DNA from: Anaerolineae bacterium
Lineage (GTDB): Bacteria > Chloroflexota > Anaerolineae > SpSt-313
Assembly: GCA_034428955.1 (NCBI GenBank)
Contig: DAOUGZ010000316.1
Span: forward strand, 285-64,284
Direction: 5' to 3'
DNA length: 64,000 nucleotides
Part shown: positions 1 to 64,000 of the stretch, piece by piece
Layout: every line of letters starts with the position of its first letter
Position numbering within the stretch: the stretch's first letter is position 1
The notes under the pieces: model-generated
Databases searched by the model: none
What the model was told of the DNA's origin: nothing
The model's input: only the letters and a program-made list of their open reading frames with translations
Position numbers and translations under genes: made by a program

Positions 1-594
1 TGCGTCGCCATCCGGCGAACGAGCCCGGGGAGGCTAGAGATATCCACCCATCACAAGCGATGGAGCGTGGAAATCCGCATTCGGGCCGAGGGGCCGCAGG
101 CCCCTTCCACAGCGGAAGATGAAGCCAACCTGGCTGTAGTACGCCAAATAGCCGGCACCTCCAACGCCAGACTGGCGCTCCACGATGGCGCCGGCTTTTG
201 CGCGGTACTGACGCTGCCGGCCGCCGAGCAATTGCCGGTGCTCGCCATCGACGACAACCTGGATACCCTGTGCCTGATGCGGCGCTATGCCAACGGAACC
301 CGCTATCTCGTCATGGGCGCTCAGGACCCTGAGCAGGCTTTTGCGCTGGCCTGTCGGGACCGGCCGAGGGTTATCATCCTCGATGTGATGATGCCCGAGA
401 TCGATGGATGGGAGTTTTTAGGGCGTATCAAGCAACACCCCCTGACCAGCGATATCCCTGTGGTTGTCTGCACCATCCTGGCCCAGGAAGAACTGGCGCT
501 CTCCCTGGGTGCCACCGCCTTTCTCCGCAAGCCCATCAAGCGCCGTGATTTCGTAGCGCTTCTTGACCACCTCGCGCCTTTGGCGGCGTCGTAA
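1..594 (+). CDS. C-terminal fragment of a hybrid sensor histidine kinase (end of HATPase domain plus CheY-like receiver); the gene continues upstream of the window
   Basis: Frame is open from nt 1. GSGARLALHDGAGFCAVLTLP resembles the end of an HK ATPase domain. The receiver motif is VIILDVMMPEIDGWEF...LRKP. The tracked ORF begins at GTG 67, but the frame is open to the window edge. Confidence 0.6.
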   Translation, partial: CVAIRRTSPGRLEISTHHKRWSVEIRIRAEGPQAPSTAEDEANLAVVRQIAGTSNARLALHDGAGFCAVLTLPAAEQLPVLAIDDNLDTLCLMRRYANGTRYLVMGAQDPEQAFALACRDRPRVIILDVMMPEIDGWEFLGRIKQHPLTSDIPVVVCTILAQEELALSLGATAFLRKPIKRRDFVALLDHLAPLAAS

Positions 595-2764
595 CCTCGC
601 TCCACAGCCGAAGGCAAGCCAGTAGATCGTGGAAGCCAAGGCCGCCGCTCCGGCCCAACGTCAGCCCATTGCCGATGATCGAGTCGCGCGCCGGATCAAC
701 GGCAGAGATGCAAATCACAGGGATTGCCCGTATCTGCGGATCCAGGGCCTTCTGGCGGAGAACCTCGTACCCATCCATGCCCGGCATGACCAGGTCGAGC
801 AACATCACGTCCGGTTGGCGCTCGCGCAGCAGGGTCAGTGCGCGCTGGCCGTTGGGTGCGCGCAGCACGCGGTAGCGCCGGCTTGTCGAGTTTAGCATGC
901 GGCCGAACAGCTGCAGCACTTCAGGGTCATCGTCGACCAGCAAGATGGTCCTGACCGTCTCTCCCACTTTGGCGAGCGCGGTGTGTAGCGCCTCGCGAGT
1001 GACCGGCTTGAGCAAATAGCGCACGACACCGAGTTTGGCTGCAGCCTCGACCTCTCCCGGCACCCAGCAGGCCAATACCGGAGTACCAAAGGGTATGTTG
1101 GCCATCTTAGGCGCCAGGTTGTGACCCCCACTGACAAGAGAAGCGTCGTTGATGATGAACGCCTGAGCAGGGACTCGGTTCAGCTCCTCGATAGCCTGCT
1201 CCAGCGTCCTGACAGAGAGAATCTCGGCTCCCTCCAGATAGCGGTTCAGCAGGCGCTCCAGCACATTGGCCGGCTCGAGGATGACAAAGCGGGGCAGGGG
1301 CTCCGTTAGGGGGACCTTTGACGGCCTGATGCGCGGGTTCTCCTGATGGTAGGCTGAGAGCCAACGCACGGCACTGTCCGAAGGGCGCGCCAGGGGCTCC
1401 TGCACCGGCAGGCTAAAGTAAAAGACGCTGCCGACACCCACCTGGCTTTCGAGCCACATCTTGCCCCCATGCATCTCCACAAAGCGCTTGCTGATGCTCA
1501 GACCCAGGCCGGTACCCCCGTAGCGGCGCCGGCTGGAAGCATCGACCTGGTGAAAGGGCGAAAAGATATGTTCCTGGTGCTCCGGCGGGATTCCGGGGCC
1601 GGAGTCCGCTACGCCAATGATGACGCTGTCTCCTTCCCTCTTCACTCGCAGGTGCACCCCTCCCCGACTCGTGAATCGCGCGGCGTTGCTCAGCAGGTTG
1701 AGGATAACCTGCCGGATGCGAGTCCGGTCGCAGAAGAGAAGGGGAATCTCGCCGGGCAGATCCAGTTCCAGATCAAGACCCTTGGCTTCGAAAAGAGGGC
1801 GCACAGCCACCAGCGCCTCCTCCACGATCTCCGGCAGGGACATCCACTCCCTAGTCAGCGCCATCTGCCCCGCCTCCACCTGGGAGAGGTCGAGCACATC
1901 ATCGACCAGGCTAGCCAGATGCCTGGCGTTGCGCACGATAATCGAGACGTCGGCCAGGAGCGCCGCGGGAAGCTCTATCCCATAGGCGTCCACGGACTCG
2001 CTGATCATCTCGCTAAAGCCGCTGATCATATTCAGCGGGGTGCGCAACTCGTGGCTGACGTTGGCCACAAATTCCTCTTTGGCCCGCCGGGCGTCTTCCG
2101 CAACCTGATACATCAGCGAGAGACGCTCCGAGACGCGGGCCAACTCCGAGTTGGCATGGATCAGGTCCTCTTGCGTCTGCTTCAGATCCAGGCGCTGATC
2201 GCGCGCGGCATCGAGAAGTTGCTGCATCCTGACATAGCTGGTCCAGAGGGAATCGATGGAACGCGCGGCAGAGTGCGAGGCCAGGCATACCAGCAAAGCG
2301 CCCCCCCAGATGGCCACCAAGATGGGCATCAGGGATACACTCCCGTCGGAGGGAAGCCAGCTAATGGCCCTCGCCGCCAGCAGGCTTGATGCGGCGGCGA
2401 CACCCAGGCCGGCCCAGGTGCTCAACAGCAGGGAGGCAATCGCTACAGGCAGCACCAGCAGGCAGAGGGTGGCACCCGTCGGCAGCCAGAGAAGAGTCAG
2501 GCAGGCAACGGCCAGGCTGCCCAGAACCAGCACCCAGATGGCCAGGTAATAGGAGTAGCGGAGGAGAGACCAGACAAGCAGCGAAAGGAAAACGAGGATC
2601 AACGCCAGCACATGCGTGCGCCAAGGCCAACTAAGGGCTTCGGCCGCCACAGTCAGCAAGAGCCCCAGGCCGGCCATTCCCGGCCAGACCCAGACGGCTA
2701 GCTGCTGCTTGAGTTCCAGTTGCATCTCGCGTTGCGAAGAGGTCAGAGGCTTGGCTGCCGACAC
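536..2764 (-). CDS. Membrane-bound hybrid sensor histidine kinase with two C-terminal receiver-like domains
   Basis: Multiple N-terminal TM helices; HisKA H-box HELRTPLNMISGFSEM; HATPase G-boxes (GGTGLGLSISKRF, GVGSVFYFSLP); a degenerate REC followed by a canonical REC (LLVDDDPEVL...LLDLVMPGMDG). Its 3' end overlaps the convergent gene by about 59 nt. Confidence 0.85.
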   Translation of the reverse strand: MSAAKPLTSSQREMQLELKQQLAVWVWPGMAGLGLLLTVAAEALSWPWRTHVLALILVFLSLLVWSLLRYSYYLAIWVLVLGSLAVACLTLLWLPTGATLCLLVLPVAIASLLLSTWAGLGVAAASSLLAARAISWLPSDGSVSLMPILVAIWGGALLVCLASHSAARSIDSLWTSYVRMQQLLDAARDQRLDLKQTQEDLIHANSELARVSERLSLMYQVAEDARRAKEEFVANVSHELRTPLNMISGFSEMISESVDAYGIELPAALLADVSIIVRNARHLASLVDDVLDLSQVEAGQMALTREWMSLPEIVEEALVAVRPLFEAKGLDLELDLPGEIPLLFCDRTRIRQVILNLLSNAARFTSRGGVHLRVKREGDSVIIGVADSGPGIPPEHQEHIFSPFHQVDASSRRRYGGTGLGLSISKRFVEMHGGKMWLESQVGVGSVFYFSLPVQEPLARPSDSAVRWLSAYHQENPRIRPSKVPLTEPLPRFVILEPANVLERLLNRYLEGAEILSVRTLEQAIEELNRVPAQAFIINDASLVSGGHNLAPKMANIPFGTPVLACWVPGEVEAAAKLGVVRYLLKPVTREALHTALAKVGETVRTILLVDDDPEVLQLFGRMLNSTSRRYRVLRAPNGQRALTLLRERQPDVMLLDLVMPGMDGYEVLRQKALDPQIRAIPVICISAVDPARDSIIGNGLTLGRSGGLGFHDLLACLRLWSEVTTPPKARGGQEALRNHGA

Positions 2765-3272
2765 AACACCCCTCCTGTAGGCACATGAGCGAGTTCTTGT
2801 TCGTCAATGCCACCGGCCAGGGTGACACCGGGGGTAAGCAGCGCTGGATGTCGGGAGTAGTGAAAAGGCAAAGAAACACGGGGTGTGGGGAGGAGGAGCA
2901 CCGCAGCAACTGCCACTGGTTGTCAAACTGGCAAGTGGCGGCCGGGCCATTCTCGCCAAGGCTCGGCCGCACGGCAATCAACGGCAAGAGGCTGCTTGCA
3001 GCACCCCGTCGGGTCTCAGGCAGCAGTCTCTCCCGGATGCGGGGGCTTGCTCTTTCCTGTTGGAAACGGCGCCGCTTGCGCCTCACCCCTTGGCGAATGG
3101 GGCAAAATGTGGTATGCTCAGACCAGGTTCGCTGACGGCGCCGAGATCGCACCGCGACGCCGCTCAGCGCAAGCCTGGGCAGATGCGCGAATTGGGCGCG
3201 CTGCCGACAAGCGGATAATACCAGGCTAGCCGGGCGCGACGCTCCCGGCTTTTCGCTGCCGAGGTCAGGCCG

Positions 3273-3521
3273 CTAGAGGCCGAGCCAGAGAAGCGGCGGG
3301 ACGACTCCACCCGTCGGGGCGCCGGACTGACCGAGCATTGAGGGCAGCCCGCACATGTTCACCAGCATGAGCAAGATCGAGACGCCGATGATGATGTAGA
3401 GCCATTGCTGCGAGCTGAGTTGGCGCTTTTTCTTGACAACTGGCTTGGGGATGGGCTTGTCGCAGCGCCAGCAAACGGTACGTTCGTCGGGGTTATAGAC
3501 CCCACAGTTTGGGCAATCCAT
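3273..3521 (-). CDS. Small zinc-ribbon membrane protein (CPxCG...CWRC plus one TM helix)
   Basis: MDCPNCG...CWRCDK zinc ribbon followed by a hydrophobic helix; GGGAGGAA RBS 5 nt upstream of the ATG. Confidence 0.55.
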   Translation of the reverse strand: MDCPNCGVYNPDERTVCWRCDKPIPKPVVKKKRQLSSQQWLYIIIGVSILLMLVNMCGLPSMLGQSGAPTGGVVPPLLWLGL

Positions 3522-3608
3522 TCGAGTTCCTCCCGGCGAGCGACCGGCCGCACGGGCGCCGATGAAAGTCCCTGCCGGCCACTACGAGGAAAGCGGTTAT
3601 CCGCACGT

Positions 3609-3645
3609 ATTATAGCACAACCTCAAGGAGTCTGCTAAAAGCCCG
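3609..3645 (-). promoter_or_regulatory. Putative sigma70-type promoter for the zinc-ribbon gene (TATAAT -10 on minus strand with TTAGCA-like -35)
   Basis: Minus-strand TATAAT at 3614-3609, about 90 nt upstream of the ATG; weak -35. Confidence 0.35.
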
Positions 3646-3653
3646 GGGCAGAG

Positions 3654-3878
3654 GGGGTGCAGTTCAGTTTGGGGGCGAAAGGGGAGTCCTCCGCGAGCGC
3701 AGTCACAGCCAAGTCACGCTAGTCGAAGTGTCGAGCGAACTCGGGACGTGTTGCAGAAAACGCCAAGCTGCGCCGGTCCTCAGTTCGCTCAACAGGTCCG
3801 TCCGTGCAGTTTGGCCGCAACTGCGCTCGCGGAGGACTCCCCTCCACGCACGATCCGCCCCCAAAGTAAACTGCACCC
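3654..3878. repeat. Large imperfect palindromic element (about 55-nt arms around a roughly 110-nt core containing nested inverted repeats)
   Basis: Left arm 3654-3710 and right arm 3821-3878 are near-exact reverse complements (a 23-nt perfect core CTGCGCTCGCGGAGGACTCCCCT plus flanking matches). The core contains TCGAGCGAACTC / GAGTTCGCTC. Confidence 0.6.
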
Positions 3879-3894
3879 GGGGAGAGGGGGAGAG

Positions 3895-4377
3895 ATGGCC
3901 GGCGACGTCCCCAAGTCGAACGTGTTGCGCCTGCTGAGCGCGCGCCGGGTGCCCTACGAGGCACATACCTTTTCCAGCGAGATTCACTCCGCCGAGGGAG
4001 CGGCCGAGGCCATGGGCGTGCCGCCTTTGCAGGTGTACAAAACGCTGGTCGTTCTGCGCGAGCGTGGGCGGCCGCTACTGGTGCTGGCACCCGGCGGGCG
4101 GCAGGTGGACCTGCGCCGGCTGGCCAGGTCGGTGGGCGAGAAAAAGCTGCGCATGGCATCGCAGCGCGAGGCGGAATCGCTCACCGGGCTGCAAGTGGGC
4201 GGCATCTCGGCCCTGGCCCTGCTGAACAGGGGGTTCACCGTCTACATCGACACCTCGGCCCAGGGGTTGGACTGGTTCTACGTCAGTGCCGGGCAACGGG
4301 GCCTGAACGTGCGCTTGCCGGTGGCGGACTTGGTCCGCATCACCAACGCTCGCTTCGCCGAGGCAGTGGAGGTTTGA
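3895..4377 (+). CDS. ybaK: YbaK/ProX-family aminoacyl-tRNA deacylase (Cys-tRNA(Pro) deacylase-like)
   Basis: Full-length similarity to YbaK (MAGDVPKSNVLRLLSA...QVGGISALAL...). ATG 3895 is preceded by a G-rich RBS. The upstream 49 codons of the tracked ORF run through the palindromic element and are probably not coding. Confidence 0.75.
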   Translation: MAGDVPKSNVLRLLSARRVPYEAHTFSSEIHSAEGAAEAMGVPPLQVYKTLVVLRERGRPLLVLAPGGRQVDLRRLARSVGEKKLRMASQREAESLTGLQVGGISALALLNRGFTVYIDTSAQGLDWFYVSAGQRGLNVRLPVADLVRITNARFAEAVEV

Positions 4378-4450
4378 AGGTGAGCCGTCCGGGCGCTGGT
4401 AAAAGCCGGAGAATTGTGGTAGAATCGCCCTAGTCCATTGGGGAGCATGT

Positions 4451-6763
4451 ATGGACCCGCTGTTGGATATCCTAAACCCTGCCCAGCGGGAGGCTGTCCA
4501 GGCCAGCGAGGGACCGGTACTCGTCCTGGCAGGCCCCGGGTCAGGGAAAACTCGTGTATTGACTCATCGTGTCGCCTATCTGGTAGGCCGTCTTGGCGTC
4601 CCTCCCTACCGGATCATGGCCGTGACCTTCACCAACAAGGCCGCCCGCGAGATGAAGGACCGCCTTGGCAACCTGATCGGCATGGCCGACCTGGGCGACC
4701 TCACCATCGGCACTTTCCACGCTACCTGCGCGACCATCCTGCGCCGCGATGGCGCCGCCCTCGGCATCGACAGCCGTTTCCTGATCTACGACACCTCCGA
4801 CCAGGAAAGCCTGGTCAAACGCGCCCTGGCCGATCTGAATGTCGATGACAAGCAGTTCCGGCCGTCTTCGGTGCTCAACGCCATCTCTAGTGCCAAGAAC
4901 GAACTGCAAGAGCCGGCAGCAATGCGGGTGACCAACTACCGGCAAGAGGTTATCAGCCGTGCCTATGCCCGCTATCAGACGCTGCTGCACGAAAACAATG
5001 CCCTGGACTTTGACGATCTGCTCTTCGAAGTGGTGCGCCTCTTCCGGCAGCAGCCGGATGTGCTGGCCAAGTACCGCCGCCGCTACCTGAGCGTGCTCGT
5101 GGACGAGTTCCAGGATACAAACATGGCCCAATACGAGATCGTGCGCCTTCTTGCTCAGGAAGCGCGGCACGTCTTTGTCGTGGGCGATGAGGACCAGTCC
5201 ATCTATAGCTGGCGTGGCGCCGATTTCCGCAATGTGCGGCGCTTTCAGAAGGACTTTCCGGAGGCCAAGCTGGTGCTGCTGGAGCAGAACTATCGCTCTA
5301 CGCAGACGATCCTCAAGGCGGCGCAGGAGGTCATCAGCCGCAACCGCCAGCGTACCGACAAGCATCTGTGGACGGAGAACGGGCGAGGCTTGCCCCTCAC
5401 CCTCTTTGAGGCCTATGACGAGCGCGAAGAGGCGCAGTACGTCGTCGATGAGATCCAGCGCCTGGTGGCCCGTGGCGACTGTCGGGCGGCCGACTGTGCG
5501 GTCATGTATCGCACCAACGCCCAGTCGCGCGTGCTCGAAGACGAATTCGTGCGCCGCGGCGTGCCCTACCGCATCGTCGGCGCAACGCGCTTTTATGGCC
5601 GGCGCGAGATCAAAGACGTCTTGGCCTACCTGCGGCTCATCTACAGCCCCGAGGATTCGGCATCGCTCGGGCGCGTCGTGAACGTGCCCACGCGCGGCAT
5701 CGGCGGCAAGACCCTGGCTACGTTTGGAGCCTGGGCCGGCGAGCAAGGGCTCTCCTTCTACGGGGCGCTGCAGCGCCTAGCCGAGAATGACGGCGACTCG
5801 CCGGTCGACACGCGCAGCCGCCGGGCGCTTCTCGGGTTCTATACAATCATGGAGCAACTGCGCGAGCTGGCCCGCGAGGCGGACCTGCTCACCCTGTTCG
5901 ACGAGATGCTCGTGCGCACCGGCTATATGGATATGGTCCGCGACGGCAGCGAAGAGGGCATGGAGCGCTGGCAGAACATCCAGGAGCTACGCACGGTGGC
6001 CCGCGACTATGTGGGCATGGAGCCCGGCGAGGCTCTGGGCGCCTTTTTGACCAACGTTTCTTTGGTCAGCGATGTGGACACGCTGCGCGAAGAGACCGAC
6101 GCCACTACGCTGCTGACGCTGCACGCCGCCAAAGGGCTCGAGTTCAACGTCGTTTTCCTGACCGGCCTGGAGGAGGGCCTCTTCCCGCACAGCCGCTGCC
6201 TCGATGACCCAGACCAGATGGAGGAAGAGCGCCGCCTCTGCTATGTGGGGTTGACGCGCGCCCGCGAACGCCTGCACCTGACCTACACCTTCCGGCGCAC
6301 CATCTATGGGAACCAGGAACTGAGCGAACCGTCGCGCTTTCTGCACGATATCCCAGAGGAGGCCCTGCGCCGCCCGGGGGGCGACGAGCCGGTGCGCCCC
6401 GTTTCGCTGCGCGAGCGCCCGATAGCCCCTCGCCTCGCGGGCGGGGGCTGGCGGAGCGGGACCGGCGGGCGAGCATCTGGGGGGAGCCTGCGGCCCCGGC
6501 CTGCCGCGCGGCCCGCAAGGCCCGCGCCCGCACCCAAGAACCTGCCCAAGCCGCCGGATGAGGAGGATGGGCGCAGGCACCGGGCCGTGCCCGGCGAGCA
6601 GGTCTACCAGGCCGGCGACCGTGTGTCGCACCCCGCCTTTGGGCAGGGGGTTGTCGTCGCCAGCATCCTAAAGGGCGGCGACGAGGAGGTGACCGTCGCC
6701 TTTGAGGGACGAGGCATCAAGCGATTGCTGGCCAGTTTCGCCAAGATGGAAAAACTTGCCTAG
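4451..6763 (+). CDS. pcrA: ATP-dependent DNA helicase PcrA/UvrD family, with a Pro/Arg/Gly-rich linker and a C-terminal UvrD_C_2-like domain
   Basis: Walker A LAGPGSGKTRVLT and helicase motifs (TFHATCA, DEFQDTN, VVGDEDQSIYSWRGA, VGLTRARERLHLT); about 770 aa. Confidence 0.9.
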   Translation: MDPLLDILNPAQREAVQASEGPVLVLAGPGSGKTRVLTHRVAYLVGRLGVPPYRIMAVTFTNKAAREMKDRLGNLIGMADLGDLTIGTFHATCATILRRDGAALGIDSRFLIYDTSDQESLVKRALADLNVDDKQFRPSSVLNAISSAKNELQEPAAMRVTNYRQEVISRAYARYQTLLHENNALDFDDLLFEVVRLFRQQPDVLAKYRRRYLSVLVDEFQDTNMAQYEIVRLLAQEARHVFVVGDEDQSIYSWRGADFRNVRRFQKDFPEAKLVLLEQNYRSTQTILKAAQEVISRNRQRTDKHLWTENGRGLPLTLFEAYDEREEAQYVVDEIQRLVARGDCRAADCAVMYRTNAQSRVLEDEFVRRGVPYRIVGATRFYGRREIKDVLAYLRLIYSPEDSASLGRVVNVPTRGIGGKTLATFGAWAGEQGLSFYGALQRLAENDGDSPVDTRSRRALLGFYTIMEQLRELAREADLLTLFDEMLVRTGYMDMVRDGSEEGMERWQNIQELRTVARDYVGMEPGEALGAFLTNVSLVSDVDTLREETDATTLLTLHAAKGLEFNVVFLTGLEEGLFPHSRCLDDPDQMEEERRLCYVGLTRARERLHLTYTFRRTIYGNQELSEPSRFLHDIPEEALRRPGGDEPVRPVSLRERPIAPRLAGGGWRSGTGGRASGGSLRPRPAARPARPAPAPKNLPKPPDEEDGRRHRAVPGEQVYQAGDRVSHPAFGQGVVVASILKGGDEEVTVAFEGRGIKRLLASFAKMEKLA

Positions 6764-6923
6764 TGCGGCGCCAAGTTCTGACGAGTAACATGGCGCTGCA
6801 TGGGGCGAGTCGCACCCATCAGAATCTCTGCGGTGCACTACTAGCCTGCAGCAAGAGACGCTGTCATCGATGCGGAGGCCACGGGATGAACCCCATCCAG
6901 TGCCCTCCGTGTCTACGTTGTAA

Positions 6924-8756
<1,833 letters not shown>

Positions 8757-8826
8757 TCCCCCCGAGTACCCACATGGCCAACGTCGCCGGGGATAGGGAG
8801 CGAACGTTGATGGGGAGAATGTAGGC

Positions 8827-9027
8827 ATGGAGGTGGGAAAGACCCTGCTGGCTGTGGTGGTGATGAGCCTTGGTGTGCTGGGCGCGCTCTTCCCACATGT
8901 GCCGTGGCACCTGGCCGACGGATGGAGGGCGCGCGAACACGTGCCGAGCCACCTATCGCTGCTGTTCAACCGGGTCGGAGGAGCCATCGTGTTCCTGATC
9001 GGCCTGTGGGTCCTACTGTCAATATAG
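8827..9027 (+). CDS. Possible small membrane protein (66 aa, two hydrophobic segments)
   Basis: ORF with hydrophobic helices located between pyrG and a strong terminator. No homology is recognised. Confidence 0.3.
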   Translation: MEVGKTLLAVVVMSLGVLGALFPHVPWHLADGWRAREHVPSHLSLLFNRVGGAIVFLIGLWVLLSI

Positions 9028-9037
9028 GAAACCTGCG

Positions 9038-9075
9038 AAACCTGACGGGTCTCTTAGACCCGTCAGGTTTTTGTA
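9038..9075 (+). terminator. Rho-independent terminator (14-bp perfect stem, TCTTA loop, T-run)
   Basis: AAACCTGACGGGTC tctta GACCCGTCAGGTTTTTG directly after the pyrG/small-ORF unit. Confidence 0.8.
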
Positions 9076-9079
9076 ATGA

Positions 9080-9109
9080 TTGTTATCTATTGCTCTGGCA
9101 TGGTATAAT
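9080..9109 (+). promoter_or_regulatory. Putative sigma70 promoter (TTGTTA, 18-nt spacer, TATAAT) for the SPT-like gene
   Basis: TTGTTA at 9080-9085 and TATAAT at 9104-9109, followed by a roughly 115-nt leader. Confidence 0.45.
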
Positions 9110-9225
9110 CCCTGCGGGTGCGCTCCTCGCTGCGATAGCCAATCATTCATCCGCCATCGCATCGAAGCAGAGCAGCCCAGGTGAGGCACGGCTTATCATA
9201 CGTTCCTCCAGTGAAAGGAGTCATC

Positions 9226-10404
9226 ATGGATCTCTTTGAGAAGTGCAGGCAGTACACCCGGGCCCGCGAGGCGATGGAATCCGGCTATTATCCCTATTTC
9301 ATCCCTCTGGACCAGACAGAGGGCACAGAAGTCGTCATCAATGGCCAGCGCTTGATCATGATCGGCTCGAACAACTACCTGGGGCTGACCACCCACCCCA
9401 AGGTACGCCAGGCAGCCATCGATGCCATCAAGCAGTACGGCACGAGTTGCACCGGCTCTCGCTTTCTGAACGGCAACTTGATGCTGCACAAGGAACTGGA
9501 GGCGCAACTGGCCGATTACGTCGGCAAAGAGGCGGCGCTCGTCTTTAGCACCGGCTACCAGAGCAACCTGGGCGCCATCGCCGCTCTCATCGGCCGCGGC
9601 GACTATGTCGTCACCGACCGCGAGGACCACGCCAGCATCATCGACGGCTGCAAGCTCTCCTACGGCGAGATGAAACGCTTCCGCCACAACGACCTGGCCG
9701 ACCTGGAGCGCGTGTTGCAGGCTTGCGGCGATACGCCCAAGATGGTCGTCGTCGATGGGGTCTTTAGCATGGGCGGCGACATCGCCCCCCTGCCCCAGAT
9801 CGTGCCGCTGTGCAAAAAGTACGGCGCCCGGCTGATGGTCGATGATGCCCACTCCATCGGCGTGCTGGGTGGCGGCCGCGGCACCGGCATCCATTTGGGG
9901 GTCAACGACGACGTAGACCTCATCATGGGCACCTTTAGCAAGTCCTTCGCCTCCCTCGGCGGCTTTTTGGCCGGCAGCGAAGAGGTCATCCACTATATCC
10001 AGCACGCCGCCCGCTCGCTCATCTTTAGCGCCAGCATGCCCCCCTCCAACGTGGCTGCCGTCCTTGCCGCCCTCGAGGTCATGAAGAGCGAGCCGGAGCG
10101 CATCGAGAGGCTGTGGGCCATCACCAAAAAGATGCGTGAGGGCTTTCAGCAACTGGGCTTCAACACGGGCCAAAGCGAGACGCCGGTCATCCCCATCTAC
10201 ATCGGCGACGACATGAAGACCCTCTTTACCTGGAAGGCACTCTTCGATGCGGGAATCTATGTCAACCCCGTACTGCCGCCCGGCGTCTCCCCCGGCCAGT
10301 CGCTCTTGCGCACGAGCTATATGGCCACCCATACCGACGAGCAACTGGACCGGGTGCTGGGGACCTTTGAGCAGGTAGGGCGGCAATTGGAGCTGATCCG
10401 GTAG
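9226..10404 (+). CDS. PLP-dependent alpha-oxoamine synthase, serine palmitoyltransferase-like (KBL/AONS/SPT family)
   Basis: Class-II aminotransferase fold. The GTFSKSFASLGGF lysine motif and FSMGGDIAPLPQIV...MVDDAHSIGVLG match bacterial SPT better than Kbl (GTLGKALGG) or BioF. ATG 9226 is preceded by AAAGGAG. Confidence 0.85.
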   Translation: MDLFEKCRQYTRAREAMESGYYPYFIPLDQTEGTEVVINGQRLIMIGSNNYLGLTTHPKVRQAAIDAIKQYGTSCTGSRFLNGNLMLHKELEAQLADYVGKEAALVFSTGYQSNLGAIAALIGRGDYVVTDREDHASIIDGCKLSYGEMKRFRHNDLADLERVLQACGDTPKMVVVDGVFSMGGDIAPLPQIVPLCKKYGARLMVDDAHSIGVLGGGRGTGIHLGVNDDVDLIMGTFSKSFASLGGFLAGSEEVIHYIQHAARSLIFSASMPPSNVAAVLAALEVMKSEPERIERLWAITKKMREGFQQLGFNTGQSETPVIPIYIGDDMKTLFTWKALFDAGIYVNPVLPPGVSPGQSLLRTSYMATHTDEQLDRVLGTFEQVGRQLELIR

Positions 10405-10579
10405 TGCACCGAGATTCTGCTGGGTGCAACTCGCCCATGCAGCGCCATGTTGCTCATCACAACTTGTGCGGCGCAGCGCTAGCCCCAATACCTGCGTATC
10501 TCGGCTCGCTTTTTTGCCCATAGCACGCATCGAGGGTAGAATATAAGGTCCGACGGTCTAGCTGGGATGGAGAAGAACC

Positions 10580-10819
10580 ATGGATACGCTGACCATGATT
10601 CTAGCCATGGTGGCTGTGGCAGCTCTGCTGCTGGCCGGCGCCGTCATCGTGGACCGGTATCTGCAGCAGCGCCTTGAGCGGCGCCGGGCAGCCGAGCAAA
10701 ACCCCGAGCTGGCCGCAAAGAAGGCGGATGCAGCCGATGCATTCATCAGTATCCTCAATCGCTCGGGTGAGGCCGTCCGTCAGTCGATGAAGAGCGCCAA
10801 AGAGGAAGACAAAAAGTAG
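10580..10819 (+). CDS. Small membrane-anchored hypothetical protein (79 aa)
   Basis: N-terminal TM helix followed by a charged tail; GGAGAAG RBS; bidirectional terminator downstream. Confidence 0.4.
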   Translation: MDTLTMILAMVAVAALLLAGAVIVDRYLQQRLERRRAAEQNPELAAKKADAADAFISILNRSGEAVRQSMKSAKEEDKK

Positions 10820-10833
10820 CGCCACGCCACGCG

Positions 10834-10878
10834 GCAGGGGCGGGCCGTCTGCAGACGGCCCGCCCCTGCTGCTTTTTG
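10834..10878. terminator. Bidirectional intrinsic terminator (15-bp perfect GC-rich stem, then T5)
   Basis: GCAGGGGCGGGCCGTC tgca GACGGCCCGCCCCTGC TGCTTTTTG between convergent genes. Confidence 0.75.
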
Positions 10879-10900
10879 CGCTCCCGTATCAGAGGGCAAG

Positions 10901-11650
10901 CTATGGCTGCACAAAGGGCGGTTCGCCGCGAATCTCGTCGACGATGCTCATGGCCTTGCGCACCGAATCGGCATCGCCCAGCAGCAGGAAGGAGATGCTT
11001 CCCTCCGCCCCGGCGATGCCCCCCGCGCCGCAGGGGATGGCTTCGACATCCGCCAGGGTGTCAAAGGCCTCAATCTCGGTAAAGAGATCCCCATAGACGG
11101 GAAAGATGCTCACCACATTGCCCAGGGCCTCGTCCTCCTCACTGACGAGAGCGGAGGCCTCCTCGATGGGATAGGGCACGCACTTTTCCAGGCCCACCGG
11201 CACAAGCAGCCTCAGCTTGCGCGTGATGATATAGCCGAGGGTACCGCCGATGGTGCCGCCGCCCTCTCCACCCACCCAGATGCCGGCCACTCCCCGCTCA
11301 TAGTTGATGGCGTTGGCGCCCTTGATAAAGAGGTCGCCGGGCTGCATGACCTTGACGGCCGAGAAGCGGTCCAGGTCGGGCGCCAGCTCGCCGTTGCGAA
11401 AGACGGCATCGGGGCGGCTATCCTTGGGCCAATCCGGCGATTCGCCTCGGGGTGTGATGCGGCCGGTGACATAGGTGCGCTTGTCAAAGCGCTCGCCCAA
11501 GAGTTCTTCGAGGACATAGGCGTTCGTCGTGCCGGTGGAAACCATGATGATGCCCTGGCGCATCTTGTCCTGCACGATGTCGAGCGCGGCCACCCCACGG
11601 GCGATGAGCCGCTTGGACTCGGAGACGGTGAGCGTAACTTGGGCTTTCAT
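10901..11650 (-). CDS. Conserved hypothetical protein (249 aa) with a glycine-rich GGEGGGTIGG loop; function unknown
   Basis: Clean ORF without overlap and globular composition, but no family is confidently recognised. Confidence 0.55.
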   Translation of the reverse strand: MKAQVTLTVSESKRLIARGVAALDIVQDKMRQGIIMVSTGTTNAYVLEELLGERFDKRTYVTGRITPRGESPDWPKDSRPDAVFRNGELAPDLDRFSAVKVMQPGDLFIKGANAINYERGVAGIWVGGEGGGTIGGTLGYIITRKLRLLVPVGLEKCVPYPIEEASALVSEEDEALGNVVSIFPVYGDLFTEIEAFDTLADVEAIPCGAGGIAGAEGSISFLLLGDADSVRKAMSIVDEIRGEPPFVQP

Positions 11651-11739
11651 CTCGTTGCTTGCCTCCTGCTTCAGGTTGGGGAACGAATGCTGTAACGCCC
11701 TGGATTATCACACCGCTCTGCGACGGCGTCAAGCGGCTA

Positions 11740-11862
11740 CTACATGGGGCAAGATGGCATGGCCTCCCCATGTAGTAACGGCTTCCAGCCGTTTGTAGCC
11801 CCGCCATTGCAACACGGCCGTTCCAAAAGCACGAACCGCTGAAGCGGTTACCACATGGGGCT
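11740..11862. promoter_or_regulatory. Repeat-rich divergent intergenic region with direct and inverted copies of GCGGYTACYACATGGGG
   Basis: Direct copies at 11742 and 11844, an inverted copy at 11766 (CCCCATGTAGTAACGGC), a partial inverted copy at 11787, and a CGCTGAAGCGG hairpin. Confidence 0.4.
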
Positions 11863-11943
11863 ATGCGGTAGCTTGGCTGTCTGCCGTGGCACCACTCGTG
11901 CAGGGGCCAAAGGTGTTCCCCGACTCTGCAAGCGAGGTGCGTC

Positions 11944-12741
11944 ATGGCCATCATCGAGACGGAAGGCCTGACCCGCCGCTTCGGGGCTCAAGCCGCGGTG
12001 GACGATCTGACCCTCTCGGTCGAGGCGGGGGAGTCGTTCGGCCTGCTCGGCCCCAACGGCGCGGGCAAGACGACGGTAATCAGAATGTTGGTGACCCTGA
12101 TCAAGCCCAGTTCGGGCAGCGCCCGCGTGGCCGGATACGACGTGGTGCGCCAGGCGGCCCAGGTGCGCCGCGTGATCGGCTTTGTGCCGCAGGTCATCTC
12201 CGCCGACGGCACGCTGACCGGCTATGAGAACCTGCTCATCTTTGCTCGCCTCTACGACATCCCCCGCAGCGAGCGCAAAGCACGCATCCACGCCGCGCTA
12301 GAGTTCATGGGCCTCGCCGAGGCGGCCAACAAGCTCGTGCGCCAGTACTCGGGCGGCATGGTCCGTCGGCTGGAGATTGCCCAGTCGGCGCTGCACCGCC
12401 CGCAAGTGCTCTTTCTCGACGAGCCGACCGTCGGCCTGGACCCGGTAGCCCGCCGGTCGGTGTGGGAGCACATCGAAGGTTTGCGCCGCGACCTGGGGAC
12501 GACGATCTTTTTGACGACTCACTACATGGAAGAGGCCGATAGCCTGTGCGACCGGGTGGCCATCATGCACCTGGGCCGGGTCGTGGCGGCCGGCACCCCG
12601 GCCGATCTCAAGGCATCCGTCAACCATGGGGCGGCGACGCTGGAGGAGGTGTTTGTCCACTACACCGGCACGGGGCTCGAGGGCGCCGGCGGCTACCGGG
12701 AGGCCGAGAGAACGCGGCGCACAACGCGCCGCCTGGGGTAG
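11944..12741 (+). CDS. ABC transporter ATP-binding protein (ABC-2/DrrA-like exporter)
   Basis: Walker A GPNGAGKTT, signature YSGGMVRRLE, Walker B LFLDEPT. Confidence 0.9.
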   Translation: MAIIETEGLTRRFGAQAAVDDLTLSVEAGESFGLLGPNGAGKTTVIRMLVTLIKPSSGSARVAGYDVVRQAAQVRRVIGFVPQVISADGTLTGYENLLIFARLYDIPRSERKARIHAALEFMGLAEAANKLVRQYSGGMVRRLEIAQSALHRPQVLFLDEPTVGLDPVARRSVWEHIEGLRRDLGTTIFLTTHYMEEADSLCDRVAIMHLGRVVAAGTPADLKASVNHGAATLEEVFVHYTGTGLEGAGGYREAERTRRTTRRLG

Positions 12742-12744
12742 GCA

Positions 12745-13542
12745 GTGAGCATACGTGGCCTTTTCTCGCCGGCCGTGCGTTTTGTCGTCAAGACGTGGAC
12801 CATCGCTGACCTGGAGGTACGCAAGATCCGCCACGAGCCGATCGAGTTGCTGACGCGTGCGGTGCAGCCGGCGCTCTGGCTCGTCGTCTTTGGCGTGGTC
12901 TTTACCCGCGCCCGCGCCATCCCTACCGGCAATCTGCCCTACGTCAGCTTTCTGGCTCCCGGCATCCTGGCGCAGAGCATTCTGTTCATCTCTATCTTTT
13001 ACGGCATCGCCATCATCTGGGAGCGCGACCTGGGCATCACGAACAAGTTCCTGGCCAGCCCCACGCCGCGCGAGGCGCTAGTGCTGGGCCGGGCGTTGGC
13101 GGCCGGGATGCGGGGGCTGGTGCAGGCGACGATCATCTATCTGCTGGCCGCATTGCTGGGCGTGGGGCTGAGCCTGAACCCGCTCGACCTTGCCGGGGTG
13201 ATTCTGGCCATTCTGGCGGCCTCGACCATCTTTACCGCCTTTTCGCTGATCATTGCTGCCCTGGTCAAAACGCGTGAGGCCTTTATGGGCATTGGTCAGG
13301 TGATCATCTTTCCCCTCTTTTTCGTCAGCAACGCCATCTACCCCATAGCCCTGATGCCCTCCTGGCTGCAGGTGCTCTCGCGGTTCAACCCCCTGTCGTA
13401 CCAGGTGGATGCGCTACGTGCCCTGATGCTGACCGAGGGCACAAGCGCCTACGGCCTGGGGGTAGATTTCGCCGTACTCATCGGGCTCGCCCTCTTGCTC
13501 GTCCTCGCTGCCGGGCGAGCATACCCCAACGTGGTGTCTTAG
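12745..13542 (+). CDS. ABC-2 type transporter permease
   Basis: Six predicted TM helices; directly follows the ATPase gene. Confidence 0.85.
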   Translation: MSIRGLFSPAVRFVVKTWTIADLEVRKIRHEPIELLTRAVQPALWLVVFGVVFTRARAIPTGNLPYVSFLAPGILAQSILFISIFYGIAIIWERDLGITNKFLASPTPREALVLGRALAAGMRGLVQATIIYLLAALLGVGLSLNPLDLAGVILAILAASTIFTAFSLIIAALVKTREAFMGIGQVIIFPLFFVSNAIYPIALMPSWLQVLSRFNPLSYQVDALRALMLTEGTSAYGLGVDFAVLIGLALLLVLAAGRAYPNVVS

Positions 13543-13677
13543 CAGCCTGCCGGGCAAAGTGCTGCAGCAGGCAACCGGGCATGTAGCTGCATCCCACGCT
13601 CCGAGGGCAGCAGATCCCCTCCGGCAGGCTCCTGGCGCAACCCTGGGCTCACTTTACCGTATAGGTTAGCGTAAGAT

Positions 13678-13706
13678 TTGGCTGAACTCTGCCTGCTCTG
13701 TATAAT
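13678..13706 (+). promoter_or_regulatory. Putative sigma70 promoter (TTGGCT, 17-nt spacer, TATAAT) for the efflux operon
   Basis: TTGGCT at 13678-13683 and TATAAT at 13701-13706, followed by a roughly 220-nt leader. Confidence 0.45.
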
Positions 13707-13926
13707 ATGTTGACACATCGAATGGGAACGGGCCGATGCCGTCATGAGCGAGCGCCGGCCCGCCTTCTGCCGGCCGGCGCCGGCAATGCCAGGGCGGCCT
13801 TCGCGACACCTGCAAGTCTCCGCACCATGTAGGTGCCTGGGGCTTTGTGGGCCGTCCTCCAGCGCCACGCGTTGCAGGGCATGGCGCGACCTGGCTGAAT
13901 CGACGCGTTTTTTGGAGGATTGTTGA

Positions 13927-15327
13927 ATGCGTAAAAAGATTATCATTATCGGCCTGGTTCTGCTCGTCGTCGCAGGGCTGGGCTACTGGGGGGTGGGGCG
14001 GCTACGCCAAGCCGGGCGTGCGGCGATGGAGGACCTGCAGATCATCACCGTGCAGCGTGGCCCGCTGGCCGCCACGGTAGACACAGCCGGCACCGTCGAA
14101 ATGGTCCGCTCGGTGAACCTGGTGTTCCAGACGGCGGGGCAGATCAAAGAGATTGCCGTCAGCGAGGGTGACACGGTCAAGGCCGGGCAGATCATCGCCC
14201 GCCTGGACACGGCAGATGCTCAACTACAGGTGGCCCAGGCCGAGGCCAGCCTGGCCACCGCCGAGGCCCAGTTGGCCCTGGCCAAAAAGAGCAGCACAGC
14301 CGAGGAGATTGCTGCCGCCCAGGCCGCCCTGGCCAGCGCCGAAGAAAACCTCAGGCGCCTGCAGGCCGGGGCCACGGAGGAGGAAATCGAGATCGCACGC
14401 CTGCGTTGGGAGCAAGCCAAAGACCAACTCTGGGGCGCCCAGGCCCAACGCGATGCCACCTGCGGCAATCCCCTCGCCGGCGGCGGCGCCTGTGACGGGG
14501 CTAACGCCTCCGTCGCCGCAGCCGAGATGGCTGCCGAGATCGCGCGCATCCAGTATGAGCAGGCGCAAAAGGGCGCCAGCGATAGCGACCTGCGCGCCGC
14601 CGAGGCCCAGGTGGCGCAAGCACAGGCCAACCTGACCCGCCTGACCAGCGGCCCCAGCGCGGAGGATCTGCGTGTGGCCGAGTCCGCAGTGGAGCAGGCC
14701 AGGGTCTCTGTGGAGCTGGCCAAGCGCGGCCTGGAGCAGATGACTCTGCAGGCCCCCTTTGACGGCACCATTGCCCAGTTGGACCTGGAGGTGGGCCAGG
14801 TCGTCGGCCCTTCGTCGCCCGTGGGCGTGTTGGCCGGCGATGAGCGCCTGCAGGTCGTTGCGGATATGTCGGAAGTGGATGTGGCGCTCATTGCCGAAGG
14901 GCAAGAGGTCGAAATCACGCTGGACGCCCTGCCGGAGCGCACCTTCAAGGGGCACGTCACCGACGTGGCACTGGCCGGTGTGAGCACTCAGGGAGCCGTC
15001 AATTTCCCGGTGACGATTGCTCTGGACGAGGCGGACCCGATCGTCAGGCCGGGCATGTCGGCCAGCATCTCGGTGATCACTGAACGTCGCGAGAATGTGC
15101 TGCTCGTGCCCAGCCGGGCCATCTACGCCCAGGGCAGAGATAGAGTAGTCTATGTGTGGCGCGGCGGGCAGGTCGAGGCCGTGCCCGTGCAGATCGGCAT
15201 GAGCGGCGACAGCGGCACCGAGATCCTGGGAGACAGCCTCAGCGAGGGACAGGAGATCATCCTGAGCGGCGGGACCCTCTTCGAGTTGATGGTCCAGACC
15301 AGTGGCCCAATAGTATTTGGGCAGTAA
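13927..15327 (+). CDS. HlyD/MacA-family periplasmic adaptor (membrane fusion protein) with long Ala-rich coiled coil
   Basis: N-terminal TM anchor, extended coiled coil (AQLQVAQAEASLATAEAQLALAK...) and a beta-barrel/MPD C-terminus. Confidence 0.85.
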   Translation: MRKKIIIIGLVLLVVAGLGYWGVGRLRQAGRAAMEDLQIITVQRGPLAATVDTAGTVEMVRSVNLVFQTAGQIKEIAVSEGDTVKAGQIIARLDTADAQLQVAQAEASLATAEAQLALAKKSSTAEEIAAAQAALASAEENLRRLQAGATEEEIEIARLRWEQAKDQLWGAQAQRDATCGNPLAGGGACDGANASVAAAEMAAEIARIQYEQAQKGASDSDLRAAEAQVAQAQANLTRLTSGPSAEDLRVAESAVEQARVSVELAKRGLEQMTLQAPFDGTIAQLDLEVGQVVGPSSPVGVLAGDERLQVVADMSEVDVALIAEGQEVEITLDALPERTFKGHVTDVALAGVSTQGAVNFPVTIALDEADPIVRPGMSASISVITERRENVLLVPSRAIYAQGRDRVVYVWRGGQVEAVPVQIGMSGDSGTEILGDSLSEGQEIILSGGTLFELMVQTSGPIVFGQ

Positions 15328-15339
15328 GCAGGCTGAGCG

Positions 15340-16020
15340 ATGATCATTCTCGAGAACGTTACCAAAGTCTACCGGCTGGGCACAGTCGAGGTCCGTGCGC
15401 TGGCCGGCGTGTCACTCACTGTTGAGCAAGGTGAGTGGGTGGCCATCATGGGACCCTCCGGCTCGGGCAAGTCAACGTTGATGAACATCATCGGCTGCCT
15501 CGATACGCCTACCTCCGGCCGCTACACCCTCGATGGGGTGGATGTCAGCTCGCTGGATGACGGCCAACTGGCCGAAATCCGTAACCGCAAGCTCGGTTTT
15601 GTCTTCCAGTCCTACAATTTGTTGCCGCGAACCACGGCGCTGGAGAATGCCGAACTGCCGCTGGTCTACAGCGGCGCTCCCAACCGACGCAAGCGGGCCA
15701 TCGAGTCCCTCATTCGCGTGGGCCTGGCCGACCGTCTGCATCACCGGCCCAACGAGCTCTCCGGCGGGCAGCAGCAGCGGGTGGCCATCGCCCGCTCGCT
15801 GGTGAACAATCCGCCGGTGCTGCTGGCCGATGAGCCCACCGGCAACCTCGACTCGCGTTCGGGCGAGGAGATTATGGCCATCCTGCGTGACCTGCACGAA
15901 CAAGGCCTGACCATCGTCCTCGTCACCCACGACCGGAGCGTCGGGAGGCAGGCGCAACGCATCATCCGCCTGCGCGATGGTCTGGTTGTGCAAGACAGCA
16001 GGACGAGGACGGGAAATTGA
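15340..16020 (+). CDS. ABC transporter ATP-binding protein, MacB/LolD-like
   Basis: [35 protein letters not shown]. Confidence 0.9.
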
Positions 16021-16096
16021 CGGAGCCGGAGGGAGCCGAGGACGGGCCACAGGCCGAAGCATCCCCGCCTCCCTCAACTCCTCTTAGAGGTCTGAT

Positions 16097-17341
16097 ATGA
16101 ACATACAAGAAAGCCTGCAGACGGCGTTGCGCAGCCTGCGGGCCAACAAAGCCCGCTCGGGGCTGACCATGCTAGGGATCATCATCGGCGTGGCCGCCGT
16201 GATCGCCCTGCTCGCCATCGGCCATGGGGCGCAGGCTGTCGTCACGGAGCAGATCCAGGGTATCGGCTCGAACCTGCTCTTTGTGATGCCCAAAGCCACG
16301 CAGCAAGGCGGAGTGCAGATGGACACAGGCATAGTGCAGACCCTGACCTATGAGGATGCCCTGGCCATCGCCTCCCCTCTCAACTGCCCTAACGTGGCCC
16401 GCGTGGCGCCCCAACTGGGCCGAGGGGTGCAAATCGTCTACAAGGGAGAGAGCGTACAGACGCAGCTTGTAGGCACAACGGCCGATTTCGCCATCGTGCG
16501 CAACTTTCAGTTGGCCGAGGGCGAGTTCTTTTCCCCTTCCCACGTTAGCGGCCGTTCGCTGGTCGCCGTGCTCGGGCCTGATACCGCCGAGGCGCTCTTT
16601 GGCAGTGAAAGCGCCCTGGATAAGAGCATCCGGGTGAACAATATCACCTTCCGCGTGATCGGCGTGCTGGCCGCCAAGGGCGGCGGCAGCTTTGGCAGCG
16701 AGGATGACCAGGTAATCGTCCCCCTGACCACAGCCGCCCTCCGCCTGGGGCGCCAGCAGGTGCGCGGCGGTACGGCCGTGGTCGCGATCAACGTGCAGGC
16801 GATCAGCGACAAAGCGGTCGAAGCGGCCGCGGAGGAGATCCGGACCGTGCTGCGCGAGCGCCACCGCTTGCGCTTTGAGGATGACTTTCAGATACTCTCG
16901 CAGACCGACATCCTCTCGCTCGCCAGCCAGGTCACAGGGGTGCTGACCATCTTCCTGGGCGGAATCGCAGCCATATCGCTCTTGGTGGGCGGTATCGGCA
17001 TCATGAACATCATGCTCGTATCGGTTACTGAGCGTACGCGCGAGATCGGCATCCGCAAGGCCGTGGGGGCCAAGCGGCGCGACATCCTCATGCAGTTTCT
17101 CACAGAGGCCGTCGTCCTCAGCATCGCCGGCGGCCTGTTGGGCATCCTGCTCGGCTGGGGGCTTTCGTCGCTCGTAGAACGCATCAGCACCGCGAGCGGC
17201 ACCCCCATTCCGGTCACCCTCACGCCGAGTTCGATCGCCCTGGCCTGCGGGTTCTCGATCGCCGTAGGGCTGTTCTTCGGCATCTATCCCGCCGCCCGCG
17301 CAGCGAGCCTGAACCCGATAGACGCCCTGAGGTACGAGTAG
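16097..17341 (+). CDS. ABC transporter permease, MacB/FtsX family
   Basis: MacB periplasmic core domain plus an FtsX four-helix C-terminus (ISLLVGGIGIMNIMLVSVTERTREIGIRKAVGA). Confidence 0.9.
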   Translation: MNIQESLQTALRSLRANKARSGLTMLGIIIGVAAVIALLAIGHGAQAVVTEQIQGIGSNLLFVMPKATQQGGVQMDTGIVQTLTYEDALAIASPLNCPNVARVAPQLGRGVQIVYKGESVQTQLVGTTADFAIVRNFQLAEGEFFSPSHVSGRSLVAVLGPDTAEALFGSESALDKSIRVNNITFRVIGVLAAKGGGSFGSEDDQVIVPLTTAALRLGRQQVRGGTAVVAINVQAISDKAVEAAAEEIRTVLRERHRLRFEDDFQILSQTDILSLASQVTGVLTIFLGGIAAISLLVGGIGIMNIMLVSVTERTREIGIRKAVGAKRRDILMQFLTEAVVLSIAGGLLGILLGWGLSSLVERISTASGTPIPVTLTPSSIALACGFSIAVGLFFGIYPAARAASLNPIDALRYE

Positions 17342-17360
17342 GGGGGACGAACAGACCCGA

Positions 17361-17394
17361 CGGGTCTCGGAAACCCGTCGGGTCTAGGCAGAGT
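17361..17394. terminator. Hairpin between convergent genes (12-bp stem AGACCCGACGGG/CCCGTCGGGTCT), no T-run
   Basis: Lies between FtsX (+) and gcvPB (-). It shares the GACGGGTCTC...ACCCGTC core with the hairpin at 9038-9075. Confidence 0.45.
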
Positions 17395-17404
17395 CCGTTG
17401 GACC

Positions 17405-18895
17405 TTATGGCGTCCAGCGCAGGCGCGGCTCGCGCGCGGCGTGCACTTCGTCCAGCCTCCCCACGAGGGTGTTGTGCGGCGCCTCGTGCAGCAGGTTGGG
17501 ATCGGTGCGCGCATCCTCGGCAATGCGCAGCATGGCCTCGACAAAGGCATCCAGCGTTTCCTTGCTCTCCGTCTCTGTCGGCTCGATCATCAGCGCCTCG
17601 GGGACGATGAGCGGGAAATAGTTCGTCGGCGGGTGGAAGCCATAGTCGATCAGGCGCTTGGAGATATCCAGCGCCCTCACCTCCGGCGCCCCTTCCACGC
17701 GCCCTTCGAGCACAAACTCGTGCATGCACGGGCGATCGTGAGAGATGCGGAAGGCGCCTCTGAGCCGGGCCTGCAGATAGTTGGCATTCAGAACAGCGAC
17801 CTCGGAAGCCTCTCTCAGGCCCGCCGCGCCGAGCATGCGGAGATAGGTGTAGGCCCGGATCATGACGGCAAAGTTGCCGTAGAAGGCCTTTAGCCGCCCG
17901 ATCGAGCTCTCGGGCCACACGAGCCGATAGGCGACATCCTCCTCGCACTCTTCGCCTTCACAACCGCAGCCACAACTACAGCCGTCCTCGGCCACATAGC
18001 GCTCGACGATGGGCCCAGGCAGGAACGGGGCCAGCTCGGCGGTGACGCCGACGGGCCCCGACCCGGGACCGCCGCCGCCATGCGGCGTGGAAAAGGTCTT
18101 GTGCAGGTTAAAGTGCATGATGTCAAAGCCCAGCTCGGCCGGCTTGGCGATGCCCATCAGGGCGTTAAAGTTGGCGCCGTCGCCGTACATCAGGCCGCCC
18201 GCAGCGTGGACCAACTCTGCGACCTCGAGGATATGCTCGTCAAAGAGCCCCAGGGTATTCGGGTTGGTCAGCATCATGCCGGCGACCCGCTCGTCGAGAT
18301 GGGTGCGCAGGTCTTCCAGGTCGACATTGCCCCGCTCGTCGGATTTGCACTCGACCACCTCATAGCCGCTCATCGAAGTGCTGGCCGGGTTGGTGCCATG
18401 CGCCGAATCGGGGATCAGCACACGCTTGCGCTGCTCGTCGCCCCGGGCGAGGTGATAGGCACGCATGATCAGGGTGCCTGCCAACTCGCCATGGGCACCC
18501 GCAGCCAGCTGCAGGCTGACGGCCGCAAAGCCGGAAAGGGCGCCCAGGTAGGTCTGCAATTCGTACATCAGGCGCAGGTTGCCCTGAACGGTCTCTTCGG
18601 GTTGGTAGGGATGGGTGCGCGCAAAGCCGGGCAGGCGCGCCGCGTCCTCGTTCACTTTGGGGTTATACTTCATCGTACAAGAGCCGAGGGGGTAAAACCC
18701 GGTATCCACACTATAGTTCAGGTGCGACAGGCGGACATAGTGGCGCACCAGGTCTACCTCGCTCACCTCGGGGAGCAGCGGAGCTTGCTCGCGCACCCAT
18801 TCGTCGGGCAGCGCCGCCGCGGGCACGTCGGAAGCGGGCAAGGAGCAGGCGCAGCGGCCAGGCCGGCTCTGTTCAAAGATCAAGGGCTCGCTCAT
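17405..18895 (-). CDS. gcvPB: Glycine dehydrogenase (decarboxylating) subunit 2
   Basis: Strong GcvPB similarity (PLGSCTMKYNPK, DSAHGTNPAS, HFNLHKTFSTPHGGGGPG). Contains an unusual Cys/Glu-rich insertion. Confidence 0.95.
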   Translation of the reverse strand: MSEPLIFEQSRPGRCACSLPASDVPAAALPDEWVREQAPLLPEVSEVDLVRHYVRLSHLNYSVDTGFYPLGSCTMKYNPKVNEDAARLPGFARTHPYQPEETVQGNLRLMYELQTYLGALSGFAAVSLQLAAGAHGELAGTLIMRAYHLARGDEQRKRVLIPDSAHGTNPASTSMSGYEVVECKSDERGNVDLEDLRTHLDERVAGMMLTNPNTLGLFDEHILEVAELVHAAGGLMYGDGANFNALMGIAKPAELGFDIMHFNLHKTFSTPHGGGGPGSGPVGVTAELAPFLPGPIVERYVAEDGCSCGCGCEGEECEEDVAYRLVWPESSIGRLKAFYGNFAVMIRAYTYLRMLGAAGLREASEVAVLNANYLQARLRGAFRISHDRPCMHEFVLEGRVEGAPEVRALDISKRLIDYGFHPPTNYFPLIVPEALMIEPTETESKETLDAFVEAMLRIAEDARTDPNLLHEAPHNTLVGRLDEVHAAREPRLRWTP

Positions 18896-20253
18896 TCCTC
18901 GCCTCCCTCGCCGATCACCTCCAGCGCCATCACCAGATCATCGATCTCCTGCCGCGTGTTCATCTCGGTCACACAAAGCAGCATGTGACCCTGCAGGCTG
19001 GGATGACACTCGCCCAGGTCGTAACCGCCGATGATCCCATAGTCGAGCAGCAGATCGTTGATCTCAGCGACGGGGAGCGGGCAGCGCACGACGAACTCTT
19101 TGAAGAAAGGCCGATCGCGACGAACGGTAAAGCCGGGGACGGCGTCGATCTTGCCCGCGGCATAGTGGGCCTTGTCGTAGCACAGCCTGGCCACCTGCTG
19201 CAGCCCCTGCCGGCCCAGGGCAGACATATACACCCCGGCGGCCAAGGCGCAGAGCGCCTCGTTGCTGCAGATATTGGAGGTGGCGCGCTCGCGGCGGATA
19301 TGCTGCTCGCGCGTGGCCAGGGTCAGCACATAGCCCCGCCGCCCCTGGTGATCGACCGTCTCACCGACCAGGCGGCCCGCCATGCGCCGCACATAGGCTG
19401 CGCGACAGGCGAAAAAGCCCAGGTAGGGGCCGCCAAAGCTGAGGGCATTGCCCAGCGGCTGACCCTCGCCCACGACGATATCCGCACCGTAGGTAGCCGG
19501 CGGCCGCAAGAGCCCGAGGGAGATGGGGTCCGCCGCCACGACAAAGAGGGCACCGACTCGATGCGCCGCCTCGGCCAGCGCCGCCAGCTCGGCCGGCGAG
19601 TCCATGGCGCCGAAAAAGTCGGGCACCTGGACGATGACACAGGCCGTCTGATCATCGACGCGCGCGGCCAGGTCGCCGAGCGTGGCCGATGGGTCCTCGT
19701 CGCCGGCGATCTCTACATTCATGCCCTGCACATAGGTGCGGACCACCGCGCGGTACTCGGGATGCACAGCCGGCGCCACCAGCGCCTTGCGCCGCTTGCC
19801 GCGGGTTGCGCTGACGGCCATGATCACCGCCTCGGCCATGGCCGTGCCGCCGTCATAGTGCGAGGCGTTGGCCACATCCATGCCCGTCAGCTCGCAGATC
19901 ATGGTCTGATACTCAAAGATGGTCTGCAACGTGCCCTGGCTGATCTCGGGCTGGTAAGGCGTATAGGCGGTGTAGAACTCGGAACGGCCGACGATATGCT
20001 GCACCACACTGGGCACATAGTGGTTGTAGGCCCCGGCCCCCAAAAAGCAGGCATAGTGGTCCAGGTCGGCGTTCTTCTCGCTCAGGAGGCGCAAGTCGGC
20101 CAGCACTTCCATCTCCGAAAGCGCGGGCGGCAGCGTCACCTCCGGAAAGCGCGCCGACTCCGGCACGACCCCGAAGAGGTCTTCCACAGACCGGACCCCA
20201 ATCGCAGCCAGCATCGCCTGCCGATCGGCGTCGGTGTGGGGAATGTAGGACAT
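18892..20253 (-). CDS. gcvPA: Glycine dehydrogenase (decarboxylating) subunit 1
   Basis: GcvPA similarity (YTPYQPEISQGTLQ..., NASHYDGGTAMAEA); 4-nt overlap with gcvPB. Confidence 0.95.
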   Translation of the reverse strand: MSYIPHTDADRQAMLAAIGVRSVEDLFGVVPESARFPEVTLPPALSEMEVLADLRLLSEKNADLDHYACFLGAGAYNHYVPSVVQHIVGRSEFYTAYTPYQPEISQGTLQTIFEYQTMICELTGMDVANASHYDGGTAMAEAVIMAVSATRGKRRKALVAPAVHPEYRAVVRTYVQGMNVEIAGDEDPSATLGDLAARVDDQTACVIVQVPDFFGAMDSPAELAALAEAAHRVGALFVVAADPISLGLLRPPATYGADIVVGEGQPLGNALSFGGPYLGFFACRAAYVRRMAGRLVGETVDHQGRRGYVLTLATREQHIRRERATSNICSNEALCALAAGVYMSALGRQGLQQVARLCYDKAHYAAGKIDAVPGFTVRRDRPFFKEFVVRCPLPVAEINDLLLDYGIIGGYDLGECHPSLQGHMLLCVTEMNTRQEIDDLVMALEVIGEGGEE

Positions 20254-20646
20254 CTAGTGCCCCCCCTCTTCGCTCGCCACGTGCTCAGCATAGGCGTCCG
20301 CGTCCAGGAGGCCATTCACGTCCTCGGGATTGTCGGGGGTAAAGCGGACCAACCAGGCCTTGTAGGGTTCCTCATTGACCTGCCCGGGGTTGTCGGCCAG
20401 CTCCTCGTTGACCGCCACAATCGTGCCCGCGACGGGCATATAGAGGTCCGAGGCCGCCTTGACCGACTCGACAACGCCCCAGGTCGCACCCGGGTCGAAA
20501 TGCTCCCCCACCTCGGGCAGCTCGAGGTAGACGACATCGCTGAGTTCATCCTGAGCATAGTCTGTGATGCCCATCAGCGCCTCGGAATTCTCGATACGCA
20601 CCCACTCATGGGTCTTGGTGTAGCGGGCGGTCTGGTCGATCTCCAT
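20254..20646 (-). CDS. gcvH: Glycine cleavage system H protein
   Basis: Lipoyl-lysine motif VESVKAASDLY. ATG at 20646 with GAAGGAGGT RBS. The tracked ORF extends to TTG 20667. Confidence 0.9.
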   Translation of the reverse strand: MEIDQTARYTKTHEWVRIENSEALMGITDYAQDELSDVVYLELPEVGEHFDPGATWGVVESVKAASDLYMPVAGTIVAVNEELADNPGQVNEEPYKAWLVRFTPDNPEDVNGLLDADAYAEHVASEEGGH

Positions 20647-20754
20647 GGTGTGTACCTCCTTCACCAACCGTCATCAATCATCAGTCGTCAGTCTCGTCTC
20701 ACGCTTCTCGGATCCTTTCACGGATCACGGATCAGGCTTGATGCAAGACACCGC

Positions 20755-21858
20755 TCAGGCCTTACGGCGATAAGCCGGCGTGTAGAAGGGCGTCTTGACA
20801 ACCACCGCGCGACGGGCCTGGCCGCGAATCAGCACCTGCAGCTCTGTACCGATTGCCGAGTATTCCTTGGGCACATAGGCCAGGGCGATGTACTGGCCGA
20901 CGGTGGGGCCGAACATGCCGGTGGTGATTTCGCCGATGACCTGCCCCTCGGAGGCGACCGCATAGCCGTGCCGCGGCACCCCCCGATCGACCATGGACAG
21001 GCCCACCAGCACACTGCGCGGCCCCTCGAGCTTGATCTTGAGCAGCGCATTACGGCCGATGAAATCGCCCTTGTTAAAGGCCACGGCCCACCCCAGGCGC
21101 GCCTGCAGTGGGTTGATCGTCGCCGAGATCTCTTGCCCGTAGAGGGGCATCTTGGCCTCGAAACGCAGGCTATCGCGCGCCGCCAGGCCAATCGGCTGCA
21201 AGCCGAGGGGGGCACCGGCCTCCAAGAGGCGGTCCCAGAGCATGCCCGCCTTCTCGCGGGGGAAGAACAGCTCAAAGCCGTCCTCGCCGGTGTAACCGGT
21301 GCGGCCGATGAGCATCGGCACGCCGGCGACCTGGCTATCCACAGCGTGGTGGAAGGGCACCTGATCGAGCCGGACGGGGGTCAACGGCTGCAGAATGTCC
21401 TCGGCCTTGGGGCCCTGGAGGGCCAACATATACGTCTCATCGGAGACGTTCTCGACCGTGGCCTGATAGCCGGAGAGGTGGTGCTGGAACCAGAGGACGT
21501 CCTTCTCGAGGTTGGCGGCGTTGACGGCGATAAAGTAGCGGTCCGCCAGGCGGTAGATAAAGATATCGTCGACAATCCCGCCGTCCTCGTAGCACACCGG
21601 GGAGTAGCGGGCCTCGCCCATGGCCATGCGCGAGACGTCCGTCGTCGCAATCCGCTGCAGATAGGCCAGGGCATCGCGCCCCTTGACGACCAATTGCCCC
21701 ATGTGGTCAATATCAAAGAGCCCAGCAGCTCGGCGGACCGTGTGGTGCTCCTCGAGCGGGCCGGTGGGATATTGGACGGGGAGCACCCAGCCGGCAAAGT
21801 CGACCATCCGGCCACCCAGCTCCACATGACGAGAGTACAGCTCGGTCTTTTTGCTCAT
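20755..21858 (-). CDS. gcvT: Aminomethyltransferase (glycine cleavage T protein)
   Basis: GcvT similarity (RRAAGLFDIDHMGQLVVKG...); AGGAGGAAGG RBS. Confidence 0.95.
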   Translation of the reverse strand: MSKKTELYSRHVELGGRMVDFAGWVLPVQYPTGPLEEHHTVRRAAGLFDIDHMGQLVVKGRDALAYLQRIATTDVSRMAMGEARYSPVCYEDGGIVDDIFIYRLADRYFIAVNAANLEKDVLWFQHHLSGYQATVENVSDETYMLALQGPKAEDILQPLTPVRLDQVPFHHAVDSQVAGVPMLIGRTGYTGEDGFELFFPREKAGMLWDRLLEAGAPLGLQPIGLAARDSLRFEAKMPLYGQEISATINPLQARLGWAVAFNKGDFIGRNALLKIKLEGPRSVLVGLSMVDRGVPRHGYAVASEGQVIGEITTGMFGPTVGQYIALAYVPKEYSAIGTELQVLIRGQARRAVVVKTPFYTPAYRRKA

Positions 21859-22064
21859 ACCTTCCTCCTAAGGTGCAGCACCGCTGCTGCAGGCCCCACG
21901 GGCAAGCGCCGGCTCGATCTATGGTAGTGTACCACAATGTCATCGAGAAGCGCGACTCGTCAGATCTGACACACCGGTTTCGAGAGAGGGAGTCCCGCCC
22001 AATCACCTTCTTGCCAGGAAAGCCGGTACGTCGGCGGACTCGGCGTCACAGACCTGACGCAGGT
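21859..22064 (-). promoter_or_regulatory. 206-nt gcvT 5' leader; candidate glycine-responsive element (canonical glycine riboswitch motifs not clearly matched)
   Basis: Long non-coding leader between two minus-strand genes. Only a partial CUGGCAAGAAGGUGA resemblance to the CAGGCAAAAGGAC motif of glycine aptamers. Confidence 0.3.
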
Positions 22065-23162
22065 CTAACGGCCGCGCCCGCGGCCGGCAATGGGCCAGAC
22101 GTCCTCCACAATGCCGCCGCGCACGGCGTACAGCTCGTCGTGCAGATTGATCGTCGTGCAGCAATGGCTGGGGCGAATGGTGACCTTGTCTCCAGGGCGA
22201 AGGTGAACCGCGCCCGGATCGGCCAGGGTAATGCGTCCGTGCTCCTCCGATAGGCCCACCAGCTCGGCCCCGGGGATGCCCTCCACCGCCGGCAGGCCCA
22301 TATCGCTGCTCAGCTCTTTGCGCCCGGCGTCGACGATCAGCACATCCTCGCGCACGCGGCTGATAACGGTCGAGAGCAGAGAGAGCGAAGGGCGGAACTC
22401 GGGCCGCACCGGGCCATAGTGAGTGTCCATAAAGACGTAAGAGCCCGCCTGCACCTCGGTCACCCCGGGGTAGCTGCCGGTTACGTCGTAGGTGCCCGTG
22501 CCCCCACCGCTGACGACAGCCACGGGCAAGCCCGTGCTCTCGAGCAGCGACTTGGTCTCCAGCAGCGAAGCCAAGGCCGCCTCCACCTTGGTCCGGCGCT
22601 CGGCCGCGTCCAGGATGTTCACCAGATGGCCCTCGTAGCCCATCAGGCCGGCGAACTCGAGGCCGCGCCGGCGGGCCACCTCGCGGGCAAGCGCCAGAGC
22701 CGGCTCGCCAGGGGCCACGCCGCAGCGCCCCATACCGATATCCACCTCCACCAGCACGCGCAGGGCGGCGCCGCTACCGGAAGCCGCCTCGCCCAACTCG
22801 GCAACGTTAGCGGCGTCATCCACGGCCACGGTGAGGCGAGCACGCCGAGCCAACTCCATGAGCCGGGCAATCTTGAGCGGCCCCACAACCTCGTTGGCGA
22901 TCAGGATATCGTCGATACCGGCATCGACCAGCGCCTCCGCCTCGCCCACCTTGGCGCAGGTCACCCCGCGCGCGCCGGCGGCCAGTTGTCGGCGGGCAAT
23001 CTCGGGGCACTTGTGCGTTTTGGTATGCGGGCGCAGGTTGGCCGGACGGGCTGCAAAGAAATCGGCCATCAGCGCCAGGTTGTACTCCAGCGCGTCCAGG
23101 TCCACGAGCAGGGCCGGCGTGTCCAACCCGGCCACGCCGTTGGGGGCAGCTCTCTCTGGCAT
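22065..23162 (-). CDS. Alanine racemase-fold PLP enzyme of the DSD1 family (D-serine deaminase / D-threo-3-hydroxyaspartate dehydratase-like)
   Basis: N-terminal alanine-racemase domain (HTKTHKCPEIARRQL, ANEVVGP) and a C-terminal DSD1 domain; GGAGAGAGG RBS. Confidence 0.8.
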   Translation of the reverse strand: MPERAAPNGVAGLDTPALLVDLDALEYNLALMADFFAARPANLRPHTKTHKCPEIARRQLAAGARGVTCAKVGEAEALVDAGIDDILIANEVVGPLKIARLMELARRARLTVAVDDAANVAELGEAASGSGAALRVLVEVDIGMGRCGVAPGEPALALAREVARRRGLEFAGLMGYEGHLVNILDAAERRTKVEAALASLLETKSLLESTGLPVAVVSGGGTGTYDVTGSYPGVTEVQAGSYVFMDTHYGPVRPEFRPSLSLLSTVISRVREDVLIVDAGRKELSSDMGLPAVEGIPGAELVGLSEEHGRITLADPGAVHLRPGDKVTIRPSHCCTTINLHDELYAVRGGIVEDVWPIAGRGRGR

Positions 23163-23196
23163 GTGATCCTCTCTCCTACGGATAAGGCAGCCGAAT

Positions 23197-23967
23197 CTAG
23201 ACCGGCAACAGGCCGAACAGCTTGAGAATCGAGGCGACGATGACGACGATCAACAAGCGACGCACCCACACGTTAGCGTTCTTGTTCCGGGCGGCAAAGC
23301 GGGCGGCGAGCCAAGCGCCGATGCTCTGGCCGGCAGCCATCAGGGCGCCCACACTCCAGATCACCTGGCCGCGGCTGATAAAGACGGCCAGCGCCGTGAG
23401 GGTGAGCCCCAGCACGATGATCAGCTTGATGCCGTTGGCCTCAACGAGATTGTAGCCAACCCCCAGCACCATAGACGCCAGCAGAAAGACCCCCACACCG
23501 GCCTGGATAAACCCGCCATACACGCCCAGAGCAAAGAAGAGCAGCAAAACCGGGGCGCTCGGGCGGCCGGGTTTGACGATGGACTCTTTGCGCAGCCAGC
23601 GCTTGGGGTCGATGAGGATAACCACAAGCATCACCAGCATCACCACACCGATGACCTGGTTCATAGCTTTGGCATTCAGGTTGGCGGCCAGCCAGGCGCC
23701 GGGGATGGAGCCGAGCACCGCGGGCCCAACCAGCCACCACACGCCGCGCAGGCTCAGCCGGCCCTCACGGTGGAGCGTGCCGGCGCCCACAACGTTCTGC
23801 AGGACCACACCGACGCGATTGGTGGCGTTGGCGACATTGGCCGGCAGGCCCAGAAAGATCAGCATCGGCAATGTGATCAGCGAGCCGCTGCCGGCCAGTG
23901 TGTTGATGATGCCGGCGAGGATGCCGGCCAGAATAGCGAGCAGATAGACGTACCACGGTTGGCCCAC
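23197..23967 (-). CDS. TauE/SafE family sulfite/anion exporter (DUF81)
   Basis: Two TauE repeats with GxGGG-like motifs (INTLAGSGS, GGFIQAGVG). GTG start after AAGGGGAG. Confidence 0.85.
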   Translation of the reverse strand: MGQPWYVYLLAILAGILAGIINTLAGSGSLITLPMLIFLGLPANVANATNRVGVVLQNVVGAGTLHREGRLSLRGVWWLVGPAVLGSIPGAWLAANLNAKAMNQVIGVVMLVMLVVILIDPKRWLRKESIVKPGRPSAPVLLLFFALGVYGGFIQAGVGVFLLASMVLGVGYNLVEANGIKLIIVLGLTLTALAVFISRGQVIWSVGALMAAGQSIGAWLAARFAARNKNANVWVRRLLIVVIVASILKLFGLLPV

Positions 23968-24213
23968 AAGACACTCCCCTTACATCACAGCATCTACGCG
24001 GTCGGCGCCGCCGCAATCCTCCCAAAGGCTTCAAAACGCGCTCCGCAGGTTGGCGTGGGCGCCGGAACCTCCGGGAGGGTGGTATCGCGTGAGCGCTGGT
24101 TAGAGAGTATACGGCGAGAACCCGCAACCGCAAAACAGACAGGCGGGCTCCAATCCGGGGAGATGGTGGGCTTGGCCTTGCTGAGCACGCGCTCTCCAAC
24201 CCTGCGCGGGCCT

Positions 24214-25623
24214 TTAGGCGCGGAGCGTCCTCACGGCCTCGGCCAATGCACCGGGGCCGCCGACGTTGCCGGGAAAGACGATGTAGGTCAGCCCCGGATA
24301 GCGGCTCTCAGCCCCCAGCTCCCATACAGGCACGCCGGGTAGGATCTGCCCACGCACCAGGGCGCGCTTGACGCCCAGCCCACGGGTAGCCAGATCGCTG
24401 GAGGTGATGCCGCCCTTGGCCAGGAGGTAGCGTGGGCGGTTGCGCAGGGCGCGCACGACGGCTACGAGCCCCGCCGAGACCTGTTGGCCGATTTGCAGGC
24501 TCTGGTGGGCGCCTGCGCCACTGACGAGGCGGCGGCTGGTGTAGACCACGACATCCTGCCCACGCGCCAGGGCGGCATCGGCCTCGGCGGCCACGCGCCG
24601 CACCACGTCCTCCGGGCCGGCCAGGAGCTCTTCCACGCCCACCTCGATGCCGCGCAAGGCCGGGTCCGCCAGCAGGGGCTGCAACTGGGCCGTCGTCCGC
24701 GGGACGTAGGAGCCGACGACCGTCAGCCCGCCGGCGCCCTGGGGCAAGTCCAGATCGGCGGCGGTCAGCAGGGGGCGCGGGGCCAGCCCGGCGCGCACGC
24801 GCACAAAGGAGGCTGCAGTGCGATAGAGAAAGCGGCGCCCCTGCGCCTCAGCGGCCAAGAGCCCGGCAGTCAGGACCTCCAGGTCCCGATAGCTGGCGGT
24901 GTTGACCACGCAGACCGCCCCCGGCTGCAGGGCCATCAATCGTTCGGCTACGTGCTGGGGGCCACCCAGGCGCAGGTCCTTGATGGAGAGAGAGGCCACA
25001 TCCTCAGCGGGCACACGGCCGGCCGTCTTTTCGGCCACCCACTGGCGCAGGTCCGAGGCGCGGTAGCCAAAAGCCTTATCGCGGGCGAATTCCGTCTCGC
25101 CGGCCGGCACCAAGCGCTCGCCGTCGGCCACATAGTGCACATCGCCCAGGGTATAGCGGCCGCCCTCCAGGAAGAAGGGTATCAGCAGCCAGGCGGCAAA
25201 GGGCTCGCCGAGGGCCTCGGCCAGCGCCTCCACCTCGCCGGGGAAATGGCCGCGCAGAGTGGAGTCGCTGCGGCTGACGACGGCACAGCGGCGCCCGGCC
25301 TGGCGCGCCGCCTCGGCCAGGTTGCGGCCGATCTCGGCGTTCAGCGCCTGCGCCTCTGCAAGCGGCAGGCTGCGCGAGTTGGTCAGGAGGTAGAAGGCGG
25401 GCAGATCGTTGGCCAGTTCCTCGCGCAGAGCGGCCACCGGCCACTCGGTCAGCACGGGCACGCCGTGCACCGTCTGCGTGCCCGTGGGGTCATCGTCGAG
25501 CACGACAACCTTGTCGCCCAGCGCCGCGCGGATGCCCGGCAGCAGGTCCTCCGGCCAGGCGGGCGGCAGCCCGGCAAAGAGTTCGCTCTGAGGAACGCCT
25601 TTGAGACTAGAGTTGGTATCCAT
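24214..25623 (-). CDS. Four-carbon acid sugar kinase family protein (OtnK / DUF1537-DUF2088 type)
   Basis: N-terminal VVVLDDDPTGTQTV... motif and a C-terminal nucleotide-binding domain; about 470 aa. Confidence 0.8.
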   Translation of the reverse strand: MDTNSSLKGVPQSELFAGLPPAWPEDLLPGIRAALGDKVVVLDDDPTGTQTVHGVPVLTEWPVAALREELANDLPAFYLLTNSRSLPLAEAQALNAEIGRNLAEAARQAGRRCAVVSRSDSTLRGHFPGEVEALAEALGEPFAAWLLIPFFLEGGRYTLGDVHYVADGERLVPAGETEFARDKAFGYRASDLRQWVAEKTAGRVPAEDVASLSIKDLRLGGPQHVAERLMALQPGAVCVVNTASYRDLEVLTAGLLAAEAQGRRFLYRTAASFVRVRAGLAPRPLLTAADLDLPQGAGGLTVVGSYVPRTTAQLQPLLADPALRGIEVGVEELLAGPEDVVRRVAAEADAALARGQDVVVYTSRRLVSGAGAHQSLQIGQQVSAGLVAVVRALRNRPRYLLAKGGITSSDLATRGLGVKRALVRGQILPGVPVWELGAESRYPGLTYIVFPGNVGGPGALAEAVRTLRA

Positions 25624-25700
25624 AAACCTCTCACCCTTATGCCTGTCACAGCCGGTCGTCGTGGGGCCCCTCGAACGGCCCGGCCCCAGTGGCGGTTATG

Positions 25701-26507
25701 TCAGGATGAACGAGCACAGCCGGCCGTGCCGGAGAAACCCAGGCGCTCCGAGAGCTGCGCGGCGGCCCAGCGCACGATGCCACCCAGCTCGGCAAAGCGC
25801 TCGGGCGTGATGCGGCCCGACGGCCCCGAGATGCTGATGGCGGCGACGAGCTGGTCGTCGGCGTTCCACACTGGGCTGGCGATACAGCGCACCCCCAGCT
25901 CGCGCTCCTCGTCGTCGATGGCATAACCCCGTTGGCGGATCTCGGCCAGCTCGCTCCGCATGCGCAGTGGGTTGGTGATCGTATTCACGGTGTAAGCCGG
26001 CATCCCTTCCTCGATGACCCGCTCCAGCTCCTCCTCGGGCCAATAGGCGATCATGGCCTTGCCCACGGCAGTGCAGTGCAGCGGCGCCCAGGCGCCAAGC
26101 TGGGTAAACATGCCGAACGCACGCTGGGCGGGCGCCTGCGCCTGGGCAATGTAGATGACGCGATTGCCACTTGGGATGACCAGGTTGGCCACCTCACCAG
26201 TGCGATGTGCCAGCGCCTCCAATGTACCCATGGCCTCGTCGCGCAGGTCGTACTGCGCCTTGGCAGCCTCGCCGACGTGCAACAGGTGCAGGCCAAGGCG
26301 ATACACCTTGCTCTGACGGTCCTGTCGCACGTACCCCCGCCGAATCATCGTGGCCAGGATGCGGTGAACAGTCGACGTGTGCAGGCCAACACGCTCACAA
26401 AGCTCGGTCAAGGCCAGACCGTTCTTTTCCTCAGCCAGTGTATCGAGAAGGAGCAATGCGCGCTCCACTGATTGAATTGACCCCCGCTCCACCTTACTTG
26501 ATGACAT
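25701..26507 (-). CDS. IclR family transcriptional regulator
   Basis: N-terminal wHTH (SVERALLLLDTLAE...LTELCERVGLHTSTVHRIL) plus an IclR effector domain. The start is trimmed to M28 of the tracked ORF. Confidence 0.85.
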   Translation of the reverse strand: MSSSKVERGSIQSVERALLLLDTLAEEKNGLALTELCERVGLHTSTVHRILATMIRRGYVRQDRQSKVYRLGLHLLHVGEAAKAQYDLRDEAMGTLEALAHRTGEVANLVIPSGNRVIYIAQAQAPAQRAFGMFTQLGAWAPLHCTAVGKAMIAYWPEEELERVIEEGMPAYTVNTITNPLRMRSELAEIRQRGYAIDDEERELGVRCIASPVWNADDQLVAAISISGPSGRITPERFAELGGIVRWAAAQLSERLGFSGTAGCARSS

Positions 26508-26602
26508 GCGTTTGCCCTCTCTGCTGCGTCTATGAACATCCAGCACATCTATCACAGCTATTATACTTCTAGAAATCATTTTCCGCAATGTGGCAATATA
26601 CC

Positions 26603-26631
26603 TTGACTCTATGCTTTCTCCATGCTATAAT
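26603..26631 (+). promoter_or_regulatory. Sigma70 promoter: TTGACT, 17-nt spacer, TATAAT
   Basis: TTGACT at 26603-26608 and TATAAT at 26626-26631, upstream of the sugar-ABC operon and divergent from iclR. Confidence 0.6.
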
Positions 26632-26659
26632 GGCATTGTTTCTTTTCACAATGCTGAAA

Positions 26660-26682
26660 GAACTTGCGCCAAGCGCAAGTTC
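26660..26682 (+). promoter_or_regulatory. Perfect 10-bp inverted repeat GAACTTGCGC-caa-GCGCAAGTTC downstream of the promoter; candidate operator (IclR) or 5'-UTR hairpin
   Basis: Seen directly in the sequence, about 30 nt downstream of the -10 element. Confidence 0.45.
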
Positions 26683-26747
26683 GCAGCTGCTCGATGGCCT
26701 GCCCGCTCAGCAATGCGCAAAGAGAGCAACGGAAAGGAGTCACCCAG

Positions 26748-28163
26748 ATGAAGACCCAGATCTCCCGTCGTGCATTCTTGAGGCACACGAGTCTGACCAC
26801 CGTTGGCATCGTGGCAGCCGCTTGCGCCCCCAAAACCTCTTCTCCCGGCGTAGCGCCCACAACGCCAGCCGAGGCACCGTCCGAGGCGTCCGGCGAAGTA
26901 TACAAGGTATACTTCTACGCATGGACCAATCCGGACAACATGGTCCCGCTACTCGAGGCCTTCAATGAGGAGTACAAGGGCAAATACGAGATGGTCTATC
27001 AAAAGCTGGCGGACGCCAAGACCATGACCATCAACACCGCTCTTGCCTCCGGCGAACGCATCGACGTCATGACCCAGGCCAGCGCCTTCGACCTGCGCCA
27101 GCGGGCGAACGCCGGTACTTACCTCGGCCTCACGCAGTTCTTTGATAAGGAAGGGCTCACCTACAAGGGGGTGTTCGGCGAAGCCATCGAGCAGACGCAG
27201 AACTTTGAAGGCGAATATTACGCACTCCCGTACTGCAACAACATCAACATGGTGTGGTTCAACAAAAAGCTCTTCGATCAGGCCAATGTACCCTATCCTG
27301 ACCCCAACTGGACCTGGGACGACTTTCGCGAGACGGCGAAAAAGCTGACCTCCGGCGAGGGGGCGAACAAGGTCTACGGCGCCGCGTTCGGCTACGTAGG
27401 CGAGGATATGTACTGGAGTTCCATCGCGCAGCAAAAGCTGGGGAGCTTTTACTACTACGCCCCGGATTTCAAGTCCACCCGCTTCGATGCGCCCGAGATG
27501 AAGGAGAGCCTCCAGTTCTTCTACGACATGGTCATGGTCGACAAGAGCATCATGCCCCTGGAAGAATACAACGCCCTGCAACTGGATGCGGACGTCAACG
27601 GCATGAACGGCCTGTATTCCGACCGTTACGCCATGTGGATCGCGCCCGTTTACGGCAACCTCTACCTCAACAAGAGCTACGGTGACGTTCCCGAGGGCAC
27701 GGATATCGGCATGACCAACTTCCCGCGTCCGGTCGGCGCAAGCGAATCCATTACCCTCTGCTACACCTCCACCGCCAGCATCCCCTCCAACGTGGAGAAA
27801 CCCGAGGCTTCCTGGATCGTCCTCAGGTACATCTGCATCGACCACGCCGAGCTGTTTGCCGGCCCCAAGGCCATGCATCCCGGCTATGCCTTCCCGGACG
27901 AAGCGTCCGCGAAAGCCTTTAACGAGATCATCTTCGCCAACGGCAACCGTCCCGGACTCGATTTTGACATGTGCATGGAGGTCATGCTCCTGCCCCGCAA
28001 GCTGGTCAGCAGGGATAACCCCATCATCCAGGGACAAGGCAAGATAAACGATTTGATCCTCGCCAACATGTCGCTGGTATTCAACGGCGAAATGAGCGTG
28101 GACGACGCACTGGCCGACCTGAAAACCAAGGGCGACGAATTCATCGCCGCGGATCTGAAATAA
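26748..28163 (+). CDS. ABC transporter extracellular solute-binding protein (family 1, sugar), lipoprotein-type signal
   Basis: Twin-arginine-like leader MKTQISRRAFLRHTSLTTVGIVAAAC and an SBP_bac_1 fold. ATG 26748 after GGAAAGGAG. The tracked ORF includes 28 spurious upstream codons. Confidence 0.9.
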   Translation: MKTQISRRAFLRHTSLTTVGIVAAACAPKTSSPGVAPTTPAEAPSEASGEVYKVYFYAWTNPDNMVPLLEAFNEEYKGKYEMVYQKLADAKTMTINTALASGERIDVMTQASAFDLRQRANAGTYLGLTQFFDKEGLTYKGVFGEAIEQTQNFEGEYYALPYCNNINMVWFNKKLFDQANVPYPDPNWTWDDFRETAKKLTSGEGANKVYGAAFGYVGEDMYWSSIAQQKLGSFYYYAPDFKSTRFDAPEMKESLQFFYDMVMVDKSIMPLEEYNALQLDADVNGMNGLYSDRYAMWIAPVYGNLYLNKSYGDVPEGTDIGMTNFPRPVGASESITLCYTSTASIPSNVEKPEASWIVLRYICIDHAELFAGPKAMHPGYAFPDEASAKAFNEIIFANGNRPGLDFDMCMEVMLLPRKLVSRDNPIIQGQGKINDLILANMSLVFNGEMSVDDALADLKTKGDEFIAADLK

Positions 28164-28188
28164 CGGTTCCGCTCCCCGTCTGAAACGG

Positions 28189-28236
28189 CTGTATGAGCGT
28201 GTCATGGCGGTTCACCGCCATGACACGCTCATACAG
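28189..28236 (+). terminator. Perfect 22-bp hairpin (CTGTATGAGCGTGTCATGGCGG ttc ...) between the SBP and permease genes; intra-operon attenuator/terminator-like, no T-run
   Basis: Seen directly in the sequence; typical position for an SBP-versus-permease expression differential. Confidence 0.5.
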
Positions 28237-28344
28237 CGCTGTGCACATATTGGCCATGCAAGGACTGTTGGCCGCATGCAGCACGGCCGTTTACATGGAG
28301 ACAATGATCCGCATATACAATACACGGGAAGGGATGTGACCGTT

Positions 28345-29259
28345 ATGGCCATCGCCGCCGTCAAGGTGAAGAAAAAGTCCTCCACCTTTGAACGCAACGA
28401 AAACTTGGCGGGCTTTGCATTTCTGTCATTGAACCTGATCGGGTATGTCCTGTTCAAGCTGATTCCCATCGTTCTGGCCCTGGGCCTGAGCTTTTCCGAA
28501 TGGAACTTTATTTCCGGCGTGGGAGGCATCCGCTTCGTCGGGCTGGAAAACTACGCAAAGCTGCTTTCCGACGAGGTGTTTGTGGCGTCGGTGATCAACA
28601 CCATCATCTATGCCGTCGCCCTAGTGCCCGTCTCCATTTTCCTGGCGCTGGTTTTTGCCGTCATTCTCAACGAATACGTCTTCGGGAAGGGGCTTTTGCG
28701 GCTGGCGTTCTACCTGCCTTACGTCTCCTCCATGGTGGCGGTGTCCATCGTGTGGATGGTGCTGTTTTTGCCCTCCTACGGCCCCATCAACACCTTCCTG
28801 ACGAGCATCGGCATCGCGAATCCGCCCCGCTGGCTCAACAGCAGCAGCACCTCACTACTGTCCATCATCATCATCGGCGTCTGGCAGACGCTGGGCTACA
28901 ACATCATCATCGTGCTGGCGGGCCTGCAGGGGATTCCCCGTTCCCTGTATGAAGCGGCCGATATCGACGGCGCCAACGTCGTGCAAAAGTTTTTCTACAT
29001 CACGATCCCCTCCCTATCCAGCACCATGTTCTTCCTCGTGATGATCAGTTTCATCCGCTCCTTCCAGGTGTTCACGCCAGTGCAGGTCATGACCCAGGGC
29101 GGACCGGGCAATTCCTCGTCGGTGCTGGTGTATTACATTTACAAAACCGCATTCCATTTCAGCGATATCGGCTACGCAAGCGCCATGTCGTGGGTGCTGT
29201 TCATCATGGTGTTCGTGTTCACGAGCATCCGCAGCTTTGTCAACAGCCGGGCGAGATAA
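28345..29259 (+). CDS. ABC sugar transporter permease (MalF/UgpA-like)
   Basis: Six TM helices and an EAA-like loop (YEAADIDGANVVQKFFYITIP). Trimmed to M48 of the tracked ORF. Confidence 0.85.
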   Translation: MAIAAVKVKKKSSTFERNENLAGFAFLSLNLIGYVLFKLIPIVLALGLSFSEWNFISGVGGIRFVGLENYAKLLSDEVFVASVINTIIYAVALVPVSIFLALVFAVILNEYVFGKGLLRLAFYLPYVSSMVAVSIVWMVLFLPSYGPINTFLTSIGIANPPRWLNSSSTSLLSIIIIGVWQTLGYNIIIVLAGLQGIPRSLYEAADIDGANVVQKFFYITIPSLSSTMFFLVMISFIRSFQVFTPVQVMTQGGPGNSSSVLVYYIYKTAFHFSDIGYASAMSWVLFIMVFVFTSIRSFVNSRAR

Positions 29260-29275
29260 AAGGAAGCGTGAGTAG

Positions 29276-30112
29276 ATGGGCTACGCAAAACGCAAGCTTG
29301 TTATAAAAATCGTCCTCACTATTCTCATGGCGGTGCTCTCCATCACCATGCTACTGCCGTTCGCCTGGATGCTTTCCGCCTCTTTCAAGCCGGATAACCA
29401 GGTGTTCAACGTCCCCATCGAGTGGATTCCCCGCAAGCCAATCCTCGGCAACTATGTGAAGGTGTGGGCCTCGTCGGTGCCGTTTTCCACCTTCTTCCTC
29501 AACTCCGTCAAGGTCACAGTCTGGAGCGTGATCGGGGAGGTGAGCACCAGCGCCTTGGCGGCCTACGCCTTTTCCAAGATCAAATTCCGGGGGCGGGAGG
29601 TGATCTTCTGGCTCTATGTCGCCACCCTCATTTTCCCAAGCCAGATGATGCTGATCCCACGATTCGTGCTCTTCCGGCTCACCGGGCTTTACAACACCCA
29701 CTGGGCGCTGATCCTGCCGGGCATGTTCACCGCGTTCGGCACCTTCATGCTGCGGCAGTTCTTCTCCACCATCCCGCAGGAACTCAGCGAATCGGCCAAG
29801 ATCGACGGCGCGGGCCATTTCACCATTTTCCGTAAAATCATCGTGCCGCTGTCGACACCCGCCTTCAGCGCGCTGATCATCTTCATGTTCGTATCCTCCT
29901 GGAACGAATACGAAGCGCCGCTGGTATATCTCCGCTCCAAGGAGCTGGCTACCATCCCGCTGGGCCTCCACTTCTTCCGGGATGAAAACTCCACCAGCTA
30001 CGGCGCGATCATGGCGGCCTCGGTCTGTTCGCTGATCCCCATTTTCGTGGTCTTCCTCACGTTCCAGAAGCAGTTTGTCGCGGGTATCGCGACCTCAGGC
30101 CTGAAGGAATGA
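29276..30112 (+). CDS. ABC sugar transporter permease (MalG/UgpE-like)
   Basis: EAA motif SESAKIDGAGHFTIFRKIIVP. Confidence 0.9.
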   Translation: MGYAKRKLVIKIVLTILMAVLSITMLLPFAWMLSASFKPDNQVFNVPIEWIPRKPILGNYVKVWASSVPFSTFFLNSVKVTVWSVIGEVSTSALAAYAFSKIKFRGREVIFWLYVATLIFPSQMMLIPRFVLFRLTGLYNTHWALILPGMFTAFGTFMLRQFFSTIPQELSESAKIDGAGHFTIFRKIIVPLSTPAFSALIIFMFVSSWNEYEAPLVYLRSKELATIPLGLHFFRDENSTSYGAIMAASVCSLIPIFVVFLTFQKQFVAGIATSGLKE

Positions 30113-30210
30113 CCTGCGTCCTGCATATTGGCGGGCCGAGGCACGTATTTATCGCATGAAGCTTGTCCTTTTGACACTGACATAATGTCTCATCAAAGGA
30201 GAGGAAGCGT

Positions 30211-32785
30211 CTTGCACAAGTTTCAATCAAAGAGCCTGCCCGTGTGCTGGCTCGACACGGGCGGTTGCGCCGCCTTTGGCCGCAAGGAGCTGGAGGCCGC
30301 GCTCGAAAGCAATGGGGTGAGCCTTCTGCCGGTCAACCACTGGACGCAGAGGACGCGGGCGGATGAGTCTGTCCTCATTGTGGGCACCACCGCCAACCGC
30401 CGCATCCAGCTGTTGCTGGAAAGCGCAGGCGTCGATTACCGCCTGCCGCCGGAGAGCCTGTTCGTCCGCCGGTGCGCTATCCCCGGCGGGACGGCGCTGG
30501 TTGTGGCGGGCACCGACCAGACCGGCCTCATGTACAACCTCCTGGAGCTGGCAAGGCAGGTGCGCGTCCGCGGCCTTTCGGCCCTCGAAAAAGCCGCCGA
30601 CCTGACTGAAAGTCCGCAAAACCGCGTGCGCGGCGTGGACCGCTACCTGCTGGGCCACCTCGACGACGAGTGGTTCAAGTCGGAGGCGTTCTGGCATTAC
30701 CTGCTCGGCCGGATGGCAAAGGCCCGCTTCAACCGCTTCTGTCTGATCCTGGGCTTCGACACCGCTTATATGTCGCCGCCCTATCCCTTCTTCCTCAAGT
30801 CGGAGAAATACCCCGAGGTCACGGTGAAGGGCCTCTCCGCCGAGGGCATGGCGGAGAATCTGGCGGCGCTGCGCCGCGTCGGCGCCTTGTGCCATGCGTA
30901 CGGCATGCAGTTCGTCTTCGCCACCTGGCAGCAGCGCCCCTGGACCGAAGAACAGGACCAATTGGTGAAAAACCTCCCACAAGGGGTAGCAGCTCTGGCT
31001 GAATACTGCTATAACGGCCTTAAGGATCTGATCACCGCCGTGCCCGAGATTGACATCGTCCAGTTCCGGGTCAATCACGAGTCCGGCGTGGGCGACCAGG
31101 TATCCGCCGAGGATTTCTGGAACCGCTGCATCGACGCGGTGGCCGATACTGCGGCCGACACAGGCCGTCCGCTGATTCTGGATCTGCGCGCCAAGGGGCT
31201 CACCGACGCGATGATCGACCACGCCTTCGAGCGGGGTCTTGCGGTGGAGGTGCCCACCAAGTATTGGTGCGAGCACGCCGCGCTGCCCTACCACATCACC
31301 GTCATGCGCAGCGAGGAGCTTGCCCAGTTGGATAACTTTAACCACTCCCGGCGCTATTCCTACGCCGACATGCTGCGCAAGCCCCGCTATTACGACGTGA
31401 TCTTCCGCCTGTGGAACTATGGCTCCACCAACCTGTTTTTGTGGGGCGACGCCGATTACGCGCGGCGCTTTTCCAAGAGTTGCGGCCTGTCCGGTTCGGC
31501 GGGCTTTCAAATCAACACGCCGCTCGCCCTCAAATACGGCCACGAGCTATCTCACAAGGAAGCGTGGTATACCTTCAAAAAGCCGGAGCTGCGCCACGGC
31601 CGCTGGGAAGACGAGCGCTTCTGGATGTGGTATACCGTCTACGGCCGGCTAGGCTACAACCCCGAAGCCGACCCTGCCGTCTGGCGGGACGAGTTCACGG
31701 CCCGGTTCGGCGCGGCGGGTCCCCTGCTGGAGCAGGCCCTTTCCGCCGCCAGCAAGATCGTGCCTTTGGTCACCACCGCCCACATGCCGGTGCATCCCTC
31801 CCTGCGCTACTGGACCGAACTGAACACAGGCTGGGCGCTGTTCGAAGAGAACAACTTGAACCAGCCCAAGCATTATGACTGGCAGCACGGCATCACCTAC
31901 GGCAGCACGGAGCCGAGCGATCACGGCCTGTTCTACGGCGTGGACGAGTACGTGGCCGACCTGAGACTGGGCAAGCTCCAGGGCAAGTATTCGCCGTTGC
32001 AGGTCGCCCAGTGGCTGGACGATCTGGCGGCGGAAACCCTGGCGGCCTTCGGGGCGGCCGGAACGGTAGACAGCCCCGAATATCGCGCCATGGCCGTCGA
32101 CCTGAACATGCTGGCCGATTTTGCCCGCTACCACGCCGAAAAGCTGCGCGCCGCCACCGCGCTCGCCTTCTGGCGCGCCACCTCGGACGGCGGCCGCCTC
32201 TCGGATGCTGCCCTGCTGCTGGACCGCGCCATCGCCCACTGGAAATCCCTGGCGGAGCGGGGGAGCGACAACTACTACCACGATCTGAACTTTAGCTCCG
32301 CTGGCTCCGAAACCCGCCGCGGCACCTGGGCCGACCTGACCCGGGAGCTGGAGGGGGACCGCACTACGCTGGCCAGCCTTCTGACGGAAAACGGCGTTGC
32401 AGCGAGAGAGGCGCTGTCCGCCTGCTACGAACCGGCCCGCCTGCCGGTGGATAGCCGCCAGATTGCCCTGGACTGGCCGGAAACGGCGCGTGCGGGCTGC
32501 CCGCTGCGCATCGAGGTGGCGGCCGCTGCTTTCGCCGAGGCCGAGGCTGTGCCCATCCTCCACTACCGCCACACCGATCAGACCGAGGGATTGTTCCACA
32601 CCCTCCCGATGGAACGCACCGCCACCGGCTATGCCGCCACCATCTCGGCGGACTATGTCACGGCCCAGTGGGACCTGTTGCTCTATGTTACGGTACAGGG
32701 GCCGTCTGGCGCTTGTCTCATGCTGCCGGGGGTGTATCACACCATTTACCCCTATCCCTACCACGTCGTTACCGTGGTAAAGTAA
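30211..32785 (+). CDS. Large glycoside-hydrolase-like protein with a GH20/GH67/GH115/DUF4838-type N-terminal domain; family undetermined
   Basis: N-terminal GTDQTGLMYNLLELAR motif typical of the GH20b/GH67N domain, then a TIM-barrel-like region. Likely TTG start at 30211 after AAAGGAGAGG. Its position inside a sugar-ABC operon supports a CAZyme role. Confidence 0.6.
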
Positions 32786-32895
32786 CTTGCTGGGCTTATT
32801 TCACTTCCGCGCCATAGCGCGGCCTCCCGAGATACTTCCCTGGATTGGCGGAGGAGCGCCGCACCCGAATCCTCCGAGGAAAGGAATGGTTTACT

Positions 32896-34269
32896 ATGAG
32901 CCCCCAGTACATACAAGAGAACCTGCAAACTCCCGTTAACTACGAATGCGACGTCCTTGTCGCCGGAGGCGGCACGGCAGGCGTCGTTGCCGCCTTAGCC
33001 GCCGCCCGCAACGGCGCAAAGACCATCCTGATCGACCGCTACGGCTTCCTCGGCGGCACCATGCTCAACGGCGCGGGGCCGCTGCACAGCTTTTTCAATC
33101 TCTATAAGGCCTTCCCCGGCGCAGAGAAGGTGCAGGTGGTCCGCGGCATCCCCAGCGAAATCGTCGACCGCCTGGTGGCTGTGGGCGGCTCGCCCGGCCA
33201 TCTCGAGCAAGAGAAGGGCGGCAGCTACGACTCCGTCATCACGCTGATTGACTGGGAGATTTTCAAAGGCGTCATCTTCGACATGATGGAGGAGGCGGGA
33301 GTTCGCCTGCTGCTGCACACCATGGTGGTCGACGCCGTCCGCGAGGGGAACAAGGTCATCGGCGCGATCATCGAGGGCAAGTCCGGCCGCGAGGCGATCC
33401 TGGCCCACACGGTCATCGACGCCACCGGCGACGGCGACCTGGCCGCCAAGGCGGGCGCCAAGTTCATCAAGCAGCACGCCACGACCAAGGTGGGCATGCC
33501 CTTCGGCATGATGAACGTGGATTTGCCCCGCTTGGTGGCGTTCCTCGAAGAGAACGACATGGTCAACCAGATCGTCCGGGCGGACAAGGGCAGCAGCGTC
33601 GACGACATTGTCCGCCTGGGCTTCGAGCTGCGCAAGCTACCCCTGTTCCGGGAATACATGGACAAGACCGGCATGTGGGGCCCGCTGGGCGCTTCCCTTC
33701 ATGAGTACAATTACACCTACATCAACGGCACCTCCATCTCGAACGTGGATGCCACCGACACCGAGACGCTCTCCAAGGCGGAGGTCACCCTGCGCAAGCA
33801 GGTTATGACGCTGTCGGCCATGCTCAAGGAGCATATCCCAGGCTTCGAGAACGCCTACCTCAGTTGGACGCCGGTCAGCGTGGGCATCCGCTACACCCGC
33901 GTCATCGAGTGCGGCCACGACATGTCGCTCGACGAGATCGTGAACGCCCAGCGCTTCGACGACGAGGTGATGCTCTACGGCTTCCACGACTGCGCCCCCC
34001 GCATCATGATCAAAGACGCCGGCTACTACGGCATCCCTTACAGGGCATTCCTGCCCAACGGCGTGGAAGGACTGCTGGTGGCGGGCCGCCTGATCACCAG
34101 CGTGTGGGAGGCCCATATGTCCACCCGCAACACCGTTTCCTGCATGGCGCAGGGTCAGGCCGTCGGCACCGCTGCCGCCCTCGCCGCCAAACAGAACAAG
34201 CAGCCCCGCGACTTGGACGTGCAGCAGCTGCGCACAGTCCTCAAGGAGCAAGGGGTTTTCCTCGGCTGA
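32896..34269 (+). CDS. FAD-dependent oxidoreductase (pfam12831-like; GGGTAG dinucleotide-binding motif)
   Basis: DVLVAGGGTAGVVAALAAARNG and a C-terminal GAAAALAA segment; GAGGAAAGG RBS. Trimmed to M18 of the tracked ORF. Confidence 0.8.
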   Translation: MSPQYIQENLQTPVNYECDVLVAGGGTAGVVAALAAARNGAKTILIDRYGFLGGTMLNGAGPLHSFFNLYKAFPGAEKVQVVRGIPSEIVDRLVAVGGSPGHLEQEKGGSYDSVITLIDWEIFKGVIFDMMEEAGVRLLLHTMVVDAVREGNKVIGAIIEGKSGREAILAHTVIDATGDGDLAAKAGAKFIKQHATTKVGMPFGMMNVDLPRLVAFLEENDMVNQIVRADKGSSVDDIVRLGFELRKLPLFREYMDKTGMWGPLGASLHEYNYTYINGTSISNVDATDTETLSKAEVTLRKQVMTLSAMLKEHIPGFENAYLSWTPVSVGIRYTRVIECGHDMSLDEIVNAQRFDDEVMLYGFHDCAPRIMIKDAGYYGIPYRAFLPNGVEGLLVAGRLITSVWEAHMSTRNTVSCMAQGQAVGTAAALAAKQNKQPRDLDVQQLRTVLKEQGVFLG

Positions 34270-34342
34270 GAAACACACGGTTCGTCCGGGCTTATCCATC
34301 GGAATAAGCCCGGACGAACCGTCCTTTGAGAGGAGCAAACCC

Positions 34343-36013
34343 ATGCGCGTCGCAGAAGTGGTCGTCCGCATTCTCGAAAGCGAAGGCATCGAGGCCGCCT
34401 TCGGCATCCCCGGCGCCGCCATCAACCCGGTTTACGAGTACCTGGGCGCCTCGAAGCAGATCAAGCACTATATCGCCCGCCACGAAGAGGGCGCCGTGCA
34501 TGCGGCCGACGGTTACTATCGTGCTTCGGGCCACATGGCCCTGGCCATCTGCACCTCCGGCCCGGCGGCGACCAATTTCGTCACCGGCCTCTACACGGCC
34601 CAGGTCGACTCCATCCCCCTCATCGCCATTACCGGCCAGAACGTGCGCGCCCAACTGGGCAAAGAAGCCTTTCAGTGTGTAGATATCGCCGCCATCGCCC
34701 GGCCTGTGTGCAAGGGCGCCTGGTGCATCACCGAGCCCAACCAGGTGCCGTCGATCATGCGCGAGGCCTTCCGCCTGGCACGCGAAGGGCGCCCCAGCCC
34801 GGTGCTCATTGACCTACCGCTCGACGTGCAGATGGCCGATATCGCCTACGACCCGGCCGCCGATGCGCCGCTGCCGTTGCACAAGCCGGCACCCAACCCG
34901 GACCAGATCGCCCGCGCTGTGGATATGCTGCTCGCCGCCGAAAAGCCGGTCATCATCATGGGCGGGGGCGTGCTCCTTGCCCAGGCAAGCGACAAGCTGA
35001 TCCGTCTTGCCGAGCACCTCTCGTTGCCGGTAATCACCACCTACATGGCCACGGGCGGCATCCCCGCCAGCCATCCCCTGCACGTGGGGCATATAGGCAT
35101 CCAGGTAGGCACACCTTTCGGCAACCGCTTCTTCCTCGACTCGGACCTGGTGCTGGGCATCGGCTGCCGTTTCTCCGACCGCCACACCGGGGCGCTGGAT
35201 GTCTACACCCACGGCCGGCGCTTTATCCACATCAATATCGAGCCTTCGCACATTGGGCGCATCGTCCCCACAGCGTTGGGCATCGTGTCCGACGCCGGCC
35301 TGGCCCTCGATGCGTTGCTCGCGGAGGCTCAGCGCCGCACCCCTGCGCGCCCACCGTCGGCCCGGGTGGCGGCGATCCCTGCCAAGCGGGCGCGGTTGGC
35401 CCGCCGCACCGACTATGACCAGGTGCCGATCAAGCCGCAGCGCGTCTACCAGGAGATGAACGACTTTTTCGGCCCGGATACCATCTTTACCACCGGCTGC
35501 GGCCTTAACCAAATCTGGTCGGGGCAGTTGCAGAGCGTGGAGCGGCCCTACACGTACCTGCCTTCGGGCGGGGCAGGCACCCTCGGCTACGACCTGCCGG
35601 CGGCCATCGGCGCCAAGATCGCACGGCCCGAGTCGACGGCAGTGGCGGTGATGGGCGATGGGGGCTTTTGCTTCATGATGGAAGAGCTGGCCATGGCCTG
35701 CCAGCACCAAGTGCCGGTCATCGTGGTCATCATCAACAACGGCTACCTGAGCCTGATACGCCAGAACCAACGCTACGCTTACGAATACGAGCACGGAGTG
35801 GACCTGACCTACAACGGCCGGGGCATCGATTTCGTGCGCGTGGCCGAGGGCTTTGGCGCCTACGGCGAGCGGGTGGAGCGACCCGAGGACCTGCGTGGAG
35901 CCTTCCAACGCGCCGTGGAGGCCGGCAAGCCGGCGGTCATCGACGTCATCGTCGAGCGTGAGACCGACTGCTCGATGGGCGCTAGCCTCGACAAGGTGCG
36001 CGAGTTCGAGTAG
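34343..36013 (+). CDS. gcl: Glyoxylate carboligase (tartronate-semialdehyde synthase), TPP enzyme
   Basis: Collinear with E. coli Gcl from memory: FGIPGAAINP; DSIPLIAITGQ; VDIAAIARPV; SPVLIDLPLDVQMADIAYDP; VPIKPQRVYQEMN; LSLIRQNQR; C-terminal SMGASLDKVREFE. Confidence 0.75.
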   Translation: MRVAEVVVRILESEGIEAAFGIPGAAINPVYEYLGASKQIKHYIARHEEGAVHAADGYYRASGHMALAICTSGPAATNFVTGLYTAQVDSIPLIAITGQNVRAQLGKEAFQCVDIAAIARPVCKGAWCITEPNQVPSIMREAFRLAREGRPSPVLIDLPLDVQMADIAYDPAADAPLPLHKPAPNPDQIARAVDMLLAAEKPVIIMGGGVLLAQASDKLIRLAEHLSLPVITTYMATGGIPASHPLHVGHIGIQVGTPFGNRFFLDSDLVLGIGCRFSDRHTGALDVYTHGRRFIHINIEPSHIGRIVPTALGIVSDAGLALDALLAEAQRRTPARPPSARVAAIPAKRARLARRTDYDQVPIKPQRVYQEMNDFFGPDTIFTTGCGLNQIWSGQLQSVERPYTYLPSGGAGTLGYDLPAAIGAKIARPESTAVAVMGDGGFCFMMEELAMACQHQVPVIVVIINNGYLSLIRQNQRYAYEYEHGVDLTYNGRGIDFVRVAEGFGAYGERVERPEDLRGAFQRAVEAGKPAVIDVIVERETDCSMGASLDKVREFE

Positions 36014-36061
36014 CCCAACGAGGGGGGTGTGGGGGGCGCTGCCCCCCACACCCCTCCTACC

Positions 36062-36874
36062 TTAGGCAGGCTGGAGGACCACGGCCTCGCCGTGCTCGCC
36101 AATCCAATAGCGCAGGCCGGGGTACTTGACGTCCATGTAGGCGGCAAAGAGCTGCGGGTCCTCCGAGTTGTTGGAAAACATCTCATAGTGCCCCGGCACG
36201 GTCAGGCGTGGGCGGAGGGCGCCGGCCAGGTCTACCGCCTCTTGATAGGTCATGTTGCCGATGCAGTTTCGGGCATAGCGCTCGGCATCGCGGCCGTTGA
36301 TGGGCAGGAAGGCCAGGTCAAAGCGCCAGCGCGAGAGCTTGGCCAGCAACCCCTCGTACCAGACCGTATCGCCGGTGTGCAGGATGGTCACGCCGCCGGC
36401 CTCGACCACATAGCAGAGGTAAGGGTAGCCCAGCTCAGGGTCGCGGTCCAGGAACTCGTGGGCCGCGGCGACGGCGGTGATGCGCACCCCATCCTCTTCG
36501 TGCGTCAGGCCGTCGTCCAGGGCCACAATCCGCCCCTCAGGCACGCCCAACTCGCGCACGTGCGCACTGGCCACACGCGAGCAGACAAAGCGCGCCTGCG
36601 GCGAGGCGGCAGCAATGCCCGGCACGGCCACGGGGTCGATGTGGTCGAGATGGTCGTGGCTGCCCAGGACCCAGTCGGCGTGGGTCACCTCCTCCGGCGC
36701 GACCAGGGGCGGGACGTTGCGCCCGGCGTGCGGCATGAGGAAGGGATCGAAGTAGAGAACCTTGCCGGCGACCTTGACGATGTAGCTGAGCTGCCCCAGC
36801 CACCAAAAGGCGACGGCGCCCTCGGCCAAATCAAGGCCGTTAACGTCAGCGATGAGTGCCTTGCCTGTCTTCAT
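36062..36874 (-). CDS. MBL-fold metallo-hydrolase (UlaG-like lactonase/hydrolase superfamily)
   Basis: HxHxDH motif (GSHDHLDHID) and downstream His/Asp ligands. Trimmed to M26. Confidence 0.75.
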   Translation of the reverse strand: MKTGKALIADVNGLDLAEGAVAFWWLGQLSYIVKVAGKVLYFDPFLMPHAGRNVPPLVAPEEVTHADWVLGSHDHLDHIDPVAVPGIAAASPQARFVCSRVASAHVRELGVPEGRIVALDDGLTHEEDGVRITAVAAAHEFLDRDPELGYPYLCYVVEAGGVTILHTGDTVWYEGLLAKLSRWRFDLAFLPINGRDAERYARNCIGNMTYQEAVDLAGALRPRLTVPGHYEMFSNNSEDPQLFAAYMDVKYPGLRYWIGEHGEAVVLQPA

Positions 36875-36906
36875 GCTCCCTCCAGTCTTGGTCCGGCTGC
36901 CGGCGC

Positions 36907-37731
36907 TCAGCGTCCGGCCAGGATCTCGGCCGCGCGCCGGAAACCGCACTCGGCGCTGGTGAACACGGGTACGCCAAACTCGGCAGGCGAGTCGGGGTAC
37001 GAAAAGGCGAACACAGCCATGGAAAGCTGGGCCAGGACGACGCAGCCAATCTCCTCGCGGCTGAGGCAGGCGCGGATTCCCTCAGCCAGGGCCCGGTTAT
37101 GGCCCTGCACGTCGCCCACGGCCAGCCGCTGCCACGCCTCTTCGACGGTCAGGCCGCTAAAGGTGACCTCGCAGCCCATCTCCGCCGCCGCCTCTTGCAG
37201 GAGCGCCTGGGTGCTGGCCACCGTGGGGCCGTGGGTGGCGACGACGAGCACGCGCCCGCCGTGGGCCACCGCCCGCTCCATCATCGGCCGGTCGATCTGC
37301 AGGACGGGCACGCCATAGGGCGAGAGGGCTTGCTCCACCTGGGCGTAAGCCCGGTTCATCGTCGAGCAGGTAATGAGCACCGCGTCGACCTGGGCCAACT
37401 CGACCAGGTCCTTGGCATAGCGCACAAAGGCATCGATATTAGGCTGGGGCGGGCAGGGCAGCCCCTGCTCATGCGCGGCCATAAAGTTGAGCTGCACCGC
37501 CTCGTTGCCCACGTTGACCAGGTGCACCCCAGGCAGGTACAGCCGCCCGAAATAGTTGGCCCAAAGGGTGATCCACGACGAGCCGTTCAGCAGGCCCAGC
37601 CGTTTGCCCCGTAGGGGCAGGGCGACCTCGCTCCCACATTCCACGGGTTCGGGCCCCAGGTGCGCCACGCCGGTCACCCGTAGATAGCTGGCGAAAAGAT
37701 CGAAAGGGTTGATATCGGCCAAGTCCGTCAC
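36907..37731 (-). CDS. Asp/Glu/hydantoin racemase superfamily protein (putative isomerase/racemase/decarboxylase)
   Basis: Two-Cys architecture (ITCSTM ... second domain) reminiscent of maleate isomerase/AMDase-like folds. Assignment is tentative. Confidence 0.5.
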   Translation of the reverse strand: MTDLADINPFDLFASYLRVTGVAHLGPEPVECGSEVALPLRGKRLGLLNGSSWITLWANYFGRLYLPGVHLVNVGNEAVQLNFMAAHEQGLPCPPQPNIDAFVRYAKDLVELAQVDAVLITCSTMNRAYAQVEQALSPYGVPVLQIDRPMMERAVAHGGRVLVVATHGPTVASTQALLQEAAAEMGCEVTFSGLTVEEAWQRLAVGDVQGHNRALAEGIRACLSREEIGCVVLAQLSMAVFAFSYPDSPAEFGVPVFTSAECGFRRAAEILAGR

Positions 37732-38672
37732 CGCAGTGCCTCCCGTGCCTCGATGGCCTCGCGCGCCGCGGCGGCAATGTCTTCAGGCCGCAGGCGATAC
37801 TCGGCCAGCAACTCGGCGACTCCGCCGCTCTCGATGAAGCGATCCTGCACGCCGATGCGCCGCAGCACGGCCGGCGCCCGCTCGCCGAGGACCTCGGCCA
37901 CGGCGCTGCCCAACCCACCGATGACCGAGGCGTTCTCTGCCGTGACCACGGCGCCCGTCTTGCGGGCCGACTCAGCGATCAGGTCCTCATCAATGGGCTT
38001 GACCGAGCCGTAGTGCAACACATCCGCCCAAATGCCGTCGCGGGCCAAAAGGTCCGCCGCCTGCAAGCAAAAGCCCGTCATCATGCCGGTGCCGATGAGG
38101 GTCACGTCGGCCCCCTCGCGCAGCCGGTGGCCCCGCCCCCAGGCGAACTGATGGCCCTCGCCGAAAAGATCGGGCAGGGTGTAGCGGGTGACGCGGAAAT
38201 AGACCGGCCCCTCGGTCAGCACCGCCGCGCGCATCATGGAGCGCAGTTCCCAGTTGTCCCCCGGATCGGCCACGCGCATGTGGGGCATACCACGCATAAT
38301 GGCCATATCGGTGACGGCATTGTGCGAAGCGCCGGCCCGGCTGGTGGGGATGCCCACATAAGAGCCGGGGATCTTGACGTTCAGCTTGGGGTAGGCGATG
38401 CTGATCGACACCTGGTCCAACGCTCGCTTGGCCGCGAACACGGCAAAGGTGCAGGGGAAGGGAATGTACCCCTGCGTGGCCAGCCCGGCGGCGATGCCGA
38501 ACATGTTCTGCTCGGCGATGCCGCATTGGATAAAGCGAGCCGGAAAGGCCTGCTTAAAGTATACGGCCTTGCTGGAGGTGTGCAAATCCGCGTCGAGCAC
38601 GATAATATTGGGGAACTCGTGCCCCAGCTCGAGCAGGGTTTTGCCGAACACGTCGCGCATTTCCTCGGGCAT
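37728..38672 (-). CDS. Transketolase, C-terminal (pyrimidine-binding plus C-terminal domain) subunit of a split transketolase
   Basis: FIQCGIAEQNMFGIAAGLA and GASHNAVTDMA motifs. ATG 38672 after GGAGAATGAGAGG. Confidence 0.9.
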   Translation of the reverse strand: MPEEMRDVFGKTLLELGHEFPNIIVLDADLHTSSKAVYFKQAFPARFIQCGIAEQNMFGIAAGLATQGYIPFPCTFAVFAAKRALDQVSISIAYPKLNVKIPGSYVGIPTSRAGASHNAVTDMAIMRGMPHMRVADPGDNWELRSMMRAAVLTEGPVYFRVTRYTLPDLFGEGHQFAWGRGHRLREGADVTLIGTGMMTGFCLQAADLLARDGIWADVLHYGSVKPIDEDLIAESARKTGAVVTAENASVIGGLGSAVAEVLGERAPAVLRRIGVQDRFIESGGVAELLAEYRLRPEDIAAAAREAIEAREALR

Positions 38673-38682
38673 GGTCAGCCTC

Positions 38683-39594
38683 TCATTCTCCACCGTAGAA
38701 CTTTTCCTTGGCCACCGGGTCGTCGAGCTTGCTGTAGCCTTCCGCCGGCCGGCCATAGTTGCGAGCCAGGCGGCGCAGCATGGCATCGGCATCCTCCGGG
38801 TCCGGCGCCTGGGTGTGCCACTTGTAGTTGAACTCGGTCTGGCTCAGGCCCTTGCCCTTGACGGTGTGGGCGATGATCGCCACGGGGGCGCCGTGGACAC
38901 GCACGTGACGCGCCGCGTGCAGCGTCTGCAGCAGGGCTTCGATGTCGTGCCCGTCAACCTCCAGCACCTCCCAGCCAAAGGCCCGCCACTTGTCGGCAAA
39001 GGGCTCCAGGGTCATCTCCTCCCAGATAAAGCCCTTGGCCATGACCTTGTTATAGTCCACGATGGCGATGAGGTTATCCAGGTGATAGTGGGCCGCCGAC
39101 ATGGCCGCCTCCCACACCTGGCCCTCGTCGCACTCGCCGTCGCCCAGCAGGCAGTAGACGCGGTTGTAGGGCATCTCGCGGAAGCGAAAGCCCAGGGCCA
39201 TGCCCACGCTGATGGAGAGCCCCTGGCCCAGCGGCCCGCCGGAAGACTCGAGCCCGGGCGTGCGGGTCATGTCGGTGTGCCCCTCCAGGCGCCCGCCCAG
39301 CTCGCAGTAGGTATAGACCTCCTCCAGCGGGAAAAAGCCGCGCAGGGCCAGGGCGGCATAGAGGGCCGGCGAGGCGTGAGCCTTGGAGAGGACAAAGCGG
39401 TCCCGCTCCTCCCAGCGGGGGTTCTGCGGGTCCACCTGCAACTCGCGGAAGTAGAGGCAGGCCAAAAGCTCGGCAATGGAAAAGGCGCCGCCGACATGCC
39501 CCCAGCGGCCGTAGGTGATCATCTCCAGGCTCAACCGGCGGATCCGGTAGGCGATTTCCTCCAGCCGGTCAATCTCTTGGGGTTTGAGGCGCAT
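38683..39594 (-). CDS. Transketolase, N-terminal (TPP-binding) subunit of a split transketolase
   Basis: GHVGGAFS, CLLGDGECDEGQVWEAA, and TPP-binding GDG...N motifs. Confidence 0.9.
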   Translation of the reverse strand: MRLKPQEIDRLEEIAYRIRRLSLEMITYGRWGHVGGAFSIAELLACLYFRELQVDPQNPRWEERDRFVLSKAHASPALYAALALRGFFPLEEVYTYCELGGRLEGHTDMTRTPGLESSGGPLGQGLSISVGMALGFRFREMPYNRVYCLLGDGECDEGQVWEAAMSAAHYHLDNLIAIVDYNKVMAKGFIWEEMTLEPFADKWRAFGWEVLEVDGHDIEALLQTLHAARHVRVHGAPVAIIAHTVKGKGLSQTEFNYKWHTQAPDPEDADAMLRRLARNYGRPAEGYSKLDDPVAKEKFYGGE

Positions 39595-39629
39595 AGAGGC
39601 AGTCTCCTTTCAAGGAAGCGCTACCCGCG

Positions 39630-40380
39630 TCAAGGGCGAGGCGCACACGCCGCGGCAAACTCGGCACCGATGACGGTGTATCCCACCGTCTCCTCGAACC
39701 AGGCGACCCAGCGGGCGGTATTCTCCAGATTCGCCACGCTCTCCGGCGTCTCCCCGGCGAGGGTGCCGTCGCGCAGCCAGATGACGGTATAGTTGCGATA
39801 GAGGGCGTCGAGGGCGGTGGCGGCCAGGCAGACGTTGGCCCACAGCCCGGCACAGACCAGATTGCGCACCCCCAGGTTGCGCAGGGCCGTGTCCAGCCGG
39901 GTGTCGAAAAAGCCGCTGTAGACGTGCTTGCGAATGTAGGGCTCGCCCTCGCGCGGCGCCAGGCGGGGGGATATCTTGAGCGGCCCGGCAGGCCCGCCGT
40001 GGTATTCACGCGAGTCCACGCCGCCCTCGGCGAATGTGCGGTTAAAGGTGTCGGGCACACCATCGAGGCTCCAGCTACGGGCGAAATGGGCGCCAAAGGC
40101 CGAGCGTTCGAGCGCGATGCGCGGCGCGCTGTTCATGGCATAGAGCACCGGCAGGCCCACGGCGCGGGCCGCGTCGAGGGCCAGGGCGATGCGCCCCTCC
40201 ATGCGCTGCAGGTGAGGCACGAGGGGGTCCGCCGGGTCGCCCCAGTCGCCGCGTTTTTGGTCGTTGTAGTAGACGTCTACGAGGAGCAACCCCGTCTCCG
40301 AACGCGACAGGAGCAGGTCCTCGTGCCGCTCCTCTCCCGAGTGGGTGTAGCGGCCGCATAATGCGAGGGCTTTGCTCATC
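39630..40380 (-). CDS. Isochorismatase-family cysteine hydrolase
   Basis: LLLVDVYYND, VYSGFFDTRLDTALRNLGVRNLVCAGLWANVCL. ATG overlaps the upstream stop (TGATG). The tracked ORF has a spurious 210-codon N-terminal extension. Confidence 0.8.
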
Positions 40381-41515
40381 ACGCCTCCATCTTGCCCCAG
40401 ACCCGGCGTACGGTTTCGAGGTAGTACATATAGTTGTCGAGCGGGACGTCCGGCGGCACGCGATGATCGCAAAAGCCGATGTAGCCGCCCTCCTCCACCA
40501 AAGGCGCCAGGCGATAGACCTCTTGCTCGATCTCGCGCTTGCCCTGGGCCAGGATGTGCTTGTCGAACCCGCCCAGCATGAGCAGGTCCCGGCCGTACTC
40601 CTGGCGGTAGCGAACCGGGTCCGCGCCCCAGGTGCCGACCTCGACCGGGAAGAGGCCGTTGATGCCCGCTTCGAGCCACAGAGGGATGAGGGCGTCGATC
40701 TGGCCGTCGCAATCGATCCAGATGACCTCGACGCCATGCTTGCGGACCAGGTCGCTGATGCGGCGATAGTGGGGCACGAGATACCGCTTGACGTGCTGAG
40801 GGCTCAGAAGCGGCCCGCTGCTGTAGCACATGTCTTCCCACAGGGCGCAGGCGTCGAACTGACCACCCGTCTCCAGCACCCGGCCAAAGACGCCGATGAT
40901 GCAGTCGGCGACGGTGGTCACCATCTCTTCGAACCAGGCCGGGTCGTCGTACACGACCATCGAGAGCTTCTCGACGCCCATCCAGTTGCGCAGCCAGCCA
41001 TAGAGGCTGGCACAATACCGCCCACAGGGCAGGGCGATGACCTCATTGCGCTCGGGGTCGGCCCACAATCGGGTGCGCTCTTCCCAGTCTGGGGGGTAGC
41101 GGTCGGGGTGTGCCGGGTCCAGGCGGGGTTTGTAGTGCTTGCGCCAACTGTCGCGGTCCACCAGTTGGTGGCCGATGGGCATGGGGATAGTGCTGCCCAG
41201 CTTGCTGCGCAGCACGCGCACGCCATCCCACTGCTGGACGAGTTCGCGCTCGCCGCAATCCTCCAGCACGACCTCTTCAAAGGCCGGCATGAGGCCCACC
41301 TCAACGCCCGTCGCAGCCATGACCGCATCCAGGCCATAGTCCATGCCAAAGAAGGCGTCGCTGTTGGTCTTGTCGATGTGCGGCGGCAGGCCCTGCCCAT
41401 GCCAAACGGAGAGGGTCTCGCGCCAAAAGCCGAAATCGCAGATGGGCGCGCGGTCGCGCGGTTGGTAGCGCATGGTGGCCAGAAAACGCTCTCGGTCGGT
41501 CATCGGCCCGATCAT
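40379..41515 (-). CDS. Uroporphyrinogen decarboxylase (URO-D)-like family protein, paralog 1
   Basis: URO-D/MtaA-like TIM-barrel signature across the full length; 4-nt overlap with GH2. Confidence 0.85.
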   Translation of the reverse strand: MIGPMTDRERFLATMRYQPRDRAPICDFGFWRETLSVWHGQGLPPHIDKTNSDAFFGMDYGLDAVMAATGVEVGLMPAFEEVVLEDCGERELVQQWDGVRVLRSKLGSTIPMPIGHQLVDRDSWRKHYKPRLDPAHPDRYPPDWEERTRLWADPERNEVIALPCGRYCASLYGWLRNWMGVEKLSMVVYDDPAWFEEMVTTVADCIIGVFGRVLETGGQFDACALWEDMCYSSGPLLSPQHVKRYLVPHYRRISDLVRKHGVEVIWIDCDGQIDALIPLWLEAGINGLFPVEVGTWGADPVRYRQEYGRDLLMLGGFDKHILAQGKREIEQEVYRLAPLVEEGGYIGFCDHRVPPDVPLDNYMYYLETVRRVWGKMEA

Positions 41516-44337
41516 GGCAGCTCGCCTCCTTCGCCCGCGGCCAGGCGTACCAGGTTGCGCGCCAGGGTGGCGGCGATGGGGTTGGCCTGGGCCTGCTCAA
41601 AGATGCGGTACTGGCAAAAGATCAGCCGGCCCCGGCCACAGGGGATGGCCTCGATGTCGCTGTACCAGAGGATGGCGGAGGGCTCGCGCCGGGTCTGGGT
41701 GTTGCGCAGGGAACCGGCCAGGACCTCGCCGCCCAGCTCGGTCATGACGTACCAGGGCAGCACGTCCACATAGGCCTCGCCACCAAGCCCCTTCGGCAGC
41801 CCGGCAAAGAGGCCGGACTGGGGTTGCCAGTGGTAGCAGCCCATCCAATTGCCGATGCCGTAATGGAGCTGGAGCGGCACCCCCCGCTCCTGGAGGACGC
41901 GCCGGGCGAGTTCGTCGCGCGGATGCAGCGCGCCGATGATGCCGGTGCGCCCTTGCTCTACCTCGCCGAGCAGGCGCTGCCAGTCGCCCTCGCTGAGGGT
42001 CGCCGGCAGGGCAGCCAGCAACACGGGGCGCTCCCCAGGCGCGCTCGCCGCCCCGTCCGCCCAAGCCGCCGGAACGCTTCCGAGGCACTCCACACTCGCC
42101 GCCGCCCGGCTCAGGTCCGGCGGCACGAGCGCCAGGATGGCCTCAACGGACTCGGCCAGTACCTCCCCATCCCTGAGCAGGCGCGCGGATACCCGCCACT
42201 CCCCAGGCTCTTGGCCGGTCTCGACGGCGACGGCGCCCATCTCGCGGACGCCGGTGCCCGCCGGCGCGGCATAGCTCGTCTCGCGCTCGGCCCCCGAAGG
42301 GCTCTGCACGGTCACCCGTACCTCTTCCGCCCCCTGCAGCGGCTCGCGGCTGACCAGGGTCAGGGCCACCTCGATACGCTCGCCGCAAGCGGCCGCAGGC
42401 TTGGCCGCCTTGAGGATCAGGCACTGGGGCCGCTGGAGCCGCTTGAGCACCTCGTAGACCGGCTTGGGGTTGCGCCAGTGGTCGAGGAGGCCGGCGTGGA
42501 ACTCCCAGGCCACGTCATTGAGCTGGGTGACGATATACCCCGACACCCGTGGGTTGGCCAGGAGCGCCTCGACCTGGCGCTTGAGGCCGGCGGCCTGCAG
42601 TGCCTGCGAGGCGCGGACCAGCTCGCGCACGGAGGGGAAAACGCGGTCCAGGCGGCGCGCGGCAAAGCCCTGCTGCAGGCTGTCGCGGAAGGCCATCATC
42701 TCGCGGGCGTCGCGCAGGTCTTGGCGCCCCTGAAAGCCGGCAACGACCTGGTCCAGGTCGGCCATGCCGCCGCAGCCCAGCTCGGAGACAAAGACCTGGC
42801 CCCGGTAAGATGCCAGCCCTTGGGCCCACTTGTCCAGCATCGCCGGCGAGCCGAAATCGAGGGCCGCCATGTCTACCGGGGGCGGGCTGATGCCCAGGGT
42901 GCGCATCCACTCATACGCCTCTGAGGGGATGGGGGCGCCGATGTAGACGTGCAGGTCCTGGATCGGTTGGCGCTGCATCTCGCGGGAGGGGATAACGGTA
43001 GTGCGATCGGCCCAGCCGTAATCCTGATCGATGGCCATCGTGCCGCCCGAGTTGTCCAGCACCACACGCGTGGGGTCCAGGGCGCGGGCGAGGCGGGTGA
43101 GTTCGTCGCTGTTGAGGGCGTTGGCCGCCCGGTTCTCGTTGTTGATGCCCCAGATGACGACGGAGGGATGGTTGCGGTCGCGTTCGATCATCGCCCGCAG
43201 CTCGCGCCGGCCATGATCCAGCAGGCGCGGGCTGTCTTTGATCCAGGCCAGGCAGCTCTCGGCGTAGACCAGCATGCCCAGCTCATCGGCCAGGTCCAGG
43301 TAGCCCGGCGGCGCCGGCCGGATGTGAGCGCGGATCAGGTTGAACCCGGCCTCCTTGGCCAGGGTGATCTCGCGCACCATCATCTCGCGCGTCGGCGGAG
43401 TGACGATGGTGATTGGATAGTTAGGCTGCAGAAGCAGGCCCCGCAGCAGGATGGGCTCGCCGTTGAGGAAGAACCGGCCGTCGCGCACGGTGAAATCGCG
43501 CAGGCCAAAGCGCACCGTCCGGCTATCCACCTCGGCGCCGCCTCGCCGCAGCGCCAAGCGCAGGGTGTAGAGGTGCGGGTTGCGGCAATCCCAGAGCAGC
43601 GGGCGCGGCAGGGGGATGCGATAGGAGAAGGAAGACTCCCCCGGTGGCAGCACGACCTGAGAAGACTCTGTGGCGGCCAGGTCGCCGGAAGGCCCCTTCA
43701 CCTCCAGCCGCAGCACGGCACCTTGGCTCTCCTGGTCATAGTTCTCAAGGGCCGCCTCCACCCGCACCATCTCTTGGGCCGGGTCGGGCTCGACGGTCAC
43801 CGCTGTGCAAAAGGTGGTGGGCAAGGCCTCCAGGTAGACCTCTCCCCAGAGGCCGCCGTGGGTGTAATACCAGCTCTGCTTGGAGGCCGGCGACTGCTGC
43901 AGGACCATGCCGTCCACGTCCCAGGTCTTGGCCAGGCTCGCCACGCGCACTACCAGCTCGCTCTCCGCGCCGGGCCGGATGTGCGGCGTGACATCAAAGC
44001 CAAAGGGGGTGTAGGCACCCTCGTGGCTGCCCACATAGGCGCCATTGAGCCAAGCCTGGGTGCGATAGCTGGCGCCGCGAAAGTGCAGGCGCACCACGCG
44101 CCCCTGCCAATCCGCAGGAACGGTAAAGACGCGCCGGTAAAAGCCCACGCCCTCGGCATCGGGATGGGTAACGTTCCACAGAGCGGGCACCTGCACGCGC
44201 TCGGCGCGCGCCTCGGGCCAGTGGCCAAGCGCCCAGCCCGCGCGAATGCCCTCGCACGCCGGGTCGAAGGCCAGTTGCCACAGGCCGGCCAACTCCAGCC
44301 GTGGCCTGAAGCTGGGAAGGTCTATCGGGTGAGCCAT
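41512..44337 (-). CDS. Glycoside hydrolase family 2 (beta-galactosidase/beta-glucuronidase/beta-mannosidase-like) with an extended C-terminal region
   Basis: GH2 sugar-binding (WLNGAYVGSHEGAYTPFGFDVT), Ig-like and TIM-barrel (NHPSVVIWGINNEN) domains. ATG 44337 after GGAGAG. Confidence 0.85.
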   Translation of the reverse strand: MAHPIDLPSFRPRLELAGLWQLAFDPACEGIRAGWALGHWPEARAERVQVPALWNVTHPDAEGVGFYRRVFTVPADWQGRVVRLHFRGASYRTQAWLNGAYVGSHEGAYTPFGFDVTPHIRPGAESELVVRVASLAKTWDVDGMVLQQSPASKQSWYYTHGGLWGEVYLEALPTTFCTAVTVEPDPAQEMVRVEAALENYDQESQGAVLRLEVKGPSGDLAATESSQVVLPPGESSFSYRIPLPRPLLWDCRNPHLYTLRLALRRGGAEVDSRTVRFGLRDFTVRDGRFFLNGEPILLRGLLLQPNYPITIVTPPTREMMVREITLAKEAGFNLIRAHIRPAPPGYLDLADELGMLVYAESCLAWIKDSPRLLDHGRRELRAMIERDRNHPSVVIWGINNENRAANALNSDELTRLARALDPTRVVLDNSGGTMAIDQDYGWADRTTVIPSREMQRQPIQDLHVYIGAPIPSEAYEWMRTLGISPPPVDMAALDFGSPAMLDKWAQGLASYRGQVFVSELGCGGMADLDQVVAGFQGRQDLRDAREMMAFRDSLQQGFAARRLDRVFPSVRELVRASQALQAAGLKRQVEALLANPRVSGYIVTQLNDVAWEFHAGLLDHWRNPKPVYEVLKRLQRPQCLILKAAKPAAACGERIEVALTLVSREPLQGAEEVRVTVQSPSGAERETSYAAPAGTGVREMGAVAVETGQEPGEWRVSARLLRDGEVLAESVEAILALVPPDLSRAAASVECLGSVPAAWADGAASAPGERPVLLAALPATLSEGDWQRLLGEVEQGRTGIIGALHPRDELARRVLQERGVPLQLHYGIGNWMGCYHWQPQSGLFAGLPKGLGGEAYVDVLPWYVMTELGGEVLAGSLRNTQTRREPSAILWYSDIEAIPCGRGRLIFCQYRIFEQAQANPIAATLARNLVRLAAGEGGELP

Positions 44338-44347
44338 GTCTCTCCTA

Positions 44348-45802
44348 TCACTGCTCAAAGGGATGCTTCCTCTCGATTCGGAAGGTGAAGGCGTGTTCGC
44401 AGGGTTTTTTGCCGGGGGTGCGGATGACGAGGCCATCCGGCGCGAACGTCCAGGGCAGTTCCTCGTCAACGCCAAGCATCCTCACCGAGCTAATCTCCGA
44501 CGGGTACAGCTCCTGGGCCGGCGTCCGGACGACCAGCGCATCGCCCGGCCAGCCCAGGCAAATAGCATAGAGCGTGTCATCTCTAGCGGTAAAGCGGATG
44601 TCTTCCGCGGTGTAGCGGATGTCCTGGTCCTCACAGAACGGCCCGCTCTTGACCATCCGGCTGGGTCCCTCGCCATAGACCATCCAGGGGGTCGTGCCGT
44701 AGATGGCCTCGCCATTGACCTCGAGCCAGCGGCCGATGGCCAAAAGGAGGTCCCGGGCCGGCTCTGGGATCTCGCCGTTGGGTTTGGGCCCCACGTTGAG
44801 GAGCATGTAGCCGTTCTTGCTCACATTGTCTACCAGGTAATGCACCAGCACGCTCGCCGGCTTGTAGGCCGTGTCTTTCAGGTAGCTCCACCCACGCCCG
44901 TCGTCTACCGTCGTGTCGGTGATCCAGTCTTGGTAGGTCAGGTCCGGGAAGCGCCCCAGCTCGAGGTCGACGACGGCACAGCCGGGAACCAGAGTGTGCC
45001 ACTTGTAGGTCACGACCACTTCCTGGCCCCACTGTGCGGCTCTGTTGTAGTAGTAGGCCAGGAGCTCTTTTTTGTAATGCTCCTGGATGTGCTCAATGCC
45101 ATGGTCGAACCAGAGCATGTCCGGACGGTACTTGTCGATGACCTCCTGCGCTTTGCCCAGCCAGAGGTCGAGGAACGCCTTGCTGGGCCGGTCTTGCAGT
45201 GCCCAGAGATCGTCCCTTGAATGGGTGAGGTACATGCCTGCTGCCCACTCTCGATTGTGCAGCTCACCGTAAAGCCCGGCGTAGCGCGGGTCGGAGGTAT
45301 CGAACTCGTGCCGCCAGTGGGGGTAGTACCACCAGTTCTCGGCGTGGTGCAGGGCCACCATAAAGCGCAAGCCCGCCCGGCGCACGGCTCGCTCCAGCTC
45401 GCCGACGACGTCTCGCTTCGGCCCCATGCGCGCGGCGTTCCAGGCGTTGAGTTGGCTATTCCACATAGCAAAGCCGTCGTGATGCTCGCCCACAGGGCCG
45501 GCAAAGCGGGCGCCGGCCCGCTTGAACAGATCGGCCCACTCGTCGGGGTCGAACCGCTCGGCCGTGAACATGGGGATAAAATCCTTGTAGCCGAACTCGG
45601 AGACGGGACCATAGGTCTCGACGTGATGCTTGTGCTGTGGCGAGCCCTCACGATACATGAAGTAGGGGTACCAGGTGGCATTAGGCCCGCACGCCGGAAC
45701 CGAGTAAATCCCCCAGTGGGTATAGATGCCGAATTTGGCGTCTCTGAACCACTGGGGCGTCTGGTGCGCTCTGAGCGAGTTCCAGGATGGCTTGTAGGTC
45801 AA
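44348..45802 (-). CDS. Alpha-L-fucosidase, glycoside hydrolase family 29
   Basis: QWFRDAKFGIYTHWGIYSVP, HHDGFAMWNS and YHAENWWYYPHW motifs typical of GH29. TTG start after GGAGGA. Confidence 0.9.
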   Translation of the reverse strand: MTYKPSWNSLRAHQTPQWFRDAKFGIYTHWGIYSVPACGPNATWYPYFMYREGSPQHKHHVETYGPVSEFGYKDFIPMFTAERFDPDEWADLFKRAGARFAGPVGEHHDGFAMWNSQLNAWNAARMGPKRDVVGELERAVRRAGLRFMVALHHAENWWYYPHWRHEFDTSDPRYAGLYGELHNREWAAGMYLTHSRDDLWALQDRPSKAFLDLWLGKAQEVIDKYRPDMLWFDHGIEHIQEHYKKELLAYYYNRAAQWGQEVVVTYKWHTLVPGCAVVDLELGRFPDLTYQDWITDTTVDDGRGWSYLKDTAYKPASVLVHYLVDNVSKNGYMLLNVGPKPNGEIPEPARDLLLAIGRWLEVNGEAIYGTTPWMVYGEGPSRMVKSGPFCEDQDIRYTAEDIRFTARDDTLYAICLGWPGDALVVRTPAQELYPSEISSVRMLGVDEELPWTFAPDGLVIRTPGKKPCEHAFTFRIERKHPFEQ

Positions 45803-45811
45803 GGTCTTTGT

Positions 45812-45880
45812 CCTCCGCCTTCGGAGGTTTAGGGGGTAAACTGTCGCCGCCCGCGGGCGGCGACAGTTTACCCCCTAAAC
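45812..45880. repeat. Short hairpin (CCTCCG cctt CGGAGG) followed by a 54-bp perfect palindrome (27-bp arms, no loop) inside the operon between the Gfo/Idh/MocA and GH29 genes
   Basis: GTTTAGGGGGTAAACTGTCGCCGCCCG | CGGGCGGCGACAGTTTACCCCCTAAAC at 45827-45880, confirmed base by base. Confidence 0.7.
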
Positions 45881-45912
45881 CCCTATCCCAGCCTGGGCCG
45901 GGTAGCGCATAC

Positions 45913-46920
45913 TCATGCATCCAAGGGAATGTCCACCGGGGCGCCAAGCTCGGCGGAGCGAGCGGCCGCCAGGGCCAGGCGCAGCGAGCGATAGCCCTCT
46001 TCGATGGGGGCGACGGTGGGGCGGTCGCCGCGGATGGCGGCCAGGAGGTCGAGCGTCTCGGCCAGGTAGACGTCTTCCTCGCTGGCGATGCGCTGCGGGG
46101 GGCTGTCGCCGGCGGTATCGTAGAGCGTGCCCACATTCGCATCAGCGAGATCGGCGGTGAGGCCGGCCAGGCAGACGCGGACGTCGTTATCCCAACGGTT
46201 CGGGATGGCACCGTTGGTCGCGGCCACGACAGCCAGGCCGCCGGAGGCAAATTGGATGACCGTGCCGCTGGCATCCTCGACGGTATAGCCGGGAACGTCC
46301 CGGTGAAAGAGGTTGCCCTGCGCCGAATAGACCCGAACCGGCTCGCCCAGGAGGAAGCGAGTCAGGTCCAGCAGGTGGATGACCTGCTCCACCAGTTGGC
46401 CGCCGCTCTTGCTGCGGTCGCGCCACCAGGGCCGGTGCAGCGCATTGCAAAAGTAGCGGGCGGTGATAAAGCCCACCGGGTTCGTTCCCAGTTCGCGCAT
46501 GTATTGCCGCACCCGGCGAACGGCCTCCCCGTGGCGCCACATAAAGCCCACCTGGCTCTTCACGCCGCTCCGGCGGGTCGCCTCGACCATGCCGGCGGCC
46601 AGTTCCAGGGTCAGCGCGATCGGCTTTTCGATGAGGTAATGGACCCCATGCCGGCAGGCCAGCTCGACCTCGTTGCCGTGGGCAAAGGGCGGCAGGCAGA
46701 TGTAGACCAGGTCCAGGTCCAGCTCTTCGAACATGCGCCGGCTATCGGTATAGACCTGCGCCCGGCCGGCGGCGAACGCTTCGTTAAAGGCCTCGGCCTG
46801 GCCGCGCACCTCGTCGCAAAAGCCGACGAGGTCGATGCACTCCAGCGCCGCCAGGTGGGCGGCATGTTGCTTGCGGGCAAAGTGCCCGCAGCCGATCAGT
46901 CCGGTTCGCAAGGGTCTCAT
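45913..46920 (-). CDS. Gfo/Idh/MocA family NAD(P)-dependent oxidoreductase
   Basis: GLIGCGHFARKQH Rossmann N-terminus and an EKP catalytic motif. Confidence 0.9.
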   Translation of the reverse strand: MRPLRTGLIGCGHFARKQHAAHLAALECIDLVGFCDEVRGQAEAFNEAFAAGRAQVYTDSRRMFEELDLDLVYICLPPFAHGNEVELACRHGVHYLIEKPIALTLELAAGMVEATRRSGVKSQVGFMWRHGEAVRRVRQYMRELGTNPVGFITARYFCNALHRPWWRDRSKSGGQLVEQVIHLLDLTRFLLGEPVRVYSAQGNLFHRDVPGYTVEDASGTVIQFASGGLAVVAATNGAIPNRWDNDVRVCLAGLTADLADANVGTLYDTAGDSPPQRIASEEDVYLAETLDLLAAIRGDRPTVAPIEEGYRSLRLALAAARSAELGAPVDIPLDA

Positions 46921-46930
46921 GGCTTCTACC

Positions 46931-47980
46931 TCATTCCGTATAGGTCAGGACCATCTTGACCCGGTCTCCAGGCTGCAGGTCGAGCAGGGCATAGGCCTCG
47001 GCGGCGCGCTCGAAGGGGACACGCGCCCCGATCAGCGGCCGGACCTGTAGCCTGCCCTGTTCGAGGAGGCGAACCGCCGTGTGCTCGAGGCGAAGCAGGT
47101 CCCACATCGGCTGGCAGCGATGCGAGCACTCCCAAACGGGCATGCTGGAGCGCAGAGTCACCCGGTTGTGGTGCCACTCCGCCGCCAGATCGAGCCGGCC
47201 CTTCTGGTCGCCGTAAAAGCTGACGGTGACGACGAGCCCCTCTTTATGCACCGCACGCACCGCCTGCTGCAGGGCGGTGTATACCCCCGAGATTTCCAGC
47301 GCCACGTCGACGCCCTCGCCGGCCGTGGCCTCTTTGATCGTGAGGCCCGCGTCGTCCTCGGCGGGGTTCACCGTCAGGTCCGCGCCCAGTTGCCGGGCCA
47401 GGGCCAGGCGCCCGGGGACGGGGTCAACGGCCGCGATCCACTCGGCGCCGTTGAGCCGGGCCATCTGCAGCGCCAGCATGCCGATCGCCCCCAAGCCAAA
47501 GACGGCCACCCGGTCTCCGAGCTTGATGGCCGCATCGTGAATGCCGCCCAGGGCGAAACGGGCCGGGTCGGTGAAGAGCATCGTCTCCTCGTCGGCCTGG
47601 TTCGCGACGGGGTAGAGGTTCGCCTCGGGCATGAGCACCGTCTGGCGATGCTTCCATTCCCCGTGCACGCGGTCACCAGGCTTGAAGCGGCGCACGTCGG
47701 GCCCCACACGAGTGACGACACCCGCCGCCCACGAGCCCATCTGGTGCGGGAAGTACGGCTTGATGCACTCATCCTCTCGCGGAGGCCTGAAGAGGCGGAG
47801 GGTGGGGTCCCACAGGCGATCGCCAAAGGGCACAACGCCCCGGTAGGTGTTTAGTTCCGTGCCGTGCTTGATGCCGCTCACGGTCGTGCGAATGTGGACC
47901 TCGTCGCCGCTGGGCTCCCGGTCCTCATACTCCTGGTAACCGATGGTCTTGGGCGCTGTCACGACAAGTTCGAGAGGCAT
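46931..47980 (-). CDS. Medium-chain dehydrogenase/reductase (zinc-type alcohol/polyol dehydrogenase-like)
   Basis: GroES-like N-domain and a GLGAIG Rossmann motif. Confidence 0.8.
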   Translation of the reverse strand: MPLELVVTAPKTIGYQEYEDREPSGDEVHIRTTVSGIKHGTELNTYRGVVPFGDRLWDPTLRLFRPPREDECIKPYFPHQMGSWAAGVVTRVGPDVRRFKPGDRVHGEWKHRQTVLMPEANLYPVANQADEETMLFTDPARFALGGIHDAAIKLGDRVAVFGLGAIGMLALQMARLNGAEWIAAVDPVPGRLALARQLGADLTVNPAEDDAGLTIKEATAGEGVDVALEISGVYTALQQAVRAVHKEGLVVTVSFYGDQKGRLDLAAEWHHNRVTLRSSMPVWECSHRCQPMWDLLRLEHTAVRLLEQGRLQVRPLIGARVPFERAAEAYALLDLQPGDRVKMVLTYTE

Positions 47981-48101
47981 GGTTGCTCCTTCTGATTATT
48001 GCATTGGCTCTGGCGCTGGGCCCCACGGATATTTGCCGGCATCGTGGCACCACCCGCGACGGGCCTTGCCCGCCAGAGTCTCAGGCACGATGGGTTATCC
48101 A

Positions 48102-49103
48102 TCATTCAGCGGAGAGTGCTGCTCTTCGCCAGGGGTCTGCTTGCCGGAATGCCTCCAGCATGATGCCCTTCCTCTCCAGGGCCACGCCAATCGCAGTCCC
48201 ATCGCCATAGTCGGAGAGGATAAAGCCCCCCGCAGGAACGGCCCACTGCTGCAGCAAGAGCCGGGCTTCCTCGCGTATCTCGTCGTCGCCTGCGAACGGC
48301 AGCGTATGCTGAATGTCGCAGAGGGACTCGAAGCAGATGCGCCCCCGAAACCGCCGGCCCATCTCCTCGATGCCGAGCACGCGGGGCTGCTGCAGGTTGA
48401 TGACGTCCAGGCCGATTTCGATGAGGCTATCCAGGATGGCATCGACCTTGCCGCAGGAGTGCATCCACACATGCCAGCCCTGCCGGTGGATCGCGTCAAA
48501 GATGCGCTTGTAGCGTGGCTTGAAGAACTCGTCCCAGAGGGCCGGGCTGACGAAAAGCGCCTGCTCGCTGCCCCAATCATCCGTGAACGAGAAACCGTGG
48601 ATGCGGCGCCCAAACCGGCGCCCGATGTTCTCGATAATGCCCAGGTCGAACTCGACAATACGGTCGGCGAGCGCCTCGGCGGCCTCCCGCTCCAGACGCA
48701 GATCGACAAGCGTGTTCTCAAAGCCGCGCAGAGCATGCATGCGCTCAAAGAGCAGCATAAAAATGCCCGTCAGCACATACTGGCCGTCCGAGCCGGCAAA
48801 GCGCTCTTCCATGCCCCGGTAGAACGCCGGCGAGTCGGCATCGGGCCAGCGGAAATGGGCCATGTCTTGCCGGTCGGCCAGCGGATGGCCTTTCACCTGC
48901 CCCATGTTGCCCATCTCGGAGCGCACCCACAGGCAGCCCCATTCATCGACCGTGCGCCGCAAGCGCTTGTCGCCCGTGCCTGTCTGGTTCCAGGCCACGG
49001 TGTGGGTATCGCTCAGCCCCAGCGCCTCAAAGCGCAGAGGCAACCTATCCGGCACGCCGAACTCGATAGCGCGGCGCACAACCTCCAGGCCAGACATCGC
49101 CAT
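48102..49103 (-). CDS. URO-D-like family protein, paralog 2
   Basis: URO-D-like fold (...FSFTDDWGSEQALFVSP..., HSCGKV...). Confidence 0.85.
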   Translation of the reverse strand: MAMSGLEVVRRAIEFGVPDRLPLRFEALGLSDTHTVAWNQTGTGDKRLRRTVDEWGCLWVRSEMGNMGQVKGHPLADRQDMAHFRWPDADSPAFYRGMEERFAGSDGQYVLTGIFMLLFERMHALRGFENTLVDLRLEREAAEALADRIVEFDLGIIENIGRRFGRRIHGFSFTDDWGSEQALFVSPALWDEFFKPRYKRIFDAIHRQGWHVWMHSCGKVDAILDSLIEIGLDVINLQQPRVLGIEEMGRRFRGRICFESLCDIQHTLPFAGDDEIREEARLLLQQWAVPAGGFILSDYGDGTAIGVALERKGIMLEAFRQADPWRRAALSAE

Positions 49104-49114
49104 CAGGCACCCCT

Positions 49115-50269
49115 CTACTTTTCAACGGAGTGAAATGCCTCATAGACCCGCCACAGGGGCTCGACGCGCGCCGGCAGCGGCAGATGGGCCGGGAGCGGCC
49201 GGGCGCTTTGGTGGAGCGCCGCGTCGATCAGGGCGACGGCGTTCTCCGGCGGGACGTCCGGCAGGATGGCCTTGGCGGGGCTAAAGACGTAGCCGCCGCC
49301 GCGCCCCAGGTAGCGCAGGCAGGCCTCGGCCTCGCAGCGCACCTCCTCGGCAGTCCCGCGCGGCAGCGTATGCTGCGAGCTGACGCCGCCGTTCAGGCAA
49401 AGCGCGTGGCCGTAGCGACGCTTGATCTCCAGCATATCCATCGCTTCCGGCTGCAGCGGGTTGAGGATCTGGACGCCGATATCGATCAGGTCGGGCACGA
49501 TCTCGGTGACATCCCCGCAGGTGTGGACCATGACCACCATGCCTTTAGCCCGCACCCGCTCAAAAATGCGCCCGGCCCTGGGCTTGATGAGCTTGCGCCA
49601 GCGCTCCGGCCCCATGAGCAGGCCGCGCTGGGCACCCCAGTCGTCACCAAAGCGAAACCCGTCAAAGGGGTAGCCGGCGATGCGCTCGACAAGGCGCAGG
49701 TGCAGCTCCGTCAGAGCCTCCAACAGCTCCTCGGCAAAGACGGGATGCAGGACCATATCGGTCAGGAAGGCTTCCATCCCGCGCAAGGCCCAGCAGCGGT
49801 CAAAGAGGCCGTGCGCGTCGCCACACAGAACAAAGCGGTCCCCGTGTTCCGCCAGGAACTCGCCGGCGCCGTGGAAGTAGCTCTCCTCACACAGGTCGGG
49901 GAACTCGTACCCCCGCAACGAGGGCTCTTTTAGCGGGGAATCCTCCAGGTGCGGCGCATGGCCTGCCCGCCAGGTGCAGCCAAAGGCATCCACATAGCGG
50001 TCCGGGCCAAGCGGGCGCCGCGCCGCCTCGATGTGGAAGAAGGGCAGGTGGTTGACGATGCGCCCGGCCAGGTCGCGCCCCTCGGGGAGTTGAGTGAGCT
50101 TGTCCAGAGCGGCATCGTCGATGCGGATATCGTAGGGGACAATGTCCGACTCCTGCCCGGCCAGCGCCCTCAGCACACGCTCCTTGGGCGTCAGCCGCGC
50201 CGGCAGCCCATCCCGCTTGCCGCCCAACCGCTCGCCTCTGTTGCAGGGGATAGGTCTTTCTTCGCTCAC
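49115..50269 (-). CDS. URO-D-like family protein, paralog 3
   Basis: URO-D-like fold (FRFGDDWGAQRGLLMGP, HTCGDV). GTG start overlaps the permease stop (GTGA). The tracked ORF has a spurious 170-codon extension that runs antisense through the permease gene. Confidence 0.8.
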   Translation of the reverse strand: MSEERPIPCNRGERLGGKRDGLPARLTPKERVLRALAGQESDIVPYDIRIDDAALDKLTQLPEGRDLAGRIVNHLPFFHIEAARRPLGPDRYVDAFGCTWRAGHAPHLEDSPLKEPSLRGYEFPDLCEESYFHGAGEFLAEHGDRFVLCGDAHGLFDRCWALRGMEAFLTDMVLHPVFAEELLEALTELHLRLVERIAGYPFDGFRFGDDWGAQRGLLMGPERWRKLIKPRAGRIFERVRAKGMVVMVHTCGDVTEIVPDLIDIGVQILNPLQPEAMDMLEIKRRYGHALCLNGGVSSQHTLPRGTAEEVRCEAEACLRYLGRGGGYVFSPAKAILPDVPPENAVALIDAALHQSARPLPAHLPLPARVEPLWRVYEAFHSVEK

Positions 50270-51144
50270 CCCTTCAACGCCCCTGCCGTCATGCCCTTGA
50301 TCACATAGCGCTGCAGGAAGGCAAAAGCCAGCACCACCGGCACAATCGTAATGGCCATGCCGGCGGCCACGCCGGGCTCGTTGGAGGTAAAGTGGCCCTC
50401 CAACAGGCTGATGCCCACCGGCAGCGTGCGCGATTCCGTCGTGCCCGTCAGGACCAGGGCCAGGATGTACTCGCTCCAGGCGGAGAGAAAGTGAAAAGTG
50501 GCCATCGTCGCCAGGGCGGGCTGGGAGAGGGGCACAATGATGCGCCAGAAGACACTCCACATCCCCGCTCCGTCCATGATGGCCGCTTCCTCCAGCTCTT
50601 TCGGGATCGTCTCCATAAAGGCGCGCAGGAAAAAGACATTCCACGGGATGCCGACCGCGGCGTAGACAAGGGCCAGGCCGCCCAGGTTGTTGTAGAGGCC
50701 GATGCGACGGGTAAAGATGGCCAGGGGCACCAGGAGGATGGAGTGAGGGATCAAAAAGCCAAACAGGATATAGCCCCAAACCAACCCCTTGAGCCGGAAC
50801 TCGAAGCGCGCCAGGGCAAAGGCCGCCGTCGCGGCCAGGAGCAGCACCAAGATGAGGGAGCCGATAGTCAGCACGACGCTATTCAGGAAGTAGAGGCCCA
50901 TCTTGGCATGCACCCAGGCTTCCTGATAGTTGGACCACTTCCAGTGCGCCGGCAGGCCAAAGGGGTCGGCGTACAGCTCACGCGTGTACTTGAGGGAGGT
51001 GAGCAGTACCCAAACCAGCGGATACACACAGACGAGGGCCCACGCGATCAGCCCTGCGTGCAGCGCACCCTGCACAAGGCGGTGAATCCAGCGGTCGCGT
51101 CGTTGCTGCCTGGCGATATCGGCCTGGGAGCTGATTGCTGTCAT
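50266..51144 (-). CDS. ABC sugar transporter permease (MalG-like)
   Basis: EAA motif KELEEAAIMDGAGMWSVFWRIIVP. Start trimmed to the ATG just downstream of the preceding permease stop. Confidence 0.85.
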   Translation of the reverse strand: MTAISSQADIARQQRRDRWIHRLVQGALHAGLIAWALVCVYPLVWVLLTSLKYTRELYADPFGLPAHWKWSNYQEAWVHAKMGLYFLNSVVLTIGSLILVLLLAATAAFALARFEFRLKGLVWGYILFGFLIPHSILLVPLAIFTRRIGLYNNLGGLALVYAAVGIPWNVFFLRAFMETIPKELEEAAIMDGAGMWSVFWRIIVPLSQPALATMATFHFLSAWSEYILALVLTGTTESRTLPVGISLLEGHFTSNEPGVAAGMAITIVPVVLAFAFLQRYVIKGMTAGALKG

Positions 51145-51160
51145 CGCTTTCCCCATTTCC

Positions 51161-52081
51161 TCAAGCGTCCAGCGCCGCCTCATGCCGCCGGCCATAACGC
51201 CACACCAGCGTGACGGCGATGATGCCCAACAAGAAACTCAGCGTGGCGACTGCACTGCCATAGCCCCACGTCTTTTTCTGCCACAGCAGATACAGAGAGT
51301 AGGAGATCAAAGTCTCACTCAGGTGGATCGGGCCGCCCTTGGTCATCAGCAGAGGATAGATAAAGGCGCCCAGCGCGCCCTGCAGCGTCAGGACCATACA
51401 GGAGACGTACACGCCGCGGATGTTGGGCAACGTGACGTGCAGCAACTGCTGCCAGGCATTTGCCCCATCGATGGCGGCGGCCTCATAGTACTCCTCGGGT
51501 ATGCCCACCAAAGCCGCCAAAAAGATCACCATATAGAAGCCGATATGCTGCCACGAAGAGGGAAAGCTCGTAGCCCACTGTACGTACCCATCGCCGCTCA
51601 GCCATGGGCGCACCCAGGCGCCCCGCCCTGTCAGGCGCAGGAGGCTGTTGAGCACGCCATACTCGTTGCCGGAAAGAACAAAGCGCCACATCAGGGCCAT
51701 GGTAGTGGCCGGCAAAATCACCGGGATGTAGAACAAAAAGCGGTAGATGTTCGCCCCGCGACGGAGCCGGTTGAGCACAAACGCCAGCAGGAGAGCGACG
51801 GGCAGCATAAAGCCCCAATCCAGAGAGAGGCGGCGAGCGTTATTGACCAGCGCCAGGGGCACGATCGGATCGTTCAGCATCTGGGAAAAGTTGGCCAGGC
51901 CGACAAAGGGGGCGGCGCTGATAGGCCCACCTTCCCAATCCAGAACACTGTAATAGAGCGAGAGCAAGCTGGGGTAGAGCATCAGGGCGGTGTAGATGCC
52001 CACCGCCGGGAGCAGGAAGAGCGCAATGCCCACCGGATTCCCATACCACGAACGGCCCCTGTTTCTACGATTTCCCATCAT
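51161..52081 (-). CDS. ABC sugar transporter permease (MalF-like)
   Basis: Six TM helices and EAA YEAAAIDGANAWQQLLHVTLP. Start near the ATGATG at 52081. Confidence 0.85.
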   Translation of the reverse strand: MMGNRRNRGRSWYGNPVGIALFLLPAVGIYTALMLYPSLLSLYYSVLDWEGGPISAAPFVGLANFSQMLNDPIVPLALVNNARRLSLDWGFMLPVALLLAFVLNRLRRGANIYRFLFYIPVILPATTMALMWRFVLSGNEYGVLNSLLRLTGRGAWVRPWLSGDGYVQWATSFPSSWQHIGFYMVIFLAALVGIPEEYYEAAAIDGANAWQQLLHVTLPNIRGVYVSCMVLTLQGALGAFIYPLLMTKGGPIHLSETLISYSLYLLWQKKTWGYGSAVATLSFLLGIIAVTLVWRYGRRHEAALDA

Positions 52082-52192
52082 CACCCCCCGTTCCGCCGGC
52101 CATGACCCTGGGTAGGGGTTTGGCGGGTTGGTTGGCCTGGCCGCCCTGCGGGCGGCCAGGCCAACCAACCCGCCAAACCCTCAGATCAACAA

Positions 52193-53629
52193 CTATTCAG
52201 CGTACTTGGACATCTCGCTCTGGTAGGCGGTCATGGCGTCTTCCACGCTCTTGCCGGCCATGAGGGTCTGCAGGCCGGTCCAGCAGTCGTCCCAGCCGCG
52301 CTCCTGCATGGCCTGAGTGCCGGGCAGGCTGTATGCCGTGTCGGCCTGATACTGGGCATCGAGGAAGGCGAGCAGCAGCGGGTCGACGCCGCTGATGGAT
52401 TTGACATCGATGCTGACGTCCATCGGCGACTTGCAGAGGAGGATCCACTGCTTGGCCGCTTCCGGGCTAAAGAAGAACTTTAAGAAGGTGATAGCCGCCT
52501 CGAGCTTGGCCGGGTCCTCCTCCAGCTTTTTGGCCAGGCCAATGGGGGTCCCCAGCTTGAGCTCGACGGTCGTGCCGTTCTCGCCGGCGGCCGGATAGGG
52601 CGCGAACTGGACATTGTCCTTCAGATCGGGCGCCGCACCCTCACCGGTGATCTCATTGCCGATGGTCCAGGCCCCATTCAGATAGAAAGCGGTCTGTTCG
52701 GCGACAAAGAGGGCGACGGACTGCTGCCACGTCAGCTCGATCTCGTTGTCGGGGATCCACTTGTTATCCACAAAGACCTTCATCAGCTCAAAGGCCTTGG
52801 CGAGCTGTGGCGCGGCAAAGTCGTTGACTGCCAGGGCCTCGCGGCCGCCCTCCTGGCTGGCGATGATGTTGTGCCACTGATGGGCCCCACCCACGCCCCA
52901 GGAGGTGGCGAGCTTGCCGATGGCCTTGATCTTCTCGCAGGCCGAGAGCAATTCATCCCAGGTCGTGGGCACTTCTGCGACGCCGGCCTCCGCCAGGATG
53001 CGTGTGTTCCAGATGGTGGGCATGGGCGAAACTTCGGCCGAGAGCCCCCAGATATGGCCGTCGGTGCTGAAGGCATCCAGAGCATCCTGGGAGAAGAGCG
53101 CTTTCCACTCGGGGTCGGCATCGAGATGGGCCGCCAGGTCCACTACGTAACCGCCGTTCCACATGTCGGTGCCCGTTTCGTGGATGATGTCCGGGCAGTC
53201 GCCGGCGGCACAGTCGGCAAGGATCTTTTTGCGCGACTCTTCGCTGTCGGGGTTGAGGATGTTCTCGATCTTGATCTCGGGGTGCTCAGCGGCGAACTCT
53301 TCAAAGAGCCAGAGCATGCCCTCATAGTGAGCATCCGTCTCTTTGGACCAGTGGTTCTGGTAGCGCAGAACGACCGGCTCGGCCGGTGCCGCCGTCGGCT
53401 CGGGGGCCGCCGTGGGCTCGGGCACGGCCGTCGCTTCGGGCGCTGCCGTTGGCTCGGGCGCGGCGGTATTCTCCGCAACCGGCTGAGGTGCAGCAGTCGG
53501 CGCGGGCTTTTCGCTACAAGCTGAGAGGATGGGAGTGACCAGCGTGGTGCCCGCCAAGAGCCCCATCATCTTGAGCAGTTCGCGCCGGCTCATGGAACGA
53601 CCACACTGGAAGCGATTCCGTCCCTTCAC
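52193..53629 (-). CDS. ABC transporter sugar-binding lipoprotein with Pro/Ala/Glu-rich (PEPTAA repeat) N-terminal linker
   Basis: Signal/lipobox (LAGTTLVTPILSAC), the linker AAPEPTAAPEATAVPEPTAAPEPTAAP, then an SBP_bac_1 fold. GTG start after AAAGGAG. Confidence 0.9.
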   Translation of the reverse strand: MKGRNRFQCGRSMSRRELLKMMGLLAGTTLVTPILSACSEKPAPTAAPQPVAENTAAPEPTAAPEATAVPEPTAAPEPTAAPAEPVVLRYQNHWSKETDAHYEGMLWLFEEFAAEHPEIKIENILNPDSEESRKKILADCAAGDCPDIIHETGTDMWNGGYVVDLAAHLDADPEWKALFSQDALDAFSTDGHIWGLSAEVSPMPTIWNTRILAEAGVAEVPTTWDELLSACEKIKAIGKLATSWGVGGAHQWHNIIASQEGGREALAVNDFAAPQLAKAFELMKVFVDNKWIPDNEIELTWQQSVALFVAEQTAFYLNGAWTIGNEITGEGAAPDLKDNVQFAPYPAAGENGTTVELKLGTPIGLAKKLEEDPAKLEAAITFLKFFFSPEAAKQWILLCKSPMDVSIDVKSISGVDPLLLAFLDAQYQADTAYSLPGTQAMQERGWDDCWTGLQTLMAGKSVEDAMTAYQSEMSKYAE

Positions 53630-53798
53630 GTCGGATCTCCTTTCCTGGTATCAGAACGAAGGCCAATAGCGAGGGAAACGAGTGTCAACCTGGGTTACGC
53701 ATCCGATCGGGACCACCTCCCTTCGCCGGTGTTCGTGGGCCCTGAGCCGCATCAGCCGACCCGGACGCGGCTCCGCTCTCGACAAAGCGAGAGCCTCC

Positions 53799-54806
53799 TC
53801 AATGCGGAGGGGCCGTCGACTGGCGGGCGATTAGCGAGAACTGGAGCAAGACCCGTTTGGGCTCAGCGCGCCCATTGATCCGCTCGATGAGCGTCTCGGC
53901 CGCCAGGGTGCCCAGACGCCGTGGCGGCTGGCAGATGGTCGTAAGCGGCGGCACAGCGCGCCCGGCTTCATCAATGTCGTCGAAACCGATGATGGAAATA
54001 TCCTGCGGCACGCGCCAGCCGGCCTGCTGGGCCGTCTCCATGGCCCCCAGCGCGATCAGGTCGTTGGCACAAAAGACGGCCGTGGGGGGGGCCTCCCGGG
54101 CGAGCAGCGCCATGATGCCCTCTCGCCCCGCTTCGCGGGTATAGTCGCCGGAAATCAGCAGAGACTCGTCAACGGGCAAGCCGGCGGAGCCGAGGGCACG
54201 CCGGAACCCGGCCAGGCGGCGCATGCTGCTGGGCGTACCGGGCGGCCCCTGGATGAAAGCGATGCGCCGGTGGCCCAGACCCAGCAGATGCTCCACCGCA
54301 GCCTGCGCCCCTCGTTCGTTATCGCCGTGGACGTGATCCCAGTTGGAGGTCTGCTCCTCTTCGCTCATATAGTCGCCAAGGATAACGACAGAGACATCGT
54401 CGCCCATGAGCGGGTTCACGTGCTCATAGGTAACATGGTAGGGATGCAGAATCAGCCCACTAACCCAACCGGAAAGAGAGCGCAGAAAGCGCACCTCGCG
54501 CTGCAGGAGGCCATCGGTGCTGCAGACGATGACGGAATAGCCGTACTGGTCGGTCACATCCTGCACGGCCCGCGCCACACAGGACCAATAAGGGTTGCCG
54601 ATATCGGGCACGACGAGCGCCAGGAGGGGGATCGCTTTTCTGCTCAGGGCGCGAGCGAGCCGGTTGGGCCGGTAGTTGAGTTCCTTCACAGCCGCCATCA
54701 CCCGCTGGTACAGTTCGGGGCTGACGTAGTGAGTATCGTTGATCACATGCGATACGGTCGCTACGGACACCCCTGCCCGCCGCGCAACATCTCGAATCGT
54801 AGCCAC
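53799..54806 (-). CDS. LacI family transcriptional regulator
   Basis: N-terminal HTH ATIRDVARRAGVSVATVSHVIN and a periplasmic-binding-like effector domain. GTG start after GGGAG. Confidence 0.9.
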   Translation of the reverse strand: MATIRDVARRAGVSVATVSHVINDTHYVSPELYQRVMAAVKELNYRPNRLARALSRKAIPLLALVVPDIGNPYWSCVARAVQDVTDQYGYSVIVCSTDGLLQREVRFLRSLSGWVSGLILHPYHVTYEHVNPLMGDDVSVVILGDYMSEEEQTSNWDHVHGDNERGAQAAVEHLLGLGHRRIAFIQGPPGTPSSMRRLAGFRRALGSAGLPVDESLLISGDYTREAGREGIMALLAREAPPTAVFCANDLIALGAMETAQQAGWRVPQDISIIGFDDIDEAGRAVPPLTTICQPPRRLGTLAAETLIERINGRAEPKRVLLQFSLIARQSTAPPH

Positions 54807-54830
54807 GCAAACACTCCCAATCAGAGGCTT

Positions 54831-54864
54831 AACCGTTTATATAAACGGTTATAAAACCGGTTAA
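54831..54864. promoter_or_regulatory. Candidate LacI operator: perfect 20-bp palindrome AACCGTTTATATAAACGGTT plus adjacent AACCGGTT half-site repeat
   Basis: Lies 25-58 nt upstream of the lacI-family start, at the head of the long minus-strand locus. Confidence 0.55.
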
Positions 54865-55287
54865 ATCATATCATACATTCCGTTTTTTGTCAATGGCTTG
54901 CACACTCCATTTTCCGAGCCTTTTCAGAGTCAGCGTTATGTCCTCCTGAGCGGGTTCTGCGGACGTTGCATCGTTGCGAACCGTGGCCCGCGAAGGATCC
55001 CTGTGCGCGATGGGGATGCTTCGCTTCAGCCAGTTGACTGCCTATGGGATGAGTCCTTGCCCGCTCAGCATGACAGGCCGCAACTTAAAGGCCCTGCACT
55101 CCATTTTCCGGGCACGGTGCACATTCGGTTGTCGGACGGCCTTTGACGCCCCCTGCTCCTTCCACTATAATGCCGCTGCTGGCGGTGGCCGGGCTGCCCT
55201 GCTCGGGTTGGCCTGCATCACGCCCCTTGCCCACTGGCGCCACCGACCACCCACCGTTCCTTCCCGTTCGCCACACCGGAGGCTACT

Positions 55288-56055
55288 TTGCTCGAGACTG
55301 CCATCGCCGCTGCTGAGGCAGCCGGCCAGATTCTCAAGGACCGTTTCGCCAGGCCGCACCAGATCAGCTCCAAAGGGCTGCGCAACCTGGTCACCGAAGC
55401 CGATATCCTGGCCGAGAAGGCCATCATCGCCGCCATCCGCGCCCGCTACCCCGAGCACCAGATCCTGACCGAGGAGACGCAACACATCCTGGGCTCGGAC
55501 GCCACCCACCGCTGGATCATCGACCCCCTCGACGGGACGACCAACTATGCCCGCGGCATACCCTCCTTCGCCGTTTCTGTTGGCGTCGAGCGTGAGGGCG
55601 AGCTACAGGCCGGGGTAATCTATGATCCCCTCTCCGGCCGCCTCTTTCAGGCTCAGGCCGGGCAGGGCGCCTTCCTGAACGGGAAGCGCTTGCACGTCAG
55701 CGCCTGCAGCGAACTGATCGATGCCCTGCTGGACCTGGGCTGGGCGCGCAGCCAGGATGCCCGCCTCGCTTCAGTCCGCGCCACGTGTGACCTCGGGCCC
55801 TATGTGGGCTCGGCGCGCAATTCGGGCTCGGCGGCTCTGGGGCTGGCCGCCATCGCGGCGGGCTGGGAGGATCTCTACTTCCACCCTGAACTGGCCCCGT
55901 GGGATATGGCCGCCGGCGCGCTGCTCATCCGCGAGGCCGGCGGGACGGTCACCGCGCCGAACGGCGGGCCCTGGACGCCCTTCTCCGGCGGCTGCCTGGC
56001 CAGCAACGGCCTGCTGCACGAAAAGGCCCTACAACGCCTCAAGGGCCTGGGCTGA
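55288..56055 (+). CDS. Inositol monophosphatase family protein (SuhB-like)
   Basis: EETQ..., WIIDPLDGTTNY, and the downstream WDxAAG motif. TTG start after GGAGG. Confidence 0.85.
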   Translation: MLETAIAAAEAAGQILKDRFARPHQISSKGLRNLVTEADILAEKAIIAAIRARYPEHQILTEETQHILGSDATHRWIIDPLDGTTNYARGIPSFAVSVGVEREGELQAGVIYDPLSGRLFQAQAGQGAFLNGKRLHVSACSELIDALLDLGWARSQDARLASVRATCDLGPYVGSARNSGSAALGLAAIAAGWEDLYFHPELAPWDMAAGALLIREAGGTVTAPNGGPWTPFSGGCLASNGLLHEKALQRLKGLG

Positions 56056-56123
56056 CACTCTTGCCAGGTAGCACGAAGCACGGTAGAATAGGCCATCCGC
56101 TACACGCATAAAGAGGTGTTGGC

Positions 56124-56645
56124 ATGAGGCAGTTGCAGGGGACGGACATCAAGCGGTTGATGCGTAGCTACCGCCGCGAGCACCCACCCCGGCACAGCAT
56201 CGTCGCCCTCTGCCAAAGCGTCGAGTACCCGGTAAATGTCGGTTCGATCTTTCGCCTGGCCGACGCGCTGGCCCTCGACGAGTTGGTGCTGACGGGTATC
56301 ACACCCACGCCGCCCAACGCCACCCTCCACAAAGTGGCTCGCGGCAAGGAGGCTCGGGTTCCCTGGCGCTACGTCCCCACCCCAGGCGATGCCATCCCCG
56401 AACTCAGAGCTGAGGGCTATCGGATCATCGCTGTCGAAATCACCGACACGGCGACCCCGTACATGACCTACGACTATCCCGAGCGTGTGTGCCTCGTCGT
56501 CGGCCACGAGGATCATGGCGTCACCAACCAGACCCTGGCCCTCTGCGATTCCGCCGTCTACATCCCCATGTTCGGCAAAGGGCGGTCGCTCAACGTGCAC
56601 GTTTCGCTCTCTATCGTCTGCGCTCACCTGCGCTTTGGTTGCTGA
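56124..56645 (+). CDS. SpoU/TrmH-family RNA 2'-O-methyltransferase
   Basis: SPOUT motifs: VEYPVNVGSIFR, LVVGHEDHGV, IPMFGKGRSLNVHVSLSIV. Confidence 0.85.
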   Translation: MRQLQGTDIKRLMRSYRREHPPRHSIVALCQSVEYPVNVGSIFRLADALALDELVLTGITPTPPNATLHKVARGKEARVPWRYVPTPGDAIPELRAEGYRIIAVEITDTATPYMTYDYPERVCLVVGHEDHGVTNQTLALCDSAVYIPMFGKGRSLNVHVSLSIVCAHLRFGC

Positions 56646-56660
56646 CTCTGGGAGGGCACT

Positions 56661-57287
56661 ATGGCACTCATCAAATTCGTCCGCAACTATCACGACCTGA
56701 GCACCGACAACGGCTTCCAGTTCGAGTTCTTTTGTGACCGCTGTGGCTCGGGCTATCAGACTCCATTCCAGGCCTCGGCTACGGGCCTGATCAGCGGCGC
56801 CCTGCAGACCGCCTCCAGCCTCTTTGGCGCCCTCAGCGGCGCTGCGGAGGTGGGCGAGCGAGTGCGCTCTTCCACCTGGGAAAAGGCCCACGACGCGGCC
56901 TTTGCCAAGGCTATCGAAGAGGCCAAGCCGCACTTTAGGCAATGTCGCCGCTGCGGCCAGTGGGTCGACGATGCCTGCTGGAACAACGAACGCGGCCTGT
57001 GCCTCGACTGCGCACCGGACCTGGAGGTCGAAGCATCCGCCGCCCAGGCCGAGGCCGCCGTAGAGAACATCCGGGAGGCGGCCCGCGAGGTCAAATACGT
57101 CAGCAAGAAAAAGTTCGAAGGTACCGTCGTGGCCACCTGCCCCAAGTGCGGTGCCCCCGCCGCCGGCGGCAAGTTCTGCGCCGAGTGCGGCGCGCCGCTG
57201 GCCAAGGAAAAGCACTGCACCGAGTGCGGCGCCAAGATCAAAGCCGGGGCCAAGTTCTGCCCAGAGTGCGGGACGAAGCAGGGGTAG
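56661..57287 (+). CDS. Multi-zinc-ribbon protein (two N-terminal CxxC pairs plus C-terminal triple CPxCG ribbons)
   Basis: CDRCGS, CRRCGQW...CLDCAP, CPKCGAP...CAECGAP...CTECGAK...CPECGTK. Confidence 0.7.
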   Translation: MALIKFVRNYHDLSTDNGFQFEFFCDRCGSGYQTPFQASATGLISGALQTASSLFGALSGAAEVGERVRSSTWEKAHDAAFAKAIEEAKPHFRQCRRCGQWVDDACWNNERGLCLDCAPDLEVEASAAQAEAAVENIREAAREVKYVSKKKFEGTVVATCPKCGAPAAGGKFCAECGAPLAKEKHCTECGAKIKAGAKFCPECGTKQG

Positions 57288-57289
57288 CG

Positions 57290-57415
57290 TCAAACGTCAT
57301 CGCTCAAGCGTCGTTCTACTGCGTGACACGTACTGCGTAACCTCGCCTTGTGCAGCGCCCGCCGCTCCAGGCGAGTTTACGCATTACGCAGCAGCATGGC
57401 GTTTGACGATAGGAG
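57290..57415. repeat. Palindromic repeat element, copy A (terminal inverted CGTCAAACG/CGTTTGACG; internal CTGCGTAA...TTACGCAG arms)
   Basis: Shares CGTCAAACGT, CTACTGCGT, GCGTAACCTCG and TTACGCATTACG blocks with copy B. Confidence 0.55.
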
Positions 57416-57421
57416 TTGTGA

Positions 57422-58357
57422 ATGCAGTTGCAGATCGGCGAGCTGGTGCACTATGCGCTGTTCTTTGCGCGGGCACGGCTGCTGGGCGCGCGTCGGCCGC
57501 TCGTTGGCGGCATCAACATCACCTCCCACTGCAATCTCGGCTGCGCGCATTGCGTGTACGCGGCGCAGGCGGCACCCCGCGAACACCTGACTCGCGGCCA
57601 GATCGAGGGGTTGATGGCCGGCTTCCGACGGCAAGGGGTACACGTGCTCTTTTTGCAGGGCGGCGAGCCGACCCTCTGGCACGACGGCGACTATTGCTTC
57701 AACGACCTGGTCCGTGATGCGCGCCGCCGGTTCTCGCGGGTAGGCTGCGTGACCAACGGCATCCTGCCCATCGATAACCCCTGCGACCTGGTCTGGATCA
57801 GCGTGGACGGCTCGCCGGAGGTGCACGATCGCGTGCGCGGGGCGGGGAGCTTTGAGCGGATGGCCGCCAATATCGCCGCCAGCGCCAACCCAAACCTGTA
57901 TGCCAACATCACCCTCTCCCGGCTGAACGTCGACGATCTGGAAGCGTGCATCGAGCACATCCGCCGCGATATGCCGCGCATCAAGGCCGTCTCGATCAAC
58001 TTTCAGATTCCCTATCCGGGCGTCGAGGCGCACACGCTGAGCTATGCGCAGCGCGCCGAGGCCGTCGAGCGAGTCATCGCCCTCATCCGCCGGGGCTACC
58101 CGATCCTGAACTCGCCCGCCGCGCTCCGGCTGATGCTCAAGCCGGGGTGGAATACGACCCACTGGCTGATCAGCCTGGCCCATCCCAACGGCACGGTCGT
58201 GGAGGGGTGCGGCGCGCGTCACATCGACCCCAAGATCTGCGAAAACTGCGGCTATGGGGTCATGGCCGAGGTCCAGGCCATCTGGCGTGCGCACCCTGGG
58301 GTGATTATGAATGCGTTCAGGCTGTTTGGGGTGGTGGGGCGGAGACGTCAAACGTGA
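57422..58357 (+). CDS. Radical SAM protein (CxxxCxxC) with C-terminal extra Cys pair (twitch/partial SPASM-like)
   Basis: GINITSHCNLGCAHCVY cluster motif, a GGEP-like LQGGEPTLW SAM-binding motif and C-terminal CENCGYG. AGGAG RBS. Confidence 0.8.
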   Translation: MQLQIGELVHYALFFARARLLGARRPLVGGINITSHCNLGCAHCVYAAQAAPREHLTRGQIEGLMAGFRRQGVHVLFLQGGEPTLWHDGDYCFNDLVRDARRRFSRVGCVTNGILPIDNPCDLVWISVDGSPEVHDRVRGAGSFERMAANIAASANPNLYANITLSRLNVDDLEACIEHIRRDMPRIKAVSINFQIPYPGVEAHTLSYAQRAEAVERVIALIRRGYPILNSPAALRLMLKPGWNTTHWLISLAHPNGTVVEGCGARHIDPKICENCGYGVMAEVQAIWRAHPGVIMNAFRLFGVVGRRRQT

Positions 58358-58359
58358 AG

Positions 58360-58445
58360 CGTCATTCTACTGCGTAATGCGTAACCTCGTGCTGCACCTG
58401 CCGCTTCACCTTACGCATTACGTATTACGTAGTAGAATGACTCCT
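58360..58445. repeat. Palindromic repeat element, copy B (near-perfect roughly 25-bp arms GTCATTCTACTGCGTAATGCGTAA / TTACGCATTACGTATTACGTAGTAGAATGAC)
   Basis: Seen directly in the sequence; lies between the radical SAM and UbiA genes. Confidence 0.55.
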
Positions 58446-58464
58446 GCCTCTAGAAAGAACCGCC

Positions 58465-59454
58465 ATGCCCACGTACGCAGAGATCCATGAGGCCTATCGC
58501 CGGCGCCTGGCCAAGTCCCGGCCCAACTCGCCACGGGCCTATTACGAGATTATGGTGCCGCGCTTTATCATGGTCTCCGCGTCGCTGCCCTTCGCGGTGG
58601 GGGCGGCCCTTGCGGCTTATCGCACCAGCGCCTTCAACTGGCCGGTCTTTGGGCTCAGTTCGCTGGTCGTCTTTCTGATCATGGCCGCGGTCAACGCCGG
58701 CAACACGTATTTTGATTATGAGACGGACCGCCAGAACCGGAACTTTAGCGCCTACTCGGGCGGCATCCGCATCCTGGTAGAGGGCAAAATCACCAACCGG
58801 CAGCATGCCCTCCTCTTTGCCGGCGGCCTCCTGGCCCTGGCCTGCCCATTGGGGCTGGCGCTCTACTTCCTGCTGCACACGGGGCCGTGGACCCTGGCTT
58901 TGGGCTTTTTCGGCGCTCTCTGCGGCTGGTTCTACACGGCTCCGCCGCTGAAGCTGGTCTATCGGGGCCTGGGCGAGTTGGTCATCGCCGTCTGCTCGGG
59001 CATGCTCACTGTCGTCACCGGCTACTATCTGCAGGCCGCCCGCTTCGACCTGGCCCTCCTGCCGCCGGCCGTGGGGCTGGCCGCCTCGATCCTCAACGTC
59101 ATCCTCATCAACGAATTCGCGGACCGGCCGTCGGATGCCCGTTCGGGCAAGGTAACGGCGCTGGTGCGGCTGGGGCCCGAGCGCGCGGCCCGGCTGTACC
59201 AGGCCAACCAAATAGTCACGCTGCTTGCGCTCGCGGCGGCGCCCCCCTTCGGCCTGCCCTGGTATGCCGCCTGGGGTGCGCTGGTCGCGGCGCTGCCCCT
59301 CGCCTGGCGCAACCGGCGGGCGATGCGCGCCGCTGCCTGGGCCGGCGATGGGATCAACGATCTCACCCTGCAGACCACCACCGTGCACCTCCTGCTGGAG
59401 GGAGGGTTGCTGGTGGGGCTGTTGGCGGGTGTGGTAATGCGATTGTTGGCATAG
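58465..59454 (+). CDS. UbiA-family aromatic prenyltransferase (MenA-like)
   Basis: Eight or nine TM helices and Asp-rich motifs (NAGNTYFDYETD, NEFADRPSD). Confidence 0.8.
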   Translation: MPTYAEIHEAYRRRLAKSRPNSPRAYYEIMVPRFIMVSASLPFAVGAALAAYRTSAFNWPVFGLSSLVVFLIMAAVNAGNTYFDYETDRQNRNFSAYSGGIRILVEGKITNRQHALLFAGGLLALACPLGLALYFLLHTGPWTLALGFFGALCGWFYTAPPLKLVYRGLGELVIAVCSGMLTVVTGYYLQAARFDLALLPPAVGLAASILNVILINEFADRPSDARSGKVTALVRLGPERAARLYQANQIVTLLALAAAPPFGLPWYAAWGALVAALPLAWRNRRAMRAAAWAGDGINDLTLQTTTVHLLLEGGLLVGLLAGVVMRLLA

Positions 59455-59566
59455 GATTCGAAAGAACCAGGAATCAGGGAACCGAGAGCCCAGGCAGCGA
59501 GCCGCGCTCGCCCTGGGCAGCCGATTCCTCCGGTTCCTTTCCCGTTCGCTGATCGGAGACAGCATT

Positions 59567-61315
59567 ATGGAGACCATCCCTCATGCGGAACACCCCCGGC
59601 CGGACCTGCAGCGAGAGGTCTGGTGTACGCTCAATGGGCAGTGGGAGTTTGCGCCCGACCCCGAGGACCGGGGCCTGGCAGAGGAATGGTGGCAGCGCCC
59701 CGGCCTGCCCGGCCGCATCACGGTGCCCTACCCCATTGGGTCCGAGCTGAGCGGCGTTGAGGCCATCAATGCCCCCCACACTGTTTACTGGTACATGCGC
59801 CGCTTCGATCTGCCCCGCGAAATGCACGACCACATCGTCTACCTTCACTTTGGCGCTGCCGACTATCACGCACGGGCCTGGCTGAACGGCACCCTGCTGG
59901 GGGACCACGTCGGCGGCTATACGCCCTTTTCCTTTGATGTGAGTGAGACCGTGCAGCCACACGACAACCGTCTGGTGGTGCGCGTGGCAGACAGCCGCAG
60001 CCTCCGGCAGGTGCGAGGCAAACAGACGTGGCGCGCCGAGCCTTTTGCGATTTTCTATCCGGGCACGAGCGGCCTCTGGCAGAGTGTGTGGCTGGAGAGA
60101 TCGGGGCCGAGCCGGCTGACCGGCGTGCGCCTCTACCCGGACCTGAAAGCGGGCTGCTTCCACCTGCGCGCGGCCATCGAGCGGCCCGAGCCTGCCGCCT
60201 ACCTCGACGTTCGCGTCACCGGCCCCGACGGCCTACCCCAACCCCTGGCGCGCCTGGATGTCTCCGCCGGGCGCGCCGACGGTGTCATCCCCATCCGCGA
60301 CCCGCAGGCCTGGTCGCCCGAGGCGCCGCACCTCTACGAGCTGGAACTCGTCCTGCAGACGGCCTACGCGCAAGAGCTGGACCGCGTCCGCACCTACGGC
60401 GGCCTGCGGGAGATTGCCGTCGATGGCGGGCAGATATTACTGAACGGCAAGCCCCTCTACCAGCGGCTGCTCCTGGACCAGGGCTACTATCTCGGCGGAG
60501 GCTACACGCCGGCCGGCGACGGCGACTGGCGCCGCGATGTAGAGCTGGTCAAGGCCATGGGCTTCAATGGGCTGCGTATGCACCAAAAGCTGGAGGCGCC
60601 GCGCTTCCTCTACTGGTGCGACCGGCTGGGGGTGCTGGTGTGGTCGGAGCTGCCCTCGGCCTACTGGCCCGGGCGCGAGAGCCGGCGGCAGGTGGCCGAA
60701 CTCTTGCCGGCGATGATCGAACGCGACGGCAACCACCCATCGATCATCACCTGGGTGCTCTTTAACGAGAGCTGGGGCATCCATGACCTGAACTGGTCCG
60801 CCAAGGCGCGCGACGAGGTCGTGCAGCTCGTGTATCAGGCGCACAACTTGGACCCCTCGCGCCTGATCATCGACAACAGCGGCTTTGACCACCTCGAGAC
60901 CGACGTCATGGATATCCATCACTACCTGAGCGGGCTCGACGAGGCGGAGCGAATCTACGACCGGCTCGTGGCCGGCGAACTCTGGCGCCACGCCCTGCTA
61001 CCCGGCCTGCGCTACATGCTACAGCCGCAGCGGGCCTACAAGCCGCCTCTGGGCCCGCGCGTCCGCTATCAGGGCCAGCCGCTCTTTGTCAGCGAATACG
61101 GGGGCTTTGGCCACTATGAGAGCAGCGTGCCCGGAGGGCTCCTGGAGCAATACCAGGCAGCCACCCTGGCCATCGCCCGGCGGCCCGCCTTCCAGGGGTT
61201 CTGCTACACCCAGATGTACGACACCTACCAAGAGCGGAACGGCCTGCTGACCTTTGAGCGCGAGCCCAAAGTGCCCCTTGAGGCGCTGCGCGCCTTCAAC
61301 GAGAGCTTGCCCTAG
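59567..61315 (+). CDS. Glycoside hydrolase family 2 (582 aa, beta-galactosidase/glucuronidase-like core)
   Basis: WLNGTLLGDHVGGYTPFSFDV, NGLRMHQK, HPSIITWVLFNESWG. Confidence 0.85.
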   Translation: METIPHAEHPRPDLQREVWCTLNGQWEFAPDPEDRGLAEEWWQRPGLPGRITVPYPIGSELSGVEAINAPHTVYWYMRRFDLPREMHDHIVYLHFGAADYHARAWLNGTLLGDHVGGYTPFSFDVSETVQPHDNRLVVRVADSRSLRQVRGKQTWRAEPFAIFYPGTSGLWQSVWLERSGPSRLTGVRLYPDLKAGCFHLRAAIERPEPAAYLDVRVTGPDGLPQPLARLDVSAGRADGVIPIRDPQAWSPEAPHLYELELVLQTAYAQELDRVRTYGGLREIAVDGGQILLNGKPLYQRLLLDQGYYLGGGYTPAGDGDWRRDVELVKAMGFNGLRMHQKLEAPRFLYWCDRLGVLVWSELPSAYWPGRESRRQVAELLPAMIERDGNHPSIITWVLFNESWGIHDLNWSAKARDEVVQLVYQAHNLDPSRLIIDNSGFDHLETDVMDIHHYLSGLDEAERIYDRLVAGELWRHALLPGLRYMLQPQRAYKPPLGPRVRYQGQPLFVSEYGGFGHYESSVPGGLLEQYQAATLAIARRPAFQGFCYTQMYDTYQERNGLLTFEREPKVPLEALRAFNESLP

Positions 61316-61350
61316 CTGCCTACCGCAAATGGAATGCGCGCAAAAGCGGA

Positions 61351-61379
61351 TTGACAGCCCGCAGACATGGCAGTATAAT
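61351..61379 (+). promoter_or_regulatory. Sigma70 promoter TTGACA, 17-nt spacer, TATAAT for the pheST leader
   Basis: TTGACA at 61351-61356 and TATAAT at 61374-61379. Confidence 0.6.
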
Positions 61380-61384
61380 GCGAA

Positions 61385-61700
61385 CAACCAATGGCCATGA
61401 CGGAGAGAGTAGGCACGAGAAAGCCGCCAGGGAGAGGGGGCCACCGACTGCAAGCCCCCTTGGGCCGAACCGTGCTGAAATTCACTCCCGAGCCGGGCGG
61501 GGGAAAGCGCCTGCAGGCGCGAGTAGTTCGCCCCGGAGGCCCACCGTTACAGGGGCAGCCGGTAATCCGCAGCTTTGGGCTGCGGCCGCCGGCGAGAAGA
61601 GAGGGCCTGCTATCCGGCGGGCCAAGCGGGGTGGTACCGCGGAGTGCGCACGGCCGCACCTTCGTCCCCAGACGAGGGTTGCCGGCCGTTTTTTTTGTTA
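61385..61700 (+). promoter_or_regulatory. T-box riboswitch leader (Phe) with intrinsic terminator
   Basis: AGAGAG element near the 5' end, T-box sequence GGGUGGUACCGCGG at about 61628-61641, and a terminator hairpin GCACGGCCGCACCTTCGTCCCCAGACGAGGGTTGCCGGCCG followed by T8 (61648-61699). Located upstream of pheS. Confidence 0.65.
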
Positions 61701-61715
61701 GAGTGGAGGCCGCAT

Positions 61716-62744
61716 ATGCAAGAGCAACTGAGAGCCATGGAGAAGCAGGCCCTTGCCGCCCTGGAGCAGGCCGGTGACCTATCGGCCGTAGAGGAGTGGC
61801 GGGTAGCCTACCTGGGCAAGAAGGGGGCGCTGTCGCAGATTCTGCGCGGGCTTGGGCGCCTGAGCCCCCAGGAGCGCCCGGCCGCCGGCCAGGCCGCCAA
61901 CCGGGCCAAAAACGCGCTGGAGACGGCCTATGAGTCGCGCAAGGCGGTCCTCGAGCAAGAGGCCATCGCCCAGGCCTTTCGCGCCGAGGCGGTCGATGTC
62001 ACCCTGCCCGGGCGCCCGCCGGCGCTGGGGCGGCTGCACATCAGCACCCGCTCGCTGCGCGAGATCTATGACATCTTTGGCCGCATGGGGTTCAGCGTCT
62101 ACGAAACGCGAGAAGTCGAGACCGACGAGATCAATTTCCAGGCACTCAACATCCCGCCGCACCACCCGGCGCGCGACATGTGGAGCACCTTCTACACCGA
62201 CCGCGAGGGGGTCGTGCTGCGCACCCATACCTCGCCGGGCCAGATACACGTCATGCGCCAACTGCATCCGGCGCCCATCCGCGCCATCCTGCCGGGCAAG
62301 GTCTACCGCTACGAGCAGGTATCGGCGCGCTACGAGTTCATGCTGCACCAGGTTGAGGGGGTGGCAGTCGGCAAGAACATCCACATGAGCGACCTGAAGG
62401 GCGTGCTGGTAGCCTTTGCCCAGCAGATGTTCGCCGGCATGCGCCGCTGGCGCTTCCGCGGCAGCTATTTCCCCTTCACCGAGCCGAGCATGGAGATGGA
62501 CATCGAGTGCGTGCTCTGCGGCGGCGCGGGCTGCCGCGTGTGCAAGTATTCGGGCTGGGTCGAGATCCTCGGCTGCGGCATGGTCCACCCGCAGGTGCTG
62601 CGCAACGGGGGCTACGACCCCGAGGTCTATAGCGGCTTTGCCTTCGGCATGGGCGCCGAGCGGATCACCATGATCAAGTACGGGATCAACGACATCCGCT
62701 ACTTCTTTGGCAATGATCCGAGGTTCTTGGCCCAGTTCGGATGA
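61716..62744 (+). CDS. pheS: Phenylalanine--tRNA ligase alpha subunit
   Basis: Class II motifs (FRxE-like HPARDMWSTFY, GFAFGMGAERI). ATG 61716 after GGAGG. The tracked ORF start at 61575 lies within the leader. Confidence 0.95.
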   Translation: MQEQLRAMEKQALAALEQAGDLSAVEEWRVAYLGKKGALSQILRGLGRLSPQERPAAGQAANRAKNALETAYESRKAVLEQEAIAQAFRAEAVDVTLPGRPPALGRLHISTRSLREIYDIFGRMGFSVYETREVETDEINFQALNIPPHHPARDMWSTFYTDREGVVLRTHTSPGQIHVMRQLHPAPIRAILPGKVYRYEQVSARYEFMLHQVEGVAVGKNIHMSDLKGVLVAFAQQMFAGMRRWRFRGSYFPFTEPSMEMDIECVLCGGAGCRVCKYSGWVEILGCGMVHPQVLRNGGYDPEVYSGFAFGMGAERITMIKYGINDIRYFFGNDPRFLAQFG

Positions 62745-62753
62745 GCGGGGATG

Positions 62754-62773
62754 AAACGTCACGCGTGACGTTT
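62754..62773. other. Perfect 20-bp palindrome AAACGTCACGCGTGACGTTT in the pheS-pheT intercistronic spacer
   Basis: Seen directly in the sequence. It shares the ACGTCA/TGACGT core with the repeats at 57290 and 58360. Confidence 0.5.
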
Positions 62774-62792
62774 GATGCAGAGGAGCATTATT

Positions 62793-64000
62793 ATGCGCGT
62801 GCCACTAAGCTGGCTAAAGGAATATGTAGATATCGTCCTCCCGGTAGAGGAATTGGCCGACCGGCTCACCCTGGCCGGCCTGGAGGTAGAGCGCATCGAG
62901 CGCATCGGCGACTTTTGGGACCGCGACAAGATTTTCGTCGGCGAGGTGCGCGAGGTGCGGCCCCACCCCAATGCCGACCGGCTGGTCATTGCCGTGGTGG
63001 ACTATGGTGCCGCCGAGCCGATGGCGGTGGTCACGGGGGCGCCCAATCTAAAGCCCGGCGACCGGGGCATCAAGGTCGCCTTCGCCATCTCCGGCGCACG
63101 GGTCATCGATGGCCACGCCGAGGAATTCCGCATGATGACCCTCAAGCCGGGCAAGATCCGCGGGGTGCGTTCCGCGGGCATGGTCCTCTCGGAGAAGGAG
63201 CTGGGCATCTCGCAAGCCCACGAGGGGATCATCGAGCTGGCGCCCGACGCGCCGGTAGGCCGGCCCCTGGTCGACTATCTGGGTGACACCATCCTGGATA
63301 TCGAGCTGACGCCCAACCTGGCCTATGCTCTCTCCATCACCGGCATCGCCCGCGAGGTCGCGGCCCTGACCGGCCAGGAGCTACGCTTGCCCGCCCCCAC
63401 CGAGCACGGCACGGGCGACCCCGCAGCCGGGCAGGCCACAGTCGAAATCCTCGACCCGGACCTCTGCCCGCGCTATATCGCGGCGATCATCCGCAACGTG
63501 GAGATCGGCCCGTCGCCCGATTGGATGCAGCGCCGCTTGACCCTGGCGGGCATGCGGCCGATCAACAATGTCGTCGATATCACCAACTATGTGATGCTCG
63601 AGCTGGGGCAGCCGCTGCATGCCTTCGACCTGGACCTGCTGCGCGGCAAGGAGCCCGGTGGTGCGCCGGCGATCATCGTTCGTCGTGCCCATCCGGGCGA
63701 GCGCATGGTCACACTAGACAAGGTGGAGCGCACCCTCGACGAACAGATGCTGCTCATCACCGACGGCGCCGGGCCGGTGGCCATTGCCGGCGTGATGGGT
63801 GGCCTGGAAAGCGAGGTCACCGAGCAGACGCGCCACGTCCTGCTGGAGGCGGCCAATTTCAACAACCTGAGTGTGCGGCGGACCTCGCAACTGCTCAAGC
63901 TGGCCAGCGAGGCCGCGTATCGCTTCGGGCGCGGGCTCGACCCCGAGCTGCCGCCCCTGGCCGCCCTGCGTGCCGCCGAGCTGATGCGGCAGTATGCCGG
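62793..64000 (+). CDS. pheT: Phenylalanine--tRNA ligase beta subunit (5' partial; runs off window)
   Basis: [13 protein letters not shown]... canonical PheT N-terminus, tRNA-binding and B3/4 domains. AGGAG RBS. No stop within the window, so it is absent from the ORF track. Confidence 0.9.

Follow-up and report, generated by a model that had tools for sequence, protein, structure and literature searches.

Which pathway could call for two glycosidases, three URO-D-superfamily proteins and a split transketolase (TK) within one gene cluster? The question is raised by a locus in a 64-kb stretch of DNA, referred to here as the window, in which the ORF listing and translations place 16 closely spaced minus-strand genes in an unbroken chain from 54806 to 36062. 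The original prediction had counted 17 genes; its description of them as co-directional and tightly spaced or overlapping was correct, and Pfam agrees with each family it named, including an importer made of a substrate-binding protein (SBP) and two permeases. All 16 families were confirmed with Pfam/NCBIfam and are given below with the regulatory sites and one remote gene.

54865..54893, minus strand: sigma-70-like promoter TTGACA-17-TATGAT, TG-extended (11/12 match, top of a 19-kb scan)
54830..54851, no strand: perfect 22-bp palindrome TAACCGTTTATATAAACGGTTA, candidate LacI operator (arms 100% complementary)
53799..54806, minus strand: LacI-family repressor, 335 aa (LacI HTH and Peripla_BP_3)
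52193..53629, minus strand: CUT1 ABC substrate-binding lipoprotein, LSAC lipobox (Pfam SBP_bac_1)
51161..52168, minus strand: ABC permease 1 (Pfam BPD_transp_1)
50266..51156, minus strand: ABC permease 2 (Pfam BPD_transp_1)
49115..50269, minus strand: URO-D#1, MtaA-like URO-D-superfamily protein (URO-D, E 1e-24; MtaA 4ay7, E 1e-9)
48102..49103, minus strand: URO-D#2, divergent MtaA-like URO-D-superfamily protein (URO-D, E 6e-10)
46931..47980, minus strand: MDR/Zn-ADH-fold dehydrogenase (ADH_zinc_N), with SGIKHGTE in place of the canonical catalytic-Cys motif
45913..46920, minus strand: GFO/IDH/MocA oxidoreductase (Pfam GFO_IDH_MocA; IolG-like, 4e-32, under the cut-off)
44348..45802, minus strand: GH29, alpha-L-fucosidase/alpha-L-galactosidase family, cytoplasmic (Pfam Alpha_L_fucos, 2e-98)
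41512..44337, minus strand: GH2 glycosidase, 941 aa, beta-galactosidase-, beta-glucuronidase- or beta-galactofuranosidase-like (Pfam GH2)
40379..41515, minus strand: URO-D#3, highly conserved URO-D-superfamily protein (URO-D, E 3e-15; invariant DCDG and FCDH)
39630..40385, minus strand: isochorismatase-like (cysteine) hydrolase, distantly RutB-like (Pfam Isochorismatase)
38683..39594, minus strand: split TK, ThDP-binding N-terminal subunit, TK_N (Pfam Transketolase_N; 6yak, 289 bits)
37728..38672, minus strand: split TK, Pyr/C-terminal subunit, TK_C, non-canonical pocket motif GSYVGIPTSRAGASHN (Pfam Transket_pyr and Transketolase_C)
36907..37731, minus strand: Asp/Glu/hydantoin-racemase-fold protein (Pfam Asp_Glu_race; motifs ITCSTMNR, with C122, and LAQLSM)
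36062..36874, minus strand: MBL-fold hydrolase, last gene (Pfam Lactamase_B_2; weak UlaG-like match)
24214..25623, minus strand: DUF1537 acid-sugar kinase, 10 kb from the operon (orthologue, 52-66%, of cassette-linked kinases)

The gaps are 169 nt between LacI and SBP, 24-114 nt between SBP and permease 1, and 4 nt between the permeases. Permease 2 and URO-D#1 share a 4-nt GTGA overlap or, if URO-D#1 starts at TTG 50227, the start used for public product P0241 (370 aa), lie 38 nt apart. Downstream, 11 nt separate URO-D#1 from URO-D#2, 121 nt URO-D#2 from the MDR dehydrogenase, 10 nt the two dehydrogenases, 110 nt GFO from GH29 and 10 nt GH29 from GH2; URO-D#3 overlaps both GH2 (ATGA) and the isochorismatase (~4-7 nt). 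TK_N follows after 35 nt and TK_C after a further 10 nt, the racemase-fold protein is translationally coupled to TK_C by its GTGA overlap, and MBL begins 32 nt beyond it. The palindrome (arms TAACCGTTTAT and ATAAACGGTTA), earlier predicted to be a perfect operator, lies downstream of the single strong promoter and upstream of the LacI start; it is the sole copy in the window, and no 22-bp palindrome arose in 100 shuffles (0 expected). The repressor is RbsR/PurR-like, under the NCBIfam equivalog cut-offs. Kinase, aldolase, dehydratase and FucI/FucK/FucA genes are absent from the 16-gene locus, as previously stated. As a whole, the locus is best, if tentatively, explained as a single catabolic operon under LacI repression in an Anaerolineae-like member of the Chloroflexota.

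Conservation of the enzyme set and its transketolase-racemase cassette

Between 6 and 11 of the operon's genes recur, in rearranged order, on at least nine contigs that represent about four lineages of Chloroflexota, and the original proposal of a co-directional unit with an unusual enzyme set withstands its own test of neighbourhood conservation. The orders are perm-perm-UROD1-ADH-GFO-GH2-UROD3 in L001/L006, the same genes plus isochorismatase over two strands in L057, ADH | SBP-perm-perm-isochorismatase-GH2-TKN-TKC-race-UROD1-TAL (transaldolase) in L148/149/155, GFO-GH2-GH29-TKN-TKC-race-TAL in L100/105/116 and LacI-isochorismatase-TKN-TKC-race in L101. Such recurrence makes it probable that the set specifies a kinase-free pathway, so far undescribed, for a sugar that is decorated and possibly methylated. 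GH2 is present throughout the orthologous sugar loci (nine loci, 45-66% identity). Orthologues were also found for SBP (57-75%; L006, L057, L148, L155), permease 1 (66-88%; L001, L006, L057, L148/149/155), URO-D#1 (48-69%; L001, L006, L057, L147-149), the MDR dehydrogenase (75% in L001/L006; 37-39% in L057, L148, L155), GFO (52-76%; L001, L006, L057, L100, L116) and the isochorismatase (40-75%; L057, L088, L101, L148/149/155, L152, L158, L163). URO-D#2 is only partly conserved, with part of an orthologue at the end of L155. No MBL orthologue occurs in any of ~165 related loci, and the suggested lactonase role finds no support there.

Of the 33 racemase-anchored loci that span 6 kb or more, 31-32 contain both TKN and TKC. 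This TK_N-TK_C-racemase cassette is nearly invariant, and the gene after it is usually one for a transaldolase or a DUF1537 acid-sugar kinase; its partners in the 33 loci are TAL (15), URO-D (7-11), GntR (10), isochorismatase (8), GH2 (6) and DUF1537 kinase (4). The DUF1537 kinase of the window is orthologous to those that directly follow cassettes elsewhere, so it is possibly a remote member of the system.

The distribution of the cassette also bears on a mosaic reading, in which a glycan operon (ABC, GH2, GH29, two dehydrogenases) was fused by chance to unrelated units, the URO-Ds acting in non-sugar methyl metabolism and TK-racemase(-TAL) serving as a pentose-phosphate/central-carbon hub, with no single novel pathway. 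In many loci the cassette stands alone under GntR control with transaldolase, L001/L006 hold the sugar core without TK, and URO-D#3 orthologues lie chiefly in non-sugar contexts or corrinoid clusters. TK, racemase and URO-D#3 are conserved at 65-87%, unusually high and like housekeeping genes, and a bona fide split TK is ~50% identical to TK_N and TK_C. However, at least four lineages, represented by L057, L148/155, L100/116 and the window, have re-formed the combination with varied gene orders, the L148 cassette sits between GH2 and URO-D#1, and isochorismatase orthologues accompany the cassette in L101 and L088 and the sugar core in L057. The sugar-phosphate pocket of the cassette TK also lacks the canonical Asp and His: TK_C carries His to Tyr, Glu to Arg/Lys and Asp to Ala substitutions, and SY...S(R/K)AGxSHN occurs in 53 of 56 locus TK_C homologues, versus H...GEDGxSHQ in 6yaj and human TK. 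Of the exceptions, two come from separate TK pairs in L123 and L007, that of L123 being a second pair beside the cassette. Among the 148 nearest 50%-identity cluster representatives, 9 carry the Tyr, Arg/Lys and Ala signature and 76 retain His and Asp. This conserved non-canonical motif makes a housekeeping role for the TK unlikely, as originally predicted, and we regard the mosaic reading as rather unlikely.

The URO-D-like proteins and corrinoid methyl transfer

The best solved relative of URO-D#1 is MtaA, and the NCBIfam matches are to the MtaA/CmuA family, with all three URO-D proteins far beneath its cut-off. The HemE model TIGR01464, whose cut-off is 303, gave a score of 18.6, and heme genes are absent from the 64-kb window; on these grounds none of the three paralogues is HemE, in line with the original prediction. 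URO-D#3 has an invariant Cys/Cys/His set at the MtaA/MetE-type metal positions, a feature characteristic of alkyl transferases and not of HemE; in the alignment, its Cys269 falls on the HxC cysteine of the MtaA type and FCDH on the loop of the third MtaA ligand. URO-D#1 lacks the third Zn cysteine of MtaA, and its own HxC cysteine varies among homologues. Homologues of URO-D#3 retain at least 65% identity across 120 clusters; for URO-D#1 the figure drops to ~40%.

Of the 82 loci with URO-D#3 orthologues (58-78% identity), 22 also encode a B12-binding protein on the same strand, at a distance of no more than 310 nt in 13 cases. This linkage suggests corrinoid methyl transfer and lends support to the earlier idea that the URO-Ds demodify a methylated sugar. 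RACo, PF02574, DUF1638 and CobW are also frequent at these loci, and in L111 two URO-D genes and a B12-binding gene lie immediately upstream of TKN-TKC-race. Against such a role, the methyl ether of an alkyl group (sugar) is chemically a harder target for Co(I) than aryl ethers are, and we know of no precedent for this reaction.

Alternatively, the URO-Ds may be cofactor-independent decarboxylases or lyases of sugar acids or phosphates, in an oxidative uronate/aldonate route ending in TK cleavage. The 64-kb window contains no corrinoid protein, RACo, cobalamin riboswitch or MT2-type pterin/Hcy methyltransferase, and L001, L006 and L057 contain no B12-binding gene. The incomplete Zn triad of URO-D#1 and a predicted URO-D#3 structure equidistant from HemE and MtaA (TM ~0.55-0.6) are consistent with this alternative, as would be the four loci in which a DUF1537 kinase directly precedes URO-D#3 with LarA-like and ADH genes adjoining. 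This kinase linkage (4/82) is far outweighed by the corrinoid linkage, and the invariant alkyl-transferase site and negligible HemE scores also make a decarboxylase role improbable.

Candidate substrates and a proposed pathway

The original prediction offered L-fucose as one hypothesis: as in sulfo-TK, TK would cleave a 6-deoxy-ketose, either fuculose or one of its derivatives, and the URO-Ds would be accessories. GH29 orthologues (63-65%) do adjoin the cassette in L100, L105, L116 and L155, the locus lacks FucI/K/A, fuconate dehydratase and aldolase, and the kinase-free logic resembles sulfo-TK. TK and TAL accept the 3S,4R configuration, and 6-deoxy-L-sorbose, which differs from L-fuculose as its 3-epimer, has it. 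L-Fuculose itself, however, is 3R, opposite to the 3S configuration of TK donors, and neither a fucose isomerase nor a ketose 3-epimerase was found in the locus. GH29 is dispensable in related loci, being absent from L001, L006, L057 (21 kb), L148/149 and L101, where GH2, URO-D and TK are kept; its best solved match is the exo-alpha-L-galactosidase BpGH29 (409 bits), and it falls in a non-isofunctional GH29 cluster. Fucosidase-free loci also hold the cassette, beside DUF1537 kinases or IolD, and the cassette neighbours (DUF1537 kinases, GntR/FCD regulators, HpcH/HpaI and RraA-like aldolases, IolD) indicate acid sugars. The fucose-specific hypothesis is therefore weak and has little likelihood of being correct. 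The underlying observation is confirmed, and its interpretation overall partly supported.

A sulfoquinovose-type sulfoglycolytic TK/TAL pathway is highly improbable: the kinase-free split TK with TAL elsewhere resembles sulfo-TK/sulfo-TAL, sulfo-TAL has been reported in Chloroflexi and a TauE/SafE-family permease lies 12 kb off, but GH31 sulfoquinovosidase, SqvD/SqwI-type isomerase, sulfoacetaldehyde/sulfolactaldehyde reductase and Xsc occur in 0 related loci, the adjacent ThDP enzyme matches glyoxylate carboligase rather than Xsc, and the glycosidases found are GH2, GH29, GH127, GH116 and GH66.

Our preferred, still provisional, reading is that the operon breaks down a decorated oligosaccharide of the beta-glycoside/alpha-L-fucoside (or alpha-L-galactoside) type by demethylation, oxidation and ATP-free TK cleavage, with substrate and chemistry inferred from sequence. 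The oligosaccharide would enter through the CUT1 ABC system and be dismantled in the cytoplasm, GH2 and the optional GH29 freeing a beta-linked sugar and alpha-L-fucose or alpha-L-galactose. The divergent URO-D#1 and URO-D#2 would be substrate-specific methyltransferases, and the highly conserved URO-D#3, with its Cys/Cys/His site, would move the methyl group from a corrinoid protein, encoded with its activator elsewhere, to an acceptor. The isochorismatase-like hydrolase may strip a further amide- or ester-type substituent, and oxidation to a keto or acid sugar would fall to the GFO and MDR dehydrogenases, with MBL taking part if it is a lactonase. TK cleavage of a presumptive product would then deliver carbon to the pentose-phosphate pool without a kinase, the C4/C2 acid remainder passing to the DUF1537 kinase or nearby glyoxylate-type enzymes. 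Such kinase-free entry would resemble the sulfo-TK pathway, for which the earlier analogy of a split TK and no kinase is accurate (PMC12890257). Since many cassette loci hold no URO-D or GH gene, the cassette may be a general hub. The proposed pathway would speak to anaerobic methyl-galactose demethylation, which has been stated to be unknown (PMC12316285).

Organisation of the locus

The original prediction had described the sugar import-and-breakdown locus as a co-directional chain of 17 genes; the unbroken minus-strand run stands, but the count does not, as the chain comprises 16 genes at 36062-54806. Each of the family calls made for them was confirmed by Pfam together with NCBIfam. The chain and its control region are as follows.

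54893-54865, minus strand: sigma-70-like promoter TTGACA-17-TATGAT, an 11/12 match and the top match of the 19 kb scanned
54830-54851: perfect 22-bp palindrome, TAACCGTTTAT-ATAAACGGTTA, between the promoter and the LacI start
genes 1-4, minus strand: LacI repressor, SBP_bac_1 lipoprotein, two CUT1 permeases
genes 5-8, minus strand: URO-D1, URO-D2, MDR/Zn-ADH-fold dehydrogenase, GFO/IDH/MocA oxidoreductase (GFO)
genes 9-12, minus strand: GH29, GH2, URO-D3, isochorismatase-like hydrolase
genes 13-16, minus strand: the transketolase genes TK_N and TK_C, Asp/Glu-racemase-fold protein, MBL-fold hydrolase

The palindrome, already proposed as an operator, occurs as a single copy in the window and is not expected by chance. 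Four junctions overlap (second permease/URO-D1, GH2/URO-D3, URO-D3/isochorismatase and TK_C/racemase), three longer gaps of 110-169 nt separate LacI from SBP, URO-D2 from ADH and GFO from GH29, and most other gaps measure 4-35 nt. No convincing intrinsic terminator was found inside the 16-gene chain. Pfam families for FucI, FucK, FucA, fuconate dehydratase or aldolase are absent from the locus, as had been claimed, and none of its 16 genes encodes a kinase, an aldolase or a dehydratase. The window contains no transaldolase, and an Rfam scan of it returned no riboswitch of the cobalamin or any other class.

Conservation of the gene set and the transketolase-racemase cassette

With an alignment of URO-D3 homologues as query, a scan of one genome per species returned 492 relatives; the best 80, at 58-78% identity, belong to Chloroflexota (Anaerolineae, Caldilineaceae), Planctomycetota, Armatimonadota and Opitutales. 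The nearest relatives are Anaerolineae MAGs. The window proteins were compared with the survey loci by tblastn. In a second survey, an alignment of the racemase-fold protein was scanned against metagenome contigs and the loci of at least 6 kb (n = 33) were counted. Since TK_C is present in 32 and TK_N in 31 of these 33 racemase-anchored loci, usually with a TK_C/racemase overlap, we treat TK_N-TK_C-racemase as a near-invariant cassette. Its partners, given as raw co-occurrence counts per 33 loci with no formal background model and from relatives that are mostly MAGs or metagenome contigs, were transaldolase (15), CUT1 permeases (13-14), URO-D (7-11), a GntR/FCD regulator (10), the isochorismatase orthologue (8), GH2 (6), GFO (5), GH29 (4) and a DUF1537 kinase (4).

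Gene orders in related loci. SBP, binding protein; perm, permease; TKN and TKC, TK_N and TK_C; race, racemase-fold gene; TAL, transaldolase.
L001, L006 (Anaerolineae/Anaerolinea MAGs): (SBP-)perm-perm-UROD1-ADH-GFO-GH2-UROD3; 65-89% identity; SBP in L006 only
L057 (more distant MAG): the L001/L006 genes plus isochorismatase, on two strands; 37-70% identity
L100, L105, L116: GFO-GH2-GH29-TKN-TKC-race-TAL, then GH127
L148, L149, L155: ADH on the minus strand opposite SBP-perm-perm-isochorismatase-GH2-TKN-TKC-race-UROD1-TAL
L101: LacI-isochorismatase-TKN-TKC-race; 73-87% identity
L088: GntR and TKN-TKC-race-TAL, then a CUT2 ABC system, isochorismatase and URO-D
L007: URO-D3 (71%), two further URO-D genes and a TK pair

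Whether the genes are conserved together had been set as the test of the original prediction, and the unusual combination does recur, rearranged, in about four lineages. Because it re-forms there in different orders, functional coupling is well evidenced, and we consider it probable that the locus is one conserved catabolic system. The MBL gene, LacI (varied regulators take its place) and most of URO-D2 are not kept in the related loci, and GH29 is optional. As no MBL orthologue was found in those loci, we reject the proposed lactonase role as a core feature.

The solved structure nearest to TK_N and TK_C (289 and 306 bits) is that of a bona fide split transketolase, 6yak/6yaj from Carboxydothermus hydrogenoformans, with which they share the two-chain architecture and the ThDP motif GDG...N, kept in TK_N as GDGECDEG...DYN. 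The pair matches Pfam Transketolase_N, Transket_pyr and Transketolase_C, and its NCBIfam matches are generic transketolase ones only. Unlike the canonical enzyme, which has the pocket motif ATHAGLTVGEDGASHQ (6yaj; GSHCGVSIGEDGPSQ in human transketolase), TK_C of the window reads GSYVGIPTSRAGASHN, a change kept across the whole cassette family. Relative to the canonical H-x-G-x3-GEDG-x-SHQ, His is replaced by Tyr, Glu by Arg and Asp by Ala, and the signature SY..G.PTS(R/K)AG.SHN was found in 53 of the 56 TK_C homologues of the fetched loci; of the three that lack it, two belong to the separate TK pairs of L123 and L007. In a library of 1.8 billion proteins clustered at 50% identity, 76 of the 148 nearest representatives keep both His and Asp, and only nine combine Tyr, Arg/Lys and Ala, five of these being the cassette family. 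That about half of the 148 representatives keep His and Asp suggests many uncharacterised transketolase-like specificities. The pocket motif is highly diverse among the C-terminal subunits of split-TK-like proteins (P0361-P0510). In L123, the TK-racemase-TAL cassette, which is under GntR control, has a second, divergent TK pair (1973-3668; motif GHAAGQSLGYAGPSHH; 45% and 38% identity) 2 kb upstream of it.

The altered pocket His and Asp are residues that we take to be H461/D469 of the E. coli enzyme, H416/D424 of the human enzyme and D477 of the yeast enzyme. In transketolases, this His helps to bind the substrate phosphate, while the Asp reads the acceptor C2-OH (equivalent to the donor C4-OH) and sets the D-threo preference. 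Equivalents of human R318, R474 and S345 are kept in the window enzyme, as judged by eye; several of the residue equivalences used here come from pairwise alignments and not from structures. From the changed His and Asp and the kept arginines and serine, we infer that the cassette transketolase is specialised for an altered but still anionic substrate. It may, alternatively, be the sole transketolase of the genome. For a specialised cassette transketolase, a non-phosphorylated keto-acid sugar as donor is a tentative and rather doubtful proposal.

The third cassette protein, of the racemase fold (PF01177; AF2 pLDDT 85.5), shares 62-79% identity among the loci and clusters that were compared, and 343 racemase-fold/cassette relatives were confirmed in one metagenome scan. 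Invariant in the family are ITCSTMNR (Cys122), LAQLSM and Cys262. Of the two catalytic cysteines that the two-base racemase mechanism of this superfamily uses, Cys122 would be one; the putative second site, read by eye, is LAQLSM, with Ser. The model matches hydantoin, Asp, Glu and allantoin racemases at the level of the fold, with 13-22% identity; since the matches in the fold searches with this protein and with URO-D3 are at superfamily level only, we transfer no function from them. Markers of acid-sugar metabolism are plentiful near cassettes, including DUF1537 kinases (D-threonate/3-oxo-tetronate kinase family), GntR/FCD regulators, HpcH/HpaI and RraA-like aldolases and, in L111, an IolD-like ThDP enzyme. 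The L111 genes form one string at 3741-13794 (URO-D, xylose-isomerase-like TIM barrel, URO-D, B12-binding, TKN-TKC-race, IolD-like, AP_endonuc_2 protein), which hints at methylated-inositol (pinitol-type) catabolism via the cassette.

The following genes flank the locus in the window.

17405-25623, minus strand: string downstream of the IclR gene, with DUF1537 kinase, TauE/SafE permease, BhcC-like, GcvT, GcvPA and GcvPB
24214-25623, minus strand: DUF1537 acid-sugar kinase, orthologous (52-66% identity) to kinases directly after cassettes in L085, L098, L137, L153 and L169
25701-26588, minus strand: IclR gene, heading the minus-strand string
26664-36013, plus strand: second CUT1 sugar operon, downstream of the locus, converging on it and ending 49 nt from the MBL stop codon
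59567-61315, plus strand: second, shorter GH2 (582 aa), upstream of the locus

Besides its SBP and two permeases, the second CUT1 operon encodes an 885-aa protein that lacks a Pfam match and weakly matches GH138 (alpha-D-galacturonidase-like), a FAD oxidoreductase (PF12831) that is only 27% identical to the one adjoining cassettes in L094 and L108, and a ThDP enzyme whose top score, 699 bits, is for glyoxylate carboligase (cut-off 791; ALS 514). In the IclR-headed string, the BhcC-like PLP enzyme, of the 3-hydroxy-D-aspartate aldolase family, scores 318 bits against a cut-off of 690, and the TauE-family permease lies 12 kb from the locus in a separate operon. Together, the flank genes look like glyoxylate/glycine-linked C2-C4 acid metabolism. 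The glyoxylate-carboligase-like and BhcC-like genes were considered as pathway members and rejected, as neither has homologues within 10 kb of any cassette. The G+C content is 0.56-0.58 at 26001-30000, where the second operon has its SBP and permeases, versus 0.62-0.70 elsewhere in the window, and this stretch may be a recent acquisition. The 582-aa GH2 has housekeeping genes as neighbours (IMPase-like, SpoU, radical SAM, UbiA, PheS).

The URO-D paralogues

All three URO-D proteins match PF01208, the URO-D (beta/alpha)8 fold, which is uninformative for HemE membership because it is common to the whole superfamily. The superfamily includes corrinoid-dependent methyltransferases (PMC10418091). 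The view that the three proteins are not HemE was borne out: the hemE model TIGR01464 gave 18.6 bits for URO-D3 against a cut-off of 303 and no match at E<=1e-3 for URO-D1 or URO-D2, and the ORFs annotated in the 64-kb window include no heme/tetrapyrrole genes. With the MtaA/CmuA model TIGR01463, URO-D1, URO-D2 and URO-D3 scored 64, 27 and 22 bits, respectively, against a cut-off of 235. The NCBIfam matches of URO-D1 are to the MtaA/CmuA family, well under the cut-off, and its top solved relative is the methylcobalamin:CoM methyltransferase MtaA (4ay7, E 1e-9). PDB sequence searches with URO-D2 and URO-D3 gave no matches, and the AF2 model of URO-D3 (pLDDT 84) is equally far from MtaA and HemE (TM about 0.55-0.6, 12-16% identity).

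The three proteins share the URO-D TIM-barrel fold with MtaA, MtbA, CmuA and O-demethylase methyltransferases. Unlike MtaA, which has a His-x-Cys...Cys zinc triad, URO-D1 and URO-D2 carry an incomplete one and URO-D3 has DCDG...FCDH instead. The MtaA H-x-C-G motif is kept as HTCG in URO-D1 and HSCG in URO-D2, the third zinc cysteine (PGCG in MtaA) corresponds to SPAK in URO-D1, and the HxC cysteine of URO-D1, Cys228, varies among its homologues. In profile alignments, Cys269 of URO-D3, within the invariant DCDG, aligns with the MtaA-type HxC cysteine, and the invariant FCDH (348-351) falls in the third-ligand loop of MtaA. A Cys/Cys/His metal site at such positions is typical of the alkyl-transferases MtaA and MetE, not of HemE.

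The informative evidence comes from gene neighbourhoods, which connect URO-D3 to corrinoid chemistry. A B12-binding corrinoid-protein gene lies on the same strand in 22 of 82 URO-D3 orthologue loci, with a gap of at most 310 nt in 13, and these clusters often hold a RACo activator, a PF02574 methyltransferase, DUF1638, CobW and extra URO-D paralogues, an operonic arrangement that resembles MtaA-type systems. The TKN-TKC-race genes of L111 have two URO-D genes and a B12-binding gene immediately upstream. Large corrinoid methyltransferase clusters of Chloroflexota and Armatimonadota (L004 at 4082-17436, also L036, L042, L068 and L077) carry up to four URO-D paralogues with a B12-binding protein, RACo, PF02574, DUF1638, CobW and a 359-aa protein that has no Pfam match, and they adjoin an MsmK-type sugar-ABC ATPase and sugar oxidoreductases.

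The URO-D3 family is large (2,437 sequence matches) and its best 120 clusters are all at least 65% identical, whereas URO-D1 homologues drop to about 40%. At the level of sequence, this contrast fits URO-D3 being a conserved corrinoid-to-acceptor methyltransferase and URO-D1 and URO-D2 being substrate-specific methyltransferases. Set against this reading, a DUF1537 kinase precedes the URO-D3 orthologue in four loci. Unlike MtaA-type systems, the locus has no corrinoid protein and its setting is a glycoside-hydrolase/ABC sugar operon, for none of which, to our knowledge, has a corrinoid methyltransferase been described. The 64-kb window holds no corrinoid protein, RACo, PF02574, DUF1638 or CobW gene, and no corrinoid protein, activator or cobalamin riboswitch was found in L001, L006 or L057. 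Methyl transfer by the URO-D proteins of the locus is a serious candidate function, to which we give slightly less than an even chance. In L020, L031, L034 and L035 (about 9-15 kb), a DUF1537 kinase followed by a URO-D3 orthologue recurrently faces a divergent LarA-like protein and Zn-ADH, all labelled by eye from cluster representatives.

Substrate and a candidate route

GH2 and GH29 lack signal peptides, as read in the sequence, and hydrolysis would therefore be cytoplasmic, acting on an imported oligosaccharide. GH29 matches the Alpha_L_fucos catalytic domain PF01120 (2e-98) with a C-terminal PF16757, and its top solved relative (409 bits, versus 211-270 for classical fucosidases) is BpGH29, an exo-alpha-L-galactosidase from the porphyran PUL of Bacteroides plebeius. 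Since the GH29 sequence cluster (SSN) of BpGH29 is not isofunctional (PMC11189522), cleavage of alpha-L-galactosides by GH29 is a lead only. GH2, with its sugar-binding (PF02837), Ig-like (PF00703) and TIM-barrel (PF02836) domains, is the glycosidase that all orthologous sugar loci retain; all of its equivalog scores are well under their cut-offs, and its nearest solved relatives, with modest and similar scores, are a beta-glucuronidase, beta-galactosidases and a beta-galactofuranosidase. SBP, GH2 and GFO are too distant from solved structures for ligand assignment, and the dehydrogenases of the locus resemble characterised enzymes weakly. The MDR/'Zn-ADH' protein (46931-47980, minus strand; ADH_N match of 37 residues) has SGIKHGTE in place of the GxCxxD catalytic-Cys motif and may be a dehydrogenase that lacks the catalytic zinc. 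Related loci add GH127, GH116 and GH66, a set that suggests complex heteroglycans from plants, algae or microbes.

Fucose, the substrate favoured in the original prediction, now appears poorly placed: GH29 is dispensable in related loci and the cassette occurs without a fucosidase. L-Fuculose is (3R,4R,5S) and transketolase donors are 3S, so that 3-epimerisation to 6-deoxy-L-sorbose would be required, and no ketose 3-epimerase is encoded in the locus. The L-galactosidase lead is suggestive because porphyran-type galactans carry 6-O-methyl-D-galactose, which needs demethylation, and because the GFO and MDR pair could run L-galactose oxidation to a terminal-carboxylate ketose.

By analogy, the locus resembles a glycan-utilisation operon ending in transketolase-type C-C cleavage, as in the sulfo-TK and apiose-TK pathways. 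A D-apiose pathway with the apulose-4-phosphate transketolase AptA/AptB was reportedly described by Carter et al. in 2018. It is alike in using a split transketolase for a plant cell-wall sugar next to an ABC importer, and unlike in that apiose isomerase, apulose kinase and apiosidase are all absent here. The sulfo-TK comparison drawn in the original prediction is apt. That pathway, in Clostridium sp. MSTE9, comprises SqvD, the SqwGH split transketolase, SqwI, SqwF and SqwE (PMC12890257); it shares with the locus a two-subunit ThDP transketolase within a sugar-catabolic cluster that has no sugar kinase, and a logic in which a non-phosphorylated, anionic ketose passes a C2 ketol to GAP. In contrast, our operon has no GH31 sulfoquinovosidase, SqvD/SqwI isomerase, sulfoacetaldehyde reductase or sulfonate exporter, and its transketolase is coupled to an Asp/Glu-racemase-fold protein in the company of URO-D-like and isochorismatase-like proteins, GH2 and GH29. 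The pairing of transketolase with transaldolase in related loci recalls the bifurcated TK/TAL route of Faecalicatena (PMC11659671).

For the upstream steps, the B. plebeius porphyran PUL likewise deploys a GH29 and a GH2 (BpGH29/BpGH2C; PMC12316285) on an O-methylated L-Gal/D-Gal glycan; our locus has no sulfatase or GH16/GH86 gene. Marine aerobes demethylate 6-O-methyl-D-galactose by a cytochrome P450 (PMC6292453), and the mechanism for methyl-galactose in anaerobes has been stated to be undiscovered (PMC12316285). The P450 system is similar in that a demethylation step is required, but it requires O2, and the locus has no P450/ferredoxin system. In L-galactose/L-glucose oxidation, the dehydrogenase LguA yields the aldonate, and the aldonate 5-dehydrogenase LguD yields D-tagaturonate or 5-keto-L-gluconate (PMC12632266). 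The two dehydrogenases of the locus, with a possible lactonase, could similarly act in succession to convert an L-hexose to a keto-uronate, but UxaB, UxaA, KdgK and KdgA are absent and the TK-racemase cassette stands in their stead. The locus does not fit HemE, canonical transketolase, sulfo-TK or the known fucose routes, and by family score its URO-D proteins fall outside MtaA/CmuA. In the literature searched, with most subscription journals outside the search, we found no account of its gene set, nor any report of sugar demethylation that depends on a corrinoid or of a TK paired with an Asp-Glu-racemase.

From the observed operon architecture, families, gene-set conservation, URO-D3-corrinoid linkage and non-canonical transketolase motif, we infer a conditional sequence of steps. 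A decorated oligosaccharide would be imported and hydrolysed by GH2 and GH29, and the URO-D proteins would remove methyl groups in a corrinoid-dependent manner, with the corrinoid protein encoded elsewhere. The isochorismatase-like hydrolase would take off a further substituent, and oxidation by the two dehydrogenases would give a keto or acid sugar. The specialised transketolase and its racemase-fold partner would then cleave this product without ATP, the C2 unit and GAP giving Xu5P; in other genomes, a transaldolase or DUF1537 kinase would deal with the alternative or leftover fragment. The complete proposal, O2-independent corrinoid O-demethylation by MtaA-like URO-D proteins combined with a new transketolase subfamily that cleaves a non-phosphorylated keto-uronate or keto-aldonate, is speculative, and we think it unlikely to hold in full.

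If true, the demethylation would be an anaerobic counterpart of the P450 methyl-galactose demethylase, and the locus would supply candidate genes for anaerobic demethylation of 6-O-Me-Gal, 2-O-Me-Fuc/Xyl, 4-O-Me-GlcA and others, a step that is recognised as missing from accounts of glycan catabolism. It would also give a function to the URO-D proteins of sugar loci, now annotated merely as 'uroporphyrinogen decarboxylase family'. The SY...S(R/K)AG transketolase and its racemase-fold partner would yield Xu5P and a C4/C2 acid, a 'urono-TK' akin to sulfo-TK. This would be the third recruitment of transketolase as a catabolic C-C lyase, after sulfo-TK and apiose-TK, and one with a racemase-fold protein as obligatory partner and a diagnostic motif in the active site. 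Mechanism aside, the cassette and URO-D3 represent large, highly conserved, uncharacterised families, common in the Anaerolineae and the Caldilineae, groups of degraders that abound in sediments, mats and digesters.

Follow-up and report, generated by a model that had tools for sequence, protein, structure and literature searches.

What is a two-gene transketolase doing at the end of a sugar-utilisation operon, and on what kind of substrate does it act? The locus lies in a 64,000-nucleotide stretch of an Anaerolineae bacterium contig (DAOUGZ010000316.1), here called the window. A first-pass annotation had described separate N- and C-terminal transketolase (TK) genes, 10 nt apart and flanked by an isochorismatase hydrolase and a racemase-fold gene, and had proposed a pathway-specific transketolase resembling that of the sulfo-TK pathway. 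Coordinates and Pfam domains agree with the described arrangement:

39594..38683, minus strand: TK-N, the ThDP-binding subunit, 303 aa (Pfam Transketolase_N, PF00456, E=5.5e-50)
38672..37728, minus strand: TK-C, the Pyr and C-terminal subunit, 314 aa (Transket_pyr, PF02779, 5.5e-34; Transketolase_C, PF02780, 1.1e-30)
40379..39630, minus strand: isochorismatase-like hydrolase (PF00857, 2.2e-24), upstream of TK-N
37731..36907, minus strand: racemase-fold gene of the Asp/Glu/hydantoin type, 274 aa (PF01177, 1.1e-14), downstream of TK-C
36949..36062, minus strand: MBL-fold, UlaG-like hydrolase (Lactamase_B_2, 2.4e-20), the last gene of the operon

Both transketolase reading frames are intact. TK-N ends in a TGA at 38685-38683 and TK-C begins with an ATG at 38672, leaving a 10-nt spacer, GAGGCTGACC, that contains an AGAGG-like ribosome-binding site. 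The racemase-fold gene starts with a GTG at 37731 and is translationally coupled to TK-C, whose stop it overlaps by 4 nt, while the ATG of the isochorismatase-like gene overlaps the stop of the preceding URO-D-like gene by 1 nt. These frame calls are supported by a third-position GC of 0.84-0.88 across the TK and neighboring frames; a promoter and terminator scan of 35800-40500 gave no signal above background. Of the flanking hydrolases, the isochorismatase-like protein weakly matches the RutB and biuret amidohydrolase models of NCBIfam, and the UlaG-like protein reaches 49.6 bits against the L-ascorbate-6-phosphate lactonase model, whose cutoff is 306. No full-length tkt gene is found within the window.

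The split is in itself ordinary, given that split transketolases are already known from Carboxydothermus hydrogenoformans (PDB 6YAK/6YAJ), from D-apiose degradation (AptAB) and from the sulfo-TK pathway (SqwGH). The C. hydrogenoformans enzyme has the same architecture, with an N-terminal subunit of about 300 aa and a C-terminal subunit of about 315 aa, and is the best PDB match of both window subunits: TK-N retrieves its N-terminal component, chain A of 6YAK, with E=4e-85, and TK-C retrieves 6YAJ with E=2e-90. The two enzymes also have the same ThDP/Glu/His machinery. TK-N contains the ThDP/metal motif GDG...N (as GDGECDEG...NLIAIVDYN) and, in an alignment to 4KXU/6RJB and 6YAK, keeps the equivalents of human H37, H77, H110 and H258. 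In TK-C the equivalent of bacterial H473 is present as H117, and E54, in a GIAEQN motif, aligns with the cofactor-activating E366 of the human enzyme. The Pfam and PDB matches, together with retention of these cofactor and catalytic residues, show TK-N and TK-C to be the two subunits of a heteromeric ThDP transketolase that is catalytically complete.

The substrate pocket presents a different picture. Comparison with canonical transketolases showed that TK-C retains R6, S33 and R163 (human R318, S345 and R474) and thereby three of the four members of the canonical phosphate-binding set, the fourth of which, human H416, is occupied by Tyr105 throughout the subfamily. Ala113 stands in place of human D424 (E. 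coli D469), an Asp by which the D-threo hydroxyl (C2-OH in the acceptor, C4-OH in the donor) is recognised, and R112 stands in place of human E423. The resulting pocket motif, GSYVGIPTSRAGASHN, differs from the canonical pocket kept by the C. hydrogenoformans enzyme, ATHAGLTVGEDGASHQ (H...GEDG). In the form GSYxGxPTSRAGASHN it is preserved, bar single substitutions, in 120/120 closest homologues and in all 47 subfamily loci, with Ala at the D424 position in 47/47 of the latter and in nearly all of the former. Further subfamily-specific substitutions in TK-N, namely W31, A72, E104, T107 and T261, adjoin the catalytic His residues, and W31, A72, T107 and T261 again set the window enzyme apart from that of C. 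hydrogenoformans. R112 may have a structural role: the E-to-R change in TK-C co-varies with an R/K-to-C97/E98 change in TK-N, which suggests that a salt bridge was swapped and that no new ligand for a carboxylate or phosphate was gained. Taken at the level of sequence, the pair is thus assigned to a distinct, uncharacterised transketolase subfamily with a changed substrate pocket. Sister subfamilies of the Y...TGKAG types have different neighborhoods, with genes for an aldehyde dehydrogenase, a xylose-isomerase-like TIM barrel and CoA transferases.

The genes that surround the pair in the window, together with a further locus about 12 kb away that bears on its function, are as follows:

About 53629..36062, minus strand: the operon as a whole, delineated by Pfam domain annotation
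53629..40379, minus strand: upstream part of the operon, with an SBP, two permeases, a Zn-ADH, a GFO/IDH/MocA protein, a GH29 alpha-L-fucosidase, a GH2 protein and three URO-D-like genes
54806..53799, minus strand: LacI regulator, upstream of the operon
26588..25701, minus strand: IclR regulator, upstream of the DUF1537 gene
25623..24214, minus strand: DUF1537 gene of the four-carbon acid-sugar kinase family (Pfam SBD_N 6e-57, NBD_C 2e-36)

This layout is collinear with that of two other loci, L004 (GCA_054602755.1) and L088, and loci of the Anaerolineae type are the only others with the GH2/GFO/Zn-ADH module; the glycosidase embedding of the transketolase cassette is Anaerolineae-specific. 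The PDB matches of the GH2 protein are a mixture of beta-glucuronidase, galactofuranosidase and galactosidases.

To separate constant from incidental neighbors, we relied on a synteny survey of 47 subfamily loci, 27 of which, from Chloroflexota, Bacteroidota and Spirochaetota, have full flanks. TK-C and the racemase-fold gene are no more than 6 kb apart in 26 of these 27, and in 20 they are directly adjacent (within 500 bp). A DUF1537 kinase is present in 13/27 (23/47 overall, including the displaced copy in the window) and a GntR regulator likewise in 13/27, while an isochorismatase homologue is found in 9/27 and the UlaG-like MBL gene in just one, that of the window itself. Neither a Gcl-like gene nor TauE is conserved with the cassette, and loci with TK-C identity of 53% or less are devoid of the cassette partners. 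Its regulators are of the GntR/FCD type and its transporters are either ABC importers or anion-type MFS proteins, the latter scoring best against the ACS D-galactonate-transporter subfamily (156-171 bits). A PF01116 class II aldolase occurs in five loci, every one of which also has the DUF1537 kinase, and a transaldolase (TAL) in seven, never together with the kinase of the 23 others; the hypergeometric P for this exclusivity is about 0.0055, a value that ignores phylogenetic non-independence and truncated contigs. Thus, of the sugar-operon neighbors originally emphasized, the glycosidases and the isochorismatase are not conserved partners, whereas the racemase-fold gene, the kinase, the GntR/FCD regulators and the anion-type MFS transporters are. 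Unrelated genomes that lack glycosidase genes can have the TK-racemase unit as well (L013, L021 and L087). The first-pass annotation had counted such a finding as contrary evidence, but it strengthens the case for pathway specificity and weakens only the proposed link to the glycosidase operon of the window. The subfamily is abundant in metagenomes, with over 100 TK-C clusters (65% identity or more) and about 1,500 clusters (90% identity) of the linked racemase-fold protein. Our literature search recovered no paper connecting the TK subfamily with the racemase-fold and kinase genes, and no characterised enzyme of either the TK subfamily or the racemase-fold family.

The kinase encoded in the window is 72% identical to that of L004, where the gene comes after the racemase-fold gene, and is therefore best understood, from this similarity, as a displaced orthologue of the cassette kinase, 12 kb away. 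It is distant from its better-known relatives, scoring 59 bits against the NCBIfam D-threonate kinase (cutoff 450) and 34 bits against the 3-oxo-tetronate kinase model OxoTetrKin (cutoff 350), with no PDB match at E<1e-3. A TauE/SafE exporter gene adjoins it, and genes for a Gcl-like ThDP enzyme, the IclR regulator and the glycine-cleavage system are located nearby. 3-Oxo-tetronate is a known substrate class of DUF1537 enzymes, and the characterised DUF1537 pathways (OtnK/OtnC, DtnK, OiaK) resemble the present system in the SBD_N and NBD_C domains of the kinase and in an acid-sugar context with an anion transporter and carboxylate-type regulators. The window cassette differs from them in having no PdxA2, OtnI, OtnC or RuBisCO-like partner, and in the literature searched no transketolase partner of a DUF1537 kinase is described.

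The racemase-fold protein shows the two-domain fold of its superfamily, as indicated by PF01177 and by an AF2 model (pLDDT 94) whose best Foldseek matches are Asp/Glu/hydantoin racemases (TM about 0.6, 14-22% identity). Cys122, within an invariant CSTMN motif, aligns with the first catalytic Cys of these enzymes, and the position of the second is occupied by Gln235 (LAQLSM); hence the pair of Cys residues, one per domain, of the two-base racemase mechanism is absent. A further Cys, Cys262, does not vary within the narrow family but is missing from wider relatives of roughly 220 aa, for which NCBIfam returned no annotation. The protein could alternatively be an epimerase, an isomerase or a decarboxylase, single-Cys members of this fold such as AMDase being known decarboxylases.

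On balance, we regard it as somewhat probable that the transketolase of the cassette is reserved for C2 transfer on a small ketose that is anionic and probably carries a carboxylate, in a pathway arranged along the lines of sulfoglycolysis. The acidic nature of the substrate is suggested by the ACS-type MFS transporters, the GntR/FCD regulators and the DUF1537 kinase; nothing points to the 6-deoxy-ketose donor previously envisaged. With no dehydrogenase in the compact cassettes, a carbonyl must already be present in the compound when it is imported. The transketolase would take a glycolaldehyde unit from a ketol without the usual D-threo C4-hydroxyl, with keto-uronates and 2-hydroxy-3-oxo acids of the 3-oxo-tetronate type as candidate donors, and would transfer it to glyceraldehyde-3-phosphate to yield xylulose-5-phosphate; the other product would be an aldehyde-acid, for example glyoxylate or a tetruronate. 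Epimerisation, or isomerisation of an aldehyde to a ketol, at a carbon alpha to the carboxylate or carbonyl would be the task of the racemase-fold enzyme, which would provide the correct ketol and hold the position that SqwI has in the sulfo-TK pathway. The remaining dihydroxyacetone-headed intermediate would then be carried to triose or hexose phosphates either by the kinase and the aldolase or by the transaldolase. In the window the cassette appears to have been added to the end of a glycan-utilisation operon under LacI control, with the kinase displaced 12 kb to lie beside IclR.

How far does the likeness to sulfoglycolysis extend? In sulfoglycolytic clusters the transketolase is directly followed by an isomerase, and TAL or a kinase with a PF01116 aldolase serve as alternative modules; the isomerase, SqwI, belongs to the RpiB family (PF02502) (PMC11659671, PMC9594981). 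SqwGH is likewise a split transketolase acting on an anionic ketose, with the ketol-regenerating isomerase gene directly downstream, and a SqwGH-like pathway for a sulfonated sugar would thus follow the same gene logic as the sulfo-TK, TAL and EMP2 clusters. One could add to this the TauE/SafE gene beside the kinase, the sulfatases seen in L001 and L003, and the moderate similarity of the GFO/IDH/MocA protein to the NAD-dependent sulfoquinovosidase structures 8QC2/8QC3 (1.6e-13). The last is uninformative, as DgpA is the best PDB match of this protein and outranks SqgA, and TauE does not travel with the cassette. Moreover, in the published sulfoglycolytic transketolases the RSFHR motif reads RAFDR (PMC11659671), whereas the window enzyme has R6, S33, Y105 and R163, so that, setting the Phe position aside, Ser is kept and the His position holds Tyr rather than Asp. 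The isomerase position is taken by a racemase fold instead of an RpiB-family protein, and YihQ/GH31 sulfoquinovosidase, SqvD/YihS, SqwI, PF00465 SqwF, SqwD/KL and sulfoacetaldehyde reductase were all absent from the window and the annotated related loci. We therefore rejected membership in the sulfo-TK pathway and consider a sulfonated substrate quite improbable: the organisation anticipated by the first-pass annotation stands, with the TK pair, the isomerase-type gene and the alternative exits, while the pocket motif and the sulfoquinovose genes do not follow. A set of split transketolases with a GSDPGV motif (L065, L082) was also considered as a sulfo-TK comparator and discarded, L065 having two TK pairs and no sulfo context. 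Still less probable is an ordinary housekeeping enzyme, split by chance as in Carboxydothermus and balancing pentose-phosphate flux at the end of a sugar operon. It would account for the full set of cofactor and catalytic residues, for the three phosphate ligands retained out of four, and for the 50-60% identity to the biochemically active C. hydrogenoformans enzyme; however, the subfamily lacks the His and Asp conserved in canonical transketolases, split or not, and the window enzyme, unlike its Carboxydothermus counterpart, is surrounded by a conserved catabolic cassette. With these two residues replaced, and with near-obligate linkage across phyla to the racemase-fold gene, plus GntR, transporter and kinase genes, none of them pentose-phosphate genes, in operons that look inducible and catabolic under LacI or GntR, a housekeeping role is very unlikely, and the original suggestion of a pathway-specific enzyme is supported.

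Two further alternatives, both of which we deem unlikely, involve other carbon compounds. The first is a non-orthologous D-apiose pathway in which the racemase-fold enzyme would convert apiose to apulose, the DUF1537 kinase would form apulose-4-phosphate, and the transketolase, with glyceraldehyde-3-phosphate, would produce DHAP and xylulose-5-phosphate, as does AptAB. AptA/AptB, the apulose-4-phosphate transketolase of D-apiose degradation I (E. coli SE15 ECSF_RS02710/02715), is likewise a pathway-dedicated split enzyme clustered with an isomerase and a kinase; the cassette offers exactly an isomerase-like enzyme, a kinase and a transketolase for such a route, and no redox step would be needed. 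AptB, too, is without the equivalent His and Asp (GLNAGASYGPLASTHH), and the lack of a C4-OH in apulose-4-phosphate is consistent with the change of Asp to Ala. Next to the cassette, L030 (298 bits), L032, L037 and L002 have apiosidase-like PF13204 genes, and L002 also has an ApnL-like lactonase; such neighbors, found in five loci altogether, fit an apiose- or apionate-type branched sugar better than a linear uronate. Yet PF13204 is missing from the window and from most loci (present in 3/27 with full flanks), and apiose is neutral, whereas the ACS transporter, GntR/FCD regulators and kinase family indicate an anion. The E. coli apiose cluster has an FGGY kinase (AplK), SDR genes and a sugar-binding type of regulator in place of the DUF1537 kinase, racemase-fold gene and regulator and transporter types of the window cassette. 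The replacements in AptB, N...PL, differ from the Y...RA of the window, and R6 and R163, lost or remodelled in AptB, are kept here; orthology was accordingly rejected on this different pocket and on identities of 39% and 33% to AptA and AptB, below those to canonical split transketolases. The other alternative, of comparably low probability, runs in the assimilatory direction: the transketolase would add a C2 unit from xylulose-5-phosphate or fructose-6-phosphate to glyoxylate, and the resulting 3-oxo-tetronate would be processed to DHAP by an OtnK-like kinase and AMDase-like decarboxylation by the racemase-fold enzyme, or, where the kinase is lacking, to dihydroxyacetone for TAL/FSA-type capture. 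Such a scheme gives each module a place in a single linear sequence, accounts for the kinase (with FBA II) and TAL as alternatives, and agrees with the DUF1537 substrate class, albeit with a weak OxoTetrKin match, and with the decarboxylase chemistry of single-Cys members; the carboxylate of glyoxylate would sit where canonical acceptors have the Asp-read C2-OH, and the Gcl-like, IclR and glycine-cleavage genes are close by in the window. Against it, the kinase scores far under the OtnK cutoff, glycolate oxidase was not seen, and frequent embedding among glycosidase and SusC/D genes would be odd for a C2 compound. As an indicator of glyoxylate the Gcl-like enzyme was rejected, since it resembles Gcl closely yet scores below the NCBIfam cutoff, has the canonical Glu at the position of the Val of E. 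coli Gcl, and does not belong to the conserved partners of the cassette.

Returning to C2 transfer from an acidic ketose, we tentatively suggest, as a more specific possibility, that the cassette may represent an undescribed 'carboxy-analogue of sulfoglycolysis', in which a keto-uronate, 3-oxo-tetronate or apionate-type acid would undergo iterative C2 transfer to glyceraldehyde-3-phosphate, with ketol regeneration by the single-Cys racemase-fold enzyme and with the DUF1537 kinase and class II aldolase, or transaldolase, as interchangeable exits. AptAB, SqwGH and DesAB are all dedicated transketolases, each of which revealed a new catabolic pathway. If the proposal is true, it would provide the first functions for three uncharacterised protein subfamilies in Chloroflexota, Bacteroidota and Spirochaetota. 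Knowing the substrate would show by what route uncultured members of the Anaerolineae and Bacteroidota get rid of an acidic sugar released from complex glycans, and would broaden what is known of the reactions of DUF1537 kinases and the Asp/Glu-racemase fold. It would also make available a transketolase that is less strict about the C4-hydroxyl and the stereochemistry of its substrates, a property of interest for biocatalysis.

The split transketolase, encoded by TK-N and TK-C for its N- and C-terminal parts, is among the last genes of an extended minus-strand operon in the window, where the GC content is about 65% and third-position GC gives clear coding frames. The order of this operon is LacI (54806..53799), SBP (52193-53629), two permeases, two URO-D-like genes, Zn-ADH, GFO/IDH/MocA, GH29 alpha-L-fucosidase, GH2, a further URO-D-like gene, an isochorismatase-like gene, TK-N, TK-C, a racemase-fold gene and MBL. 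The genes of immediate concern are:

40379..39630, minus strand: isochorismatase-like gene (Pfam), 5' of TK-N
39594..38683, minus strand: TK-N, 303 aa, stop TGA; Pfam Transketolase_N (5.5e-50)
38672..37728, minus strand: TK-C, 314 aa, ATG at 38672; Transket_pyr (5.5e-34) and Transketolase_C (1.1e-30)
GTG at 37731, minus strand: racemase-fold gene, 274 aa, PF01177 (Asp/Glu/hydantoin racemase), 3' of TK-C
minus strand, next after the racemase-fold gene: MBL/UlaG-like hydrolase
40379-41515, 48102-49103 and 49115-50779, minus strand: URO-D-like genes (PF01208), three in one glycan operon

TK-N and TK-C are separated by a spacer of 10 nt (GAGGCTGACC), the first four bases of the racemase-fold gene lie within the end of TK-C, at its stop codon, and the isochorismatase-like ATG shares one base with the stop of the URO-D-like gene 5' to it. 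Since the coordinates, domains and neighbors are all confirmed by mapping, the first-pass annotation had described the pair and its flanks correctly in every detail. No full-length tkt is present in the 64-kb window. The URO-D-like genes may represent a sugar O-demethylation module. No corrinoid-binding protein is seen beside the three genes in this glycan operon; in certain related loci (L001, L003, L088) such genes adjoin homologues of MTTB-family methyltransferases.

For both subunits the best PDB match is the split transketolase of Carboxydothermus hydrogenoformans (6YAK, E 4e-85; 6YAJ, E 2e-90), followed by human transketolase. As this enzyme has been crystallized, the split architecture is a known, functional form, and the first-pass annotation gave the split too much weight. 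A residue-by-residue alignment showed that the window enzyme retains the ThDP motif, the Glu that activates the cofactor (E54, human E366), the catalytic His residues (equivalents of human H37, H77, H110 and H258, and H117, the bacterial H473) and three phosphate ligands (R6, S33 and R163, corresponding to human R318, S345 and R474). The fourth phosphate ligand, a His in human (H416) and E. coli (H461), is replaced by Tyr105, the position of human D424 or E. coli D469 is occupied by Ala113, and the neighboring Glu is an Arg (R112). In transketolases this Asp forms a hydrogen bond with the acceptor's C2-hydroxyl, the equivalent of the C4-hydroxyl of the donor. The altered motif, KIPGSY-x-G-x-PTSRAGASH, is preserved, bar single substitutions, in all 120 of the closest database homologues (>=65% identity) and in 47/47 related loci, as against ATHxGxTxGEDGxxHQ in C. 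hydrogenoformans and other canonical split transketolases. Judged by its sequence, the window enzyme is complete as a transketolase, and its acceptor pocket is conserved but departs from the canonical one.

Comparison of 41 members of this subfamily with five canonical sequences further revealed fixed changes in TK-N beside each catalytic His (S->W31, G->A72, Q->E104, P->T107 and G->T261), as well as a putative charge swap between the subunits:

38337-38339 (TK-C residue 112) and 39301-39306 (TK-N residues 97-98), minus strand: canonical Glu and Arg/Lys replaced by Arg112 and Cys97/Glu98

Since E->R112 in TK-C co-varies with R/K->C97/E98 in TK-N, R112 may be one partner in a relocated salt bridge between the subunits and not a newly acquired ligand; the pocket changes that appear secure from the alignments are Y105 and A113. 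A survey of loci with split transketolases (L042-L086) showed the TK-C motif to be very heterogeneous, with at least seven pocket types, few of them with an assigned function, such as GSYGGIPTGKAGATHQ, GAYSGILTGKTGKTHQ, ATHAGLSFGQAGSTHH and GSDPGVxAEANGGTHMP, most of which lack the canonical Asp and occur in differing catabolic contexts. One of the loci (L065) has two divergent split-transketolase pairs placed back to back.

Gene neighborhoods were compared across 47 loci with a TK-C at least 56% identical, gathered by exact-match protein look-ups and a single scan across species-representative genomes. Most of the loci are from MAGs with short contigs, and 27 of the 47 have at least 5 kb on each side. 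Of these 27 full-flank loci, 26 have a racemase-fold homologue no more than 6 kb from TK-C, and in 20 the distance is at most 500 bp; the transketolase is genetically locked to the racemase-fold gene. The DUF1537 kinase and the GntR/FCD regulator are each found in 13/27 and the isochorismatase-like gene in 9/27; overall, 23 of the 47 loci have the kinase, including the window copy 12 kb from TK-C. Loci with a TK-C no more than 53% identical do not carry these partners. In Bacteroidota the cassette is condensed into six genes, namely kinase, GntR, TK-N, TK-C, MFS and racemase-fold gene; relatives of Flavihumibacter, Mariniphaga or Ornatilinea are among the carriers of the compact form. Its MFS proteins are nearest to the D-galactonate-transporter subfamily of anion:cation symporters (156-171 bits). 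GH2, GFO and Zn-ADH occur only in Anaerolineae-type loci. Genes of the amidohydrolase type (isochorismatase, CN_hydrolase, PIG-L) recur around the cassette; at L032:6171-8456 a 761-aa fusion of a CN_hydrolase (nitrilase-superfamily amidase) and an apiosidase-like PF13204 domain adjoins a compact version of it.

In the nearest long-flank relative (L004, GCA_054602755.1), which is about 80% identical, the genes run Zn-ADH, GFO, GH2, URO-D, isochorismatase, TK-N, TK-C, racemase-fold gene and kinase. As the kinase there directly follows the racemase-fold gene, the window kinase, 72% identical to it, is displaced, with the MBL gene occupying its place. Its present surroundings are:

17405-26588, minus strand, left of a convergent plus-strand operon: IclR, DUF1537 kinase, TauE/SafE exporter, D-Ser-dehydratase-like PLP enzyme, glycine cleavage T, H, P1 and P2
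25623..24214, minus strand: DUF1537 acid-sugar kinase, after the IclR regulator

Its position beside glycine cleavage genes could reflect a link to C2 or serine metabolism, or a coincidence. Across the 47 loci a transaldolase-family gene (TAL) occurs in seven, none of which is among the 23 with the kinase (hypergeometric P ~0.0055, with no correction for phylogeny or truncated contigs), and a PF01116 class II ketose-bisphosphate aldolase in five, all with the kinase.

The racemase-fold protein found no informative sequence match in PDB (best E 0.02). An AlphaFold model built from 32 homologues (pLDDT 94) aligns with Asp/Glu/hydantoin racemases at a TM of only ~0.6 and 14-22% identity. The first catalytic Cys is retained (C122, in an invariant CSTMN), and the second is replaced by Gln235, within an invariant LAQLSM. 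The protein thus belongs to a single-Cys branch of the superfamily, and classical two-base racemase activity is not expected of it. Chemistry with one base is more probable, such as isomerization by 1,2-proton transfer, epimerization at an activated carbon, or a decarboxylation in which protonation is stereospecific, the last being the reaction of arylmalonate decarboxylase. A library-wide search of 1.84 billion sequences recovered only about 30 representatives at E<=1e-30, together with a broad uncharacterized set of ~220-aa proteins that have CST, IDRPM and LAQxSM in common with it and lack Cys262; none of these has an NCBIfam name.

The operon convergent with that of the transketolase encodes a further ThDP enzyme:

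26664-36013, plus strand: SBP, two permeases, 885-aa protein, PF12831 flavoprotein, glyoxylate-carboligase-like ThDP enzyme
30128-32785, plus strand: 885-aa ORF in this SBP/permease operon, followed by the PF12831 FAD oxidoreductase gene
34343-36013, plus strand: glyoxylate-carboligase-like ThDP enzyme, NCBIfam 698.6 bits (cutoff 791)

The 885-aa ORF has neither a Pfam domain nor a PDB match, and its best annotation is a weak 48-bit NCBIfam match to alpha-D-galacturonidase (GH138-like). The Gcl-like enzyme matches PDB 2PAN/8BEO (E 5e-158); it has ARHEEGA where E. coli Gcl has ARHVEGA, and thereby keeps the canonical catalytic Glu that is absent from Gcl.

The combination of an ACS-type MFS transporter, a GntR/FCD regulator and a DUF1537 kinase points to an anionic substrate, probably a carboxylate; the known substrates of DUF1537 kinases are all acid sugars. 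With the Asp lost, the donor should lack the usual C4-hydroxyl, which amounts to an acceptor that has no C2-hydroxyl; this would fit a ketol in which the next carbon is a carboxylate (3-oxo-tetronate -> glyoxylate), is deoxy, or is tertiary and branched (as in apulose-4-P). As TAL alternates with the kinase and class II aldolase, a dihydroxyacetone-headed ketose is also suggested, exiting either through C3 transfer or through phosphorylation followed by aldol cleavage. A housekeeping role for the split transketolase is disfavored by both pocket and synteny. The pair belongs to the transketolase family and to its split form, but lacks the pocket features that define canonical transketolases.

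Pathway-dedicated split transketolases are a known kind. A less likely reading is a non-orthologous D-apiose pathway. AptB, of the apulose-4-phosphate transketolase AptA/AptB of E. coli SE15, lost the His and Asp in parallel, apiosidase-like PF13204 genes adjoin the cassette in four loci (L030, L032, L037, L002), and one of these (L002) has an ApnL-like lactonase. Yet identity to AptAB, of which the pair is not an orthologue, is low (39%/33%), the transporter and regulator are of the anion type, and the kinase family differs from that of the validated E. coli cluster (PMC13001218). An assimilatory glyoxylate route, with transketolase yielding a 3-oxo-tetronate that is phosphorylated and decarboxylated to DHAP, would use all modules coherently, but fits poorly with the glycosidase and SusC/D contexts; moreover, the Gcl-like gene of the window is not conserved alongside the cassette, and it has the Glu where E. 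coli Gcl has Val. A true sulfo-TK pathway is disfavored because sulfoquinovosidase, SQ isomerase, RpiB-type isomerase and sulfoacetaldehyde reductase are absent from the window and the annotated related loci and the pocket does not match RAFDR, the published motif of SF-TK, by which the enzyme is not an orthologue of SqwGH; additionally, the GFO protein is nearer to DgpA than to SqgA.

Nevertheless, the sulfo-TK system, as the first-pass annotation had proposed, remains the best organizational analogy: in its clusters the SqwI isomerase directly follows SqwG-SqwH and makes the next ketol from the aldehyde product, transaldolases lie in the clusters too, and sulfo-EMP2 has a kinase and a PF01116 aldolase (PMC11659671, PMC9594981). 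The conserved pocket and synteny likewise uphold its view of a pathway-specific enzyme, whereas it leaned too heavily on the glycosidase neighbors, and the 6-deoxy-ketose donor it envisaged finds no support. We found no description of this transketolase subfamily, its single-Cys racemase-fold partner or the link to a divergent DUF1537 kinase in the literature searched. Because sulfoquinovose clusters show the same architecture, we lean, by a modest margin, toward a carboxylate counterpart of the sulfoquinovose-type TK/isomerase/TAL/kinase-aldolase pathway, with any particular substrate being at best a doubtful guess. In such a pathway the transketolase would clip C2 units onto G3P, the racemase-fold enzyme would supply or regenerate the ketol, and the kinase and aldolase, or TAL, would complete the breakdown.

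Follow-up and report, generated by a model that had tools for sequence, protein, structure and literature searches.

An 18.7-kb operon headed by a LacI-family regulator, on the minus strand of an Anaerolineae bacterium contig (the window, i.e. the whole stretch of 64 kb that was analysed), holds three intact genes of the uroporphyrinogen decarboxylase family (URO-D; PF01208), hereafter UD1, UD2 and UD3, and comparison of their orthologues hints that one of the three, UD1, points to a B12-dependent step of sugar catabolism that has not been described before. Besides the URO-D genes, the operon encodes a sugar ABC importer, GH29 and GH2 glycosidases, two dehydrogenases, an isochorismatase-like hydrolase, a split transketolase, a racemase-like protein and a lactonase-like protein of the MBL fold:

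53799-54806, minus strand: LacI-family regulator, cluster head (Pfam LacI and Peripla_BP_3)
52193-53629, minus strand: sugar ABC solute-binding protein (Pfam SBP_bac_1, SBP_bac_8)
51161-52168, minus strand: ABC permease 1 (Pfam BPD_transp_1)
50266-51195, minus strand: ABC permease 2 (Pfam BPD_transp_1)
49115-50269, minus strand: UD3 (PF01208, 87.6 bits; likely start TTG 50227, giving 370 aa)
48102-49103, minus strand: UD2, 11 nt 3' of UD3 (PF01208, 39.0 bits)
46931-47980, minus strand: Zn-dependent (MDR) dehydrogenase (Pfam ADH_zinc_N, ADH_N; under all NCBIfam cut-offs)
45913-46920, minus strand: GFO/IDH/MocA oxidoreductase (Pfam; top NCBIfam match iolG-like, 111 bits, under cut-off)
44348-45802, minus strand: GH29 alpha-L-fucosidase (Pfam Alpha_L_fucos, 330 bits)
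41512-44475, minus strand: GH2 glycosidase (Pfam GH2 N, central and C domains); stop overlaps the UD1 start (ATGA)
40379-41515, minus strand: UD1 (PF01208, 56.4 bits)
39633-40379, minus strand: isochorismatase-family hydrolase (NCBIfam RutB-like, 70 bits, under cut-off); start overlaps the UD1 stop (TGATG)
38683-39594, minus strand: split transketolase, N-terminal subunit (Pfam Transketolase_N; NCBIfam)
37728-38792, minus strand: split transketolase, C-terminal subunit (Pfam Transket_pyr, Transketolase_C)
36907-37731, minus strand: Asp/Glu/hydantoin-racemase-family protein (Pfam Asp_Glu_race)
36062-36949, minus strand: MBL-fold hydrolase, weakly UlaG-like, final gene of the run (Pfam Lactamase_B_2)

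Upstream of the LacI gene lie a sigma-70-like site (54893-54865) and a palindrome, CGGTTTTATAACCG (54859-54846), and terminator-like sites within the operon were no commoner than in shuffled sequence. The closest PDB matches of the GH2 enzyme include beta-glucuronidase 7xyr, beta-galactofuranosidase 9j6n and a beta-galactosidase, and the MBL-fold hydrolase scored 49.6 bits against the NCBIfam L-ascorbate-6-P lactonase model, under its cut-off. The racemase-like protein had no informative relative in the PDB; its gene comes after the split transketolase in loci L001, L002, L170 and L171, and the isochorismatase-family gene recurs in L058, L001 and L170. A sulfo-sugar (sulfoquinovose) pathway combining the split transketolase with TauE (23197-23979) was considered and dropped, because the neighbouring TPP enzyme (34343-36013) is glyoxylate-carboligase/acetolactate-synthase-like (699 bits) and not a sulfoacetaldehyde acetyltransferase.

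An earlier, sequence-only reading of this DNA had placed three URO-D-like genes among CAZyme genes, two of them adjacent, and in this it was correct: all three lie on the minus strand and exceed the Pfam gathering threshold for URO-D (23.9 bits), GH2, GH29, the ABC importer and LacI are close by, and UD2 and UD3 are 11 nt apart. It had also described UD1 as fused in frame to the GH2 gene, which is not the case; the GH2 stop and UD1 start share the 4-nt ATGA in different frames, an arrangement that indicates translational coupling. Its proposed GTGA coupling of UD3 to the ABC permease is doubtful, as the true start of UD3 is likely to be TTG 50227, where the deposited protein P0001 (370 aa) begins. 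AGAGG precedes that codon by 7 nt, alignments with homologues start only near residue 24, and the model of the long form has pLDDT <50 over residues 1-19.

The same reading had termed the three genes paralogous, a description that holds at the level of the superfamily and not for close paralogs: identity is 33% between UD3 and UD2 (E 1e-42), 25% between UD3 and UD1 (E 2e-12) and 21% between UD2 and UD1 (E 1e-5). Judged by their sequences, the three are anciently diverged rather than recent paralogs, each represents a conserved orthologous group of its own, and none is HemE or a genuine MtaA. Against the HemE equivalog TIGR01464 (cut-off 302.95 bits), UD1 scored 18.6 bits, UD3 17.0 bits and UD2 gave no match, and RQAGR, which we take to be the N-terminal substrate-binding motif of HemE, was searched for in all three and found in none, in agreement with the earlier rejection of a HemE role. 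Best scores against the MtaA-type NCBIfam models TIGR01463 and PRK06252 (cut-offs 235-244 bits) were 21.8 (UD1), 27.7 (UD2) and 70.8 (UD3). AF2 models of UD3 and UD1 (pLDDT 92.2 and 89.6) both had MtaA 4ay7 as their top Foldseek match, and HemE structures compared with them at TM 0.5-0.67, reflecting the shared URO-D TIM-barrel; on these models, corrinoid methyltransferase structures are no farther away than HemE. UD3 aligned to 4ay7 with E 1e-9, and its family profile matched MtaA (E 2e-9), CdmB (9rui, an MT I enzyme; E 1.8e-4) and HemE (E 6e-3). The sequences and profiles of UD1 and UD2 gave no significant match to any characterised methyltransferase.

Alignment to 4ay7 located the zinc ligands of Methanosarcina mazei MtaA (His240, Cys242 and Cys319), and the full set of His-x-Cys plus distal Cys was absent from all three proteins. 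In this zinc-ligand check, which the sequence-only reading had proposed, His-x-Cys was present in UD2 and in the window's UD3, and the distal Cys was replaced in both. UD3 reads H249-T-C251 where its family consensus is H-S-D (residue 251 is Cys here, Asp in the consensus), and H249, E275 and K333 are invariant in that family, Lys333 occupying the position of the distal MtaA Cys. Members of the UD2 family are 70-85% identical, with H211, H215, C217, C262, D263 and D298 invariant; the invariant H215-S-C217 is combined with Asp or Gly at the distal position, and the His-x-Cys and Cys/Asp set looks like a zinc site. UD1 carries D268-C269-D270 and C349-D350-H351 instead, and all 80 of its orthologues compared retain D268, D270, E292, D350 and H351. 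Identity within the UD1 family is 58-86%, a degree of conservation that would fit a housekeeping role too.

Across the 64 kb, tblastn (E<=1e-2) and Pfam searches covering almost every long ORF gave no match to a B12-binding protein, RACo, PF02574 methyltransferase, DUF1638 or CobW. Haem-pathway genes are absent as well, the UbiA gene being MenA-like and the radical-SAM gene not haem-specific. The sequence-only reading had rightly reported this absence of corrinoid and haem genes, and had taken the missing corrinoid partner as an argument against a methyltransferase role. For UD1 the argument fails, because genes for a corrinoid protein, RACo, PF02574 homocysteine methyltransferase or DUF1638 occur at 28 of 80 loci with UD1 orthologues (58-78% identity), usually adjoining the orthologue, vs 0 of 80 UD2 loci (Fisher p = 4e-10). 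Such a gene lay <=3 kb away in 19 of the 50 UD1 loci with >=3 kb on both flanks, and 19 of the 80 had a corrinoid protein <=1.5 kb away; DxHxxG was present in 23 of 25 corrinoid-protein matches, the remaining two being partial. The recurring order is UD1, corrinoid protein, a URO-D-like gene, RACo, homocysteine methyltransferase, DUF1638 and a further URO-D gene. Beside a 67%-identical UD1 orthologue in L006, PF02607+PF02310, PF02574, RACo/RamA and PF07796 occur together, and the same set accompanies UD1 orthologues in L039, L044, L068 and L085. Within the clade of the window's own UD1 (L010-L014), the flanks at hand held no corrinoid protein.

The second context of UD1 is sugar metabolism, and here the earlier tie to sugar catabolism was borne out, with the same gene set recurring around orthologues in several independent lineages. 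UD1 orthologues adjoin sugar ABC, GH38, GH39, GH2, ADH or GFO genes in L045, L012, L058, L011, L015 and L026, in varying arrangements, and one strand of L047 carries GntR, GH43, a UD1 orthologue, GH59-like, URO-D-like, corrinoid protein, CE4, GH4, URO-D, GH2 and GFO genes. L047 is the one locus among the 28 with corrinoid context where our gene panel found CAZymes, and the two contexts of UD1 are therefore mostly separate; in the tree of UD1 orthologues, members from both are interleaved and share the invariant residues. Orthologues of UD3 always had GH2 nearby, and usually ABC, ADH, GFO and split transketolase plus racemase genes (eight contexts), with a corrinoid gene in none of the eight. 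UD2 mostly occurs on its own, and unbiased clustering of its varying neighbours found no conserved partner; in L173 it adjoins a UD3 orthologue, with GH2 and GH29 alongside. In the loci compared, genes for corrinoid proteins and activases were never seen at a distance of 10 kb or less from UD2 or UD3 orthologues.

What was observed is the fold, the family assignment, the order of the genes, their context in other loci and the conservation of residues. From these we infer that UD1 most probably functions as an MT I-type methyl:corrinoid methyltransferase with a specific substrate, and that the likeliest role of UD2 and UD3 is a B12-independent one in the same sugar stream. Our preferred explanation joins these parts, with UD1 acting on a methylated sugar and UD2 and UD3 as B12-independent sugar enzymes in a single LacI operon; we hold it tentatively, at somewhat short of even confidence. 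A glycan fragment would be imported via the ABC importer and cut by GH2 and GH29, and the released sugars would be processed by the two dehydrogenases, the hydrolases and the split transketolase. In UD1, a metal on a putative Asp268/Asp270/Glu292/Asp350/His351 cluster would polarise the methyl ether of a released sugar; the methyl group would go to the cob(I)alamin of a separate corrinoid protein and from there to homocysteine or folate. The corrinoid protein, RACo activase and acceptor methyltransferase serving UD1 would be encoded outside the window; that the window itself contains none of them is a point against reading UD1 as a methyltransferase. Candidate chemistries for UD2 and UD3 are alkyl transfer to a thiol, and decarboxylation or isomerisation of an oxidised sugar. 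Our literature search found no precedent for an aliphatic methyl ether of a sugar being cleaved with the help of cobalamin, and nothing relevant on URO-D-like genes in glycan clusters. A bolder version, which we regard as unlikely, would make UD1 and its orthologues the first sugar methyl-ether:corrinoid methyltransferases, O2-independent and feeding a hub of split-methionine-synthase type that passes methyl groups to homocysteine, with UD2, UD3 and other URO-D-like groups as its spokes for other methylated sugars. In that version, glycan-degrading Chloroflexota, Planctomycetota, Armatimonadota and Verrucomicrobiota would be gaining methyl groups from polysaccharides as a source for methionine and for C1 metabolism.

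Two further explanations, neither of which we consider probable, differ in how far B12 chemistry extends through the operon. (i) All three enzymes may act directly on sugars without B12, either cofactor-independent or metal-dependent, e.g. by decarboxylating a keto-uronic or keto-aldonic acid formed by GFO/ADH. The absence of corrinoid genes from the window, from all 80 UD2 loci and from all eight UD3 contexts is consistent with this, as are the loss of MtaA zinc cysteines in UD3, the mostly polar conserved residues of UD2 and UD3, which would fit a sugar pocket, and the fact that dehydrogenases and a lactonase-like gene are always neighbours. However, UD1 orthologues associate with corrinoid genes, the HemE catalytic signature is absent, and HemE is structurally no closer than the methyltransferases and, for UD3, farther in sequence. 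We know of no sugar decarboxylase in the URO-D superfamily. None appears in the superfamily lists of PMC10418091 and PMC13222342, which counts against the decarboxylase version. Of the sugar-acting decarboxylases suggested by the sequence-only reading, the sugar link stood and decarboxylation found no positive evidence, though UD2 and UD3 may be sugar decarboxylases. (ii) All three may instead be MT I-type methyltransferases for different methylated sugars, sharing one corrinoid hub (corrinoid protein, RACo, homocysteine methyltransferase and DUF1638) encoded elsewhere in the genome. Hub clusters do hold several URO-D-like groups (UD1, 'unk359', and 321-, 413- and 450-aa types), of which the 321-aa type adjoins GH38 and GH63-like genes in the L045 sugar operon and unk359 lies between a GH13 gene and a UD2 orthologue in L090 and beside UD1 in L013 and L014; the UD3 profile matches both MtaA and CdmB, and zinc is not required in MT I enzymes (PMC13222342). 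Against this, no orthologue of UD2 or UD3 was seen with such hub genes, whether corrinoid protein or activase, inside 10 kb, and UD2 mostly stands alone among variable neighbours.

It is improbable to a greater degree that UD1 is a housekeeping part of a split B12-dependent methionine synthase, e.g. binding methyl-folate in place of the pterin domain, with no bearing on sugars. The module beside UD1 orthologues does match a split MetH core (PMC5764234, PMC12478193), a PF00809 pterin module was not seen in L006, conservation of UD1 across phyla is very high, and most corrinoid-context loci are without CAZymes. Yet UD1 is translationally coupled to GH2 in the window, its orthologues sit in at least six sugar operons of differing arrangement, the L047 corrinoid protein itself lies among glycosidase genes, and a pattern-limited scan found just 416 relatives among 185,579 species genomes. 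The idea that the genuine HemE of this organism is among the three, favoured by nothing beyond the Pfam name of the family and a database annotation as 'uroporphyrinogen decarboxylase', can be set aside with near certainty, given TIGR01464 scores far under the cut-off, the missing RQAGR and a position within a sugar operon with no haem genes nearby.

Methyl ethers on sugars, such as 4-O-methyl-glucuronic acid, 2-O-methyl-fucose and 6-O-methyl-galactose, block normal catabolism. If our preferred explanation is true, a B12 route would explain how anaerobic and microaerobic glycan degraders handle methylated sugars, and would tie polysaccharide breakdown to methionine, C1 metabolism and environmental B12 demand; thousands of genes labelled 'uroporphyrinogen decarboxylase' would also gain a function. 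That label inflates haem-pathway predictions from metagenomes, and regardless of function, UD1, UD2 and UD3 represent three separate conserved families that should not be annotated as HemE.

Among known systems, the UroD superfamily includes O-, S- and halide-demethylating MT I enzymes, zinc-containing or zinc-free (PMC13222342, PMC10418091). UD1-UD3 have the URO-D TIM-barrel in common with the O-demethylases MtvB, OdmB, VdmB and MtoB and the chloromethane enzyme CdmB, and many paralogues per genome are found there as here. UD1 orthologue loci share with these systems a gene order in which MT I and the corrinoid protein come before a further methyltransferase and a RACo-type activase, and parallel the cdmBCA order of MT I, corrinoid protein and MT II (PMC13222342). 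Similarity to these enzymes is nevertheless remote (the CdmB match of the UD3 profile, and none for UD1), the substrates known for them, in anaerobes, are halomethanes or aryl methyl ethers, whereas the genes studied here belong to glycan operons in Chloroflexota and other, allied degraders of glycans, and no corrinoid protein is near in the window. With the MT II enzymes MtaA, MtbA and CmuA, of which 4ay7 is the closest solved structure for the UD1 and UD3 models, the window's UD3 and UD2 share the His-x-Cys motif. Scores of 22-64 bits lie far under the family cut-off of 235, UD3 has an invariant Lys and UD2 Asp/Gly in place of the third zinc Cys, UD1 differs in having Asp-Cys-Asp and Cys-Asp-His, and CoM metabolism is absent here. 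HemE shares the overall fold and Pfam family, but not the equivalog score, RQAGR or haem context.

A known counterpart of the module beside UD1 orthologues is the split methionine synthase/MtgBCDE system of Phaeobacter and Ruegeria, which has the same PF02607+PF02310 corrinoid protein, PF02574, RACo/RamA-like activase and DUF1638 (PMC5764234, PMC12478193), and likewise combines exchangeable substrate modules with a single corrinoid core. Those substrate modules are PF06253 (MtgB) or PF00809 (pterin), in contrast to the URO-D-like proteins of UD1-orthologue loci, and no part of the module lies inside the window. The sole carbohydrate demethylase that our literature search returned is the cytochrome P450 6-O-methyl-D-galactose demethylase of marine Bacteroidetes, which removes methyl ethers that block sugar catabolism (PMC6292453). 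It addresses the same metabolic problem with an unrelated protein and an O2-dependent oxidation, whereas the transfer proposed for UD1 would be O2-independent and would retain the methyl group.

The three URO-D-like (PF01208) genes at 40379-41515 (gene 1), 48102-49103 (gene 2) and 49115-50269 (gene 3) belong to a run of 16 genes on the minus strand of the window, reading from 54806 to 36062, in which neighbouring genes overlap or lie a short distance apart.

Gene order in the 16-gene run (all minus strand)
Start of the run: LacI, sugar ABC binding protein and two permeases
3' of the permeases: URO-D gene 3, then URO-D gene 2
3' of gene 2: Zn-dependent dehydrogenase, then GFO/IDH/MocA oxidoreductase
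3' of the GFO/IDH/MocA gene: GH29 alpha-L-fucosidase, then GH2 of 987 aa
3' of the GH2 gene: URO-D gene 1, then isochorismatase-family hydrolase
End of the run: transketolase in two genes, Asp/Glu-racemase-family protein, MBL-fold hydrolase

GC3 was uniformly high (0.81-0.88) in the genes for which it was computed, genes 1 and 2 among them, and these look native and coding. The GH2 stop and gene 1 start share an ATGA, the gene 1 stop overlaps the start of the isochorismatase-family gene in TGATG, and 11 nt lie between genes 3 and 2. If read from TTG 44475, the GH2 ORF shares 128 nt (44348-44475) with the end of the GH29 gene, so its true start is probably further downstream; the starts of the TK-C and MBL genes are likewise uncertain. 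The start of gene 3 is ambiguous: GTG 50269 does overlap the permease stop, as the sequence-only reading held in proposing GTGA coupling, but the deposited protein begins at TTG 50227, preceded by AGAGG, and homologues begin to align only near residue 24. In the structure model, the long form is disordered over residues 1-19. Upstream of lacI, a sigma-70-like promoter (11/12 match, extended -10 TG; 54893-54865, minus) is directly followed by the palindrome CGGTTTTATAACCG (54859-54846), which may be the autoregulatory operator of lacI. The split transketolase (37728-39594 in the window, and in related loci L001, L002, L170 and L171 from other genomes or metagenomes) always precedes an Asp/Glu-racemase-family gene; no sugar kinase was seen in the conserved gene set around it, an unusual setting for a transketolase step.

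A second sugar-type cluster (26658-36013, plus) converges on the main operon. G+C falls to 0.56-0.58 at 26001-30000, against ~0.64 elsewhere, across its binding-protein and permease genes, and this stretch may be a later acquisition. The trio at 22065-25695 resembles a small module for acid sugars or hydroxy-amino acids.

Other features of the window
22065-23249, minus: D-serine-dehydratase-like protein (alanine-racemase N domain)
23197-23979, minus: TauE/SafE exporter
24214-25695, minus: DUF1537-type four-carbon acid-sugar kinase (SBD_N and NBD_C)
26658-28163, plus: ABC binding protein, second cluster
29276-30112, plus: permease, second cluster
30128-32785, plus: 885-aa protein, weakly alpha-D-galacturonidase-like, second cluster
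32845-34269, plus: FAD_oxidored protein, second cluster
34343-36013, plus: glyoxylate-carboligase-like TPP enzyme (699 bits against a cut-off of 791)
59567-61315, plus: second, shorter GH2 (582 aa), outside the operon and just before pheS

All three URO-D genes are real, scoring 56.4, 39.0 and 87.6 bits (genes 1 to 3) in a Pfam scan with a gathering score of 23.9, and tblastn with several URO-D-like queries found no fourth copy in the window. Although previously described as paralogous, they are not recent paralogs: gene 3 shares 33% identity with gene 2 (E 1e-42) and 25% over 209 residues with gene 1 (E 2e-12), while genes 1 and 2 share 21% (E 1e-5; probability 92% by profile-profile comparison). 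Relatives in public data are 65-99% identical for gene 1 (best 120 matches), 70-85% for gene 2, the window's own protein excepted, and 50-78% for gene 3, with a wider shell at 40-47%. Carriers are mainly Chloroflexota (Anaerolineae, Caldilineaceae), Planctomycetota, Armatimonadota and Verrucomicrobiota, those closest to the window being the Anaerolineae MAGs L010 and L011 (77-78%); another carrier, L018, is assigned to the cultivable Litorilinea aerophila. The operon is a conserved glycan-utilisation gene set holding three separately conserved genes of the URO-D superfamily.

HemE identity was ruled out for all three by scores of 17-19 bits (genes 1 and 3; no match for gene 2) against an equivalog cut-off of 303 and by the missing RQAGR motif, as the sequence-only reading had expected. 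Strict MtaA identity was also rejected, the MtaA and CmuA models giving 22-71 bits, far under cut-offs of 235-400. Where MtaA (4ay7) carries its His-x-Cys zinc motif, gene 3 aligns H249-T-C251, although position 251 is usually Asp in its family and the third ligand position is an invariant Lys333; the gene 2 family has invariant H215-S-C217, along with C262, D263 and D298, and the corresponding positions of gene 1 read D268-C269-D270 and C349-D350-H351. In the proposed check of zinc ligands against HemE residues, His-x-Cys was thereby present in gene 2 and the window's gene 3 but not in gene 1. Structure models were confident (pLDDT 92.2 for gene 3, 89.6 for gene 1), and MtaA was the top solved structure for both (E 9e-16 and 8e-11, TM 0.58-0.71), with HemE structures ranking after it. 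The gene 3 family profile matched MtaA (E 2e-9), the chloromethane MT I CdmB (E 2e-4) and HemE (E 6e-3); those of genes 1 and 2 matched no methyltransferase structure significantly.

The earlier statement that the neighbourhood lacks corrinoid and haem genes holds for these 64 kb of a 72,463-bp source contig, because tblastn (E<=1e-2) with the corrinoid protein, RACo activase, PF02574 methyltransferase, DUF1638 and CobW of one related locus returned nothing, and neither did Pfam across nearly all long ORFs. At 58465-59454 lies a MenA-like gene of the UbiA family, next to a radical-SAM gene that is not haem-specific.

Other genomes tie gene 1, statistically and physically, to a cobalamin methyl-transfer module. 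A scan with one genome per species gave 416 relatives, of which the best 80 loci were kept; window and corrinoid-module proteins served as the panel for searching their ORFs. At least one module gene was present in 28 of these loci, with a corrinoid protein <=1.5 kb from the gene 1 orthologue in 19; where at least 3 kb was available on each side, 19/50 had a module gene within 3 kb. The recurring order was gene 1 orthologue, corrinoid protein, the divergent URO-D-like 'unk359' (Pfam URO-D score only 17.5 bits), RACo, PF02574 homocysteine methyltransferase, DUF1638 and URO-D, confirmed by Pfam in L006; in four Planctomycetota loci RACo directly follows gene 1. DxHxxG was found in 23/25 corrinoid-protein matches, the other two being partial, and unbiased neighbour clustering returned the same top partners. 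Hub clusters (L006 4082-17436; L039, L044, L048, L068 and L085) combine a split-methionine-synthase-type core, made up of corrinoid protein, PF02574 methyltransferase, RACo and DUF1638, with a CobW GTPase and as many as five distinct URO-D-like genes; none of them showed a PF00809 pterin module.

Gene 1 orthologues also occupy sugar operons. The window's layout is repeated in L011 and L010, and L058 carries GH2, isochorismatase, ABC, gene 3, ADH, GFO and gene 1. L045 reads LacI, binding protein, permease, gene 1, permease, MalK, GH38, hub-type URO-D, GH63-like, ADH and GFO, and L012 permeases, LarA, GH39, gene 1, two URO-D, split transketolase and a sugar-isomerase-like barrel. Among the loci examined, L047 (7669-20963, plus) most clearly brings B12 methyl transfer and glycan catabolism physically together: GntR, GH43, gene 1 orthologue, GH59-like, unk359-type URO-D, corrinoid protein, CE4, GH4, URO-D, GH2 and GFO follow on one strand, the corrinoid protein lying between glycosidase and esterase genes in a run that also holds three URO-D-like genes. 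Of the 28 corrinoid loci, a limited panel detected CAZymes in L047 alone. Corrinoid-context and sugar-context orthologues interleave in a neighbour-joining tree, and 13 candidate active-site residues, including D268, D270, E292, D350 and H351, are invariant in both (26 and 54 sequences, respectively), which argues for the same gene 1 chemistry in the two contexts. C269 is kept in 77/80 orthologues; C349 is variable.

Genes 2 and 3 have no such link in other genomes. The metagenome scan for gene 2 (441 relatives, 80 loci) found a corrinoid-module gene in 0/80 loci, against 28/80 for gene 1 (Fisher p = 4e-10). Its neighbours are highly variable and it is often alone; sugar ABC permeases (~10 of the 80 loci), sulfatases (8), GH29 (2) and GH2 (2) occur nearby, and the L090 operon places it after an unk359-type URO-D, together with GH13 and sugar-acid genes. 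The eight gene 3 contexts (the window, L001, L002, L170, L171, L173, L011 and L058) likewise contain no corrinoid gene (0/8). A GH2 of some 800-990 aa lies nearby in all eight, most also have an ABC importer, ADH and GFO, and five have the trio of split transketolase and racemase-like gene; L173 reads, in order, GH2, orthologues of genes 2 (68%) and 3 (58%), GH172, GH29 and ADH. URO-D genes of corrinoid loci that best match gene 3 are distant relatives only (<=130 bits).

We tentatively favour, at somewhat under even odds, a composite reading in which gene 1 would be an MT I-type methyltransferase acting on a substrate derived from the glycan that is imported, in the simplest case an O-methylated sugar, and served by a corrinoid protein encoded elsewhere, while genes 2 and 3 probably act without B12. 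An aliphatic ether is a poor leaving group, which a metal held by the invariant Asp/Asp/Glu/Asp/His cluster of gene 1 could activate, by analogy with the zinc-dependent methanol:cob(I)alamin reaction to which PMC13222342 refers. The sugar-acting decarboxylase-like family first suggested for all three is now only one candidate among others for genes 2 and 3, but for gene 1 it faces the corrinoid modules in 28/80 loci. Those modules also weigh on the proposal that all three are B12-independent, which would fit the empty scans of the window and which we consider unlikely. Equally unlikely is a remote hub with all three genes as its MT I spokes: the CdmB match of the gene 3 profile would suit this arrangement, and the corrinoid-free loci of genes 2 and 3 would not. 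A housekeeping role for gene 1 within methionine synthase has the split-methionine-synthase-type modules beside its orthologues in its favour and the sugar operons against it, and is less probable still. HemE among the three has a negligible chance.

Neither URO-D-like genes in glycan loci nor a corrinoid-dependent demethylation of sugars came up in the literature searches, where a cytochrome P450 (PMC6292453) was the only carbohydrate demethylase encountered. The UroD superfamily and the logic of the corrinoid module are already known. Not yet known are the three uncharacterised families, their sugar context and the joining of glycosidase genes with a corrinoid protein as in L047. The superfamily supplies MT I enzymes, zinc-containing or not (PMC13222342, PMC10418091), and the gene 1-linked module parallels cdmBCA in its order of MT I, corrinoid protein and MT II (PMC13222342). 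The components of the module also match those of the split methionine synthase core of Phaeobacter and Ruegeria, RamA-like activase and DUF1638 included; in that system, exchangeable substrate modules dock onto one corrinoid protein (PMC5764234, PMC12478193).
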